A stretch of 64,000 bases of DNA from Amphiscolops sp. MND2022 (lineage: Eukaryota). A program made the translations under genes and the position numbers. Shown here piece after piece: positions 1 through 64,000 of this stretch. The stretch's first letter is position 1. Each line of letters begins with the position of its first letter. The stretch spans positions 14,694,001-14,758,000 of the forward strand of contig OZ076412.1 of NCBI GenBank assembly GCA_964187785.1. The letters run 5' to 3'. The notes below the pieces were generated by a model. It searched no databases. It was given only the letters and a program-made list of their open reading frames with translations, and was not told where the DNA came from.

Positions 1-1551
1 ACTAAATCGACAGTTATAAGATTAAAGTATACAATACTTCACTACTATACGAGTTATAATGTCGTCGAGTCATTTAGATGTCTAATTTACCGAATTAAGA
101 TCCGGGAAATTAATTGATTGTGAAGATTGTGATAATTTTTTGATCCAATTCTTTTTAAAAATATTTTCGCGGGGCACGGAAATGTCAGTTTTCCGCAGAA
201 AAAAGCTTTTGCGTGATTTGTGCATGACGCCTTCACACGATGATGTGAAATACGATTATAAGATATGCGGAATATCCCAACGGTTGCACGTCTTATGGAG
301 GAATTCTTCTGTATACGAGAGACTGCTCGAAAATGCCTTTTTATAGAAGTTAATCAAAATTTTAGTGGATTGAGTTCGTGGGCTAATCTCATTTCCTAAT
401 GCGGCAACGGCGAATTTCAAGGTCATTCTCAACTAAGAGTACAGAGTCTAATCAGGTTTCAGTTTCTGAACATCTAATCCTGTTTACCTCTCATTTCTAC
501 TATATTTGGTTGCTAATCTTTTTTCGAGCGGAAGTTTCCTAAAATTTGAGAGTCATAAGTTCAGCAATATTTTCAGCAAAGTTCAAGTGATAGTTGAGTG
601 AATTGACCAATGTTGTTTCTGAGAAAAAGAGGGAAAATCTGATTTGCTTCTCTGACCATTCAATTTATACTTGTCGTTTGATTGTCAATTAAAATAGAAA
701 ATTTTTGACATAACGTGTTTTTCAATAAATTACAGTAAGTTTGTAATTTTTGAAAACTACTCAGGTTTTGCCTACCTGAATTTTCTGAAAAGTGTATGAT
801 TTAACTTTTTTTAATTTGTCATTTTTCACAAAATTTGTCCTTACTCTGTTTCTATGTCGACGAAAACATAGCGTCGATGTCGAAGAAAACAAGATTTCGC
901 CACCCTTGAAAACATAGCGTCAATGAAACGTCTTGGAATTCAATTTTATAAGGCATTCAACTGAAAATGAGACAAGTTTAATTCGTTATTTCAGTTCATG
1001 TTTTGAACTGGTTTAATTCTGCTTGTATTGAAGCGTATTATACCTTCTGGAATCAGAGTGGGCAGAAAGGAGAGAAAAATGTTTTGAACTATCAAAAATT
1101 AAATCTAAACCTCTTATATACGGATAATTGTGAGTGTTTTCATTGGATCTTGGAATAGCTTTCAGAGATTTTCTTTTAGCTGATTGATAAGACATGCCGC
1201 TACAACGAACTTTGGGTTGTACTGGAAACAAATACTTCTAGACAAGAACGATATTATTTGTACATTTTTCCTCAATCTTGTCTGGTGTAGTATCAGTTGA
1301 ATGCAATGAATTGATTGCGGTAAATGTGCCGTATCGCAATAGACAAATTTTCTTGTACTGTTACACGAAATACCGATTTACAAGATCCGTTCGGGATTGG
1401 AACAAAGGAATAGAAGGAAGTAGAACAAGGGATGAAAAATCTAGTTATGGAGATCTTTTCAATTCCGCCGGCCAGTTCTGTATCAGTAGAAAGGATGTTC
1501 TATTTTCGTATTTTGAGATGCGCTGACAGACTAAACAGACTTTTACCATTG

Positions 1552-2178
1552 AAAGATTGTTGAAATTGTGCTTTCTGAATGAACTCAATTAATTTTTAAT
1601 ATTTCTGCTTTAGCAGGAATATTATTGAAATCTGGAAACGTGTACTTTTTCTTCAGAACAATTTTTTTTGGACGATCTGAATAATTCAGATATTTTGTTC
1701 GGCAGTGAGTGTAAGCGAGAGAGCTACCGAAGACAATTCAATTCTAGTGCGATGGAACGAGCGAGTGGTAATTATCCATTCGTATGCTGACGTCATTGAG
1801 ATGAAGCGAGCGAATGTTCGTAATTGTGCTTTCGTTGCCCCGAGTTATTGAGATGAAGCGAATGAGTGTTAATTATTCGTTCGTTGAGAGCTTCGCCTGC
1901 ATTCAAATGCGAATGCGAAACTTCGTCTACGCTTAGTAGTTATATTTTCTTTGGTCCGAGAAGAATTAAAGGCGGTGTAAACTTGCACAGTGATTACATG
2001 TAATTGTGCGCTAAATAATGATTAAACAGGAGTGTATTGGTATTCCAGATATGATTCTTTTATTAATGATTTTTTTGTTTCAAAAAAAATAAAGATTAAA
2101 GCAGAAATAGTACTGAGCCCCGGAGGGGCCTATTTTCGAAAAAGATTGTTGAAATTGTGCTTTCTGAATGAACTCAAT
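1552..2178 (+). repeat. 38-bp perfect direct repeat AAAGATTGTTGAAATTGTGCTTTCTGAATGAACTCAAT at 1552-1589 and 2141-2178
   Basis: The identical string was read at both positions, bracketing the R1 copy. Confidence 0.9.
1590..2140 (+). repeat. Interspersed repeat family R1, copy 1 (unclassified; internal TTGAGATGAAGCG repeated twice)
   Basis: Aligns by eye with the reverse complement of ~6568-7058 and with ~60140-60485. It is flanked by a 38-bp direct repeat. Confidence 0.85.
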
Positions 2179-2326
2179 CAATTTTCGAAAACTTTGAAAA
2201 ACCGATTTTTTACAGTTGGTACACGGTACCGTACACGAGATATTTTTGTACACGATATTGATGCACCAAGGGAAAGTACACCAAAAACAACATACACGTC
2301 AATTCACTGGTGGAATGTGTTTGCAG

Positions 2327-2549
2327 CGTTCTACGAGATGCGTCTAATGCAAGGGGACGAGTTGCGGATGGCGTACAGAGGGGAGCTACACAAACACTGG
2401 AAAGGGGAGGGTCACGTGATCAAGGTGCCCAACAACAGTGGCGAGGAGATAGGGGTGGAATTGAGGAGACAGCACGGAGAGATCCCGCCTCCCCACATCA
2501 CCCACAACTACTCGGTCGAGTTTGTGTGGAAGTCCACCTCTTTCGACAG
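2327..2549 (+). CDS. UPF1: UPF1 exon (1B domain: [11 protein letters not shown]...VWKSTSFD)
   Basis: Acceptor tttgcag ends at 2326. The translation matches the UPF1 1B region. The exon ends AG|gctagt (GC donor). Confidence 0.93.
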
Positions 2550-3771
2550 GCTAGTAGTCACGCATCCCCACCCCCCCTTTTTATTACCCTTTTCAGTAGC
2601 CGTTAACCAATTAATCAGTTTTTTGAGGCTTCGGGGATGTGCCTAATTTTCAAACATGTGAGGCAAATTTCTCGACACCGAGAATAGATATGGATACCAT
2701 GTTTTCACTGAAAGTGAAAAGGACAAAAAAGGATGAAACAAGATTGTCTGATTTTCCCATTTGCAGCTCATAGTTCTCAAAACTCAAAGTATATATGAAA
2801 ACTATTGTTCCTCACAAAGGATGTAGGCTAGCTTCTGTACCAACAAAGTCATGAAGTCATGTCAACAATTTGGTCATGAAGTATGACGCTTTCGTGTTTC
2901 TGCAAGAAATACTTTTTCCATTTTTTCATAATTCCTGATCTGAGACTAGATACGTTCAAATGATTTTGGGCCCTAGAATATACAAAAATTGTAGCACCTT
3001 CTGCAGACCATTGAACGTTTCTAGTCGAAGCCAAGTGCGACGTGCTGTTGGCGTCTATTTTTTATTATTGCGTCTATTTTTTTATTCTATTCATATGAGA
3101 GCAGAAAATCAATCTGCAGTGTTTCTGAAATTAGTTTAGGAGATACCTTAAATTTATCCCCAAAAAAGATATTTCCAAAGCATAATCGTTTATGGAAAAA
3201 ACTTGATGGAAATGAAAACTTCTGATCAATTTTCTGTTCTCGTTGAAAGTTGGGGAAAAAATCGCTGTTGAATGTGAAGTAACAACCTCTGCGGGAACGT
3301 CTCTAGATTTCTGAGATATGTCTAAACGGGCGAAATCAATTGAATGAAAACAACTTCAGCTGAAGCGACACAAAGAAAAAAACTCACGAGTCTCCAAATT
3401 TTTTTCAATTCTTTCAAAGCATTAGGCCAAACAACGTTTCCGTTCGTAGCCTGAAATTTAGCCTGTGAATTTCTGAAAAATCAGTGACGCAGCATGAAAA
3501 TTTCGAGCATGAAATGTTCACTAAGCAGCTCCCAAAAACCTACTAAATTAGCAGCCTTGTAGCCTATAAAAGCATATAAACGTTTCGAGCTTTTTTAACT
3601 AGGGTTACATTTGGGCACTTTGGTACATAAAGCACCGACTGAAAACAGTTTTCTTCATCTCCAAAAGTTGTGTTAAATTATTGAAAGCACTTGGGGTTTT
3701 TTTGAAGCACTTGGGGATATTGAGAGGGGCTCATCGTAGACCTAAATGAAGCATGCATTTTTTATGTGTAG

Positions 3772-3991
3772 GATGCAAGCAGCCATGAAGACATTTGCGG
3801 TGGACATGACATGTGTGTCGGAGTACATCTTCCACCGTCTGTTGGGACACGAGAGTGGTTCCCAAGACAACGAGAAGACGTTCAAGACACAGCTGCCCAA
3901 ACGCTTCTCCGCCCCGGGACTGCCCGACTTGAACCACAGCCAAGTGTACGCCGTCAAACAAGTGCTTCTCAGGCCTCTCAGTCTTATTCAG
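3772..3991 (+). CDS. UPF1: UPF1 exon ([11 protein letters not shown]...[21 protein letters not shown])
   Basis: Acceptor tgtgtag and donor gtcaca; contains the conserved [17 protein letters not shown]. Confidence 0.95.
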
Positions 3992-4987
3992 GTCACACTT
4001 CTCAATGTTCATTTTCATCAAAGTTCAATTCTTGTCCCTCTTATATATACCCTCAAGGGATCATGCGAATCAAAACCTCAAGGTGAAATTATAAATGGAA
4101 ATGTTGCATTTGCCCATGCTGAAGGCTTGTTAGTAAAGTTTCTCAGGTGTCAATACGCTGCAGGCTCCAGAGTAAGAATGCTTACGATGTAAGTAATTAT
4201 CCTATTGCAATGAATTTTTGAAACATGGGCAAGTAGAAAACCTTAGTGAAGGGAGGAAAATTCAGAAATTAATGTTAAGTGGAGGAAATTTTAGAAATTA
4301 ATGTACCATGTCACAATGTGAGATATGGATTATCATATTGTAGAAATATAGCGAAAAAATGCACATAAAAGAATGCCTTGCGGTGTAGTTATGACAGCCT
4401 CTCCTCTTCCACTATTGCACCTATCACAGATTCGATGACTTCCGACTGTCGTTTGAGTGAATGGCATCCGCGGAGGCACAAGATCGAGCTTTTTAAGACA
4501 ACAAAACTTTAACAAGTAGAGGAAAATTTGTAAAAATAGGTTGTGATATAATAATTTTATCGATCGTCAGAAATAGTTTGGCTACGTTGGTTGCACCCGA
4601 AGGTTTATCAAAGGTAAGACAACCCTCCTTCGTGGACTTCGGTGTTTAGAGAGGACTTTACCATAGTTGGTTGTCGGCGGGTCAGTTCTTAGCAGTGGAC
4701 TGTACTTCGGAGAAGAGCAACGCTTGTTTTAGTTCTTATCTAGCAATAGTAATAGTTTGTTTATCGACGATATAAAAATCAACTGAAAGATATAAGTCAG
4801 ATATTTTCCAAAAAAAAACAAAGCTTTTCATCTCGACGTTCAAATTTTCGCGCTGAGAATTAAATTTTTCCCGTTTAGAATCTAATATAATGGAGTTACT
4901 TGATATGAATGGGTTACATGCAAAATCATAGCAAATTAAGAATGGACAATAGTGACTTCGGAGTTATTCGAATCTTGGATGTTAGTA

Positions 4988-5163
4988 CTGTGGATCCCGG
5001 ATATAATCAACGTCACGGGAATGACTAGTGTGGTCTTTCATATACTCGAACTTTCTTGAAAGCGGCTTTTCCAAAGAAATTAAATTGGCATTCGGGGCCA
5101 AGATACGCATTGACTATAAGCGGTAATTTCTTATAAGATAAGACTGTAAGACGGGATCCACTG
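4988..5163. mobile_element. MITE with TA target duplication (Tc1/mariner-type termini)
   Basis: ta|CTGTGGATCCCG ... CGGGATCCACTG|ta: 12-bp inverted ends with one mismatch, TA on both sides, non-coding. Confidence 0.6.
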
Positions 5164-5295
5164 TAGTATTTAGTATGTCACGTTTTAACGATTGCTGCTT
5201 CGACTGAAGGCTGTAGTTATTAGACCGTTCGCTTTTCGCCTTGTGTTCACCGGATAAAAATCGAACGGTTATTGTATCTGAGGGACTTTCAGAAC

Positions 5296-5367
5296 CTTTT
5301 CGCTTTTTGTGTTTAAATGCAAAGTTGGACTAGTCCAACTTTGCATTTAAACACAAAAAGCGAAAAG
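5296..5367. repeat. Perfect 72-bp palindrome, no spacer, centred on ACTAGT
   Basis: All 36 base pairs were checked one by one: CTTTTCGCTTTTTGTGTTTAAATGCAAAGTTGGACT|AGTCCAACTTTGCATTTAAACACAAAAAGCGAAAAG. Confidence 0.95.
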
Positions 5368-5986
5368 AGAAATTAGCGAAAAGGTGCCACGCCAAACAGC
5401 TGTCGAACCAACTTGAAACAGCTGTCGAACCAACCAATCTCAAAAATTTAACAACCCTGATTTTCTCTTTGGAAAGATTTCCAACGATGCATTTTTATGT
5501 GGTTTCGAACAATTCGACACACATTTTACGAAACTATAGCATCTTTGATAGTGACTAATACGATAGTTATTACCGGCAGATATCTTTAAAAACGGTCGAA
5601 ATGTTAGCGGCTCTAACGCACAATATCTTAGGACGAAATTTTTACTGAATAGAATAGTCGGTGCATTAGAATTGTCGCAGAATTTTCATAAATGACCTTT
5701 GTATGTATATTTAACTTCAGGACCAAGTCAAATAATAATTCACTCTTGGGCAAAAATTAATTTTCACTCGGTTGTTGTAAGATTTTTTGCAAGATTCAAT
5801 TTTTTTGTGCAGTCCTGTATATGGTTTGACTTCATTTTGAGAGAAAAAGAACAATATACAGCTATAGTCAAGAAAAAGCATGTTTGCCAAGACGTACAGT
5901 ACTGATTCTAGACAGCAAAACAAAAGGCGAATCTTGAAATCGAATGTCGCTTAAATTATTTGACTTTGGGTTGCATGTTTTTGCAG

Positions 5987-6127
5987 GGTCCTCCAGGTAC
6001 GGGCAAGACTGTGACGTCGGCCAGCATAGTGTTCCATCTGTCCAAACATGGCCAAGTGCTGGTATGTGCTCCCAGCAACATCGCCGTGGATCAGCTGTGC
6101 CAGAAAATCCACATGACTGGACTCAAG
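5987..6127 (+). CDS. UPF1: UPF1 exon with Walker A (GPPGTGKT) and motif Ia (CAPSNIAVD)
   Basis: Acceptor tttgcag and donor gtcggt; 47 codons in frame. Confidence 0.97.
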
Positions 6128-6435
6128 GTCGGTGGTCGCCAACCACTCGAATACTAAATAGAATAATTATAATCAAGATTAAATTGAGTGGAAATCAGCA
6201 TGCAGAAAACTGATTAATTTTTATATATAAAATCGTTAGATCAGAAGTTTTTTTGAGGTTTTTCAACTCCGAATTGATTTCAGTCTTCGAATGAACCAAA
6301 GTGAGTTCAGTGAGTGAATGAACTAAAAGTGAGCCAAGGCTGGATATGATCATATATCATGCATAAACTAATGCGGGACCCATTCAAGTTCAGTTTTTTT
6401 CTCGAAAAAGTCGCACAAATTTCCGCGAATTTTTT

Positions 6436-7058
6436 ACCACGTCTTGGAAAATTACGTTTTTGAAAATCAATAACCTTTTGCAGTGGTAAAATTTATTCAG
6501 CTCTAAAATCAGCCCCTTTGATCTTCACAGTATTCCTGCAGCTGTTAAAAAATTGAAACGTAGGACTGCCAATATTTTTGAAAATAGGCCTTTTACATGT
6601 AATAATACATGTAGAAGCTTATCTGGAATAACTAAACACTTCTGTTTAATCATTGTATAGCGCACAATTAATCCCTGTACCAGTTTACACCGCCTTTAAT
6701 TCTTCTCGGACTAAAGAAAATATAACTACTAAGCGTAGACGAAATTTCGCATTCGTATTTGAATGCAGGCGAAGCTCTCGGCGAACGAATAATTAACACT
6801 CATTCGCTTCATCTCAATAACTCGGCGTACGAAAGCATAATTACGAACATTCTCTCGCTTCATCTCAATGATTTCGGCGTACGAATGCATAATTACCACT
6901 CGCTCGTTCCATCGAACGAGAAACGAATTCTTGTCGGCAGCTTGGAAAATTCAAATCTCACGCTTATACTCACTGCCGAACAAAATTTCTGAATTTTTCA
7001 GTAGATACTCGAATTCACAAGTCGGCTGAAAAGAAAAGTTGCATTTTTCAGATTTCTA
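6436..7058 (-). repeat. Interspersed repeat family R1, copy 2 (inverted, longer)
   Basis: The reverse complement of 6568-7058 matches 1600-2140. The 6436-6590 part also matches 57977-58078. Confidence 0.8.
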
Positions 7059-7072
7059 TATCGCACAAATAA

Positions 7073-7477
7073 CAAGATGGGAACGTCTAAAGTCGGCGCT
7101 ATACCTAAGGTTCAAAAAGCGCAAAGTTTTGAAAATATGCTCAGGACGTTAATGAAAAACTCACAAAAAACTTCGAAACACCAAAAGGGCGCATTTCGTG
7201 CTCGGAAAACGCTTCTGAGTTTCGAATATAGTGTGCTGAGACAAATGCGAGCATTTTTCCGATCCTACGCCCCGCCTTAGAAAACGCAATATAGTTCGGA
7301 TATAACGTCAAAACTTCGGATAGCGCAATTGTTTCCCCCCTTCGGATAGCGAATATCCCGTGCTGGCTAGACCAAATGGTATTTAGCGTATGAATAATAT
7401 TCGCTCCATCTGTTTTCCGTAAAAGTGGACCAACCATAGCTACATGAGAACTAGCCACTGTAAGAACCGACTAAAAA
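7073..7477 (-). mobile_element. HINE-like non-autonomous Helentron copy (degenerate)
   Basis: Has the AAGTCGGCGC subterminal repeat at the left end and CCGACTAAAA at the right end, as in the other copies. Confidence 0.6.
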
Positions 7478-7849
7478 GACCGCCCATAGAAAACTATTGA
7501 AGGTTTGCTTCAAATATTAAAATACGGCTAGGTTGTTTGTTTAATTCCCGAGTGAACAATTCATAGATATTTCACAAATCATTTTGTGTATTATTCGATT
7601 ATTATATCCATTAAAATTCTAAAACGACACCACATCGCAAATTTGCTTTTTACAGTCTGTGAAAGCTTTTTGCCAGGTTGAAAAAAATCGTTCCCCCTAC
7701 CATTAGATGTAAATTACCAATTTTGACCCACCAAATGAATGCAATATTTCAAGAAGACATTAGCTATAGAAACTTCTTGTTAGGTTTTCTTAGAGCTAAG
7801 ACACGCAAGTATTTTTCTTTTTGGTTTTATTCCGGATGATTCAGTAATT

Positions 7850-8208
7850 CCAAAGCACCCTTTGTGATTTTTTGAACATCCATTCTGTTGCAAAATATAA
7901 ATTGAAGGGGGACCCTTTGGAGACATTAAAAAGTTAGCGGAAAAAAGTCTCACAAAGCCGAAATAACATGCACAAAAAATGTTTGGTCAAGGGCGAGCCT
8001 CGAACCCACGTCCTTCTGCTTGGCAGACCTCAAAAATCCTAATTAACCTCTATGCCAAGTGGCAGTAGAAGTTACATTAGTGTGGCAGCTAGTGGAAACA
8101 ACAGCTTTAGCTTATAAAGCTTATAAAATCTGTCACTTCGTTGGTCTTAAAGAGAAAGAAAAGTCACTGCTATAGTCTGCGTTTTCTACGAAAAGCGCCT
8201 ACTAAAAA
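7850..8208 (-). mobile_element. HINE-like copy, partial, with an internal tRNA-like A/B-box module
   Basis: Shares the GAAGGGGGACCCTTTGG core and the AAAAGTCACT...GCGCCTACTAAAAAG terminus with the family; homologous to 15110-15390. Confidence 0.6.
7985..8065 (-). other. tRNA-derived (SINE-head-like) Pol III promoter relic
   Basis: Minus strand has A-box-like TGGCATAGAGG (8057-8047) and B-box-like GGTTCGAGGC (8006-7997), 51 nt apart. A homologous, more decayed copy lies at ~13805-13885. Confidence 0.45.
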
Positions 8209-9530
8209 GAACATGATAATCTGGTTTGATTGTGATAATTACAGGTTTGATTGTACAACTTACTTGAAGCAGAAAGTTTTCGCGTGTAAAAAGGGAAGTT
8301 GAAATTGTTTTGAATCTTCATTTGTTCAAGTTTCTTGAATTATCTGATTCATTAATAGGCTTTTTAGAACACTGAAATTTTTAACGAATAATCAATTAAA
8401 TCCGTTTTTGGTCCAAAGTTTTGTTTAACCGATAAGGATAAAAATGTTCGAGTCGGTTTTTGTTTTAAAAAAAAAGCGGTAAATTTTGATTTTAGTGGAC
8501 AATACTGCCACCAACAGTGAATTTATTTTTCCTATAAAAACGCGTGTCACTTGTTGCGCTTGTGACTGACCCCCTAACCGTTAAGCGGCGCTCTTTGGAA
8601 TAATCTTGTTTTGACAAATTCAAGTTTTTAACACCTGCAATAAGGATTTGATACTTCAAAGGGGCTTGATACTTTTCAGCCTTGTAATATGGTCCTAGAT
8701 ACATTTTAAACTTGCTTCATGACGATATGAAATCACTGACCAAGTAGAATGAAAAATGGACCGACCACGTCTTGGAAAATTACGTTTTTGAAAATCAATA
8801 ACCTTTTGCAGTGGTAAAATTTATTCAGCTCTAAAATCAGCCCCTTTGATCTTCACAGTATTCCTGCAGCTGTTAAAAAATTGAAACGTAGGACTGCCAA
8901 TATTTTTGAAAATAGGCCTTTTACATGTAATAATACATGTAGAAGCTTAGTCTACGAAAAGCGCCTACTAAAAAGAACATGATAATCTGGTTTGATTGTG
9001 ATAATTACAGGTTTGATTGTACAACTTACTTGAAGCAGAAAGTTTTCGCGTGTAAAAAGGGAAGTTGAAATTGTTTTGAATCTTCATTTGTTCAAGTTTC
9101 TTGAATTATCTGATTCATTAATAGGCTTTTTAGAACACTGAAATTTTTAACGAATAATCAATTAAATCCGTTTTTGGTCCAAAGTTTTGTTTAACCGATA
9201 AGGATAAAAATGTTCGAGTCGGTTTTTGTTTTAAAAAAAAAGCGGTAAATTTTGATTTTAGTGGACAATACTGCCACCAACAGTGAATTTATTTTTCCTA
9301 TAAAAACGCGTGTCACTTGTTGCGCTTGTGACTGACCCCCTAACCGTTAAGCGGCGCTCTTTGGAATAATCTTGTTTTGACAAATTCAAGTTTTTAACAC
9401 CTGCAATAAGGATTTGATACTTCAAAGGGGCTTGATACTTTTCAGCCTTGTAATATGGTCCTAGATACATTTTAAACTTGCTTCATGACGATATGAAATC
9501 ACTGACCAAGTAGAATGAAAAATGGACCGA
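8185..9530 (+). repeat. 580-bp direct duplication (8185-8764 = 8951-9530) with a 186-bp filler (8764-8949) copied from 6436-6621
   Basis: ORFs 8492..8704 and 9258..9470 translate identically at an offset of 766. The filler reads identically to 6436-6621. Confidence 0.92.
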
Positions 9531-9752
9531 AAAGTTGCCACTAAAGTGACATTTCGTTACCGAAAACGCAGACCTAAAACTTCCGACCAATCAGATCAGC
9601 GCAAATTTCAGTCGTTACTTTCGTATCGTACGAATGAGTATCGTATCGCTTAATCGGATATTACGCCGCTTCCGCTCACAAGCGACCTAATTCACTGGCT
9701 ACCAATAACAAAATTGGTTGTTTTTGGCAACACGGGTTTTCGTTTTCTGCAG

Positions 9753-9956
9753 GTGGTTCGGCTGTGTGCGAAGTCGAGAGAGGCGATAGATTCGCCGGTG
9801 GCGTGTCTGGCGCTGCACAACCAGGTGAAGAAGCTGCCGTCCAGTTCCGAGCTGAAGAAGTTGATCCAGTTGAAGGAGGAGACGGGAGAGTTGTCGGAAC
9901 AGGACGAGAAGCAGTACAGGTACTTGAAACGAGCAGCCGAAAGTGAACTTCTCAAA
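9753..9956 (+). CDS. UPF1: UPF1 exon ([16 protein letters not shown]...AAESELLK)
   Basis: Acceptor ttctgcag and donor gtaaat; 68 codons matching the UPF1 1C region. Confidence 0.96.
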
Positions 9957-10130
9957 GTAAATATTTTTTACATTCATTGTTCGGCGGTAGGTCCTATAGC
10001 CCAACGGTGATAATGTACAATAAAATTATAACAGAACCGAATCGAATTCTCAATGTGATAGGTTCATTCGTTCGACAATGAGCTTCGAATGATGAAACTT
10101 AATTTGTAACTTTGCGACCGATCAGAGTAA

Positions 10131-10780
10131 CAAACCGGGACCGGCCCAAGTCGACACCGCGCTCAAGTTCCAAAGAAAACAAGTCCTGAAATATGCGAAG
10201 GGCACTATTTTTCAATTTTCATCAATTTCTCAGTGCCGAAAATACCCCAAGGGATACGCATAAGACACGGAATCCACTTTTTTCCAACTGGAAACACAAA
10301 AAATCTATTTTTGATTTTTTTTCTTTTTTTTCGGAAGTCTCATAGTGCCGAAAAAAGAGCTTTCAGCTCGCAAAACTACTTATCTCAAGCGAGGGTAGCC
10401 TTTGACCAAATGAAAGTCAGGAAAAATCGCACTGCCGAAGAAGCTAGAAGAGGTGTTTTCCACTATCATTGAAAGAACTCATCAGTTCCACACGATCGAA
10501 AAGTACCAAAGAGGTCACCTTCAAGACTCTGGAAACATGTTTCCTTTACAGAAAACCTTTAAAAAAACAAAAAAAATGTGAAAAATTTTCGAAACATTTA
10601 TTCACTTCGAAAGACGCATAGCGCCGAAAATAGTAAAAGTGGCCATCTATGCTCGCATAACGCTTTGTTTCTGCTGAAAATCGAGGGAGGGAGTTTAGGT
10701 TTGAGAAAAAATGAAAAAAGTCACATAGTGCCGAGAAAAATTGGTTTATAGTGCGAGACTCGAACACACGCACTGAGGCC
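10131..10780 (-). mobile_element. HINE-like copy (divergent)
   Basis: Terminus CAAACCGGGACCGGCCCAAGTCGAC is a variant of the hairpin plus subTIR. Internal CATAGTGCCGAAAAA repeats and CACTTTTTCCAACTGGAAAC are shared with 13.5-14.6 kb. The right boundary is approximate. Confidence 0.55.
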
Positions 10781-10895
10781 TATTATGAAGCCTGCTCCGA
10801 CCGTGCTATCAATGTCTAACGTCGAGTTGAAGCCGACTTGATACCGATTTGTTTTGGAGCAAACAAGTCATTGCATGTTTTTACATTTTTCGTAG

Positions 10896-11253
10896 AACGC
10901 GGATGTAATTTGCTGCACGAATGTGTGTGCGGGTGACCCGAGACTGGCCAGATTCAAGTTCCGCTCCATTCTCATCGACGAGTCGACCCAGGCCACTGAG
11001 CCAGAGTGTCTAGTGCCAGTTGTGCTGGGAGCCAAGCAGCTCATCTTAGTGGGAGACCATTGCCAGCTGGGTCCGGTTGTGATGTGCAAGAAAGCTGCCA
11101 GCTGTGGACTGAGTCACTCCATGTTCGAACGACTGGTGGTGCTTGGCATTCGACCAATCAGATTGCAGGTTCAATACAGAATGCACCCAGCTCTCAGTCT
11201 GTTCCCCTCAAACATATTCTACGAAGGCTCCCTGCAGAATGGTGTCAATGCAA
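10896..11253 (+). CDS. UPF1: UPF1 exon with Walker B (LIDESTQ) and motifs III/IV (GDHCQL, QYRMHP)
   Basis: Acceptor tttcgtag and donor gtaaga; translation NADVICCT...[10 protein letters not shown]. Confidence 0.97.
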
Positions 11254-12468
11254 GTAAGAAGTATTACGTTCAAGGATGTAAAAATTTGTATTTAAATGTT
11301 ATTATTTTTACAAAAATGAATATATTTGTACGTTGTTGGCTAATAAAAAATATAAAAAATACATTGTCCTATACTGTCTGATTTAAGAATGTATTGTTCG
11401 AACAAAGATTCTGTTGGTACACTTTTTGGATTGTATTTATAACCATCAGTAATTTTACCAATCTTCCTGAATCGATCTTCTAAGTGACTAATAACTAAAT
11501 CCGATTACTTTATTACAGTTGGCCGAGAAATTGAATTGAGTTTCGTGTTTTTCGCGTATACGACCATAATAAAACAATTGTGTTGATACTTGCCAACATT
11601 AAGATGAATGTCAAAATAAATTGGCCCGAAACAAATGCATTGGAACAAAAAATAGATATATTGCATTGTACGATACTAAAAATATATTTCATTTATTGTC
11701 AATATGTTTGAATAAAAATATTTTTACATCCCTGATCACGTGATTTGATTTCTCTCAATTGACTTGATTAATTGATGAACTAATATTGATTGAACCAACA
11801 GGTTGAGTGTTTCTTGTGATTAGAATCTGAGAATCAGCATATTTTGTATCATTCACCTCGTTTCGGTACTTTCTCCTGGAGCTGCGCGCCGCCTTCGCCT
11901 TGAAATAAGTTAGGCGATGACCAATCCTTTCTTTTCTTATCGGCGGCGGCTCAGCCGGCTGAAAAGTCGTTTTCGATTTTAAATTCTCGAAAACATCATT
12001 TCATTTGTTGGGCCCTCTATAGCTCTATGAAAATTCTGGACTCTTGTTTGTGACTCATTTTTTTCGCCTAATCGAAAGTAAGAACTCGAGTATAGTTACA
12101 ACTTTTGTTCACTGCGAACAGGTTCATCTTTTTCGACTGAACCCAAGAAAGTTTGCAGCGACGCGCCTGAGTTCATCGAATGTGGGTGACAGTGATTCAA
12201 TTGGTGGATGCGCTGCTCTGATAAAATAATTCGAAGTTTCGCTGCGAGCAAGTTTTACCAAGACGAATCTGTAACCAAGCAGTCAAAAATGAAAACTTGA
12301 TCAGTCTCTTCGATCGAATCATTTGTGCAACTTCAAAATCTGCACATAATCATGACTTTGAACAGTTTTTGCTGAATTTGAATGATGTTATTTGTGTGCT
12401 GATTCTAATGGCTACGATCAAATCTTAGCATTCTCTTTGAATCGTTTTTGCACTTTCGTTCAATTCAG

Positions 12469-12586
12469 GTGAAAGAAAGAACCCGCAAGTTGATTCCATC
12501 TGGCCCTGCTGTGACAAGCCCATGTTTTTCTACAGCTCCACTGGGCAAGAGGAAATTGCGTCCTCGGGTACATCTTACTTGAATCG
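12469..12586 (+). CDS. UPF1: UPF1 exon ([38 protein letters not shown]); missed by the ORF track
   Basis: Acceptor attcag and donor gtttgt. It carries the conserved [20 protein letters not shown], and its phases fit the neighbouring exons. Confidence 0.95.
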
Positions 12587-12663
12587 GTTTGTCATTACAA
12601 CCCTTGCTTAGTTTTTTATTTTAAAGAAACTTTTTGTATAAAATGAGCTTTGCTGTTTTTTAG

Positions 12664-13006
12664 CACGGAAGCAGGATGCGTTGAGAAAATAGTGACTCGG
12701 TTTTTGAAGAATGGAGTTGGCCCGGACCAGATAGGGGTCATAACCCCTTACGAAGGTCAGCGAGCCTTCATTGTGAGTCACATGCAACACAATGGAACTG
12801 TGAATGCGAAACTGTACCAGGAGATTGAAGTGGCAAGCGTGGACGCTTTTCAAGGAAGAGAAAAGGATTACATCATCCTTTCATGTGTGCGCTCGAATGA
12901 GCACCAAGGCATCGGCTTCCTTAATGACCCTAGGCGTCTTAACGTGGCATTGACTCGTGCCAAGTTCGGTCTGATCATCGTGGGGAACCCGAAAGTTCTG
13001 TCAAAA
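12664..13006 (+). CDS. UPF1: UPF1 exon with motifs V/VI ([21 protein letters not shown])
   Basis: Follows a 77-bp intron (12587-12663); donor gtaaga at 13007. Confidence 0.97.
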
Positions 13007-13499
13007 GTAAGAATTTTCTCTTTTAGAGAAAGGACAGCACTGAACTTGGCTAAAGCTACGAAAAGCTGTTGACGTATCTGCGTTTTTAAAATTGTAAAAT
13101 GAACCTGTTTTTCCCCATTTTGTTGGTTCGGTTAACCAAAATAGAATTACAGCTTGAGAGCTTTAGAAGAAGTAAATGTGAAGTAAAAGTCAATTCAAAG
13201 TAAAACCCAAGTTAGAAGTGAACGTTCATTTACCTTACTAGTACAGTGATGTCCTAAAAGACTGCGAAAAGATACGTGAAATGCTTCAAAGGGTATCCAA
13301 AAACAACAATGGTGCTAGAAGTAAAGGTTTTCTGGAATATTGTCATTACAAGCATATTAGTTCCCATTTCTGGGAGCAGTATTTCAAAAATTGAAAATCT
13401 TGTGGCCTAAATGAACAATATGGTTTTCCTGAATTTTGACTTAAGAATTTTATTTATTGCCGCGCCACTTGAAGTTCAAAAGAGTAAAGTTTTTTAAAT

Positions 13500-15390
13500 A
13501 CGCTTTAGGACAATATAGTTAAATTTTTTCAACTCTACAGAGTCGAAAAATATCCGAAGGGATATCCATAAGACTCGAAAACCACTTTTCCCCAACTGGA
13601 AACCACAAAAGGACATTTTTTGAGAATTATTACAAGCCGAAAATTTTAATGAATTTTCGATACGTCGCGCTGTTCCGAAAAAAACATACGGTGGCCCTCT
13701 AATCTCGCAAAACGCCTTGCTCCAGCTAAAAATCAAAAGGGGGTACTTCGATTGAAAAAAACTGCTGAAAAAAGTCGAAAAAGTCCCAATCTCCCCTCTG
13801 CTCTTGCAAACAAAACCTCGTACTCCTGCTTTTCAGACGTCACAAGTCATGGAAATCTGGGTTAACCCCTAGGCTAAGTGGCAATTGGATGGTGCGATGT
13901 TAGCCTAAAGATTTGCTCATAGAAATGTTTCAGTTCTACGCATTTTTACTTCAGATATAACCTCTGAAGTTCGGAAAAAGCGTACTGGGACAAGTGCGAG
14001 TGCTTTTTAGACGGCGCTTTTAGAATTAAAGGCCCGGCTATTGCTGTCGCTGTTTTTAGTCGGCGCTTTTATATCGACTCGGAAGCGATGAAATTTTGTT
14101 CAATTTGTTCAGCTAAACGAATACCTCGGAAGCGCATCTTAGTTAGCGCAAAGGGCCCCCCTTCATTTTTTGATATTTTGCAACAAATTGGATGTTTGAA
14201 AACGCCAAATGGTCCCCCTTTCACATTTTCGGCTCTAGGAGCGTGGTTCAAAGTTTTCATTTTTCGTCTGAAGTTGGGTTTTCTCAATACATAGCCAGAA
14301 GTGGTTGCGCGTGGAATTGTTTTGGCGCACGTCGTCGAAAAGTACGCCTCAGCATGCCAACGGACGCTCGGCGGTGACTCGATGTGTGGCCTTGAACGAG
14401 TTACAAGCCGAGAATGGCCCAAGTCGGCCCCATGTTCAAAAACGTTTTTTACATATGCAAAAGCACTTTTGTTAAAATTTCATCAGTCTTAGTGTCAAAA
14501 TATTCGCTCAAGGAATACGCAGAAAACCACTTTCCCCAATTGGAGACAACGAAACCTCTCAAAAAGTTGAAAATTGTGGAAAAAATATTTTCCAAACTTT
14601 TCAATGAAGTCTCCGGTAAGTCGCATAGTTCCAAAAAGCCTAAGGAGTCCGCTATGCTCGCAAAGCGTTTCGTTTCTAGTGAAGATTGAGAGAAGGTTTC
14701 GATAAAAAGAAATTGGAAATTCGCATGGAAGAACGCCGGTGTTGGAAGAAAAAAAATATTCGGTTATAGCGTCCTAAAACATGTGAAAATTTTAGGACCG
14801 AAATTGGGAAAACCTCACAATTCCAAAAAATGGTAAAGACGGGCTTCAGGCTTGTTGAAAATCTAATTTGATGCGAAATCTCAAAAAAACTGGAGGAGGA
14901 CCCTTTGGAGAAAATACATTTGGAACATTCTCATAGTGTAAAATTATGATACTAATTTGTGAACTATTTTTGTCAGTTCGTGTGGATTGAACAAGCCGGA
15001 AGCGGCACAAGTCGGCGCCCTATATAAGGCTCAAAAGACACAAAAGGACTTCAAAATGTCAATTGATGAAGTGGGGGACCCTTTTATGAAAAAAAAGTTT
15101 CACAATGCCGAAAAACTGAAAGGGGGACCCTTTGGCATTTTTCAAACATCCATTCTGTTGCAAAATATCAAAAAACTGAAGGGGGACCTGTTGGGAATTT
15201 TTAAAGTTTGCGTAAAAATGTCTCAAACCCCAAATAACATTCACAAAAAATTTTGGTCAAGTGCGAAACTCGAATTGTGATTTTTCCGTCAAGTCACAGT
15301 AGAGGTTACAAGTTTGACGTGTCAGTTGCAGTAGGTAGAAGCAAGTCTATAAAGTTTATAAAATCTGTCACATCGTCGGTCTTTAAAGAA
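13500..15390. mobile_element. Cluster of HINE-like fragments: ~13500-13890 (-), 14053-~14270 (+), 14404-14991 (-), nested 14992-~15390 (-)
   Basis: Family termini CAAGCCGAGAATGGCCCAAGTCGG (14404), CAAGCCGGAAGCGGCACAAGTCGGCGCC (14992) and TTTTTAGTCGGCGC (14053), plus the shared AAAAACTGAA(A)GGGGGACC core. Confidence 0.7.
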
Positions 15391-15840
15391 GCCGATGCTG
15401 GAGCCGTCTCTTTCTACAAAAATTAGTTGAGGATATCGCTGCTTTTGAAGCCTACGTCACCATTTTTTTGGCATAGAATAAAATTAATCTGCTTTGGAAC
15501 TGCTTGGAAACGGTTATACCTTCCGTGAAAAACTAGGAGGAAATTTTCTGGAAAATTCCACATGATTTTTTGTTCTTATCATATCGAAACTTTTGGAAGA
15601 TTTTTGGCACTCACAAATGATGTTTCAGAATGAAATAAATTTTCTTGCTGTACGCGTCGAAGGTAACATTGAAGCAATATTTCCAAGAGGATTCTCATGG
15701 AAAGCTATTCTCTTGGAAAATAGCATGACAGGATGCTACGTTGAAAGGCTATCACTACGCTACTGCTTCCTTCTGAGTAATACATGCTAGCTTGTTCTCG
15801 ATAGCATTTCTATTTTGATGTCGAAATCAATACACCCATG

Positions 15841-16333
15841 TTTTTAGTCGGCGCCTTTCCCATTAGGAAGAAAAGCCCTACGTTTACACGAGGGTAATTT
15901 TCAGCTGACAATCTCAGTCTTTGAGGTCTACTTACCTTACAATTTTCATCTTGCAACGTATTCATCTTGCATACAAGCTTGCAACATATTTTACATCACC
16001 TAAGAAACTTAACGGAATCAAAGGCTACTAGGAGGTAACGTTTTCAACGTTAGGTTGGAACGTTTTCATAGTTCGGATGTAACGTTTTCAAAATTCGGAT
16101 GTAGCGGTTTCAATGTTCGGATGTAACGTTTTCAATGTTCGGATGTAACGTTTTCAAAGTTCGGATATAACGTTTTCATTCATCGTAGAACATATTTGGT
16201 TTTTTCGAAAATTTCACAAAATTTCCGTCCAAAGTAATGCTTTAGGTTCAGGTTTTCCTTACAAGACTATTTTTGTGTCTTAGATTTTTGAGTCTTAGAT
16301 ATCGCGCCGACATGGGCCATTCCCGACTTGTTT
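15841..16333 (+). mobile_element. HINE-like copy with both termini, containing a 22-bp minisatellite
   Basis: 5' end TTTTTAGTCGGCGC; 3' end GCGCCGAC-ATGGGCCATTCCCGACTTG-TTT. Confidence 0.7.
16037..16178 (+). repeat. 22-bp minisatellite (AACGTTTTCAATGTTCGGATGT) x ~6.5
   Basis: Units start at 16037, 16059, 16081, 16103, 16125, 16147 and 16169. Confidence 0.92.
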
Positions 16334-16785
16334 GAAGGTATCATAGTTTTAAATGCGTGACCCAATTGTTGGATAATTATAAGCTAGGAGACTTTTCGAG
16401 GGAGTGTGTTTAATTCCCTGTGATTTAGTTTGTTAGCTCTGCTGGTGTATGATGAGTTTAAGGAGTTTTCTCTAATCTTTTTCTCTCATTAAAACGAGCT
16501 ATATCAAACTCAGTTTATGCGCTTCTTCTTGACTTTCAAAAATGAGGCAGGCAGTTGAATTCATGATTAATATTCAACATAAGATACGGGCTGTAACAAA
16601 GGAAAGGAGATATCAAACGTGATCAATCTGTCAACAACTGCAGTGCTATTAATGTCAATTAAACATAACTAGTCTCACCGCGTTGAACATAGAGAAAACA
16701 TTTTTAGGCATCGTTTTGAAAGTTGTTCCTAAAAGTTTGCAATCCAGTTATTGCACTGCGCTGCAATCAAGGTAATTCAGTGCAG

Positions 16786-17118
16786 TTAGATAAGTTTTAA
16801 TAAAGTCTCAGTACTTTCATAATTTTGTAGTCCGCGAGTGTGGAGCTTTGTTCCACATTTGTGGAAAACCGCGATATACCACCCTCCATTTTCGTTAACG
16901 CATTCCTGTATTTTGTCAACACAACCACGGATGTCATCCTCATCCATGACACTGACGGGTTCGCCGAGCATTTTTGGATCGAGGAAAATTGTGCTGGTTC
17001 TAAAGCTTGGGAGACACTCAATAGGGTAGAGGGTAGCATGGTGGTCATCTTCATCCTCCGGGACAAGGATGAAGCTCAAGACCCATTTTCGGTGGCGTCT
17101 TCGTTCATGCAAGCACAC
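16786..17118 (-). pseudogene. Unassigned coding-like fragment (110 aa), probably a TE cargo relic
   Basis: Open frame with protein-like composition in a GC-richer patch. An in-frame TGA lies a few codons upstream, there is no ATG, and no family was recognised with confidence. Confidence 0.3.
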
Positions 17119-17240
17119 AAACTCGAGCGAATTGACCTCTCACGCTCATTGACATGGGAGCGACAATTTGGGGCATGGCGAAGATAAGCTTTTTGCCTTC
17201 AAAACAAGAATTTATCCTCCAAAATCAGGATTTTAAGAAA

Positions 17241-17683
17241 CAAGCCGGGAACGGTATAAGTCGGCGCCATATCTAGGGCTCAAAAATTGCAAGACTTCGA
17301 AGTGTTAAGTATTCTTTTTTTCAGTACCCCGAAAAGTTGACCGAATTGGCGCACCGGGAGCCCGATAGTGCGGGCGCATGGCGTGCTAAAAGGGGGACCC
17401 TTTCTGATTTTTTAACATCCATCTGTCGCAAAATATCAAAAAACTGAAGGGGGACCCTTTGAAGATACTAAAAACATTCGAAAAGTCTCAATGCCGAAAA
17501 AAACTGGAAGAGGCGCCCTTTAGTCTCGCCCGGTATTGTATGAAAAAAGAAGCAATTTTTGTACTTCAGTTCATGTGCAAAATGCTTCAGTTTCGTTGAA
17601 ATTTGAACTATTTTGGTCAGTTGGTGTGGATTGAAAAAGTCACTAGTATAGTCGCCTTTCACTTCATGAAGCGCCGACTGAAA
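17241..17683 (-). mobile_element. HINE-like copy with both termini, at the truncation point of the Rep region
   Basis: On the minus strand it starts TTTCAGTCGGCGC and ends GGCGCCGACT-TATACCGTTCCCGGCTTG-TTT. Confidence 0.8.
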
Positions 17684-20600
17684 GTCAAAGGGTTAGTCAG
17701 TGAAATACGTTCACGATTGGAAGCAGGGTATTGACGCTTTCCTCCAGCTAGTTCAGCACCCGCTATGACACGACCTACCGTATCATTGAAATGACCTAAA
17801 TCCATACTTATTAAAAAGATCTTTGCTCTCAGAAAAGCCATGGTAAACATGTTTGTAAGTGTTCCAATGAAGCAGGTTATTTCGGAACACGACACACGAC
17901 ACCTTGTGTTTCTGTTTCCTTGCAACATCTTTTTGCAGCTTCGCCGTTGTGAATTCGAACAATTCGGGAGAGTTCACACAAGTCGTTCATTTCGTTCAGA
18001 GACTTCTTTAATCTAAGCTCTATATTTTTTTGTAAGTTCGCCTCGAAAGCGCGCTGTTTACATGCAATGTCTCTCCAACTTAGCTCGGTAAAGAATCTTC
18101 ATGGGTCCAAAGCACAGTATGGATGTGTGGAAGTGCGCCACTTTTGTCCTGAAGTTCATATCTATACGACAATACTTGAACAGGGACCAATGGTTGCTCC
18201 ATAGACTTCTCAATGTTATTCATCACTAGGCTCGAAACTCTTTGCCAGTTTCGCAACAGCATTATTATTTCAGCATTAACTTCATCAGCTTTGATTGCTT
18301 TTTCCGTGATTTGACCTCCAACTTTGTTTCAATTGCACTGAATAAAGAAGCCACGCCAGGATACTGACTTTGGTTGCAGGTGTTGGTGAGAAATTTTTGC
18401 TTGTTTGTTAATGCGGTAGCGAGCTGTGAAACGTGTGCCCGGACATCTCTAGCAACAAAGTCGAGTTTGGCTTGATGTCTAACATATTTGTCCTGTTTTC
18501 TGATCAGCATTTTGAAGTCCGCGTTCCAAAAAGCGTTCCAAGGTATCCGTTGTTTCGAGCGCCAAATTTAAGCTCGCATCGAATGCAAATTGCAAATAGT
18601 CTTGACTACCACTGGTTAACAGTGAGGGATGGGATCTTTCTTCTTCAGAGTCATGTGATCCGCCAAAGGTTGGATACCCAGCTGTTTGCTAACAGCTCCT
18701 CCTGACTTTAAAGCCGCTGGTAGACAGCCTGGGTAACTGCCATCTTGAAGCCGATGATAAAAGATTGATAAAGTAAAGCTTCGATGTCGTTCAGTAGTAT
18801 TGGGTTGCCACGTGTTGTAGCACTTGAACTTTCCTTGAAACGTTCCATGAACCTTAGTTGTCTTTGTCCCACATGACAAACCACAAAATCCGTTCAGTAC
18901 AGGGGTCCCATTTTCCACGCCGTCTGATACTTCAACGAACCGTGGAACAACTTTCTAGTTGTGGTGATTCATCATTACTTGAATCAACCATGGTAACACC
19001 ATTGTTTGTGACAGCGTAAAGATCAGTTAAGTCGTCTTCAATCTAAGGAACCACTGGAATCGTCCTCGTCACTTGTATCGAAAAAAACTCAACTTCTGTT
19101 GTGGAAAAGTGAATATCTTGTTTCTCGTCGTGTTCATCTCCAAAGACCTTGAGATGCTTGCGACAACCAGCAGCAGAGCATGTTCTGATAGGACATCGCA
19201 GACAGCCCTTCAAAGAGCAGGAATTACAACTAATGCCGTTTTAATGGTTCTAACTATCAAAGACATTTCGTGCAATGAACAAAATTTATTCTGACCGAGA
19301 CAGTTGTCTAGAAAATGTTTAGTCACGCTAATGTTCGGAAATTCGATTTAAGGCAACGAGAGACCGTCCAAACCCGACGAAGTCGCATCGGAAGGTTTCA
19401 GTAAATTTTCGAACCAAAATCCAGATCACTGTGAAAATCGCAGAATCGAAACGACCTCCATGTCGCCAGAGTCCGGCTTCTGCGATCACGCGTAATTGAC
19501 ATGAGCGATACCAAATCGATTTTGTCATCGTTGTCTTGCAGAATGAAAGGCAGTGAAATTTGATTCTGATTACGATAGTGAATTTTCGAGAAAATATCGA
19601 AATGTCAGCCGACGTGAAATCGTTTTTTCATTTGCCAACCAAGTTTGTCTAACGAACCTGCTTCTGGATGGACAACGTTGGTGAAATTTTGCAACAGACA
19701 TTGAGCAATTTCTTTCGGTCCAGTTTGAGGTCCCATTGTCTTTTGTCACCGCAGCTTTCAAAGCGAATTTTTGCACCAAGGCGGCATCTGCCTTCTGCTT
19801 CAATTTTGGTCGCATTTCGAAAATACAGCTGCAAAGGTTATTCACCGCCTTCTAAAATTCACATTTTAAAAGTTCACCGGACTCAACTGATTGATAGAAA
19901 AAGGAGTAGCATCATGAGCGTCAACAGGATGTGCAACATGTTGCTTAACTGGACAAAAGTTAGTCTTACGGAACGTCATTTATATTGAACAGAATCTGCG
20001 TTAAAAATGACAGTGCCGTCGTGTGATTTGGACAAATCCCGTGTAGTGGAGGCACTCAATTTGAGCATCAATTGGGATAAAGGAGGTAAACGTTCACCTA
20101 CTAATATTGGACACCTGATCACCACGATGGCCTAAAATTTGGGCTTCTGAGTCAGCAAGCCGCAGATTGGTGACTTCCCATCTTCGTTTCTTTGTCAATC
20201 TGACAGTACTCCAGCTGTTGAAATTTCCGCTCAATTCAATCAAACGGAACTGATGGCAATTGTAACTGGGTTTTTCATTGGTGATATTTTTGTTGTCGGT
20301 ACAGCAGCGGGTAATCTTTTTCCGTGCCGCGGTGGAACGTGTCCAGAAACAGAAACGTGTCCAGAAACGTGTCCAGAAACTGACGAGCTGAAAAAACTGC
20401 AATTTGGACCCCTTACCGTGTGAATCAACATCACATGAAACGAGTCTCAAACCAACCGAATCTGTGATCATGAATGCAGGTGAAAATTCGAGTTGTTCCA
20501 AATAAACATTTTCCTGCACAAAATCGGTCCTAGCTCCTTTCAACGTTTTTTGCCATGAAGCACCAATGGTTGTTCACGAAATGAAGAATTTGTTGAGGAA

Positions 20601-21708
20601 ATATCCCCGGGTCGAGTTTTGCAACTTTGTCCAGAACATTCCTCGGGCACTGTTTATCAAACAAAAGTGAAGCATAAAATGATGGCCAAGCATCAATCCA
20701 CTGAGAATTTGCGTGTCCATTCTCACAATAGTGACATTGGCTGCACAAGTTACTGTTCCCTGAGTCAAGTACATGTCACCTTCCCAAATTCTAGAAGATG
20801 GACCATGTGAACAATTTGCAACTTCTGACTACTTCGGTGACGTAGCATTCACACCTTCCTTCTTTAATGAGGTTTTTTTGTCATGACTGCTCTCATCATC
20901 AAACTGTAAATCAGATAACACTCACGAATCGTTCAATGCGTCATCAGGAACTTGTGAACCCATCAATACTACTGATGACCAAGTACGTCCTTCGAGTTTC
21001 AAAAAGTTTTGGATTTTGTTAGGTCCAAGTTGCAACCACGATTCAGTGTTTTTGCAGTATCAACGGCAGCTAATGCTCCAAGCAACGACAAAATTGATTA
21101 ATTTCCCCAATTTTACAGAAATTGAGCTTTATAAATTGCTCAAACCGAGATGTTGCTGAAGTAATGATTGACAATCTTCTTTGAAATGAGTGTTGTTTGT
21201 TTCGTCAGGCAAGAAACAATATTCTTCAAACCGGGGGCCATTTTTGACTGTTCCGGTCATTGAATAGGATAGCTATTCGACGAAAGATTCTTTTTGGTAT
21301 TCCGATGATTTCAAAATGAGTTCCATAACACAAGATAAACGGAAATCTGTCTGACTTTCTGGAATATGAATTGGTTTTTTTTCAAACAAAGTAAAGTTTT
21401 TATACGCTTTCGTTGCTGGATGTTAATAGTGAATAGAGGCAGCGACCCATTTGGTATTCGCACGAAACCTAAAGGAAACGTAGCTTTTCGTGATCAAACT
21501 TGTTTTGCGAGAATCATACTTGTTGAGGATCTTGAGGCAAGCGTAGTTTGCAAATAAAGCTGCATTTAAAAGCCGAATATGTTTATCCAATTCATTCGTT
21601 AGCCTTTAAAAAAGTTGGTATCGTCGGTTGCCGTGTTACACAGTTCTCAAAATGTATCATCTGATAGAGAAAATCTTCCACAAAAGGAAAATTAAGGCTG
21701 TTTCCTTT
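17684..21708 (-). mobile_element. Decayed Helitron/Helentron coding region: Cys-containing N-terminal part plus HUH Rep domain; helicase absent
   Basis: Minus-strand fragments occur in the expected order: C..C..C...WPSFYASLL (20530-20748), Rep motif 1-like FLTNTCNQSQYPGV (18370-18393), and HUH motif RYELQDKSGALPHIHTVLW (18107-18163). There are many stops and frameshifts, and no PIF1 motifs were seen. Confidence 0.75.
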
Positions 21709-24700
21709 AAGGATGTTTACCACATTTTTATTCTTTTTACAGAATAACATGATTACCTTACGTCTTACCCCACTGTTGGTTGGCCTTTTCGATCACACAA
21801 TAATCTGAAAAAAATCAATACAAGAAACATTACAAGAACTCTGCTCTACTACTTGGAAGGGAAACAGACCGGGCATGATGCCCAAATTGAGCAGGAGAAC
21901 GTCACGATGAGACCTTAATTGATTGTGAAAATCTTTTGATTTCCGTCAATCAACATACAGTTGATGTAAAATTGCAGCTAAATTCACATTCAATTTTGGA
22001 ACTAAACAATTCTCTTGAAGTGACACTCCATGGTGACATCCTCGAAGCGTAACCTGAAACCGAGTATAAACTGAAGAAATTATTCTGCTTTAATTGAACC
22101 CCGAATTTTATGAAAGCACTTCAAACGTGCAGAAGCTAACGACTATCATGCTTCTTTCAATTTCATTTGTTGAATGATTTGGATGTTTTTGAAAATCCAC
22201 TTGAAAAGGTAGTTAAATGTAGCGTGAAAAACTTTCTACTCGAGGAAAAGACTCTTTGGAAAATCTAGTACAATTCTTGGAGTATTAGTACAGTTTTCAA
22301 GTACTGTTGACAAAAGCTGAATTGCGAGTATTGATTGAGAGTGAAATGAATTTGTGAGAAGGAGCACGTCAAACGTGCCCAGTTGATTCCTAATTCATTT
22401 CATTTGCTACCATATCCTGCAGCGCATTGTAGATATTACAATGTAAGTTGCAAGAAGAGGAAACTTGCCAAACGGCAGGACCCATGAATACAATTTGGGT
22501 TAGTACACTAAAGTCTCATGCAAAAGTTTCTCTCTAGTGCAAATTCTTAGTTTTTGTTTTACTTGGAAGAACAGTGAGGGAAAATCTAATATAAAGGAAT
22601 TGAAGAAACTTGAGCTAACTACGGCGATCGTTGCGCAGGGACCTTTCTCAATTCACATTAAAATACAAATTATCTACAGTTTTCAAGTTTAAAATCGTGA
22701 AAGAGTTGTTTGATACACCCTTGGATAGGTCAATGATTATAATGCACATCGTCGACTTCGTACTCCTCGTTGTTCTTCAATAACTTCTCCAAACAACTGA
22801 AATGGTTATGGAAAGTGCCTAATAAAATGCATTTGACCATTTTTCTTGACTCGAAGATGTTCGTTGGATGGCGCTGCAAAGACCCTTGTGTTGTTCAAGA
22901 TGCGAACAAACGCCGATATTGCGGCAGCTGTTTCCGCTGGAAGAATCGGTTTGTGATATGAATTTGTTGGATAAGGCGATCGTCGTCTCCACCAATGCAG
23001 ATGACGGCGGTATTGAAATCTGCACAGTGCGCTGCGTACCACCACAGATCTTGGGCCTTTAACCAAGAAACTTTTCATCTCGTCATTTCTCCACGAACGT
23101 AGAAGTCCCAGAATTGATGGACCGCATCGCATCATTCGCGCGTCATGACTAGAAACTCTTATTATTGTGCTAAACCAAGTTAATAGATGGATTCGACCAC
23201 TTAAATGAAATGCGAGTTAGAGAAACTTTCGCATAAGGATGTTTACCACAATTTTGATCGTTAACAAAATAACATGATTACCTTACGTCTTACCCCACTG
23301 TTGGTTGGCCTTTTCGATCACACAATAATCTGAAAAAAAATTCCTTCGACCGTCCTGTCAGTATGTAGATTTCAGTTGAAAAGTACGATACATCAAACGG
23401 TCACAGTTCATTGATTTTGTTAATGTAGGTGATTCGAATTATATAGAGTGTAATGGAAACATTACAAGAACCCTGCTCTACTACTTGGAAGTAAAACAGA
23501 CCAGGTATGATGCCCAAATTGAGCAGGAGAACGTCACGATGATACATTAGTTGTGAAAGTCTGTTGATTCCCGTTAATCAACATACAGTTGATGTAAAAT
23601 TGCAGCTAGCTTCATATTCAACTTTGAAACTAAAAAAATTCTCTTGAAGGGACACTCCATGGTGGCATCCTCGAAGCGTAACCTGAGTCCGAATATAAGC
23701 ATTTAGAGAAGTTATTCTGCTTTTAATTGAACCCCGAATTTTATAAAAAGCACTTCAAACGTGCAATAGCTAACGACTATCATGCTTTTCAATTTCTTTT
23801 GTTCAATGATTTGGATGGTATTGAAAATCCACTTGAAAAAAGTTCAATGTAGTGTGAAAAACGTACCACTCGAGGGTAAGACCCTTTAGAAATTCTAGTA
23901 CAATTCTTGGAGTAATAGTACAATTTTCAAATACTGTTAACAAGAGCTGAATTGCGAGTATTGATTAATTGAGATTGAAATGAATTTGTAAGAAGGAGCA
24001 CGTCAAACGTGCCCAGTTGATTCCTCTTCATTTCACTTGGTACCATATCCTGCAGCGCGTTGTAGATATCACAATATAAGTTGCAAGAAAAGGAAACTTC
24101 ACAAACGGCCGGACCCATGAATACAATTCGGGTTAGTACAATATAGCTTCATGCAAAAGGTTCTCCCTAGTACATATTCTAGTCTTTGTATTACTTGAAA
24201 AAACAGTGAGGGAAAATCTAATATAAAGGAATTGAAGAAACTTGAGCTAACTACGACAATCGTTGCGCAGAGACCTTTCTCAATTCACATTAAAATACAA
24301 ATTATCTTAGTAGCGTGAAAAACTTTCTACTCGAGGAAAAGACCCTTTGGAAAATCTAGTACAATTCTTGGAGTATTAGTACAATTTTCAAGTACTGTTG
24401 ACAAGAGCTGAATTGCGAAAATTGATTGAGAGTGAAATGAATTTGTGAGAAGCACCTCAAACGTGCCCAGTTGATTCCTAATTCATTTCATTTGCTACCA
24501 TATCCTGCAGCGCATTGTAGATATCACAATGTAAGTTGCAAGAAAGGAAACTTGCCAAACGGCAGTACCCATGAATACAATTCAGGTTAGTACACTATAG
24601 TCTCGTGCAAAAGTTTCTCCCTAGTGCAAATTCTCAGTTTTTGTATTGCTTGAAAAAACAGTGAGGGAAAATCTAATATAAAGGAATTGAAGAAACTTGA

Positions 24701-27700
24701 GCTAACTACGACAATCGTTGCGCTGGGACCTTTCTCAATTCACATTAAAATACAAATTATCTACATTTTCCAAGTTTAAAATCGCGAAAGAATTATTTGA
24801 TACACTCTTGGATAGGTCAATGATTATAATGCACATAGTCGACTTCGTACTCCTCGTTGTTCTTCATTAACTCCTCCAAACTACTGAAATGGTTATGGAA
24901 AGTGCCTAATAAAATGCTTTTGACAATTTTTCTTGCCTGGAAGATGTTCGCTGCATAGCGCTGCAAAGACCCTTGTGTTGTTCAAGTTGTGAACAAACTC
25001 CGATATTGCGGCAGCAGTTTCCGTTGGAAGAATCGGTTCGTGATATGGATTTGTTGGATAAGGCGATCGTCGTTTCCACTAACGCAGATGACAGCGGTAT
25101 TGAAATTTGCAACGTGCCGTGCGTACCACCACAGATCTTGGGACTTTAACCAAGAAATTTTGAATTCATCTCGTCTTTTCTCCACGAACGTATATGTCCG
25201 GGAATCGATGGCCCGCATCGCATCATTCGCACGTCATGACTATAATCTATTGTGCTAAACCAACTTAATAGGAATCGTCCAATGAAATGAAATGCGAATT
25301 AGAGAAACTAAAACAAACTTACTTTCCAGCACACTTCAAACGTGCAATAGCTAACGACTATCATGCTTCTTTCAATTTCATTTGTTGAATGATTTGGATG
25401 CTATTGAAAAATCCACTTGAAAAAAAGTTCAATGTAGTGTGAAAAACGTACCACTCGAGGGTAAGACCCTTTAGAAATTCTAGTACAATTCTTGGAGTAA
25501 TAGTACAATTTTCAAATACTGTTAACAAGAGCTGAATTGCGAGTATTGATTAATTGAGATTGAAATGAGTTTGTAAGAAGGAGCACGTCAAACGTGCCCA
25601 GTTGATTCCTCTTCATTTCACTTGGTACCATATCCTGCAGCGCGTTGTAGATATCACAATATAAGTTGCAAGAAAAGGAAACTTCACAAACGGCCGGACC
25701 CTTGAATACAATTCGGGTTAGTACGCTATAGCTTCATGCAAAAGTTTCCCCTAGTACACATTCTCAGTCTTTGTATTACTTGAAAAAACAGTGAGGGAAA
25801 ATCTAAAATAAAGGAATTGAAGAAACTTGAGCTAACTACGACAATCGTTGCGCCGGGACCTTTCCCAATTCACATTAAAATACAAATTATCTACAGTTTC
25901 CAAGTTTAAAATCGTGAAAGAATTGTTTGATACTCTTGGATAGGTCAATGATTATGATGCACATAGTCGACTTCGTACTCCTCGTTGTTCTTTATTAACT
26001 CCTCCAAACTACTGAAATGGTTATTGAAAGTGCCTAATAAAATGCTTTTGACCATTTTTCTTGACTCGGAGATGTTCGCTGGATGGCGCTGCAAAGACCC
26101 TTGTGTTGTTCAAGATGTGAACAAACGCTGATATTGCGGCAGCTGTTCCAATTGAACCTCGAACTTCATAAAAGCACACTTCAAACGTGCAATAACTAAC
26201 GACTATCGTGCTTCTTTCAATTTCATTTGTTGAATGATTTGAATGCTGTTAGAAAATCCACTTGAAAAGGTAGTTCAATGTAGCGTGAAAAACGTACCAC
26301 TCGAGGAAAAGACCCTTTAGAAGTTTTAGTACAATTCTTGGAGTAATAGTACAATTTTCAGGTACTGTTGACAAGAGCTGAATTCCGAGTATTGATCAAT
26401 TGAGACTGAAATGAATTTGTGAGAATGAGCACGTCAAACGTGCCCAGTTGATTCCCGATTCATTTCACTTGCTACCATATTCTGCAGCGCTTTGTAGATT
26501 TTACGATGTAAGTTGCGAGAAAAGGAAACTTGCCAAACGGCAGTACCCATGAATACAATTTAGGTTAGTACACTATAGTCTCGTGCAAAAGTTTCTCCCT
26601 AGTGCAAGTTCTTAGTTTTTGTTTTACTTGGAACAGTGAGGGAAATTCTAATATAAAGGAATTGAAGAAACTTGAGCTAACTACGACAATCGTTGCGCAG
26701 GGAGGGACCTTTCTCAATTCACATTAAATTACAAATTATATACAGTTTCCAAGTTTAAAATCGTGAAAGAGTTGTTTGATACACCCTTGGATAGGTCAAT
26801 GATTATAATGCACATCGTCGACTTCGTACTCCTCGTTGTTCTTCAATAACTTCTCCAAACAACTGAAATGGTTATTGAAAGTGCCTAATAAAATGCTTTT
26901 GACATTTTTTTCTTGATTCGAAGATGTTCGTTGGATGGTGCTGCAAAGATCCTCGTGTTGTTCAAGATGTGAACAAACGCCGATATTGCGGCAGCTGTTT
27001 CAATTGAACCTCGAACTTCATAAAAGCACACTTCAAACGTGCAATAACTAACGACTATCATGCTTCTTTCAATTTCATTTGTTGAATGATTTGGATGCTG
27101 TTAGAAAATCCACTTGAAAAGGTAGTTCAATGTAGCGTGAAAAACTTAATACTCGAGGAAAAGACCCTTTAGAAGTTTTAGTACAATTTTCGGAGTAATA
27201 GTACAATTTTCAGGTACTGTTGACAAGAGCTGAATTCCGAGTATTGATCAATTGAGACTGAAATGAATTTGTGAGAAAGAGCACGTCAAACGTGCCCAGT
27301 TGATTCCCGATTCATTTCACTTGCTACCATATCCTGCAGCGCTTTGTAGATTTTACGATGTAAGTTGTGAGAAAAGGAAACTTGCCAATTGGCAGGACCC
27401 ATGAATACAATTCGGGTTAGTACACTATAGCCTCATGCAAAAGTTTCTCCCTAGTACACATTCTCAGTTTTTGTATTACTTGAAAAAACAGTGAGGGAAA
27501 ATCTAATACACAGGGTTTGAAGAAACTTGAGCTAACTACGACAATCGTTGCGCAGGGACTTTTCTCAATTCACAATAAAATACAAATTATCTACAGTTTC
27601 CAAGTTTAAAATCGTGAAAGAATTGTTTGATACACTCTTGGATAGGTCAATGATTATGATGCACATCGTCGACTTCGTACTCTTCGTTGTTCTTTAATAA

Positions 27701-30700
27701 CTCTTCCAAACTACTGAAATGGTTATTGAAAGTTCCTAATAAAATGCTTTCGACAATTTTTCTTGACTCGAAGATGTTCGCTGGATGGCGCTGCAAAGAC
27801 CCTTGTGTTGTTGAAGTTGTGAACAAACTCCGATATTGCGGCAGCTGTTTCCGTTGGAAGAATCGGTTCGTGATATGGATTTGTTGGATAAGGCGATCGT
27901 CGTTTCCACTAACGCAGATGACAGCGGTATTGAAATCGGCAGCGTGCGCTGCGTACCACCACAAATCTTGGGCCTTCAACCAAGAAACTTTTCATCTCGT
28001 CATTTCTCCACGACCGTAGATGTCCGAGAATCGATGGCCCGCATCGCATCATTCGCACGTCATGACTAGAACCTCTTATTGTGCTAAACCAAGTTAATAG
28101 ATGGATTCGACCACTGAAATGAAATGCGAATTAGAGAAACTTTCGCCTAAGGTTGTTTACCACAATTTTGATCGTTAACAAAATAACATGATTACCTTAC
28201 GTCTTACCCCACTGTTGGTTGGCTTTTTCGATCACACAATAATCTGTAAAAAATTCCTTCGACCATCCTGTCAGTATGTAGATTTCAGTTGAAAAGAACG
28301 ATACGTCAAACGGTCACAGTTCATTGATTTTAATATTGTAGGTGATTCGAATTTTATAGAGAGAGTAATGGAAACATTACAAGAACCCTGCTCTACTACT
28401 TGGAATCAAAACAGACCAGGCATGATGCCCAAATTGAACAGGAGAACGTCACGATGATACCTTAGTTGTGAAAGTCTGTTGATTTCCGTTAATCAACATA
28501 TTTGATGTAAAATTGCAGCTAACTTCACATTCAACTTTGAAACTAAAAAAATTCTCTTCAAGTGACACTCCATGGTGACATCCTCGAAGCGTAACCTAAT
28601 GTAAGCGTAGTCCTAATGTAAACATTCAAAGAAATTATTCTGCTTTTAATTGAACCTGGAACTTCATAAAAGCACACTTCAAACGTGCAATAGCTAACGA
28701 CTATCATGCTTCTTTCAATTTCATTTGTTGAATGATTTGGATCCTAATGTAAACATTCAAAGAAATTATTCTGCTTTTAATTGAACCTCGAACTTCATAA
28801 AAGCACACTTCAAACGTGCAATAGCTAACGACTATCATGCTTCTTTCAATTTCATTTGTTGAATGATTTGGATGCTATTAGAAAACCCACTTGAAAAGGT
28901 AGTTCAATGTAGCGTGAAAAAGTTACTACTCGAGGAAAAGACCCTTTAGAAGTTTTAGTACAATTTTTGAGTAATTGTACAATTTTCAGGTACTGTTGAC
29001 AAGAGCTGAATTGCGAGTATTCATCAATTGAGACTGAAATGAATTTGTGAGAAGGAGCACGTCGAACGTGCCCAGTTGATTCCCGATTGATTTCACTTGC
29101 TACCATATCCTGCAGCGCTTTGTAGATTTTACAATGTAAGTTGCGAGAAAATGAAACTTGCCAATCGGCAGGACCCATGAATACAATTCGGGTTAGTACA
29201 CTATAGCCTCATGCAAATGTTTCTCCCTAGTACACATTCTCAGTTTTTGTATTACTTGAAAAAACAGTGAGGGAAAATCTTATATACAGGATTTGAAGAA
29301 ACTTGAGCTAACTACGACAATCGTTGCGCAGGGACCTTTCTCAATTCACATTAAAATACAAATTATCTACAGTTTCCAAGTTTAAAATCGTGAAAGAATT
29401 GTTTGATACACTCTTGGATAGGTCAATTATTATGATGCACATCGTCGACTTCGTACTCCTCGTTTTTCTTTAATAACTCCTCCAAACGATTGAAATGGTT
29501 ATTGAAAGTGCCTAATAAAATGCTTTTGACAATTTTTCTTGATTCGAAGATGTTCGCTGGATGGCGCTGCAAAGACCCTTGTTGTTCAAGTTGTGAACCA
29601 ACTCCGATATTGCGGCAGCTGTTTCCGCTGGAAGAATTGGTTCGTGATATGGATTTGTTGGATAAGGCGATCGTCGTTTCCACCAACGCAGATGACAGCA
29701 GTATTGGAATCGGCAACGTGCGCTGCGTACCATCACAGATCTTGGGACTTTAACAAAGAAATTTTTGAAGAAATCATCTCGTCTTTTCTCCTCGAACGTA
29801 TATGTCCGGGAATCGATGGCCCGCATCGCATCATTCGCACGTCATGACTATATCCTCTTATTGTGCTAAACCAAATTAATAGATGGAATCGTCCGATGAA
29901 ATTAAATGCGAATTAGAGAAACTGGAACAAACTTACTTTCCACCACACTTCAAACGTGCAATAGCTAACGACTATCATGCTTCTTCCAATTTCATTTGTT
30001 GAATGATTTGGATGCTATTGAAAAATCCACTTGAAAATATAGTTCAATGTAGCGTGAAAAACGTACTGTTCGAGGAAAAGACCCTTTAGAAATTTTAGTA
30101 CAATTCTTGGAGTAATAGTACAATTTTAAAGTACTGTTGACAAGAGCTGAATTGCGAGTCATGAATAATTGAGAGCGGAATGAAATTGTGAGAAGGAGCA
30201 CGTCAAACTTGCCCAGTTATTCTTCTTTCATTTCACTTGCTACCATATCCTGCAGCGCATTGTAGATATTACAATGTAAGTTGCAAGAAAAGGAAACTTG
30301 TCAAACGGCAGGACCCATGAATACAATTCGGGTTAGTACACTATAGCCTCATGCAAAAGTTTCTCCTTAGTACACATTCTCAGTTTTTGTATTACTCGAA
30401 ACAACAGTGAGGGAAAATCTAAAATAAAGGATTTGAAGAAACTTGAGCTAACTGCGACAATCGTTGCGCAGGAACCTTTCTCAATTCACATTAAAATACA
30501 AATTATCTAGTTTCCAAGTTTAAAATCGTGAAAGAATTGCTTGATACACTCTTGGATAGGTCAATGATTATAATGCACATCGTCGACTTCGTACTCCTCG
30601 TTGTTCTTTGATAACTCCCCCAAACTACTGAAATGGTTATTGAAAGTGCCTAATAAAATGCTTTTGACAATTTTTTTTGATTCGAAGATGTTCGCTGGAT

Positions 30701-33700
30701 GGCGTTGCAAAGACACTTGTGTTGTTCAAGTTGTGAACCAACTCTGATATTGCGGCAGTTGTTTCCGCTGGAAGAATCGGTTCGTGGTATGGATTTGTTG
30801 GATAAGGCGATCGTCGTTTCCACCAACGCAGATGACAGCAGTATTGGAATCGGCAACGTGCGCTGCGTACCACCACAGATCTTGGGATTTTAACAAAGAA
30901 ATTTTTGAAGAAATCATCCCGTCTCTTCTCCTCGAACGTATATGTCCGGGAATCGATGGCCCGCATCGCATCATTCGCACGTCATGACTATAACCTCTTA
31001 TTGTACTAAACCAAATTAGTAGATGGAATCGTCCGATGAAATTAAATGCGAATTAGAGAAACTGGAACAAACTTACTTTCCACCACACTTCAAACGTGCA
31101 ATAGCTAACGACTATCATGCTTCTTTCAATTTCAATTGTTGAATGATTTGGATGCTATTAGAAAACCCACTTGAAAAGGTAGTTCAATGTAGCGTGAAAA
31201 AGTTACTACTCGAGGAAAAGACCCTTTAGAAGTTTTAGTACAATTTTTGAGTAATTGTACAATTTTCAGGTACTGTTGACAAGAGCTGAATTGCGAGTAT
31301 TCATCAATTGAGACTGAAATGAATTTGTGAGAAGGAGCACGTCAAACGTGCCCAGTTGATTCCCGATTGATTTCACTTGCTACCATATCCTGCAGCGCTT
31401 TGTAGATTTTACAATGTAAGTTGCGAGAAAATGAAACTTGCCAATCGGCAGGACGCATGAATACAATTCGGGTTAGTACACTATAGCCTCATGCAAATGT
31501 TTCTCCCTAGTACACATTCTCAGTTTTTGTATTACTTGAAAAAACAGTGAGGGAAAATCTAATATACAGGATTTGAAGAAACTTGAGCTATCTACGACAA
31601 TCGTTGCGCAGGGACCTTTCTCAATTCACATTAAAATACAAATTATCTACAGTTTCCAAGTTAAAAATCGTGAAAGAATTGTTTGATACACTCTTGGATA
31701 GGTCAATGATTATGATGCACATCGTCGACTTCGTACTCGTTGTTCTTTGATAACTCCCCCAAACTACTGAAATGGTTATTGAAAGTGCCTAATAAAATGC
31801 TTTTGACAATTTTTTTTGATTCGAGGATGTTCGCTGGATGGCGTTGCAAAGACACTTGTGTTGTTCAAGTTGTGAACCAACTCTGATATTGCGGCAGTTG
31901 TTTCCGCTGGAAGAATCGGTTCGTGATATGGATTTGTTGGATAAGGCGATCGTCGTTTCCACTAACACAGATGACAGCAGTATTGGAATCGGCAACGTGC
32001 GCTGCGTACCACCACAGATCTTGGGACTTTAACAAAGAAATTTTTGAAGAAATCATCTCGTCTTTTCTTTTCGAACGTATATGTCCGGGAATCGATGGCC
32101 CGCATCGCATCAATCGCACGTCATGACTATAACCTCTTATTGTACTAAACCAAATTAGTAGATGGAATCGTCCGATGAAATTAAATGCGAATTAGAGAAA
32201 CTGGAACAAACTTACTTTCCACCACACTTCAAACGTGCAATAGCTAACGACTATCATGCTTCTTTCAATTTCAATTGTTGAATGATTTGGATGCTATTAG
32301 AAAACCCACTTGAAAAGGTAGTTCAATGTAGCGTGAAAAAGTTACTACTCGAGGAAAAGACTCTTTAGAAGTTTTAGTACAATTTTTGAGTAATTGTACA
32401 ATTTTCAGGTACTGTTGACAAGAGCTGAATTGCGAGTATTCATCAATTGAGACTGAAATGAATTTGTGAGAAGGAGCACGTCAAACGTCCCCAGTTGATT
32501 CCCGATTGATTTCACTTGCTACCATATCCTGCAGCGCTTTGTAGATTTTACAATGTAAGTTGCGAGAAAATGAAACTTGCCAATCGGCAGGACGCATGAA
32601 TACAATTCGGGTTAGTACACTATAGCCTCATGCAAATGTTTCTCCCTAGTACACATTCTCAATTTTTGTATTACTTGAAAAAACAGTGAGGGAAAATCTA
32701 ATATACAGGATTTGAAGAGACTTGAGCTATCTACGACAATCGTTGCGCAGGGACCTTTCTCAATTCACATTAAAATACAAATTATCTACAGTTTCCAAGT
32801 TAAAAATCGTGAAAGAATTGTTTGATACACTCTTGGATAGGTCAATGATTATGATGCACATCGTCGACTTCGTACTCCTCGTTGTTCTTTAATAACTCCT
32901 CCAAACGATTGAAATGGTTATTGAAAGTGCCTAATAAAATGCTTTTGACAATTTTTCTTGACTCGAAGATGTTCGCTGGATGGCGCTGCAAAGACCCTTG
33001 TGTTGTTCAAGTTGTGAACCAACTCCGATATTGCGGCAGCTGTTTCCGCTGGAAGAATTGGTTCGTGATATGGATTTGTTGGATAAGGCGATCGTCGTTT
33101 CCACTAACGCAGATGACAGCGGTATTGAAATCTGCAACGTGCGGTGCGTACCACCACAGATCTTGGGACTTTAACCAAGAAATTTTGAATTCATCTCGTC
33201 TTTTCTCCACGAACGTATATGTCCGGGATTCGATGGCCCGCATCGCATCATTCGCCCGTCATGACTATAATATATTGTGCTAAACCAACTTAATAGGAAT
33301 CGTCCAATGAAATGAAATGCGAATTAGAGAAACTAAAACAAACTTACTTTCCATCACACTTCAAACGTGCAATAACTAACGACTATCATGCTTCTTTCAA
33401 TTTCAATTGTTGAATGATTTGGATGCTACTAGAAAACCCACTTGAAAAGGTAGTTCAATGTAGCGTGAAAAAGGTACTACTCGAGGAAAAGACCCTTTAG
33501 AAGTTTTAGTACAATTTTTGAGTAATTGTACAATTTTCAGGTACTGTTGACAAGAGCTGAATTGCGAGTATTCATCAATTGAGACTGAAATGAATTTGTG
33601 AGAAGGAGCACGTCAAACGTGCCCAGTTGATTCCCGATTGATTTCACTTGCTACCATATCCTGCAGCGCTTTGTAGATTTCACAATGTAAGTTGCGAGAA

Positions 33701-36700
33701 AATGAAACTTGCCAATCGGCAGGACGCATGAATACAATTCGGGTTAGTACACTATAGCCTCATGCAAATGTTTCTCCCTAGTACACATTCTCAGTTTTTG
33801 TATTACTTGAAAAAACAGTGAGGGAAAATCTAATATACAGGATTTGAAGAAACTTGAGCTATCTACGACAATCGTTGCGCAGGGACCTTTCTCAATTCAC
33901 ATTAAAATACAAATTATCTACAGTTTCCAAGTTAAAAATCGTGAAAAAATTGTTTGATACACTCTTGGATAGGTCAATGATTATGATGCACATCGTCGAC
34001 TTCGTACTCCTCGTTGTTCTTTAATAACTCCTCCAAACGATTGAAATGGTTATTGAAAGTGCCTAATAAAATGCTTTTGACAATTTTTCTTGACTCGAAG
34101 ATGTTCGCTGGATGGCGCTGCAAAGACCCTTGTGTTGTTCAAGTTGTGAACCAACTCCGATATTGCGGCAGCTGTTTCCGCTGGAAGAATTGGTTCGTGA
34201 TATGGATTTGTTGGATAAGGCGATCGTCGTTTCCACCAACGCAGATGACAGCAGTATTGGAATCGGCAACGTGCGCTGCGTACCACCACAGATCTTGGGA
34301 CTTTAACCAAGAAATTTTGAATTCATCTCGTCTTTTCTCCACGAACGTATATGTCCGGGATTCGATGGCCCGCATCGCATCATTCGCACGTCATGACTAT
34401 AACCTCTTATTGTGCTAAACCAAATTAATAGATGGAATCGTCCGATGAAATTAAATGCGATTTAGAGAAACTGGAACAAACTTACTTTCCACCACACTTC
34501 AAACGTGCAATAGCTAACGACTATCATGCTTCTTCCAATTTCATTTGTTGAATGATTTGGATGCTATTGAAAAATCCACTTGAAAATATAGTTCAATGTA
34601 GCGTGAAAAACGTACTGTTCGAGGAAAAGACCCTTTAGAAATTTTAGTACAATTCTTGGAGTAATAGTACAATTTTAAAGTACTGTTGACAAGAGCTGAA
34701 TTGCGAGTCATGAATAATTAAGAGTGGAATGAAATTGTGAGAAGGAGCACGTCAAACTTGCCCAGTTATTCTTCTTTCATTTCACTTGCTACCATATCCT
34801 GCAGCGCATTGTAGATATTACAATGTAAGTTGCAAGAAAAGGAAACTTGCCAAACGGCAGGACCCATGAATACAATTCGGGTTAGTACACTATAGCCTCA
34901 TGCAAAAGTTTCTCCTTAGTACACATTCTCAGTTTTTGTATTACTCGAAACAACAGTGAGGGAAAATCTAAAATAAAGGATTTGAAGAAACTTGAGCTAA
35001 CTGCGACAATCGTTGCGCAGGAACCTTTCTCAATTCACAATAAAATACAAATTATCTAGTTTCCAAGTTTAAAATCGTGAAAGAATTGTTTGATACACTC
35101 TTGGATAGGTCAATGATTATGATGCACATCGTCGACTTCGTACTCCTCGTTGTTCTTTAATAACTCCTCCAAACGATTGAAATGGTTATTGAAAGTGCCT
35201 AATAAAATGCTTTTGACAATTTTTCTTGACTCGAAGATGTTCGCTGGATGGCGCTGCAAAGACCCTTGTGTTGTTCAAGTTGTGAACCAACTCCGATATT
35301 GCGGCAGCTGTTTCCGCTGGAAGAATTGGTTCGTGATATGGATTTGTTGGATAAGGCGATCGTCGTTTCCACCAACATAGATGACAGCAGTATTGGAATC
35401 GGCAACGTGCGCTGCGTACCACCACAGATCTTGGGACTTTAACAAAGAAATTTTTGAAGAAATCATCTCGTCTTTTCTCCTCGAACGTATATGTCCGGGA
35501 ATCGATGGCCCGCATCGCATCATTCGCACGTCATGACTATAACCTCTTATTGTGCTAAACCAAATTAATAGATGGAATCGTCCGATGAAATTAAATGCGA
35601 ATTAGAGAAACTGGAACAAACTTACTTTCCACCACACTTCAAATGTGCAATAGCTAATGACTATCATGCTTCTTCCAATTTCATTTGTTGAATGATTTGG
35701 ATGCTATTGAAAAATCCACTTGAAAATATAGTTCAATGTAGCGTGAAAAACGTACTGTTCGAGGAAAAGACCCTTTAGAAATTTTAGTACAATTCTTGGA
35801 GTAATAGTACAATTTTAAAGTACTGTTGACAAGAGCTGAATTGCGAGTCATGAATAATTGAGAGCGGAATGAAATTGTGAGAAGGAGCACGTCAAACGTG
35901 CCCAGTTATTCTTCTTTCATTTCACTTGCTACCATATCCTGCAGCGCATTGTAGATATTACAATGTAAGTTGCAAGAAAAGGAAACTTGCCAAACGGCAG
36001 GACCCATGAATACATTTCGGGTTAGTACACTATAGCCTCATGCAAAAGTTTCTCCTTAGTACACATTCTCAGTTTTTGTATTATTCGAAACAACAGTGAG
36101 GGAAAATCTAAAATAAAGGATTTGAAGAAACTTGAGCTAACTGCGACAATCGTTGCGCAGGAACCTTTCTCAATTCACATTAAAATACAAATTATCTAGT
36201 TTCCAAGTTTAAAATCGTGAAAGAATTGCTTGATACACTCTTGGATAGGTCAATGATTATAATGCACATCGTCGACTTCGTACTCGTTGTTCTTTGATAA
36301 CTCCCCCAAACTACTGAAATGGTTATTGAAAGTGCCTAATAAAATGCTTTTGACAATTTTTTTTTGATTCGAGGATGTTCGCTGGATGGCGTTGCAAAAA
36401 CACTTGTGTTGTTCAAGTTGTGAACCAACTCTGATATTGCGGCAGTTGTTTCCGCTGGAAGAATCGGTTCGTGATATGGATTTGTTGGATAAGGCGATCG
36501 TCGTTTCCACCAACACAGATGACAGCAGTATTGGAATCGGCAACGTGCGCTGCGTACCACCACAGATCTTGGGACTTTAACAAAGAAATTTTTGAAGAAA
36601 TCATCTCGTCTTTTCTCCTCGAACGTATATGTCCGGGAATCGATGGCCCGCATCGCATCATTCGCACGTCATGACTATAACCTCTTATTGTACTAAACCA

Positions 36701-39700
36701 AATTAATAGATGGAATCGTCCGATGAAATTAAATGCGAATTAGAGAAACTGGAACAAACTTACTTTCCACCACACTTCAAACGTGCAATAGCTAACGACT
36801 ATCATGCTTCTTTCAATTTCATTTGTTGAATGATTTGGATGTTATTGAAAAATCCATTTGGAAAAAGTTCAATGTAGCGTGAAAAACGTACCACTCGAGG
36901 AAAAGACCCTTTAGAATTTCTAGTACAATTCTTGGAGTAATAGTACAATTTTCAAGTACTGTTGACAAGAGCTGAATTGCGAGTATTGATCAATTGAGAG
37001 TGAAATGAATTTGTAAGAAGGAGCACGTCAAACGTGCTCAGTTGATTCCTCTTCATTTCACTTGGTACCATATCCTGCAGCGTGTTGTAGATATTACAAT
37101 ATAAGTTGCAAGAAAAGGAAACTTCCCTAACGGCCGGACCCATGAATACAATTCGGGTTAGTACACTATAGCTTCATGCAAAAGTTTCTCCCTAGTACAC
37201 ATTCTCAGTCTTTGTATTACTTGAAAAAACAGTGAGGGAAAATCTAAAATAAAGGATTTAAAGAAACTTGAGCTAACTACGACAATCGTTGCGCAGGGAC
37301 CTTTCTCAATTCACATTAATATACAAATTATCTACATTCTCCAAGTTTAAAATCGTGAAAGAATTAATTGATACACTCTTGGATAGGTCAATGATTATAA
37401 TGCACGTAGTCGACTTCGTCCTCCTCGTTGTTCTTCATTAACTCCTCCAAACTACTGAAATGGTTATTGAAAGTGCCTAATAAACTGCTTTTGACAATTT
37501 TTCTTGACTCGAAGATGTTCGCTGGATGGCGCTGCAAAGACCCTTGTGTTGTTCAAGTTGTAAACAAACTCCGATGTTGCGGCAGCTGTTTCCGTTGGAA
37601 GAATCGGTTCGTGATATGGATTTGTTGGATAAGGCGATCGTCGTTTTCACTAACGCAGATGACAGCGGTATTGAAATCTGCAACGTGCGGTGCGTACCAC
37701 CACAGATCTTGGGACTTTAACCAAGAAATTTTGAATTCATCTCGTCTTTTCTCCACGAACGTATATGTCCGGGAATCGATGGCCCGCATCGCATCATTCG
37801 CACGTCATGACTATAATCTATTGTGCTAAACCAACTTAATAGGAATCGTCCAATGAAATGAAATGCGAATTAGAGAAACTAAAACAAACTTACTTTCCAG
37901 CACACTTCAAACGTGCAATAGCTAACGACTATCATGCTTCTTTCAATTTCATTTGTTGAATGATTTGGATGCTATTGAAAAATCCACTTGAAAATATAGT
38001 TCAATGTAGCATGAAAAACGTACTGTTCGAGGAAAAGACCCTTTAGAAATTCTAGTACAATTCTTGGAGTAATAGTACAATTTTAAAGTACTGTTGACAA
38101 GAGCTGAATTGCGAGTCATGAATAATTGAGAGCGGAATGAATTTGTGAGAAGGAGCACGTCAAACTTGCCCAGTTATTCTCTTTCATTTCACTTGCTACC
38201 ATACCCTGCAGCGCATTGTAGATATTACAATGTAAGTTGCAAGAAAAGGAAACTTGCCAAACGGCAGGACCCATGAATACAATTCGGGTTAGTACACTAT
38301 AGCCTCATGCAAAAGTTTCTCCTTAGTACACATTCTCAGTTTTTGTATTACTCGAAACAACAGTGAGGGAAAATCTAAAATAACGGATTTGAAGAAACTT
38401 GAGCTAACTGCGACAATCGTTGCGCAGGAACCTTTCTCAATTCACATTAAAATACAAATTATCTAGTTTCCAAGTTTAAAATCGTGAAAGAATTGCTTGA
38501 TACACTCTTGGATAGGTCAATGATTATAATGCACATCGTCGACTTCGTACTCGTTGTTCTTCGATAACTCCCCCAAACTACTGAAATGGTTATTGAAAGT
38601 GCCTAATAAAATGCTTTTGACAATTTTTTTTGATTCGAGGATGTTCGCTGGATGGCGTTGCAAAGACACTTGTGTTGTTCAAGTTGTGAACAAACTCCGA
38701 TATTGCGGCAGCTGTTTCCGTTGGAAGAATCGGTTCGTGATATGGATTTGTTGGATAAGGCGATCGTCGTTTCCACCAACACAGATGACAGCAGTATTGG
38801 AATCGGCAACGTGCGCTGCGTACCACCACAGATCTTGGGACTTTAACAAAAAAATTTTGAAGAAATCATCTCGTCTTTTCTCCTCGAACGTATATGTCCG
38901 GGAATCGATGGCCCGCATCGCATCATTCGCACGTCATGACTATAACCTCTTATTGTACTAAACCAAATTAATAGATGGAATCGTCCGATGAAATTAAATG
39001 CGAATTAGAGAAACTGGAACAAACTTACTTTCCACCACACTTCAAACGTGCAATAGCTAACGACTATCATGCTTCTTTCAATTTCATTTGTTGAATGATT
39101 TGGATGTTATTGAAAAATCCATTTGAAAAAAGTTCAATGTAGCGTGAAAAACGTACCACTCGAGGAAAAGACCCTTTAGAAATTCTAGTACAATTCTTGG
39201 AGTAATAGTACAATTTTCAAGTACTGTTGACAAGAGCTGAATTGCGAGTATTGATCAATTGAGAGTGAAATGAATTTGTAAGAAGGAGCACGTCAAACGT
39301 GCTCAGTTGATTCCTCTTCATTTCACTTGGTACCATATCCTGCAGCGTGTTGTAGATATTACAATATAAGTTGCAAGAAAAGGAAACTTCCCTAACGGCC
39401 GGACCCATGAATACAATTCGGGTTAGTACACTATAGCTTCATGCAAAAGTTTCTCCCTAGTACACATTCTCAGTCTTTGTATTACTTGAAAAAATAGTGA
39501 GGGAAAATCTAAAATAAAGGATTTAAAGAAACTTGAGCTAACTACGACAATCGTTGCGCAGGGACCTTTCTCAATTCACATTAAAATACAAATTATCTAC
39601 ATTCTCCAAGTTTAAAATCGTGAAAGAATTAATTGATACACTCTTTGATAGGTCAATGATTATAATGCACGTAGTCGACTTCGTCCTCCTCGTTGTTCTT

Positions 39701-42700
39701 CATTAACTCCTCCAAACTACTGAAATGGTTATTGAAAGTGCCTAATAAAATGCTTTTGACAATTTTTCTTGACTCGAAGATGTTCGCTGGATGGCGCTGC
39801 AAAGACCCTTGTGTTGTTCAAGTTGTAAACAAACTCCGATGTTGCGGCAGCTGTTTCCGTTGGAAGAATCGGTTCGTGATATGGATTTGTTGGATAAGGC
39901 GATCGTCGTTTCCACTAACGCAGATGACAGCGGTATTGAAATCTGCAACGTGCGGTGCGTACCACCACAGATCTTGGGACTTTAACCAAGAAATTTTGAA
40001 TTCATCTCGTCTTTTCTCCACGAACGTATATGTCCGGGAATCGATGGCCCGCATCGCATCATTCGCACGTCATGACTATAATCTATTGTGCTAAACCAAC
40101 TTAATAGGAATCGTCCAATGAAATGAAATGCGAATTAGAGAAACTAAAACAAACTTACTTTCCAGCACACTTCAAACGTGCAATAGCTAACGACTATCAT
40201 GCTTCTTTCAATTTCATTTGTTGAATGATTTGGATGCTATTGAAAAATCCACTTGAAAAAAGTTCAATGTAGCGTGAAAAACGTACCACTCGAGGAAAAG
40301 ACCCTTTAGAAATTCTAGTACAATTCTTGGAGTAATAGTACAATTTTCAAGTACTGTTGACAAGAGCTGAATTGCGAGTATTGATCAATTGAGAGTGAAA
40401 TGAATTTGTAAGAAGGAGCACGTCAAACGTGCTCAGTTGATTCCTCTTCATTTCACTTGGTACCATATCCTGCAGCGTGTTGTAGATATTACAATATAAG
40501 TTGCAAGAAAAGGAAACTTCCCTAACGGCCGGACCCATGAATACAATTCGGGTTAGTACACTATAGCTTCATGCAAAAGTTTCTCCCTAGTACACATTCT
40601 CAGTCTTTGTATTACTTGAAAAAACAGTGAGGGAAAATCTAAAATAAAGGATTTAAAGAAACTTGAGCTAACTACGACAATCGTTGCGCAGGGACCTTTC
40701 TCAATTCACATTAAAATACAAATTATCTACATTCTCCAAGTTTAAAATCGTGAAAGAATTAATTGATACACTCTTGGATAGGTCAATGATTATAATGCAC
40801 GTAGTCGACTTCGTCTTCCTCGTTGTTCTTCATTAACTCCTCCAAACTACTGAAATGGTTATTGAAAGTGCCTAATAAAATGCTTTTGACAATTTTTCTT
40901 GACTCGAAGATGTTCGCTGGATGGCGCTGCAAAGACCCTTGTTGTTCAAGTTGTAAACAAACTCCGATGTTGCGGCAGCTGTTTCCGTTGGAAGAATCGG
41001 TTCGTGATATGGATTTGTTGGATAAGGCGATCGTCGTTTCCACTAACGCAGATGACAGCGGTATTGAAATCTGCAACGTGCGGTGCGTACCACCACAGAT
41101 TTTGGGACTTTAACCAAGAAATTTTGAATTCATCTCGTCTTTTCTCCACGAACGTCTATGTCCGGGAATCGATGGCCCGCATCGCATCATTCGCACGTCA
41201 TGACTATAATCTATTGTGCTAAACCAACCTAATAGGAATCGTCCAATGAAATGAAATGCGAATTAGAGAAACTGAAACAAACTTACTTTCCAGCACACTT
41301 CAAACGTGCAATAGCTAACGACTATCATGCTTCTTTCAATTTCATTTGTTGAATGATTTGGATGCTATTGAAAAATCCACTTGAAAAAAGTTCAATGTAG
41401 CGTGAAAAACGTACCACTCGAGGAAAAGACCCTTTAGAAATTCTAGTACAATTCTTGGAGTAATAGTACAATTTTCAAGTACTGTTGACAAGAGCTGAAT
41501 TGCGAGTATTGAATAATTGAGAGTGAAATGAATTTGTAAGAAGGAGCACGTCAGACGTGCCCAGTTGATTCCTATTCATTTCACTTGGTACCATATCCTG
41601 CAGCGCGTTGTAGATATTACAATATAAGTTGCAAGAAAAGGGAACTTCCCAAACGGCCGGACCCATGAATACAATTCGGGTTAGTACACTATAGCTTCAT
41701 GCAAAAGTTTCTCCCTAGTACACTTTCTCAGTCTTTGTATTACTTGAAAAAACTGAGGTAAAATCTAATATAAAGGAATTGAAGAAGCTTGAGCTAACTA
41801 CGACAATCGTTGCGCAGGAACCTTTCTCAATTCACATTAAAATACAAATTATCTACATTTTCCAAGTTTAAAATCGTGAAAGAATTATTTGGTACACTCT
41901 CGGATAGGTCAATGATTATAATGCACATAGTCGACTTCGTACTCCTCGTTGTTCTTTATTAACTCCTCCAAACTACTGAAATGGTTATTGAAAATGCCTA
42001 GTAAAATGCTTTTGACCGTTTTTCTTGACTCGAAGATGTTCGCTGGATAGCGCTGCAAAGACCCTTGTGTTGTTCGAGTTGTGAACAAACTCCGATATTG
42101 CGGCAGCTGTTTCCGTTGGAAGAATCGGTTCGTGATATGGATTTGTTGGATAAGGCGATCGTCGTTTCCACTAACGCAGATGACAGCGGTATTGAAATCT
42201 GCAACGTGCGGTGCGTACCACCACAGATCTTGGGACTTTAACCAAGAAATTTTGAATTCATCTCGTCTTTTCTCCACGAACGTATATGTCCGGGATTCGA
42301 TGGCCCGCATCGCATCATTCGCCCGTCATGACTATAATATATTGTGCTAAACCAACTTAATAGGAATCGTCCAATGAAATGAAATGCGAATTAGAGAAAC
42401 TAAAACAGACTTACTTTCCATCACACTTCAAACGTGCAATAACTAACGACTATCATGCTTCCTTCAATTTCATTTGTTGAATGATTTGGATGCTATTGAA
42501 AAATCCACTTGAAAGAAAGTTCAATGTAGCGTGAAAAACGTACCACTCTAGCATAAGACCCTTTAGAAATTCTAGTACAATTCTTGGAGTAATAGTACAA
42601 TTTTCGAGTACTGTTGACAAGAGCTGAATTGCGAGTATTGATTAATTGAGATTGAAATGAATTTGTAAGAAGGAGCACGTCAAACGTGCTCAGTTGATTC

Positions 42701-45700
42701 CTCTTCATTTCACTTGGTACCATATCCTGCAGCGCGTTGTAGATATCACAATATAAGTTGCAAGAAAAGGAAACTTCACAAACGGCCGGATCCATGAATA
42801 CAATTCGGGTTAGTACAATATAGCTTCATGCAAAAGTTTCTCCCTAGTACACATTCTAGTCTTTGTATTACTTGAAAAACAGTGAGGAAAAATCTAATAT
42901 AAAGGAATTGAAGAAACTTGAGCTAACTACGACAATCGTTGCGCTGGGACCTTTCTCAATTCACATTAAAATACAAATTATCTACATTTTCCAAGTTTAA
43001 AATCGCGAAAGAATTATTTGATACACTCTTGGATAGGTCAATGATTATAATGCACATAGTCGACTTCGTACTCCTCGTTGTTCTTCATTAACTCCTCCAA
43101 ACTACTGAAATGGTTATGGAAAGTGCCTAATAAAATGCTTTTGACAATTTTTCTTGACTGGAAGATGTTCGCTGCATGGCGCTGCAAAGACCCTTGTGTT
43201 GTTCAAGTTGTGAACAAACTCCGATATTGCGGCAGCTGTTTCCGTTGGAAGAATCGGTTCGAGATATGGATTTGTTGGATAAGGCGATCGTCGTTTCCAC
43301 TAACGCAGATGACAGCGGTATTGAAATTTGCAACGTGCCGTGCGTACCACCACAGATCTTGGGACTTTAACCAAGAATTTTTGAATTCATCTCGTCTTTT
43401 CTCCACGAACGTATATGTCCGGGAATCGATGGCCCGCATCGCATCATTCCCCCGTCATGACTATAATCTATTGTGCTAAACCAACTTAATAGGAATCGTC
43501 CAATGAAATGAAATGCGAATTAGAGAAACTAAAATAAACCAACTTAATAGGAATCGTCCAATGAAATGAAATGCGAATTAGAGAAACTAAAACAAACTTA
43601 CTTTCCAGCACACTTCAAACGTGCAATAGCTAACGACTATCATGCTTCTTTCAATTTCATTTGTTGAATGATTTGGATGCTATTGAAAAATCCACTTGAA
43701 AAAAAGTTCAATGTAGTGTGAAAAACGTACCACTCGAGGGTAAGACCCTTTAGAAATTCTAGTACAATTCTTGGAGTAATAGTACAATTTTCAAATACTG
43801 TTAACAAGAGCTGAATTGCGAGTATTGATTAATTGAGATTGAAATGAATTTGTAAGAAGGAGCACGTCAAACGTGCCCAGTTGATTCCTCTTCATTTCAC
43901 TTGGTACCATATCCTGCAGCGCGTTGTAGATATCACAATATAAGTTGCAAGAAAAGGAAACTTCACAAACGGCCGGACCCATGAATACAATTCGGGTTAG
44001 TACAATATAGCTTCATGCAAAAGTTTCTCCCTAGTACACATTCTAGTCTTTGTATTACTTGAAAAAACAGTGAGGGAAAATCTAAAATAAAGGAGTTGAA
44101 GAAACTTGAGCTAACTACGACAATCGTTGCACAGGGACCTTTCTCAATTCACATTAAAATACAAATTATCTACATTTTCCAAGTTTAAAATCGCGAAAGA
44201 ATTATTTGATACACTCTTGGATAGGTCAATGATTATAATGCACATAGTCGACTTCGTACTCCTCGTTGTTCTTCATTAACTCCTCCAAACTACTGAAATG
44301 GTTATGGAAAGTGCCTAATAAAATGCTTTTGACAATTTTTCTTGACTGGAAGATGTTCGCTGCATGGCGCTGCAAAGACCCTTGTGTTGTTCAAGTTGTG
44401 AACAAACTCCGATATTGCGGCCGCAGTTTCCGTTGGAAGAATCGGTTCGTGATATGGATTTGTTGGATAAGGCGATCGTCGTTTCCACTAACGCAGATGA
44501 CAGCGGTATTGAAATTTGCAACGTGCCGTGCGTACCACCACAGATCTTGGGACTTTAACCAAGAAATTTTGAATTCATCTCGTCTTTTCTCCACGAACGT
44601 ATATGTCCGGGAATCGATGGCCCGCATCGCATCATTCGCACGTCATGACTATAATCTATTGTGCTAAACCAACTTAATAGGAATCGTCAAATGAAATGAA
44701 ATGCGAATTAGAGAAACTAAAACAAACTTACTTTCCAGCACACTTCAAACGTGCAATAGCTAACGACTATCATGCTTCTTTCAATTTCATTTGTTGAATG
44801 ATTTGGATGCTATTGAAAAATCCACTTGAAAAAAAGTTCAATGTAGTGTGAAAAACGTACCACTCGAGGATAAGACCCTTTAGAAATTCTAGTACAATTC
44901 TTGGAGTAATAGTACAATTTTCAAATACTGTTAACAAGAGCTGAATTGCGAGTATTGATTAATTGAGATTGAAATGAATTTGTAAGAAGGAGCACGTCAA
45001 ACGTGCTCAGTTGATTCCTCTTCATTTCACTTGGTACCATATCCTGCAGCGCGTTGTAGATATCACAATATAAGTTGCAAGAAAAGGAAACTTCACAAAC
45101 GGCCGGACCCATGAATACAATTCGGGTTAGTACAATATAGCTTCATGCAAAAGTTTCTCCCTAGTACACATTCTAGTCTTTGTATTACTTGAAAAAACAG
45201 TGAGGGAAAATCTAATATAAAGGAATTGAAGAAACTTGAGCTAACTACGACAATCGTTGCGCTGGGACCTTTCTCAATTCACATTAAAATACAAATTATC
45301 TACATTTTCGAAGTTTAAAATCGCGAAAGAATTATTTGATACACTCTTGGATAGGTCAATGATTATAATGCACATAGTCGACTTCGTACTCCTCGTTGTT
45401 CTTCATTAACTCCTCCAAACTACTGAAATGGTTATGGAAAGTGCCTAATAAAATGCTTTTGACAGTTTTTCTTGACTGGAAGATGTTCGCTGCATAGCGC
45501 TGCAAAGACCCTTGTGTTGTTCAAGTTGTGAACAAACTCCGATATTGCGGCAGCAGTTTCCGTTGGAAGAATCGGTTCGTGATATGGATTTGTTGGATAA
45601 GGCGATCGTCGTTTCCACTAACGCAGATGACAGCGGTATTGAAATTTGCAACGTGCCGTGCGTACCACCACAGATCTTGGGACTTTAACCAAGAAATTTT

Positions 45701-48700
45701 GAATTCATCTCGTCTTTTCTCCACGAACGTATATGTCCGGGAATCGATGGCCCGCATCGCATCATTCGCACGTCATGACTATAATCTATTGTGCTAAACC
45801 AACTTAGTAGGAATCGTCCAATGAAATGAAATGCGAATTAGAGAAACTAAAACAAACTTACTTTCCAGCACACTTCAAACGTGCAATAGCTAACGACTAT
45901 CATGCTTCTTTCAATTTCATTTGTTGAATGATTTGGATGTTATTGAAAAATCCATTTGGAAATAGTTCAATGTAGCGTGAAAAACGTACCACTCGAGGAA
46001 AAGACCCTTTAGAAATTCTAGTACAATTCTTGGAGTAATAGTACAATTTTCAAGTACTGTTGACAAGAGCTGAATTGCGAGTATTGATTGAGAGTGAAAT
46101 GAATTTGTAAGAAGGAGCACGTCAAACATGCCCAGTTGATTCCTCTTCATTTCACTTGGTACCATATCCTGCAGCGCGTTGTAGATATTACAATGTAAGT
46201 TGCAAGGAAACTTCCCAAACGGCCGGACCCATGAATACAATTCGGGTTAGTACAATATAGCTTCATGCAAAAGTTTCTCCCTAGTACTCATTCTCAGTCT
46301 TTGTATTACTTGAAAAAACAGTGAGGGAAAATCTAATATAAAGGAATTGAAGAAGCTTGAGCTAACTACGACAATCGTTGCGCAGGGACCTTTCTCAATT
46401 CACATTAAAATACAAATTATCTACATTTTCCAAGTTTAAAATCGTGAAAGAATTATTTGGTACACTCTCGGATAGGTCAATGGTTATAATGCACATAGTC
46501 GACTTCGTACTCCTCGTTGTTCTTTAATAACTACTCCAAACTACTGAAATGGTTATTGAAAGTGCCTAATAAAATGCTTTTGACCATTTTTCTTGACTCG
46601 AAAATGTTCGCTGGATGGCGCTGCAAAGACCCTTGTGTTGTTCAAGTTGTGAACAATCTCCGATATTGCGGCAGCTGTTTCCGTTGGAAGAATCGGTTCG
46701 TGATATGGATTTGTTGCATAAGGCGATCGTCGTTTCCACTAACGCAGATGACAGCGGTATTGAAATTTGCAACGTGCCGTGCGTACCACCACAGATCTTG
46801 GGACTTTAACCAAGAAATTTTGAATTCATCTCGTCTTTTCTCCACGAACGTATATGTCCGGGAATCGATGGCCCGCATCGCATCATTCGCACGTCATGAC
46901 TATAATCTATTGTGCTAAACCAACTCAATAGGAATCGTCCAATGAAATGAAATGCGAATTAGAGAAACTAAAACAAACTTACTTTCCACCACACTTCAAA
47001 CGTGCAATAGCTAACGACTATCATGCTTCTTTCAATTTCATTTGTTGAATGATTTGGATGCTATTGAAAAATCCACTTGAAAAAAAGTTCAATGTAGTGT
47101 GAAAAACGTACCACTCGAGGGTAAGACCCTTTAGAAATTCTAGTACAATTCTTGGAGTAATAGTACAATTTTCAAATACTGTTAACAAGAGCTGAATTGC
47201 GAGTATTGATTAATTGAGATTGAAATGAATTTGTAAGAAGGAGCACGTCAAACGTGCCCAGTTGATTCCTCTTCATTTCACTTGGTACCATATCCTGCAG
47301 CGCGTTGTAGATATCACAATATAAGTTGCAAGAAAAGGAAACTTCACAAACGGCCGGACCCATGAATACAATTCGGGTTAGTACAATATAGCTTCATGCA
47401 AAAGTTTCTCCCTAGTACACATTCTAGTCTTTGTATTACTTGAAAAAACAGTGAGGGAAAATCTAATATAAAGGAATTGAAGAAACTTGAGCTAACTACG
47501 ACAATCGCTGCGCTGGGACCTTTCTCAATTCACATTAAAATACAAATTATCTACATTTTCGAAGTTTAAAATCGCGAAAGAATTATTTGATACACTCTTG
47601 GATAGGTCAATGATTATAATGCACATAGTCGACTTCGTACTCCTCGTTGTTCTTCATTAACTCCTCCAAACTACTGAAATGGTTATGGAAAGTGCCTAAT
47701 AAAATGCTTTTGACAGTTTTTCTTGACTGGAAGATGTTCGCTGCATAGCGCTGCAAAGACCCTTGTGTTGTTCAAGTTGTGAACAAACTCCGATATTGCG
47801 GCAGCAGTTTCCGTTGGAAGAATCGGTTCGTGATATGGATTTGTTGGATAAGGCGATCGTCGTTTCCACTAACGCAGATGACAGCGGTATTGAAATTTGC
47901 AACGTGCCGTGCGTACCACCACAGAGCTTGGGACTTTAACCAAGAAATTTTGAATTCATCTCGTCTTTTCTCCACGAACGTATATGTCCGGGAATCGATG
48001 GCCCGCATCGCATCATTCGCACGTCATGACTATAATCTATTGTGCTAAACCAACTTAGTAGGAATCGTCCAATGAAATAAAATGCGAATTAGAGAAACTA
48101 AAACAAACTTACTTTCCAGCACACTTCAAACGTGCAATAGCTAACGACTATCATGCTTCTTTCAATTTCATTTGTTGAATGATTTGGATGTTATTGAAAA
48201 ATCCATTTGGAAAAAGTTCAATGTAGCGTGAAAAACGTACCACTCGAGGAAAAGACCCTTTAGAAATTCTAGTACAATTCTTGGAGTAATAGTACAATTT
48301 TCAAGTACTGTTGACAAGAGCTGAATTGCGAGTATTGATTGAGAGTGAAATGAATTTATAAGAAGGAGCACGTCAAACATGCCCAGTTGATTCCTCTTCA
48401 TTTCACTTGGTACCATATCCTGCAGCGCGTTGTAGATTTTACAATGTAAGTTGCAAGGAAACTTCCCAAACGGCCGGACCCATGAATACAATTCGGGTTA
48501 GTACAATATAGCTTCATGCAAAAGTTTCTCCCTAGTACTCATTCTCAGTCTTTGTATTACTTGAAAAAACAGTGAGGGAAAATCTAATATAAAGGAATTG
48601 AAGAAGCTTGAGCTAACTACGACAATCGTTGCGCAGGGACCTTTCTCAATTCACATTAAAATACAAATTATCTACATTTTCCAAGTTTAAAATCGTGAAA

Positions 48701-50258
48701 GAATTATTTGGTACACTCTCGGATAGGTCAATGGTTATAATGCACATAGTCGACTTCGTACTCCTCGTTGTTCTTTAATAACTACTCCAAACTACTGAAA
48801 TGGTTATTGAAAGTGCCTAATAAAATGCTTTTGACCATTTTTCTTGACTCGAAAATGTTCGCTGGATGGCGCTGCAAAGACCCTTGTGTTGTTCAAGTTG
48901 TGAACAATCTCCGATATTGCGGCAGCTGTTTCCGTTGGAAGAATCGGTTCGTGATATGGATTTGTTGGATAAGGCGATCGTCGTTTCCACTAACGCAGAT
49001 GACAGCGGTATTGAAATTTGCAACGTGCCGTGCGTACCACCACAGATCTTGGGACTTTAACCAAGAATTTTTGAATTCATCTCGTCTTTTCTCCACGAAC
49101 GTATATGTCCGGGAATCGATGGCCCGCATCGCATCATTCCCCCGTCATGACTATAATCTATTGTGCTAAACCAACTTAATAGGAATCGTCCAATGAAATG
49201 AAATGCGAATTAGAGAAACTAAAACAAACTTACTTTCCAGCACACTTCAAACGTGCAATAGCTAACGACTATCATGCTTCTTTCAATTTCATTTGTTGAA
49301 TGATTTGGATGCTATTGAAAAATCCACTTGAAAAAAAGTTCAATGTAGTGTGAAAAACGTACCACTCGAGGGTAAGACCCTTTAGAAATTCTAGTACAAT
49401 TCTTGGAGTAATAGTACAATTTTCAAATACTGTTAACAAGAGCTGAATTGCGAGTATTGATTAATTGAGATTGAAATGAATTTGTAAGAAGGAGCACGTC
49501 AAACGTGCCCAGTTGATTCCTCTTCATTTCACTTGGTACCATATCCTGCAGCGCGTTGTAGATATCACAATATAAGTTGCAAGAAAAGGAAACTTCACAA
49601 ACGGCCGGACCCATGAATACAATTCGGGTTAGTACAATATAGCTTCATGCAAAAGGTTCTCCCTAGTACATATTCTAATCTTTGTATTACTTGAAAAAAC
49701 AGTGAGGGAAAATCTAATATAAAGGAATTGAAGAAACTTGAGCTAACTACGACAATCGTTGCGCAGAGACCTTTCTCAATTCACATTAAAATACAAATTA
49801 TCTACATTTTCCAAGTTTAAAATCGTGAAAGAATTATTTGTTACACTCTTGGATAGGTCAATGATTATAATGCACATAGTCGACTTCGTACTCCTCGTTG
49901 TTCTTTATTAACTCCTCCAAACTACTGAAATGGTTATCGAAAGTGCCTAATAAAATGCTTTTGACAATTTTTCTTGACTCGAAGATGTTCGCTGGATGGC
50001 GCTGCAAAGACCCTTGTGTTGTTCAAGTTGTGAATAAACTCCGATATTGCGGCAGTTGTTTCCGCTGGAAGAATCGGTTCGTGATATGGATTTTTTGGAT
50101 AAGGCGATCGTCGTTTCCACCAACGCAGATGACAGCGGTATTGAAATCGACAACGTGCGCTGCGTACCACCACAAATCTTGGGCCTTTAACCGAGAAACT
50201 TTTCATCTCGTCATTTCTCCACGAACGTAGAAGTCCCAGAATCGATGGCCCGCATCGC
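21709..50258. repeat. Tandem array (macrosatellite-like), ~25 units: mostly 1121-1142 bp, with ~1.64-kb long and ~0.85-kb short variants at the left end
   Basis: The anchor CACTTCAAACGTGC recurs about 25 times (22117, 23751, 25332, 26177, 27029, 28675 ... 49243), and near-identical ORFs recur at about 1.13-kb spacing in the ORF track. Confidence 0.97.
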
Positions 50259-52510
50259 ATCATTCGCGCGTCATGACTAGAAACTCTTATTATTGTGCTA
50301 AACCAAGTTAATAGATGGATTCGACCACTTAAATGAAATGCGAGTTAGAGAAACTTTCGCATAAGGATGTTTACCACAATTTTGATCGTTAACAAATTAA
50401 CATGATTACCTTACGTCTTACCCCACTGTTGGTTGGCCTCTTCGATCATACAATAATCTTAAAAAAATCCTTCGACCGTCCTGTCAGTATGTAGATTTCA
50501 GTTGAAAAGAACGATACGTCAAACGGTCACAGTTCATTGATTTTGTTAATGTAGGTGATTCGAATTATATAGAGAGAGTAATGGAAACATTCGTGATATG
50601 GATAACATTCGTAATTGGTTCGTGATATGGATTTGTTGGATGAGGCGATCATCGTTTCCGCCAACGCAGTTGACGACGGTATTGAAATCTGCAACGTGCT
50701 CTGCGTACCACCACAGGTCTTTGGCCTTTAACCCCAGAAGTTCTTTTGCAGAATTCATCTCGTGTTTTCTCCACGAACGTATATGAATTTATCTTGATAA
50801 GTGAAATCTTGATAAATTTAGGATCTGAAAAATAACCTTTTCAACGAGTTGACATCAATGGAATATTCAAAAAGGCAAAATCCTTGGAAAATTTTTCCGC
50901 AAATCAATTCCTTATTTTGAACAATGCGTCTGTTTTTGGAAACTTTTGCAAATATGTGACGTGTCTCACATGCATAGGCGAAGAATTAAATAAGTGAAAA
51001 CTCAAATTACAAGAAACTGAATTAGATACAGCTTGAAAAGAGAAATAATGTAAATAAAATAATGTGGCATCCATCAATGACGACCTTTGGTTCACAACAT
51101 TATCAACTGATACCTAGATCTGCATAGGCTGTTCGGCATTTTTTGGCTAACAAAAGTTACTTGGGAGCGTTTAATTTTAACAGTCAAGCAACCACGCGTT
51201 TTCAAAAGTAGCCCGATCTCGGTGGGAAAAAATCATTAGCTGATTGGACTCCTTCCAGTTTCCAAATGTCAATGAGTGGGCAGTTTTTTTGGTCATAACT
51301 TGAGGTCGGCACTTGTTTGTGTTTCAACTTAATGTATTCTACAATTCTTCCACAGTACGTTATCATGTTTTGTACCGTTTTCTCATCATTCGCGCGTCAT
51401 GACTAGAAACTCTTATTATTGTGCTAAACCAAGTTAATAGATGGATTCGACCACTTAAATGAAATGCGAGTTAGAGAAACTTTCGCATAAGGATGTTTAC
51501 CACAATTTTGATCGTTAACAAAATAACATGATTACCTTACGTCTTGCCCCACTGTTGGTTGGCCTTTTCGATCACACAATAATCTGAAAAAAAATCCTTC
51601 GACCGTCCTGTCAGTATGTAGATTTCAGTTGAAAAGAACGATACGTCAAACGGTCACAGTTCATTGATTTTGTTAATGTTGGTGATTCGAATTATATAGA
51701 GAGAGTAATAGAAACATTCGTGATATGGATAACATTCGTAATTGGTTCGTGATATGGATTTGTTGGATGAGGCGATCATCGTTTCCGCCAACGCAGATGA
51801 CGACGGTATTGAAATCTGCAACGTGCTCTGCGTACCACCACAGGTCTTGGGCCTTTAACCCCAGAAGTTCTTTTGCAGAATTCATCTCGTGTTTTCTCCA
51901 CGAACGTATATGAATTTATCTTGATAAGTGAAATCTTGATAAATTTAGGATCTGAAAAATAACCTTTTCAACGAGTTGACATCAATGGAATATTCAAAAA
52001 GGCAAAATCCTTGGAAAATTTTTCCGCAAATCAATTCCTTATTTTGAACAATGCGTCTGTTTTTGGAAACTTTTGCAAATATGTGACGTGTCTCACATGC
52101 ATAGGCGAAGAATTAAATAAGTGAAAACTCAAATTACAAGAAACTGAATTAGATACAGCTTGAAAAGAGAAATAATGTAAATAAAATAATGTGGCATCCA
52201 TCAATGACGACCTTTGGTTCACAACATTATCAACTGATACCTAGATCTGCATAGGCTGTTCGGCATTTTTTGGCTAACAAAAGTTACTTGGGAGCGTTTA
52301 ATTTTAACAGTCAAGCAACCACGCGTTTTCAAAAGTAGCCCGATCTCGGTGGGAAAAAATCATTAGCTGATTGGACTCCTTCCAGTTTCCAAATGTCAAT
52401 GAGTGGGCAGTTTTTTGGTCATAACTTGAGGTCGGCACTTGTTGGTGTTTCAACTTAATGTATTCTACAATTCTTCCACAGTACGTTATCATGTTTTGTA
52501 CCGTTTTCTC
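50259..52510. repeat. Two-copy 1126-bp tandem duplication (50259-51384, 51385-52510) at the array edge
   Basis: ORFs 50546/51673 and 50904/52031 repeat at an offset of 1127. The junction is TTTTCTC|ATCATTCGCGCG. Confidence 0.93.
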
Positions 52511-52759
52511 AGCGAAACGTCATTTGAAATGAAGTGGAAGACGTTTTTGTCATCAAATAACGACCATTTCCCGCTCTGTTCGGTGTTTTAATTCAACCTA
52601 AGTGTGCATCGCGGTGTTATTCGAGAATCCCTGCAGAATAGAGCTGAACGCGGGCGCTTTCTTACCAATTCTTTGCATGTAAAACAATAGAAACTATACT
52701 CTTTGTGCCTTGGTAACTTTTAGAATAGTTTATTTTGGCTCAAAACGTCATTTTTGAAC

Positions 52760-52930
52760 ATTTCCGGATTAAGGAGGTTACTTCCGGTGCAACTTCCGAT
52801 CCCTTCCGTTTCGCGAATTAAGATAGTACTAGGGTCGCAGGAGACTTTGTGGCTTGACAGTTGGCCAAATGCGCACATGCCACTTTTGTGAAACAGAAAA
52901 AGGAGGCATGACGCATGTTTCCGGTGACGG
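52760..52930 (-). promoter_or_regulatory. Possible promoter of the minus-strand element (cluster of CGGAA/ETS-like motifs)
   Basis: TTCCG occurs at about 52762, 52782, 52794, 52804 and 52919 in a CpG-richer patch, with a minus-strand GTAAGA donor at 52665. Motif evidence only. Confidence 0.25.
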
Positions 52931-53875
52931 GTGATAGGTACAGGCTCAAATTATTTTTTCCTGAAAAGGCTTTGTTTAAACCTACTTTTAGTATATAGGT
53001 GTCGGCACGCTCAACCCACTCTTTCACAATGGGCTCTGACCTCACCCGAAAAAGTCGAAATCTCCGACTGGAAGTGATTAAATTCGCATTTCCAGTGTGG
53101 GGGTTGACGTGAGCAAAAATCGAAAAACGTCTTCAGGAATGTACATGGGGTGCACACGCCCGCATTGCCAAGACCACCCGAGGGCCAAAAAAAAATACAA
53201 GAAGCCTATAAAAGTCATAAAAAGTGGAAAAAAATTGCCAGATGTGGCGTTTTAACCAAAAAGTGGTAGAGGAAAGAAAAAGCTATATGGTCTAACAAAA
53301 AAACTAACTCGTGTAAGATTCGAGCACTTGGTCAAAAGAAGGAAGATTTGCAGTTGAAAATTTACTCGAAATACAGTGAAAACTTGAAATATTCGACATT
53401 TGTCTGTGATCAAGGCAACTTCAACCGAAATTTTCAAGAAGCAATGACTAATCCGCAAAGGAGATTCGAGAATCGCTGTAACTACCCACTCCTTATTCGA
53501 GTTCTTCTGCAAACTACTCTAGAATTATCAAGTGTACAGTAATAATGTGATTTTTTAACGAAAAATCTTTGTTTTAGTCTGTGTTTTTCCAAGTTCTTTT
53601 CCTGTACTTGTTTCTTGCGACAGCTACTATAAAGTTTCCTTTATAAAGCTACCTTTCTATAAATTCTTGTTCCGTGTAGCCTCAGAATGAAGTTGTAAAG
53701 CCGTTTGTATTTCGTTTTCTCGTTTTGTTTTGAGAAACCTTTGAACAATGTCCGTTTTTTCTTCATACAGTACATTTCATGGGTTTGGAAATCCAATACA
53801 AAATTTCATGTATGAAGTATGTTGTAGTATCTGGACACATAGCATGAATTGTGAATCATTTTTTGTTTTTTTTAG

Positions 53876-54387
53876 CAACCTCTGTGGAATCAGCTTTTGC
53901 ATCACTTCAAAGAAAGCAAAGTTCTGGTAGAGGGCGCCTTAACCAATTTGAAACAGAGCATGATGACATTTGCGAAGCCCAAGAAACTTGTGAATGCGAA
54001 TAACCCTGGAGCCAACTTCATGTCTTTCGCCATGTTCGATGCTCGTGAAGCCCTGGCACCGGTCACTCCCAATGCCAATGCATTCGAGCGAATCCAGGCC
54101 CCGCCCGCTGGCTCCTTCAACGGAGGACCACCCCCTCCCCCGCCCATGTTTCCACCGCCGCCTCACGACCAGCTGGGAATGCTGAATGCCGCCCAGACGC
54201 AGTTGCCCGCTGGTCTGAGCATGCCGGTGCCCTTCAACATGTTTCTGCCGCCTCCCCCCGCTGGCTTCTTCGCACCCTTCAATCAGCCAAATGCGGCCAG
54301 TCAGCAACATGGAATGGCTCCCCCCAACCGAATGCCAGGCATGAACAATGGAGGCAGACAAAACAAACCCATGCCTCGATATAATCG
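53876..54387 (+). CDS. UPF1: UPF1 exon (QPLWNQLLHHFKESKVLVEGALTNLKQ... plus Pro-rich low-complexity region)
   Basis: Matches the UPF1 helicase C-terminal end (VLVEG.L.NL; NPGA.FM..AMFDAREA); donor gttggt. Confidence 0.93.
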
Positions 54388-55682
54388 GTTGGTTTTTAAT
54401 CAGCGCTCTATGAAATGAAGCGAGACTAATGTAGTGTTTTTTTTTTAATCCGACCGAAGTTACCATAGAAGTTCTACAAAATGATTCAAAGGATCTTCTA
54501 TTTCATTTTCAAACCTTTTTATTCGGATTGAAAAACAACGGTAAAGGTTCATCTTCGAAAATTTGACTCATCTGAATATTCATAAAAACAAACAGTCTTT
54601 TAGCATATATGAAAGTCAGATTTTTCAAGCCCAGAGAGACTCGCTTCTAGTTTTTTCCACTCTGATACTGAGAATTTTTCAAAACAGTTCCTTAACGTTT
54701 TGAAATACTTTGAGCCTTGAGCGGGGCGCTGACTTCCATCTTGTTTATTCAAATGTGATTTCTTGTACTGTATCAAGTAAATTATGGTCCTCATTTTTTG
54801 ATACACTAGAAGCCAAAAACTGAAGGCCCTTCGAGTATTAGTATTTAAAATCCAATCAGGGGAGCAAAATCAATGCGTAGAAAAAATTGTTTCCTAACAT
54901 TTTATTCTGCAACCTTGAAAATTCATCAGTAAATTTTGATTTCAATCAACTGCTTGAATATTAGTATTCAAAATTTGTGAGCCTTTCATTTAAAATTATT
55001 TGTAGACCCATTGAAAAGTGGATAGTGGTTGATTTTTGTGAGTTGACTTAGTGTCGTGAGAAAATGAGGCAGGGTCTTTCTAGCGATAAAACCAAGTTGC
55101 TCTTTATATTCGGGTGTATCTTAAAGTGGAGTGAGCTACGAAAGTTGAGGTGTTGTTTCACACTCGGACCATGCTTTATATTTGGAGAAACCAGCAACGT
55201 ACATTTACAGGAAAAAAAATGGACGTGGACATTTTTGCCGTTTTATGTGTCCACAAAATTGGCTTTTGCCAAAAGAGATTTTTGGCCTCTTCCGAGTTTT
55301 TTCTTTCAAGAAAACCCGAGTTTTCTCAACGCTGGAAAAAAATCATTTTTAAAACACTGGTGCCGTTCGGACCCAGCAATGTACACTCAACTCCGCTTAT
55401 ACTCCCCTATTGCCCGGGGACCGGCGTTTTTAAATCGTTATATCCGAATATCGTTATAGACAAAAATCGTTACATACTAGCATCGTGGCCGGGACCGTGA
55501 AACTCTATCGCTGTAACCGGAATATAACTTGAATCGTTATAAACGGAGTTAAGTGTTTAAAACAAATGTCATAAATGAACTCTGCTAAAAAATGATGGGC
55601 CACGGGCAAACTATTTCAAAAGTTGAAAATTTGTAGCCTGCTTTGAAGCATTGCTGGTTTGAATTTCGGGGTCATGTTCCAG

Positions 55683-55788
55683 TGGCGGCTACTCGATGAG
55701 GAATGCTGGACCTGCGATGGCGTCGCAGTTGAGTCAAGGTCTCTCCCAAGCGGGCTTGTCACAGATGTCATTGGGACTGCAGAGTCAG
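55683..55788 (+). CDS. UPF1: UPF1 SQ-domain exon (GGYSMRNAGPAMASQLSQGLSQAGLSQMSLGLQSQ)
   Basis: Acceptor gttccag and donor gttaac. The phase 2 start fits the previous exon, and SQ repeats are typical of the UPF1 tail. Confidence 0.82.
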
Positions 55789-56325
55789 GTTAACATCACT
55801 TTGAAATAATCACCAAAGTTCTCTAAGGTAGCCATAAAATATACCATGGAGAGGAGACTGACCATGGTTACCTCTATCACTTTTATTTTCAAGCCTTGAA
55901 ACTTGATGGAATTTGAATTATCGATTTTTGACCATTCATCGTCCTACTCGACAGTGGATGCATCCGACAAGTCACTTTTTGTCGGAAATGAAAAGTGCGA
56001 GCCCTTTTACAATTGAACTACGTTCTTTTTAACCCACCGTCTAGGCCCTGATGTCATGAGAAGTCAAACTATTTTCCATGAAAGACAATCGCTTCTGTGA
56101 CTTTTAACTTTAAACTTATGACCAAAGTTCTGAAAAATTGTTTGCAAACAATATTTCTATAAGTTTTTGTAATTCGTGCGTAGCATCGTGGAAAACGCAT
56201 TTTATTTTTCCATCGATGAGGGTCGGTGGGAAACCAGTAGAGTTCTTTGTTTTAAATGGGCAGTTTTAATGTAAACACTGAGTGTTTAGTGGACCCAATG
56301 TGAATAAACTTCTGTTTCATTTCAG

Positions 56326-56427
56326 GACATGAACCAATTTTCGCAAGGGTTTCCGCAACCCCCTACCATGGCTGGACACCCTCCGCTGGGACACAGTGGA
56401 CTTTCTCAAGCCGATATGCTGTCACAG
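56326..56427 (+). CDS. UPF1: UPF1 SQ-domain exon (DMNQFSQGFPQPPTM...LSQADMLSQ)
   Basis: Acceptor tttcag and donor gttagt; 34 codons with SQ motifs. Confidence 0.85.
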
Positions 56428-56703
56428 GTTAGTTTGGCTCTTTTCTGTGTCCCCCACCATTAAATTTTTTTGGAAAAATAGTGAAATTTTCATTTTAAAA
56501 AAAAACAGAAAAGAGCCGCTAGTTTGGCTCGAACTTGGGTCAAAGAAAGATTCAATCCCGAATGCTCGATAACGTTTTTCGACGATTAAATTCAATTAAC
56601 TTCTGAAGAGTATATACCATATACCAAGTTCTCCATTATCTAAATTGTCTTTGAGAATTTGTTGTGGGTTTGGGAAAATAGTTTCCTTGAGATCTGAGAT
56701 ATA

Positions 56704-56859
56704 CAGTCAACTCCGGTTAATTCGGATCTTCGTTTAATTCGTATGCGTCCGAGACCCCCATTTTGCGCCTACTAAAGTAATATCCGGTTAATTCGTATTT
56801 CTCGCAATTCGTACTGTTTTATTCGGTCCCTGGCGATACGAATTAGGCGGATTCCACTG
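56704..56859. mobile_element. 156-bp MITE with TA target duplication and CAGT termini (Tc1/mariner/pogo-type)
   Basis: ta|CAGTCAACTCCGGTTAATTCG ... CGAATTAGGCGGATTCCACTG|ta: imperfect ~21-bp inverted ends, with internal TAATTCG subrepeats. Confidence 0.7.
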
Positions 56860-57976
56860 TAAATGGCTTACCAAATCAATGGAAAAGCTCTAACATCAAT
56901 TGACTAAATGATCACCGTGAGATACTTTTTGTGCTATGGCCTAAAGTGGAAATGACGAACATAATAAGGCCTTTCATTTAAGACAACGAAAAATTATAAA
57001 TTTATACTTTACACTTCAAATCCAATTAAATCTTGAATAATTCGAATTTCTCGAATAATTAGTATTTTCTAATAACTGAATATTATGATAATGTGAACAT
57101 AAGGTAGAGGAAACGTCGAAATGAGAGTTTCAATCAGCCACTTCTCTCATCAAATTGTTATCCGGCTGCCGTATTTTCAGATATAATTGGAAAATTCAAG
57201 TTTTCTTTGTTTTACAAAGAAAAAGACCATTTTTGTTTTAGATACTGAGAGAAAAGCACCAAGAAAATTGACAGAATTTACAAGCAAACAGGAAAAGCAC
57301 CAAAAATGACCGAAAAACAAAAACAGAATTTTCGTTTTGATTTTTCTATTTTTACCTGTCCTCCCATTTTTAGTGCTTCTCGTGTTTGTCTGTAAATTCT
57401 GTGAATTTTTTGTTTTAGATCTTGATAATGTCAACAGAAGGTTGACGAAATGTCGTAATGAGTTTTAATCAGCTACTTCTTTTTTATCAAATTTCTCAAT
57501 ATAATTTTAAAATTTTACAGCCCTGGTTTGGCCTGCTTTGTTTCCAGGCGTCGGTACTTTTGCATAAGCTGGAATACTCTTTACGTATGTGGAACTTTTG
57601 CTCGTCGCCATCAGAGCGCTTAATTTGCTTACACAGCTAGCATCCACAGTTGCTAGTGAGGTAGCAATCTTCGGAAATAACACAGCTCCTTTGCATAATT
57701 TTTAAATTTCGAATGTACTGGAAATTTTTTGTACTTAAAGTCATCATCTATGGAAGTTAAATTGAATTTGCACTTCTGAGTTTAAAAAATGAATTTCCAG
57801 ATTTGGCAATCTCTCCAAGTGTTATCCGGTGATTTGATCAGGTTCTAAAGTTTTTTCACAATCACTCGTTAATCGTCCTCTATTTCTATGCTTTCATGGA
57901 AACGTCTGGAGTATGCAAAAATCAAAACTGCTCGGAAAAATCTACCTTTAATTGAAAGATGTACTTCTGTAAATCC

Positions 57977-58078
57977 ATTTTCAAAAATATTTGCAGTTCT
58001 ACCCTTCAAATTTGTTTACAACTGCAGGAATACTGTGAGGGTCAATGGGGCTGATTTTCAAGCTAAATAAATTCTACA
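57977..58078 (+). repeat. R1 family fragment
   Basis: Matches the reverse complement of ~6480-6582 (CTGCAGGAATACTGTGA...GGGGCTGATTTT). Confidence 0.65.
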
Positions 58079-58302
58079 AATGTTTAGAGTTATCGTCAAA
58101 GACGTATTTTTTTAAGACGTGGTCGAAAAGTTCTCGGAAAATTGTGCGAAAATTCTCGAAATGAAAAAGCTGAATTTGAATGGTCCGCGTTAATTTATGC
58201 ATGTTATATGATCATATCTACCCTTTTTCATGGAATCTCGAATGTTATTATATCACGTTAAAGCGACAACCAAAGGCAGAGACATTGTTTATATTGTTTC
58301 AG

Positions 58303-58413
58303 GACAGCTGTTACATCGACGACATGAAGTCTCAAGGCGAGGTTCTGTTGTCTCAAGACTCCACCTACCAAAGTGGCGATCGCTCCTATCTCTCCTTCAA
58401 CTCTCAATTCTGA
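58303..58413 (+). CDS. UPF1: UPF1 terminal coding exon (DSCYIDDMKSQGEVLLSQDSTYQSGDRSYLSFNSQF*)
   Basis: Acceptor gtttcag. It resembles the metazoan UPF1 end (DS...KSQ...LSQDSTYQ) and ends in TGA. Confidence 0.92.
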   Translation, partial: DSCYIDDMKSQGEVLLSQDSTYQSGDRSYLSFNSQF

Positions 58414-59189
58414 ACACCTTGCTCCGTGTGGGGCAGGGCTAGCTACTAGCTAACAACGCACAGGGGAGATTGAGAGCTATGCCCTGATCAGAAGACTATG
58501 CAGACTGATCAACCCCTGATGGTGATAAACAAACTGTCAACAAACTCTTTCCATGCCCTTGCGGCGGGAAAATCTCACCTCCCAAGGAGCACCCATGTGA
58601 ACGAACAAGCTAGTGTGAGTGTCTGGGGTCACCCGTGAGACCTGAAGGGTCAATGCAATCTCACCCGACCAGTTGAAACTCGAGAAAAAAGACAATTTAT
58701 GAAACATATTTGCTGGTGCTAATGCGTGAAACTTGAGTTCAGAGAAGTTATTTTTACCATGCCAGAAGTGATTTGACGTCAATGCAACTTTTTCAGGAAA
58801 GTTTTTTCGTTTTGAGTAATTTATAAAGCGATTCCAAATGCAATGAAGAAAAATTGCTTTTTGTAAAAATGAATTCCTATGCAACCTCCAGTTCGAATCA
58901 TACTTCCATTTTGTTCAGGTGTCGAAAACTTTTGGCTGCTCCTGATGAAGAATTTGAAATTCAAATGTTAAGTTTGATAAAAAAAAATGTCGAAATATCG
59001 GTGAATTAATTCTTTAATGAAACAGACTTGATTCTAAACAGTTAGGTAAAATAGCCGCGACGATTAGTACTGCAAACGTTCGATGAGTCTCTGAATCCTG
59101 AAAATAGCTAATTTGGTTTCTTGTTAGTCGACGAAAAATTTCAATTACTGTGTAACTATTACTAACCGATTATAACTGTAACTATATTT

Positions 59190-59798
59190 TTTTAGTCGGC
59201 GCTTCACGAATTGAAACGCGGCTATTATAGTGACTTTTTTCAATCCACACGAACTGACCAAAACGGTTCTTCAAAAGTTCTACGAAATGTTATCGTGTCA
59301 AATTGAACCATTTCGCCTAGCGAACTTAACCAAAAAGGTTTTTTCCTGTTTTTCCGCGTAACATACATTACTGGGCGAGACTAAAGGGTCCCCCTTTCAG
59401 TTTTTTTCGGCATTGTGACTTTTTTCTAAAATTCTTTTTCCCTCAAAGGGTCTCCTCTTCAATTTTTTGATGCTTGGCGATAAAAAAGATGTTGAAAAAT
59501 CCCAAAGGGCCCCCTCTTTCAGTTTTTTTTCGGCATTGTGAGAATTGTTTTTCGAAAACTTTTAAATGACTTCAAGGGTCCCTCTAATATTTTTGATGTT
59601 TTGCGACAGAAATGTTGAAAAATCCCAAAGGGTCCCCCTTTTTAGCGCGCCAGCTGGCGCCCAAGTTCGGTCGTTTGGGTTTTTCGTGAGTTTGATACTC
59701 ATTTGTGAGTTTGATACCTTGAGTTTTTTGACACTTTAATGTCCTTTTGATATTTTTGAGCCTTAGATATGGCGCCGACTTATGCCGTTCCCGGCTTG
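59190..59798 (+). mobile_element. HINE-like non-autonomous Helentron with both termini
   Basis: 5' TTTTAGTCGGCGC; 3' GGCGCCGACT followed by the hairpin GCCG-TTCC-CGGC and TTG; internal AAAGGGTCCCCC(T)TT repeats. Confidence 0.82.
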
Positions 59799-60139
59799 TA
59801 AATCGTCACGCTAACACCAAAAGGTTCACTTTTTGTTCACTTTCTTAGTACGCTTTACACTGGGTACACTTGCGATAAGGTGTTTCACGGAAGTGCGGAT
59901 GTTTTTATTTCTTGTGACAACTCGGCTGAACTGGCTTTATGAGTCACAAAACTTACCAACTTGTTCTCATTTCCACTATTTCGCTTTGTTTCTAGCCCTT
60001 GGAAAAGGCTAGTATTCGTATAGCAACAGCCGCAATCTTCGAAAAAAACTGTTTTGCCAAGTAGTCGCGGCTTTGAAGGAATTTATTTGCAATTTGAAAT
60101 TTTCAATATCTTTTTGATATTTCAGATATTTTTTGGATT

Positions 60140-60485
60140 TTTTAATTTCTGCTTTAGCAGGATTATTATTGAAATCTCAAAATGTCTATTTTTTCAGTAC
60201 AATTCTTGGCCTGATACTGAATAATTCAGATATTTTGTTCGGCAGTGACTATAAGCGTAAGAATTAAATTTCTCAAGCTGCCGACGACAATTCAATTCTC
60301 GTGCGATGGAACGAGCGAGTGGTAATTATGCATTCGTAAGCTGACGTAATTGAGATGAAGCGGGCGAATGTTCGTAATTGTGCTTTCGTTGCGCCGAGTT
60401 ATTGAGATGAAGCGAATGAGTGTTAATTATACTTTCGCGGAGAGCTTCGGCTGCATTCAAATACATATTTGCTTTAGTCCGAGAT
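60140..60485 (+). repeat. Interspersed repeat family R1, copy 3
   Basis: TTTCTGCTTTAGCAGG...GTGCGATGGAACGAGCGAGTGGTAATT...TTGAGATGAAGCG aligns with 1600-1960. Confidence 0.85.
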
Positions 60486-62106
60486 TTACTACTATTACTA
60501 CTAAAAGACTGAATTTATTCTAGTCAGAAATTGATTCTAGAAAGAAATACTTGATGATAGTTACATGTACAGATTTTTTTAACAACAGATTTAAAGGCGG
60601 TATCTTTTGAAACTGCGATGTTTCCGATTTGTTGAGTTTAATGTGATACTTCGAAAAATTAGTTTCAGTAAATCTTGGTTCAGGAAAGTTAGTCTGAAGC
60701 AATTAAAATGCATGTATTGAGACGTGGGGTACAGATAATACCGGGCCTCATAAAGCTAAAGCACTATTTTTTGCCAGAATTTTCACAAGAATTTTGAAAA
60801 AAATTCAGTTTTTTATTTATGGTTTCAAGATATTATTCCGAAAACTTGAACAAATTCGTAGCGTGACTTCAGAGCTACCAGAAGAGTATTTTCAAACTGA
60901 CATTCTTTTATCGACACGGATTTTCACCGAAACATCGTTTTTTTCGAAATTGGTCAAATACGAAGTTTCAGTAACATCACGATTTTTATTAGGAATGGAA
61001 TTTTGAAAGATTTTTGAGTATTTTTGACATCAAGGCACCGTACTTGAGCAATTTTCCGAACTTCAGTTTATCTGAAACGTTTTAAAGCAATTGGACTTAT
61101 TTCAGCCAGGGACAAAAATTTTCTCGGTAAGTCTATTATACGCCCAGGATTTAAACGTAATTTTCGTTGAGAAGTATCAGACGCAAGGACCGATGTGGGT
61201 ACAGCGTTATTTGGAAAAATAAAAGGGCTCAACTTCGAATCCCGCTCTAGAATTGATGACGTTTTCTTCACGATTATCGTTCTTGGATTCAGCGAACCCT
61301 TACCGACAAGTGTCTCTGACTGAATTGTTCCAAAACAATCCACAAAAAATGAAGTTTGAACATTTGCCCAAAGATACAGTGCTTTCATATCAGAGAAGTT
61401 CGCAAATTGTTTTGAAATTCCACTCCCTGCAGAACTCGTAAAGTTATAGAATGTTGCGATGTTTTAATGAAAATTCTTCATGATAAAACCAAAAATTTCA
61501 GTTTGAGAATATTGCTCCGGTACCTTTGAATAACCAAAAAGTTCTGTTTTCGAGAAAATCACAAAAATGATAGGGACCGAATTTTCTCAATTGTCCTATG
61601 TATAGCGGCTATTCTTTGTTTTTATGGAAGATCTTGCAGAACATAACTGATTACCATATTTTCTTATCTACAGGTTTTCGGAACTGCTGAATACGACTTG
61701 AAACCCTTCCTAAACCTTTTCGATAAATGCCATCAAATCCGGAATTCTTCATGGCCTTCTGTAGCAGTTAATTCCATATTCAGTTTCTGATGGTCGGTAT
61801 TTTTCTTCGAACATACTTCCTCTCTTTATCAACTGACAATCGCAAAAAAAAACAATTTCTGTAGGTATGCATTTATAGAGTGATTATTTCAATTACACAG
61901 TAGGCTTCCGAAAAATTGCATACAGCAGTTTGTGCTTGATCAAAGCAGTAAATGAAAATGAGACAAGATTCTGATCGACAAACTGTTTTTCTGCAGTTTT
62001 TGATGGTGCCTTGAAGACTGCCGTTACCGACGTGTACATTCAAAACTAGCGAAATCTAAAATGATTACGTGTGTAAAATTATTGTACGTTACTGTAGCGT
62101 TTAAAA

Positions 62107-62787
62107 CAAGCCAAGAACGGTGTAAGTCGGCGCCATGCACAGTGCTCAAAAACAGCAAAAATACTTCAAAGCGTCAAGGTTTCTCTTTAGAATGAATTCT
62201 CGATTTAATACTACCAAAAAACCTAAGTGGAAACATTTGGGCTGAAAAACGATTTTTAGTTTTTTTTTTCTTGCGGACAATTAGAAAACCAAAGCTATTC
62301 ATTCTGCTTATCCCGCCAGAAATATCAAAATAACCAAAGCGATAACCCTTCTGTCGAAAACTTTTTCTCTAAAATGCCCAGTAACAAAAAATCTAGAGCA
62401 AGGACTTTTGGTTTTGAAAAGCTTTTTAAAAACTGAAAGTACCAAGAAACCCAAAGGGGACCAATTTTTAATGGTGAACTATTTAAAAAAGTTGGACATT
62501 GCTGAAAAAACACGACTTTATACCACTTTTTTTCCAAAAGTATCAAAAAACTAGGGATGAACATTTTGGAGAATTTAAAATTTCTCTAACAAAAAAAATC
62601 CCAGTTCCGAAAGATAATCTCCAAGTCAAATCATTTTGTAAGCATTTCAAAGGGAAGATCCATACCTACAAACAATTTGCTCTTTTGTAGAAATTTGGAA
62701 TTACGCGTTTCAACCGGATTGAAAAAAAAGACACGACGAAAAGTCATTTTAAAGGTTGTGTTTCATTTCATGAAGCGCCGATTAAAA
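62107..62787 (-). mobile_element. HINE-like copy with both termini and a different interior
   Basis: CAAGCCAAGAACGGTGTAAGTCGGCGCC at 62107 and TTTCATTTCATGAAGCGCCGATTAAAA at 62761-62787. Confidence 0.75.
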
Positions 62788-64000
62788 GAAGTACGCCCAT
62801 GATTTTCTGCTCATGGGCGTTATTCCACAATTTTTCTGTCACGTCTTTGTGATCTTTCCACGCGTGGTTTTCAAATTTGAATATTTTATTCTCTTAACCC
62901 ATGATATATACACTTTTTTGTTGTTCAAAAAACAACAAGACTCGACATTTGTTGCTCGAATAACTTTCGAAAAGTTCGGCTTCATACTTCTTTAGGCAAA
63001 ACAACTTGAATAAAACTCAATTTTCTCACACTCTAAGTTCTTCAATCTCAGAATTGAAGAGAATGAAAAAGAAAAAACCTTTATTCCATAAAAATTATGG
63101 GATATGGAAGGCTTGTTTGCAATTCCATTTGATTTCTCGGAGTTTTTGCTTTTCATTTTTTTACTGTTGAAAATTCAAAATTTCGCTTGTTTTCTCAAGT
63201 TTCTGACGCTAGCTTATTTAGTCGATTCCTTCACCAAAATATTTGTCTTATCTACTCATCGATAAGTGTCTTTCGGGTGCTTCATAGTTTGATCTGCAAC
63301 TAGTTTTTTGCTTTGTTGCAATCCAAGTTTTCAGTTCTGCAATGCTGGTAACCTACCAGATGAACAGATACAGGCATTAAGCTGTGTTCACAAGTCTTTA
63401 CACTATGTCCAATTGGCTCAGATGTCAGTTGATGGTCCAAAAAGCTAAAAGAATTCAAGAAAAATCTAAAACTCATATGGCGTTTTCAACGTTTTCTCGG
63501 AGAGTTGGTTGATACCATGAGATACTTTTCCATCAATACCTGATGCTATTTTTAGGTATTGCAAAGCAGAGACCCGAGCCAAGCTTGTTATCTCTTCTAT
63601 TCCACTTTTCTTGTCCCACAATATGATCCACAATGTTTGAATCCATGAACCTATTGGGTGAAAATTGCGATTATTGAAATCAGCTTGTACAAGATTTTCA
63701 ATGGCTTCCAATTCGAAAAATACAAAATATCTTATCTGATTAGTGTCGAACCCCTTACTTTTTCAAGCAAACATAAAACCATACGGATATGACGTCAAAA
63801 ACTTGTAATTAGTGAAAAATTACAATGCTATATATACGTTATCTAGGAAAAAGCTACTTTTATTGGTCAAATTGAGATGACAACTTCAGCACCAAAGTGT
63901 CAGACCCGGAAATCTTCCTTAAAAAACCCTACCCAAATCTCATACAAGATTTGAAAAATTTGAAAGGACTTCAATTCGGTTATAGCTCACTTTTTATCGA

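Follow-up and report, generated by a model that had tools for sequence, protein, structure and literature searches.

A kilobase-unit tandem array derived from a transposon esterase exon in a UPF1 intron of Amphiscolops sp. MND2022

An intron of UPF1 in Amphiscolops sp. MND2022 holds about 27 head-to-tail copies of a segment that an intact rolling-circle transposon carries only once, namely the last exon of an esterase accessory gene and the spacer that follows it. The locus is a further macrosatellite derived from a transposable element, a known kind, and in this sense a clear, if rather commonplace, example of an array that arose from a mobile element. As an explanation of the whole, the insertion of an element that decayed, followed by stepwise growth of the array in place, is in our judgement probable. 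All coordinates refer to the window, that is, the whole stretch of 64,000 nucleotides that was analysed (contig OZ076412.1, positions 14,694,001 to 14,758,000), unless they are given in the numbering of the intact element.

The host intron and the layout of the array

The array had been placed, in an earlier note on this DNA, antisense in an intron of UPF1, and the flanking exons agree with this. An exon of the helicase core (12662..13006, plus strand, ending ..GNPKVLSK) aligns to residues 476-590 of human UPF1 (2xzo_A; phmmer, E = 1.9e-55) and matches Pfam AAA_12. It is followed by an intron of 40,869 bp (13007..53875, plus strand, phase 0) with GT..AG borders and a T-rich tract before the acceptor. 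The open frame behind the acceptor (53876..54415, plus strand; QPLWNQLLHHFKESKVLVEG...), which is single-copy in the genome, starts with QPLWNQLL and contains the next exon (2xzo_A 591-622, phmmer, E = 2e-6). UPF1_Zn_bind exons lie directly upstream of the window, and AAA_12 exons were found at 11109-11270 and 12662-12991; the gene therefore has both the zinc-binding domain and the SF1 helicase core, colinear with human UPF1, and its exons align on either side of the intron.

Both the array and the element that carries it are antisense to UPF1. If the element (14295-53257) is subtracted, an intron of about 1.9 kb is left, which is similar to the neighbouring introns. The array has one demonstrated effect, the lengthening of this intron from some 2 kb to 41 kb, which means that an essential gene tolerates a twentyfold growth of one intron by antisense repeat DNA.

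A self-BLAST of the window, a check of the dot-plot type that had been proposed, gives about 23-fold same-strand self-similarity and none on the opposite strand, which delimits a direct tandem array at 21708-52511. The span claimed earlier (21709-52510) and the direct arrangement of kilobase-scale units are thus confirmed. We count about 27 units in all. Most units are 1.13 kb long, with variants of 0.85, 1.5 and 1.8 kb, and the dominant period is 1130-1140 bp. Note that a tandem-repeat scan with TRF is blind to this array, because the longest TRF period was 500. Pairwise identity among units is 88-99.6%, and adjacent units are 91-99% identical.

The units, all on the minus strand, are not uniform along the array. 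The first one (21708..23227, 1.5 kb) is of the long type, is the most divergent and is colinear with the transposon remnant next to it. Units 2 and 3 (1.08 kb and 1.02 kb) lie between it and two truncated units of 0.85 kb each (25330..27026). A single full unit (27027..28141) and a long unit of 1.8 kb (28142..29943), which has the junction 12817|11213 in intact-element numbering and an internal duplication of 131 bp, precede the 18 basic units of 1.13 kb (29944..50355). The latter form a block of 12 (29944..43545) and a block of 6 (43609..50355), between which there is a partial duplication of 84 bp (43535..43618). Finally, the two units at 50356..52511 are rearranged, again 1.13 kb in size, and hold also the intact-element positions 12886-13145. 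In total there are three junction types, and 12847|~11730 is found among the array junctions as well. The terminal 8-mer of the element, CTRGGTGG, occurs neither at the array junctions nor anywhere else in the window, and Rfam and tRNA scans of the window gave no matches.

Potentially, the array could be an artefact of the assembly, produced by collapsed or over-expanded repeats or by a mis-join, and the sequence is indeed present only in four sequencing runs, all of a single sample that is probably the source of the assembly, stored as short contigs. However, the differences between the units (0.4-12%) are patterned, both flanks of the array are colinear with the intact element, and the window contains no N. 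Furthermore, read-derived contigs run across the left junction (21544-21772) with the word depth of single-copy sequence; for contigs of the array this depth is about ten times that of the flanks in all four runs. Within the four runs of this one sample, the read-depth check that had been suggested thus supports a raised multiplicity and bridges the left junction, and we consider an artefact to be very improbable.

The decayed carrier element and its intact relatives

The array is internal to a decayed element of about 39 kb (14295 to ~53257, minus strand), the whole of which lies within the UPF1 intron. At its 3' end a hairpin-rich terminal region (14295..14406) aligns locally to positions 5-119 (plus orientation) of an intact relative of 14,090 bp. 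A remnant of the 3' accessory region (16359..17213) corresponds to intact-element positions 579-1442 (blastn, 75%) and contains a homologue of a 157-aa ORF (orf157; 16751-17197, tblastn, 63-93% amino acid identity). The following stretch (17214..17680) is the junction of a deletion of about 5.2 kb: nothing in the window corresponds to positions 1442-6606 of the intact element, the RepHel homology ends at aa 1489, and aa 1490-2545 with the PIF1 helicase and the GIY-YIG nuclease are lost. What is left of RepHel, aa 1-1489 including the HUH Rep domain (..GALPHIHTVLW.. near 18.1-18.3 kb), was found at 17677..21622 by tblastn with the RepHel of an intact relative; the minus-strand Rep remnant that had been claimed for 17.7-21.7 kb is therefore real. 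It contains at least 34 stops and several frameshifts, has 80% nucleotide identity to intact copies and could be identified only via these relatives, as Pfam searches with ten of its stop-to-stop pieces gave no match.

The array begins 86 bp beyond this remnant, colinear with the intact element. Past the array, a single-copy 5' region resumes at 52742..53257 (minus strand; blastn and local alignment to intact-element 13318-13902), so that the array lies inside the element and not, as had been proposed, at its 5' side. The outermost ~190 bp of the 5' end, where the 5' hairpin and the terminal 8-mer would be, is unrecognisable.

The earlier suggestion to look for intact copies that carry the unit once upstream of Rep was successful: two intact relatives, 14,090 bp each and 99.57% alike, hold it once, between the 5' terminal region and a RepHel frame of 2545 aa, and the window is colinear with them on either side of the array. 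The intact RepHel matches Pfam Helitron_like_N (E = 4e-8) and PIF1 (E = 2e-6), that is, it combines a HUH Rep with a PIF1-type helicase. Its match to Helraiser (7lcc, E = 1.5e-6) comes from the helicase part only. The C-terminal part contains a GIY-YIG domain (22.8 bits at a cut-off of 22.6), and about 37 further giant RepHel frames (1,700-2,850 aa) enclose one as well.

The element had been labelled a Helentron, a name that it does not deserve by the defined tests. An AP endonuclease (Exo_endo_phos) gave no match on the 2545-aa RepHel or on its C-terminal 266 aa. DUF6570 upstream of Rep has been proposed as a marker of HLE2 (PMC11417382); RepHel aa 1-1215 matches no Pfam family at E <= 1, and the 42 DUF6570 matches of the genome are all at other loci, none of them among the listed RepHel-GIY-YIG frames. 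For the element ends, we tested the HLE2 criteria (short TIRs of 12-16 nt, a stem-loop that follows the right repeat at the 3' end, a T|T target) and the HLE1 criteria (5'-TC and 3'-CTRR ends, a subterminal hairpin, an A|T target). There are no TIRs of 9 nt or more at the ends of the intact element (the longest inverted match between 5' and 3' end is 8 nt and subterminal), the flanks of the insertion sites are neither T|T nor A|T, and the hairpin core CCACG-N5-CGTCGA is absent from the element family and from the window. The ends are an 8-bp direct repeat (CTGGGTGG); CTRGGTGG opens three independent 5' junctions of the family, and the 3' end is ..CTTCTGGGTGG with a terminal hairpin. Hairpins at both ends are the only Helitron2-like trait. 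In the defined sense the element is thus not a Helentron/HLE2, given a RepHel that ends in GIY-YIG and the lack of AP endonuclease, DUF6570, TIRs and T|T sites; nor does it fit the canonical Helitron (HLE1), with 5' ends that read CTRGGTGG and no A|T flanks.

Around both intact copies the terminal 8-mer occurs ten times per 40 kb, always on one strand, and adjoining elements of the family share one 8-mer, forming head-to-tail chains. The lineage, with its RepHel-GIY-YIG, esterase gene, 8-bp terminal direct repeats and same-strand chains, is very abundant in the genome, apparently active, and little described in the literature that we searched.

Decay of the esterase exon and growth of the array

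The unit comprises the last exon of an SGNH/GDSL esterase accessory gene and the spacer toward RepHel; in the sense of the intact element it covers positions ~1244-2361, or up to ~2878 in the long units. The intact exon of 168 aa has the blocks IIIGDSHV, GISGL, GGND and DNVH, and GDS, G, GGND and DxVH are conserved across an alignment of 16 proteins. Lipase_GDSL (Pfam) is matched by 7 of these 16 relatives (best E = 2.4e-6), and the esterase profile matches solved GDSL proteins (PDB 7ddy, E = 1.5e-5). Blocks I (GDS), II (G), III (GxND) and V (DxxH) together with the profile similarity assign the intact exon to SGNH/GDSL. The exon alone gives a weak Pfam match (E = 0.036), and an AlphaFold model of it, computed with a 6-row alignment, has a pLDDT of 38, too low for use. 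A full HMMER search returned 14 esterase relatives, and a word-based protein search one (95%).

On the minus strand the unit reads as broken protein, just as the earlier note had claimed, and it is homologous to this exon. One could think of a working tandem cluster of esterase genes, given that the parent ORF is intact in the intact relatives and that some distant copies elsewhere in the genome keep open frames. However, five frameshifting indels relative to the intact exon are common to all 22 of 22 full units, which also carry stops. No ORF of the unit, on either strand, matches a Pfam family above the gathering score (best E = 0.018), and the upstream esterase exons lie outside the unit. 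Because the full units share the five frameshifts, this idea is already refuted and has practically no probability left; the array is non-coding.

We calculated K2P distances of 0.32 between the unit consensus and the intact relative and of 0.023-0.081 between the units and their own consensus, which puts the common ancestor of the units well after their line had parted from the active one. Clades in the unit tree are well supported, and their members are interleaved along the array, with nested duplications of one and two units; a two-unit duplication is visible in pairs such as 44739/45869 and 46990/48120. This nested tree and the absence of the terminal 8-mer at the junctions favour stepwise unequal exchange in place rather than one rolling-circle burst.

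On the other hand, rolling-circle replication of the element itself might have made a concatemer that integrated as an array, with later exchange only reshuffling the units. Xiong, Dooner and Du (2016; summarised in PMC12628747) proposed a model in which a template without terminator is copied repeatedly and a 5'-proximal concatemer integrates. The amplified segment is indeed 5'-proximal (~1244-2878 of 14,090), where the model predicts over-amplification; the family does form chains with one-strand 8-mers shared between adjoining elements, and two predicted proteins (P0002 and P0006) hint at units elsewhere. Against this, the units contain neither the 5' terminus nor the 8-mer, the signature of such concatemers. 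A 5' terminus in each unit, with many 5' ends and one 3' end, would mark arrays of that model, and the present units do not show it. The junctions fall into several types, some units are truncated, the genealogy is nested and not star-like, the esterase exon was broken by five frameshifts already in the common ancestor of the units, and no other array-bearing copy of the subfamily was found in the genome. We therefore regard a rolling-circle origin as unlikely.

For stepwise growth in place we propose the following course. A copy of a Helitron-like rolling-circle transposon, with the gene set of its family (SGNH/GDSL esterase, giant RepHel ending in a GIY-YIG nuclease, small 3' ORFs), would have inserted antisense into the UPF1 intron and died there, losing 5.2 kb with helicase and nuclease while stops accumulated in its frames. 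An illegitimate duplication may afterwards have joined intact-element positions 12817 and 11213 and thereby doubled a 5'-proximal segment of 1.6 kb, i.e. the already broken last esterase exon and the spacer up to RepHel. A derivative shorter by 0.5 kb (1.13 kb) would then have become the main unit, and recurrent unequal exchange between sister chromatids, or slippage during replication, each time adding one, two or more units, could have brought the array to about 27 units, probably continuing until recently.

The derivation of the unit, the layout, the decay and the nested genealogy are demonstrated; growth in place and the mechanism of exchange are inferred. Of the earlier claim that an internal segment of one element was amplified in situ, the first part is borne out by the single copy upstream of RepHel in the two intact relatives, and the second part, although inferred, is well supported. 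Note that the shared frameshifts and the shallow coalescence are not a strict proof of growth after insertion, because gene conversion can rejuvenate an old array and spread one broken version. P0002 and P0006, which are encoded on one 50.5-kb contig of another public assembly, look like two different units of the same subfamily. Both share the frameshift after GGND; at least this frameshift, and perhaps a small array, may predate the UPF1 locus.

The unit proper (74% nucleotide identity) was found only within RepHel-bearing elements, in line with the proposed link to Rep, but more distant homologues of the esterase ORF (about 50% amino acid identity) also occur unlinked to it: on C6, eight units stand in tandem, and neither a RepHel nor the 8-mer lies within 40 kb of them. 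By the yardstick of the earlier note, for which a unit unlinked to any Helitron Rep would be a refutation, its reading is thereby half challenged. It is the C6 copies, in part, that keep open frames. Esterase-exon homologues cluster at about seven further loci, compared with about 17 singletons. Amplification of the cassette at several other loci is not explained by plain chance exchange. At C9:53.80 Mb there may be a second decayed element that contains an esterase array, but this candidate was dropped; it is known from coordinates only and was absent from a search with the RepHel N-terminus.

Is the esterase cassette itself prone to amplification, through a recombination- or replication-prone feature or as a small mobile module that inserts beside itself, with the Helitron-like host being incidental? 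The C6 tandem and the clusters would fit this. Yet the units of the window and of C6 are alike in the coding part only (68-70%), no hairpin, palindrome or direct repeat of note was found within the unit, and the junction positions vary within the window and between loci, which together make this account rather improbable. The broader proposition, that the small SGNH-esterase accessory cassette seeds kilobase tandem arrays again and again in this genome, irrespective of the mobile element in which it travels, we hold to be quite unlikely too. If it were true, the cassette would have an intrinsic amplification-prone property or copy itself beside itself, and the window array would be one instance of a general process; should the repeated amplification turn out not to be random, one could test directly by what mechanism TE-derived macrosatellites form.

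Comparison with known systems

The array has the properties of a TE-derived macrosatellite, i.e. head-to-tail units of about 1 kb or more and a monomer that is single in the intact element. Parent sequence, founding junctions, the shorter unit and the later duplications are all readable in one place, which makes the locus a well-resolved birth of a satellite from a transposon.

Non-autonomous Helentron/Helitron elements have central repeats, for example Cg_HINE in Crassostrea gigas (PMC7492417) and DINE-1/DINE-TR1 in Drosophila (PMC4067079). As here, these are tandem repeats inside rolling-circle transposons that can grow into longer arrays, in genomes rich in such elements. However, they are about 100-200 bp, non-coding and dispersed on many non-autonomous copies, whereas the unit in the window is 1.13 kb, derives from an accessory gene of an autonomous-type copy, is expanded at a single locus, and its carrier fails the Helentron tests. 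In plants, truncated Helitrons amplified by rolling circle form arrays (Xiong, Dooner and Du 2016, as summarised in PMC12628747; cited also in bioRxiv 10.1101/2024.11.21.624632) that are likewise Helitron-derived tandems with a 5'-proximal excess and a single 3' end. They have many 5' termini, in contrast to the units of the window with neither terminus nor 8-mer, several kinds of junction and a stepwise genealogy.

Other satellites go back to inner or protein-coding stretches of transposable elements (gag, pol or the middle of a DNA transposon, for instance) that were multiplied by duplication and unequal exchange (PMC12628747). There, too, a dead segment of an element has turned into a tandem monomer; what is new is the source, the accessory esterase exon of a RepHel-GIY-YIG element, together with the kilobase unit and the intron of an essential gene. 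SGNH accessory ORFs have been described in retroelements, namely the ORF1 esterase of CR1/L2-type LINEs (PDB 4c1b) and the GDSL esterases of rotifer Terminons (PMC6431247), and no GDSL gene in Helitrons is named in the literature that we searched. In both cases a small SGNH/GDSL domain of similar size serves as accessory gene of a mobile element, and our esterase profile matches 4c1b weakly (E = 0.15); the esterase of the family in the window, however, is carried by a rolling-circle DNA transposon.

The host intron and its tandem array

In the 1.07-Gb genome the window corresponds to C4:14694001-14758000 (C1, C3, C4 and so on denote sequences of the same assembly). The zinc-binding exons of UPF1 lie directly upstream of it, and AAA_12 helicase exons are found on the plus strand at 11109-11270 and 12662-12991. 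A frame that ends with GNPKVLSK at 13006 matches residues 476-590 of human UPF1 (2xzo_A), and a frame that starts with QPLWNQLL at 53876 matches residues 591-622. From these matches, together with the GTAAGA after 13006 and the T-rich tract and AG before 53876, we place a phase 0 intron of 40,869 bp at 13007-53875. The introns next to it measure about 1-3.6 kb, and the exon downstream is single-copy in the genome. C3 has a further set of such zinc-binding exons, but this is a partial UPF1 duplicate (C3:3777786-3779394) that consists of the zinc-binding exons only and contains stops. It is flanked by frames in which the Rep and helicase protein of a rolling-circle element (RepHel) carries a GIY-YIG domain (C3:3744977-3749173 and C3:3789182-3793423), and may have been captured or carried along by a Helitron-like element.

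Self-comparison of the window shows an approximately 23-fold direct repetition at 21708-52511, with a main period of 1130-1140 bp and no inverted repetition in the array region; TRF, with a longest period of 500, detected only small internal duplications in the window. When a single reference unit was used to cut the array, about 27 units resulted (22 near full-length, 88-99.6% identity among units). Two units are truncated to 0.85 kb (25330-27026), two are longer by about 0.5 kb (21708-23227 and 28142-29943), and two rearranged units of 1.13 kb form the right edge (50356-52511). Both analyses confirm the array coordinates, unit count and size range of the earlier note. There are no N bases in the window. 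The sequence occurs in only four sequencing runs, all from one sample and available as short contigs. The read-derived contigs span 21544-21772 at single-copy word depth, and the word depth of array contigs is about 10x that of the flank in all four runs. The read contigs are consistent with a real multi-copy array, a support that is not independent of the assembly.

The parent element and its lineage

When the whole genome was queried with one unit, a single copy (74% identity) was found at each of C4:77.16 Mb and C1:71.60 Mb. Both loci are 14,090-bp elements with a mutual identity of 99.57%, and to the left and right of the array the window is colinear with both: 14295-14406 corresponds to element positions 5-119 (plus orientation), 16359-17213 to 579-1442, 17681-21813 to 6606-11310, the array units to 11213/11730-12817/12847 and 52742-53257 to 13318-13902. 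The window copy has lost positions 1442-6606. This two-sided colinearity shows that a single decayed minus-strand element extends from 14295 to about 53257 and encloses the array. The single-copy unit in the intact relatives and the colinear flanks thus support the idea that the array is an internal segment of one element. Its proposed position at the 5' side has to be corrected to the interior, as the 5' region of the element resumes at 52742-53257. The 3' part without alignment to the intact relatives (14407-16358) contains a 22-bp tandem repeat at 16031-16178 (6.7 copies, 85% matches).

The intact copies have an open RepHel frame of 2545 aa (L013:1306-8940 in the genome stretch at C4:77.15 Mb), with Helitron_like_N at aa 1235-1341 (motif GALPHIHAVIW), a PIF1 helicase at aa 1932-2091 and a C-terminal GIY-YIG domain. 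The window remnant covers aa 1-1489 only and has at least 34 stops. In sense positions the unit extends from about 1244 to 2361 (basic) or 2878 (long), that is, over the whole interval from the 5' terminal region to position 3023, where the RepHel frame starts. In the intact element this interval holds a 168-aa open frame (sense 1313-1816).

The element had been labelled a Helentron. Using the criteria as summarised in PMC11417382 we reject this label: the intact RepHel lacks AP endonuclease and DUF6570 (the DUF6570 matches of the genome are all at other loci), terminal inverted repeats of more than 8 nt are lacking in the intact elements, as is a T|T target at their flanks. The 5'-TC and CTRR-3' ends and the A|T target of canonical Helitrons are missing as well. 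About 37 other giant frames (1,700-2,850 aa) also contain GIY-YIG matches, and wherever the loci are comparable these are the frames with RepHel matches; the fusion is therefore a stable feature of a large lineage. The RepHel frames of this lineage are intronless, 2,300-2,850 aa long and without DUF6570, with a GIY-YIG end replacing the AP endonuclease. This Helitron-like lineage is large and apparently active; the genome has at least 560 candidate loci, most densely at C1:71-76.5 Mb and C2:102-104 Mb. Upstream of the window by about 49 kb, at C4:14644852-14645913, there is a further RepHel-like frame, open over 1284 aa, so that more than one element of the lineage is present in the UPF1 neighbourhood.

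An esterase exon as the source of the unit

No start codon precedes the conserved IIIGDSHV block of the 168-aa frame, and in homologues on C6 the block is likewise conserved upstream of the first Met. We therefore take the frame to be the last exon of a spliced gene. On its own it matches Pfam Lipase_GDSL_2 weakly (E 0.036), and its AlphaFold model was too poor for use; in the Atlas it adjoins GDSL-lipase clusters at 0.95. A full HMMER search gave 14 relatives. Four SGNH blocks are evident in the alignment (GDS(H/Y)V, G.SGL, GGND and D.VH), Lipase_GDSL is matched by 7 of the 16 proteins in the alignment (best E 2.4e-6), and among solved structures the alignment profile hits GDSL proteins (7ddy, E 1.5e-5). 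P0014 (383 aa) combines a relative of the esterase with a 2OG-Fe(II) oxygenase domain (E 3.8e-29), which is listed in PMC11417382 as almost exclusive to HLE2-type elements.

Compared with the intact exon, all 22 full window units have five frameshifting indels in common (codons 16, 69, 103, 116 and 155) and bear stops besides, and their ORFs match no Pfam family above the gathering score (best match E 0.018). The description as a decayed coding segment was therefore correct and, since the five frameshifts recur in every unit, the common ancestor of the units already had a dead exon.

Elsewhere in the genome, homologues of this exon are strikingly often arranged in tandem, with clusters on C9, C5, C12, C6 (21.09 Mb), C4 (38.5 Mb), C8 and C11 versus about 17 singletons. 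An array on C6 (C6:18510305-18533794, 23.5 kb, genome stretches L020, L015, L018 and L019) has four units of 4.05 kb followed by four of 2.1-2.35 kb. The array carries esterase-exon homologues with an aa identity of about 50%, and in some of them the frame is open; neither RepHel nor the terminal 8-mer of the elements, CTRGGTGG, occurs within 40 kb. As an explanation for the recurrent tandems, no common non-coding sequence, hairpin or junction was found, and we consider it unlikely that the esterase cassette is a recurrent, amplification-prone seed of tandem arrays. At C9:53795797-53810339 a 190-bp match to the window RepHel remnant (coordinates only) lies about 4 kb from at least ten decayed esterase-exon pieces on the same strand, 0.8-1.7 kb apart; possibly this locus represents another dead element in which an esterase segment was amplified.

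Growth of the array

There are three types of junction between units. The long one, joining element position 12817 to 11213, occurs four times (near 23230, 28143, 50358 and 51484), the basic one (12847 to about 11730) about 19 times, and the third in the rearranged right-edge units. The left array edge, 21708, is element position 11213. In the simplest order of events, a 1.6-kb duplication would have founded the array, and a derivative with a 0.5-kb deletion would then have taken it over. The K2P distance between unit consensus and intact relative is 0.32; the units diverge by 0.023-0.081 from the consensus and 0.004-0.139 pairwise, and gene conversion can mimic such youth. The maximum-likelihood tree of the units has strongly supported clades whose members are interleaved along the array, and pairs like 44739/45869 and 46990/48120 indicate a two-unit duplication. 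Such a pattern is what unequal exchange or slippage leaves behind when repeated, and it is not the mark of a single burst.

Tandem arrangements of another kind are found around both intact copies (C4:77133500-77173499, stretches L023, L021, L013 and L016; C1:71593000-71632999, stretches L014, L017, L022 and L024). Here CTRGGTGG occurs 10 times per 40 kb, versus about 1.2 expected, on one strand only, and delimits head-to-tail elements of 1.07, 1.26, 1.98, 3.07 and 14.09 kb that have a single common 8-mer at each joint. This suggests rolling-circle concatemers, or insertion beside the element's own end sequence. The array, too, could have formed as a rolling-circle concatemer at transposition, but these tandems of the family are bounded by the 8-mer and look different, whereas the 8-mer is absent from the window and the array units exclude the element's 5' terminus. 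For these reasons we regard a concatemer as unlikely and growth in place after insertion as probable. The in situ amplification proposed by the earlier note stands as this preferred reading rather than as a demonstrated event.

This preference is qualified by P0002 and P0006, predicted proteins encoded on a single 50.5-kb contig of a different public (ENA) assembly, which have 61-64% aa identity to the window units and the same frameshift after GGND. They resemble decayed units, distinct from each other, of the subfamily seen in the window, and a related array may exist in that assembly.

The searched literature mentions a Helitron-like element with GIY-YIG a single time, in a moss family, and never one with a GDSL gene. 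The array itself is a TE-derived macrosatellite, which is a known kind, and is noteworthy mostly for its readable history and its unusual carrier family.

What the first reader, a model, noticed from the sequence alone, without database searches (positions are those of the whole stretch)
25250..49250. Every short-unit junction is a minus-strand 68-71 bp GT-AG intron-like segment: a chain of ~20 repeated antisense exons
Seen: the plus-strand junction ...TTGTG|CTAAACCAA...AAACTTAC|TTTCCA reads on the minus strand as GGAAA|GTAAGTTT ... TTGGTTTAG|CACAA. It is 68 bp at 40091-40158 and 71 bp at 29866-29936, the same size class as the 77-bp host UPF1 intron. Long units add a 36-nt minus-strand micro-exon (23294-23329, tttttcag...GTAAGA; frame xYCVIEKANQQW). 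Inference: an antisense transcript could splice these ~1.06-kb blocks into a long repetitive RNA full of premature stops, that is an NMD substrate, or a dsRNA/piRNA source, made from within the UPF1 gene and able to interfere with UPF1 transcription.
Basis: partly seen in the sequence, partly recalled or inferred. Interest (0 to 1): 0.7.

Follow-up and report, generated by a model that had tools for sequence, protein, structure and literature searches.

The report
Fossil intron in amplified transposon pseudogene
The repeated 68-71-base "intron-like" pieces are real but ordinary: they are the leftover intron of a small esterase-like gene carried by a Helitron-type jumping gene. A promoterless, already dead piece of that gene was copied head-to-tail about 25 times inside an intron of UPF1, and nothing shows the copies are transcribed or spliced today.

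Summary
Nineteen units carry a complete minus-strand GTAAGT...TTTAG segment (11 of 68 nt, 7 of 71 nt, 1 of 126 nt), spaced 1.12-1.14 kb apart. The array runs 21.7-52.5 kb and lies antisense in a 40.9-kb UPF1 intron.

Origin. The segment is homologous along its whole length to the 72-nt intron of an intact two-exon gene elsewhere in the genome (C4:77.16 Mb and C1:71.60 Mb). That gene encodes an SGNH/GDSL-hydrolase-fold protein and sits about 1.7 kb upstream of a 2378-aa Helitron Rep/PIF1-helicase ORF. Window 16.4-53.1 kb is an old, partly deleted copy of that element, colinear with it at 67-80% identity, in which the gene segment was amplified in place.

State of the copies. Each short unit keeps about 9 nt of exon 1, the intron, exon 2 and the 3' flank. 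It lacks the promoter region and the start codon. GDS has become DYS, and five frameshifts are shared by 18-19 of the 19 units.

Selection. GT and AG are invariant in 19/19, but 81% of gap-free columns are invariant too (P about 0.43). Intron and ORF diversity are equal.

RNA. No RNA run was available, so antisense splicing is untested. The scan had already noted this stretch (s1-191904) and a similar dead-esterase array beside a Helitron elsewhere (s1-151700).

The parts
12650..13006 (+). UPF1 helicase exon (ends ...GNPKVLSK), followed by donor GT at 13007
   Evidence: PDB UPF1 E 2e-55; Pfam AAA_12; sequence
13007..53875 (+). UPF1 intron of about 40.9 kb that holds the whole transposon remnant and array
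53876..54418 (+). next UPF1 exon (QPLWNQLLHHFKESKVLVEG...)
   Evidence: translation; ORF
16429..17213 (-). 3' part of the Helitron-like element (76% identical to L041 16-814)
17677..21203 (-). decayed N-terminal about 1322 codons of the Rep/helicase ORF plus the spacer towards the esterase-like gene; the helicase part is deleted
   Evidence: tblastn E to 2e-104 and blastn 80% to L041; the intact ORF has Pfam Helitron_like_N + PIF1
21709..52511 (-). tandem array of about 25 units derived from the SGNH/GDSL-like gene segment: long units of about 1.6 kb at both edges and at 28.1 kb, short units of 1.12-1.14 kb from 25255 to 50297, and composite end units at 50289-52511
52742..53148 (-). 5' part of the element (75% identical to L001 2951-3376)
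25255..25322 (-). fossil intron, 68 nt, GT..AG
29866..29936 (-). fossil intron, 71 nt
31006..31076 (-). fossil intron, 71 nt
32145..32215 (-). fossil intron, 71 nt
33280..33347 (-). fossil intron, 68 nt
34415..34485 (-). fossil intron, 71 nt
35555..35625 (-). fossil intron, 71 nt
36693..36763 (-). fossil intron, 71 nt
37826..37893 (-). fossil intron, 68 nt
38958..39028 (-). fossil intron, 71 nt
   Evidence: DNA contigs keep it
41219..41286 (-). fossil intron, 68 nt
42347..42414 (-). fossil intron, 68 nt
43476..43601 (-). fossil intron, 126 nt (internal 58-nt duplication)
44664..44731 (-). fossil intron, 68 nt
45794..45861 (-). fossil intron, 68 nt
46915..46982 (-). fossil intron, 68 nt
48045..48112 (-). 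fossil intron, 68 nt
49166..49233 (-). fossil intron, 68 nt
41909..42310 (-). the only 133-codon open remnant of exon 2 (frameshifted relative to the intact paralogue); in other units it is broken into pieces of 83-114 codons
23170..23236 (-). acceptor-side intron remnant of a long unit; the break lies inside the intron and there is no donor. Similar remnants start at 28084, 50298 and 51424
50791..51037 (-). remnant of the gene's upstream region (L001 2519-2778 equivalent), fused directly to an ORF fragment; a second copy lies at 51918-52164. The 180 nt that hold proximal upstream DNA, exon 1, the intron and the GDS block are missing

Best explanation
The 68-71-nt GT-AG segments are the fossil intron of a small two-exon SGNH/GDSL-hydrolase-like gene. 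That gene rides at the 5' side of a Helitron-type (Rep + PIF1 helicase) transposon. An old copy of this transposon inserted antisense into a UPF1 intron and now spans window 16.4-53.1 kb. Its gene segment had already lost function and was then amplified in place, most likely by unequal crossing-over or replication slippage. The amplification went in steps: about 1.6-kb units broken inside the intron, then a 1.13-kb unit, then blocks of two or more units. The 1.13-kb unit runs from the second base of the start codon to about 570 nt past the stop codon. Every unit therefore carries about 9 nt of exon 1, the whole intron, exon 2 and 3' flank, but no promoter, 5' UTR or start codon. The splice signals are intact because they are young copies of one ancestral sequence, not because they are maintained. 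Shown here: homology, gene structure, fold, transposon context, shared lesions and lack of constraint. Inferred: the amplification mechanism and the absence of present function.
For: Parent gene. The intact paralogue (L001, minus strand) reads ATG GCT GAT AA | GTAAGT...TTTAG (72 nt) | C ACA ATT ATA ATC GGT GAC AGT CAT. Only splicing puts a start codon in frame with the GDS block, because a TGA lies 5 codons upstream in the unspliced frame. The same structure is kept in the second copy L002 and in another assembly at 97% identity (L039).

Homology of the intron. The array consensus aligns with the paralogue from exon 1 through intron, exon 2 and about 400 nt of 3' flank. Identity is uniform: intron 76.5%, exon 2 75.5%, flank 78.8%.

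SGNH fold. The family alignment A1 shows blocks GDSH, GxSG, GGND and DxVH. A PDB profile search hits GDSL proteins at E 5e-6. The AlphaFold model has pLDDT 88, and the listed Foldseek PDB hits are SGNH/GDSL-type esterases, acylhydrolases and related acyltransferases. Distant paralogues pass the Pfam PF00657 cut-off.

Transposon context. A 2378-aa ORF with Helitron_like_N and PIF1 lies about 1.7 kb downstream of the paralogue gene. Its remnant lies at window 17677-21143, and the window is colinear with L001 1-3376 from 20947 to 53148.

Pseudogene state. The start codon is gone, GDS is DYS, and indels of +5, -1, -4, -4 and -1 are shared by 18-19 of 19 units.

No constraint. Variable sites by codon position are 24/27/35 (p 0.36). 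Diversity (pi) is 0.048 in both intron and ORF. GT and AG are invariant, but so are 81% of gap-free columns (P 0.43).

Amplification in place. The unit occurs nowhere else in the 1.07-Gb genome at array-like identity; the nearest copies are 74% and 70% identical. Two-unit blocks are duplicated at 99-99.6% identity. The tandem joint is seen in contigs of four DNA runs.
Against: No RNA data could be examined, so present-day transcription and splicing are neither shown nor excluded. The 12-14-nt runs of perfect identity at both splice sites between array and paralogue are somewhat longer than the 75% background predicts. This is expected from past selection in a once-functional gene but would also fit continued use. 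Splicing of the paralogue's intron is inferred from reading-frame logic, not seen in RNA. Transposon termini were not mapped, and the Helitron versus Helentron subtype is open.
Confidence: 0.85

Rival explanations
1. One reading: a minus-strand transcript runs through the array, the 68-71-nt introns are spliced out, and the resulting repetitive RNA acts on UPF1 or NMD as an NMD substrate, a dsRNA or piRNA source, or by transcriptional interference.
For: All 19 segments keep a strong donor (AAA|GTAAGT) and an acceptor (TTTAG|C). The units lack their own start and promoter, so only read-through RNA is conceivable. The minus strand of the 28-kb array has only 3 AATAAA and 12 ATTAAA, so read-through would not be stopped often. 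Remnants of the gene's upstream region lie at the right (5') end.
Against: No run on record as RNA holds the stretch. The upstream remnants are rearranged and lack the 180 nt around exon 1. The splice sites are not better conserved than the rest of the unit.
Confidence: 0.05
2. By-product transcription: the array is transcribed at a low level on the minus strand, for example from the transposon's 5' remnant or a cryptic promoter. The fossil introns are spliced because they are still competent, but with no consequence for UPF1.
For: The same splice-competence and poly(A)-signal arguments. Pervasive low-level transcription of intronic repeats is common (general knowledge).
Against: There is no RNA evidence either way.
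Confidence: 0.2
3. A working tandem gene family: each unit is a functional esterase-like gene.
For: One unit has an open 133-codon frame (41909-42310). Other clusters of this family with open frames exist at C6:18.5 Mb.
Against: There is no start codon or promoter in the unit, and the Gly and Asp of the GDS block are replaced (DYS). Five frameshifts are shared by nearly all units, and there is no codon-position bias on either strand.
Confidence: 0.01
4. Assembly artefact: the array is a mis-assembled or over-expanded repeat.
For: Long tandem repeats are error-prone in assemblies, and copy number was not checked independently.
Against: Contigs from four DNA runs show the head-to-tail joint and several unit variants that match the assembled ones. 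The units differ by 0.4-9% in an ordered, block-wise pattern. These runs come from one sample, which may be the assembly's own.
Confidence: 0.02

Closest known systems
[quoted passage not shown] 2014, PMC4021074)
   Same: An intron-containing SGNH-hydrolase gene lies just 5' of a Helitron coding region and is multiplied with it. The proteins resemble CR1 esterases and PAF acetylhydrolases; PAF-AH chains are also among the PDB hits here.
   Different: Platyfish teximY genes have up to 15 exons and are expressed in testis. Here the gene has two exons and about 168 codons, and the copies in the window are dead and amplified as an internal tandem array. That paper found no such association outside fish. 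The organism here is not named, and orthology to texim was not tested.
Central tandem repeats of non-autonomous Helentrons (Cg_HINE) in the Pacific oyster (Vojvoda Zeljko et al. 2020, PMC7492417)
   Same: A tandem array sits inside a Helitron-superfamily element between conserved flanks, and such elements are scattered in gene-rich DNA.
   Different: Those arrays are satellite-like repeats that spread with the element. Here the monomer is a 1.13-kb piece of a protein gene with its intron, and the array is unique to this insertion.
Esterase (SGNH) domain of ORF1 proteins of CR1-type non-LTR retrotransposons (Schneider et al. 2013, PMC3905857)
   Same: The same fold serves as an accessory protein of mobile elements.
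   Different: That is a domain of a retrotransposon ORF1 without introns. Here it is a stand-alone spliced gene beside a rolling-circle transposase.
Gene-bearing macrosatellites such as D4Z4/DUX4 or RS447/USP17 in human (from general knowledge, not checked here)
   Same: Kilobase-sized head-to-tail units are derived from a gene, with block-wise homogenisation.
   Different: Those units keep an intact ORF and, in part, their own promoters. These units are promoterless and frameshifted.

Membership tests
Spliceosomal GT-AG intron | GT...AG ends with extended donor and acceptor consensus, and a length typical for the genome | tested here: met
   GTAAGT and TTTAG are present in 19/19 segments of 68, 71 or 126 nt. 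The size class of host introns was not surveyed.
Spliceosomal GT-AG intron | Descent from, or identity with, an intron of a gene whose reading frame requires its removal | tested here: met
   The segment is homologous end to end with the 72-nt intron of the intact paralogue. There the ATG-bearing exon 1 joins the GDS block only after splicing.
Spliceosomal GT-AG intron | Removal from RNA (junction reads) | not testable with these tools
   No RNA run holds the stretch. The four runs laid are DNA contigs that keep the segment.
Spliceosomal GT-AG intron | Splice sites conserved above the neutral level among copies | tested here: not met
   81% of gap-free columns are invariant, giving P 0.43 for four invariant columns. 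Intron pi 0.048 equals ORF pi 0.048.
SGNH/GDSL hydrolase (parent gene) | Four blocks with Ser (GDS), Gly, Asn (GxND) and His (DxxH), and the SGNH fold | tested here: met
   For the intact paralogue: alignment A1, PDB profile E 5e-6, model pLDDT 88 with SGNH/GDSL-type esterases, acylhydrolases and related acyltransferases among the listed Foldseek hits. The paralogue's own Pfam score is below cut-off (E 0.033), but paralogues L031 and L036 pass PF00657.
SGNH/GDSL hydrolase (array copies) | Intact reading frame with the catalytic block I | tested here: not met
   GDS has become DYS, there is no ATG, and five shared frameshifts are present.
Helitron-superfamily transposon | Rep (HUH) domain fused to a PIF1-type helicase | tested here: met
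   The intact element has a 2378-aa ORF with Helitron_like_N (E 3.8e-8) and PIF1 (E 2.5e-6), both above cut-off. The window holds only the N-terminal remnant; the helicase part is deleted.
Helitron-superfamily transposon | Characteristic termini (5' TC / 3' CTRR with hairpin, or Helentron-type ends) and target site | not tested
   The ends of the element were not mapped.
Helentron subtype | AP-endonuclease domain C-terminal to the helicase | tested here: not met
   The Pfam scan of the C-terminal 565 aa gave no Exo_endo_phos hit, only a sub-threshold GIY-YIG hit (E 3.8e-4, 21.1 bits against a 22.6 cut-off).
Natural antisense or long non-coding RNA gene | Evidence of a transcript and a promoter | not testable with these tools
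   No RNA runs are available. The parental upstream DNA is present only in rearranged form at 50791-51037 and 51918-52164.

The most novel reading that the evidence does not exclude
The promoterless array is read through on the minus strand from the transposon's 5' remnant. Its 19 competent introns are spliced, and the stop-rich multi-junction RNA (or dsRNA formed with UPF1 pre-mRNA) feeds back on UPF1 expression or NMD capacity. This would be a transposon-derived antisense regulator sitting inside the NMD helicase gene itself.
Probability: 0.04. Interest if true: 0.7.

Novelty: new member of a known kind. Interest (0 to 1): 0.25.

Why it matters
The finding removes an attractive but unsupported story, an NMD-related antisense RNA inside UPF1, and replaces it with a documented origin. 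It shows that a regular series of perfect splice signals can arise simply by tandem copying of one intron. Such series should be counted as one event.

There is modest positive value. It is a clean example of a gene-derived macrosatellite born inside a Helitron-type element. It also adds an SGNH-gene/Helitron association like the fish texim case in a genome whose nearest look-alike protein clusters are from annelids, molluscs and cnidarians (a weak indication only).

The expansion made one UPF1 intron about 30 kb longer and filled it, on the UPF1 sense strand, with poly(A)-signal hexamers. That could matter for UPF1 expression but was not tested.

Tried and rejected
1. My first model was that each unit is a complete gene copy with its own promoter and that the unit phase is arbitrary. 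I rejected it. Homology to the paralogue stops at the second base of the start codon, and the DNA upstream of every donor is the neighbour's 3' flank.

2. Coding on the plus strand. A 133-codon frame is open in 9 of the 19 short units. There is no codon-position bias (20/24/27, p 0.59) and no Pfam hit; it is simply the antisense of the old ORF.

3. TRF missed the array because its longest period is 500.

4. A single-sequence AlphaFold model was useless (pLDDT 38). The model built with the family alignment worked.

5. The word-based protein search found only one near-identical protein. The Pfam score of the paralogue itself is sub-threshold.

6. RNA test. The look-up of sequencing runs returned four runs of one sample with no RNA on record. 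Laid on 1121 letters they behave as genomic DNA, with no joint that skips the segment. This is uninformative about RNA.

7. Raw translation of the 'called gene' in L039 gave no Pfam hit. The continuous 2378-aa ORF from the window's own genome did.

8. A spliced protein model (exon 1 + exon 2 joined) was not built or searched.

9. The organism was not identified.
Full report

Yes. A BLAST of one unit against the window shows a head-to-tail array from about 22.1 to 50.3 kb, with related variants out to 21.7 and 52.5 kb. Regular units are 1121-1140 bp long, with one of 1188 bp.

Motif searches find the acceptor side in 23 places. On the plus strand this is ...TATTGTG|CTAAACC, which reads TTTAG|CACAAT on the minus strand. 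The donor side is found in 19 places. On the plus strand this is AAACTTAC|TTTCC, which reads GGAAA|GTAAGT on the minus strand.

Pairing the two sides gives 19 complete segments: 11 of 68 nt, 7 of 71 nt and one of 126 nt. The 126-nt copy carries a 58-nt internal duplication.

The array lies in a UPF1 intron that runs from 13007 to 53875 on the plus strand. The flanking exons are unmistakably UPF1 (PDB E 2e-55; Pfam UPF1_1B, AAA_11 and AAA_12).

Contigs from four DNA runs of one sample keep the 68-nt segment and contain the head-to-tail joint. The tandem structure is therefore not only a product of the assembly.

**2. What is the unit?**

The minus strand of each unit carries a decayed ORF. A genome-wide search found two nearly identical intact relatives, at C4:77.16 Mb (L001) and C1:71.60 Mb (L002). 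They are 74% identical in DNA to the unit.

Reading L001 on its minus strand shows an 11-nt coding exon 1 (ATG GCT GAT AA), a 72-nt intron (GTAAGT...TTTGGTTTAG) and then exon 2. Exon 2 begins C ACA ATT ATA ATC GGT GAC AGT CAT, which translates as ...TIIIGDSHV.

In the unspliced frame a TGA lies five codons upstream of this block, and there is no ATG in between. The catalytic GDS block can therefore be translated only after splicing.

The protein has an SGNH/GDSL hydrolase fold:
- An alignment with ten relatives (nine paralogues from the same genome plus the near-identical P0001 from another assembly) shows the four blocks GDSH, GxSG, GGND and DxVH.
- The alignment profile hits GDSL proteins in the PDB at E 5e-6 to 3e-4.
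- The AlphaFold model built with that alignment has pLDDT 88.
- The listed Foldseek PDB hits are SGNH/GDSL-type esterases, acylhydrolases and related acyltransferases, with probability 1.00 and TM 0.6-0.75.
- More distant paralogues pass the Pfam Lipase_GDSL cut-off.
- The feature-based Atlas search agrees.

I searched exon 2 alone by reference. The joined two-exon model was not built.

**3. The intron-like segment is that gene's intron.**

The array consensus aligns with the paralogue continuously through three parts:
- the last 8-9 nt of exon 1;
- the whole intron, including a 14-nt identical run at the donor and a 12-nt identical run at the acceptor;
- exon 2 and about 400 nt of 3' flank.

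Identity is flat across these parts: intron 76.5%, exon 2 75.5%, flank 78.8%.

**4. The copies are dead and promoterless.**

Relative to the intact gene, the array consensus has several lesions:
- no ATG;
- DYS in place of GDS;
- in-frame indels;
- frameshifts of +5, -1, -4, -4 and -1.

All five frameshifts are present in 18-19 of the 19 units. The gene was therefore already broken before the short unit multiplied.

Variable sites among units are spread evenly over codon positions (24/27/35, p 0.36). The same holds for the open plus-strand frame (p 0.59).

Differences between array and paralogue show a mild third-position excess (30/30/53, p 0.012). This is expected if the paralogue lineage, or the common ancestor, was under selection.

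The DNA immediately upstream of every donor is the 3' flank of the neighbouring unit. The short-unit junction falls between ...GAAGTG and TGCTGGAAA|GT, at the second base of the former start codon. Long units (about 1.6 kb) have their junction inside the intron and keep only the acceptor side.

The gene's upstream region (L001 2519-2778) survives only in two composite units at the right end, at 50791-51037 and 51918-52164. There it is fused directly to an ORF fragment. The 180 nt containing proximal upstream DNA, exon 1, the intron and the GDS block are missing.

My first idea, that each unit is a whole gene and that the 'junction' is an arbitrary phase, was therefore wrong.

**5. The context is a Helitron-type transposon.**

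A continuous 2378-aa ORF starts about 1.7 kb past the gene's stop. It carries Pfam Helitron_like_N and PIF1, both above cut-off.

The two intact copies are 99-100% identical over the stretches compared. This fits recent transposition.

In the window, several pieces match the intact element:

| Window region | Strand | Matches |
|---|---|---|
| 17677-21143 | minus | first about 1322 codons of the Rep/helicase ORF, with stops (tblastn to 2e-104) |
| 16429-17213 | minus | the element's 3' part |
| 20947-53148 | minus | colinear with L001 1-3376 |

Window 16.4-53.1 kb is thus one old copy of the same element family, 67-80% identical and with the helicase part deleted. It was inserted antisense in the UPF1 intron, and its gene segment was then expanded.

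The unit occurs nowhere else in the 1.07-Gb genome at array-like identity. The expansion therefore happened in place.

The identity matrix shows two subfamilies, one with 71-nt and one with 68-nt introns. Blocks of two units are duplicated at 99-99.6% identity, the pattern expected from unequal exchange.

**6. Are the splice sites maintained?**

GT and AG are invariant in 19/19. However, 81% of gap-free columns are invariant, so four invariant columns are expected with P about 0.43. Nucleotide diversity of the intron equals that of the ORF, at 0.048. The intron tolerates a 3-nt indel and a 58-nt duplication.

Within the array there is no sign of selection on splicing.

The long identical runs at both splice sites between array and paralogue fit past function of the intron in a live gene.

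**7. Is it transcribed or spliced now?**

This could not be tested. Laid on 1121 letters, within the operators' limit, they behave as genomic DNA.

The 19 sites remain splice-competent by sequence. The minus strand of the array has few poly(A) hexamers: 3 AATAAA and 12 ATTAAA in 28 kb.

I put low-level by-product transcription at about 0.2. I put a regulatory effect on UPF1 or NMD at about 0.04-0.05.

**8. The 'micro-exon'.**

The 36-nt string at 23294-23329 with AG and GT flanks exists. It recurs in the five long-type copies, with the donor changed to GC in one of them.

It lies in DNA derived from the spacer between the esterase-like gene and the Rep/helicase ORF (L001 846-1368 equivalent). 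The intact element has GG at that donor position. There is no evidence that it is an exon.

**9. Comparison with known cases.**

- **texim genes of fish.** This is the closest published parallel. They are SGNH-hydrolase genes with introns lying just 5' of Helitron coding regions and multiplied with them (PMC4021074). That paper found no such association outside fish.
- **Helentron central repeats in the oyster.** Tandem arrays inside Helitron-superfamily elements are known as the central repeats of non-autonomous Helentrons (PMC7492417). Those monomers are satellite-like and spread with the element.
- **Retrotransposon esterases.** SGNH esterases are also ORF1 domains of CR1-type retrotransposons (PMC3905857).
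- **Earlier notes of this scan.** These report another array of a dead esterase gene beside a Helitron (s1-151700), and the same fold as a first gene of LINE, BEL/Pao and Gypsy elements in this genome (s1-175663, s1-183073). I did not recheck those loci.

**10. Verdict.**

The feature is a new member of a known kind, a transposon-derived, gene-fragment macrosatellite. Its regular GT-AG segments are inherited copies of one fossil intron. Interest is low to moderate.

Noticed in passing
L041 2803-9939 (minus) = G000:C4:77154802-77161938: An intact 2378-aa Rep/PIF1-helicase ORF of a Helitron-type element. Its C-terminal 565 aa give a sub-threshold GIY-YIG nuclease hit (E 3.8e-4, 21.1 bits against a 22.6 cut-off) and no AP-endonuclease hit. 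A GIY-YIG domain would be unusual for this superfamily.
   Followed up: partly
L001 2818-3881; e.g. G000:C13:2573679-2642028: The DNA upstream of the intact esterase-like gene is a high-copy repeat, with at least 40 copies at 97-99% identity. It forms long arrays with a period of about 3.07 kb on C13, C1, C8, C3, C6 and C7. The window holds a 75%-identical piece at 52742-53148. These may be arrays of non-autonomous derivatives of the same element.
   Followed up: no
window 22000-50400, plus strand: On the UPF1 sense strand the array carries 36 AATAAA and 29 ATTAAA hexamers, against 3 and 12 on the minus strand. The expanded intron thus presents many potential premature poly(A) signals to UPF1 pre-mRNA.
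   Followed up: no
G000:C6:18514101-18533245 (L009-L012, L024, L025): A second tandem cluster of the same gene family, with a 2.1-4 kb period and open frames of 129-193 codons, about 50% identical to the intact paralogue. Block I reads DDSH or DNSH instead of GDSH, and the homologous donor position is TT instead of GT.
   Followed up: partly
G000:C9:53799840-53810339: A further cluster of decayed copies of the family, with stop codons and a spacing of 0.8-1.7 kb.
   Followed up: no
window 23849-24762 and 28611-28877: Secondary internal duplications within array units: 455 bp x2 at 89% matches and 131 bp x2 at 98% matches (TRF).
   Followed up: no
window 14069-14422 (minus) and 14987-15280 (plus): Two ORF-like stretches on opposite strands share the motif GGPFG(V/I)F...K..GGPF. 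This probably marks inverted copies of another repeat in the same UPF1 intron. There is also a 22-bp x6.7 tandem repeat at 16031-16178.
   Followed up: no
L028, L030, L035 (C12:48.73 Mb, C8:40.82 Mb, C9:38.52 Mb): A more distant subfamily of the esterase-like genes shows GTAAGT about 60 nt upstream of a TTTTCAG acceptor placed just before ...SSN(I/V)(H/Q)WYP. That is a short intron at or inside block I, so the intron position may be old in the family.
   Followed up: no
L039 (ENA ERZ25074608, contig ctg185643_113x_l, 114538-122999): Another public assembly holds the intact gene plus element at 97% identity, with the same ATG-exon, intron and GDS exon. The encoded protein P0001 is 95% identical.
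   Followed up: partly
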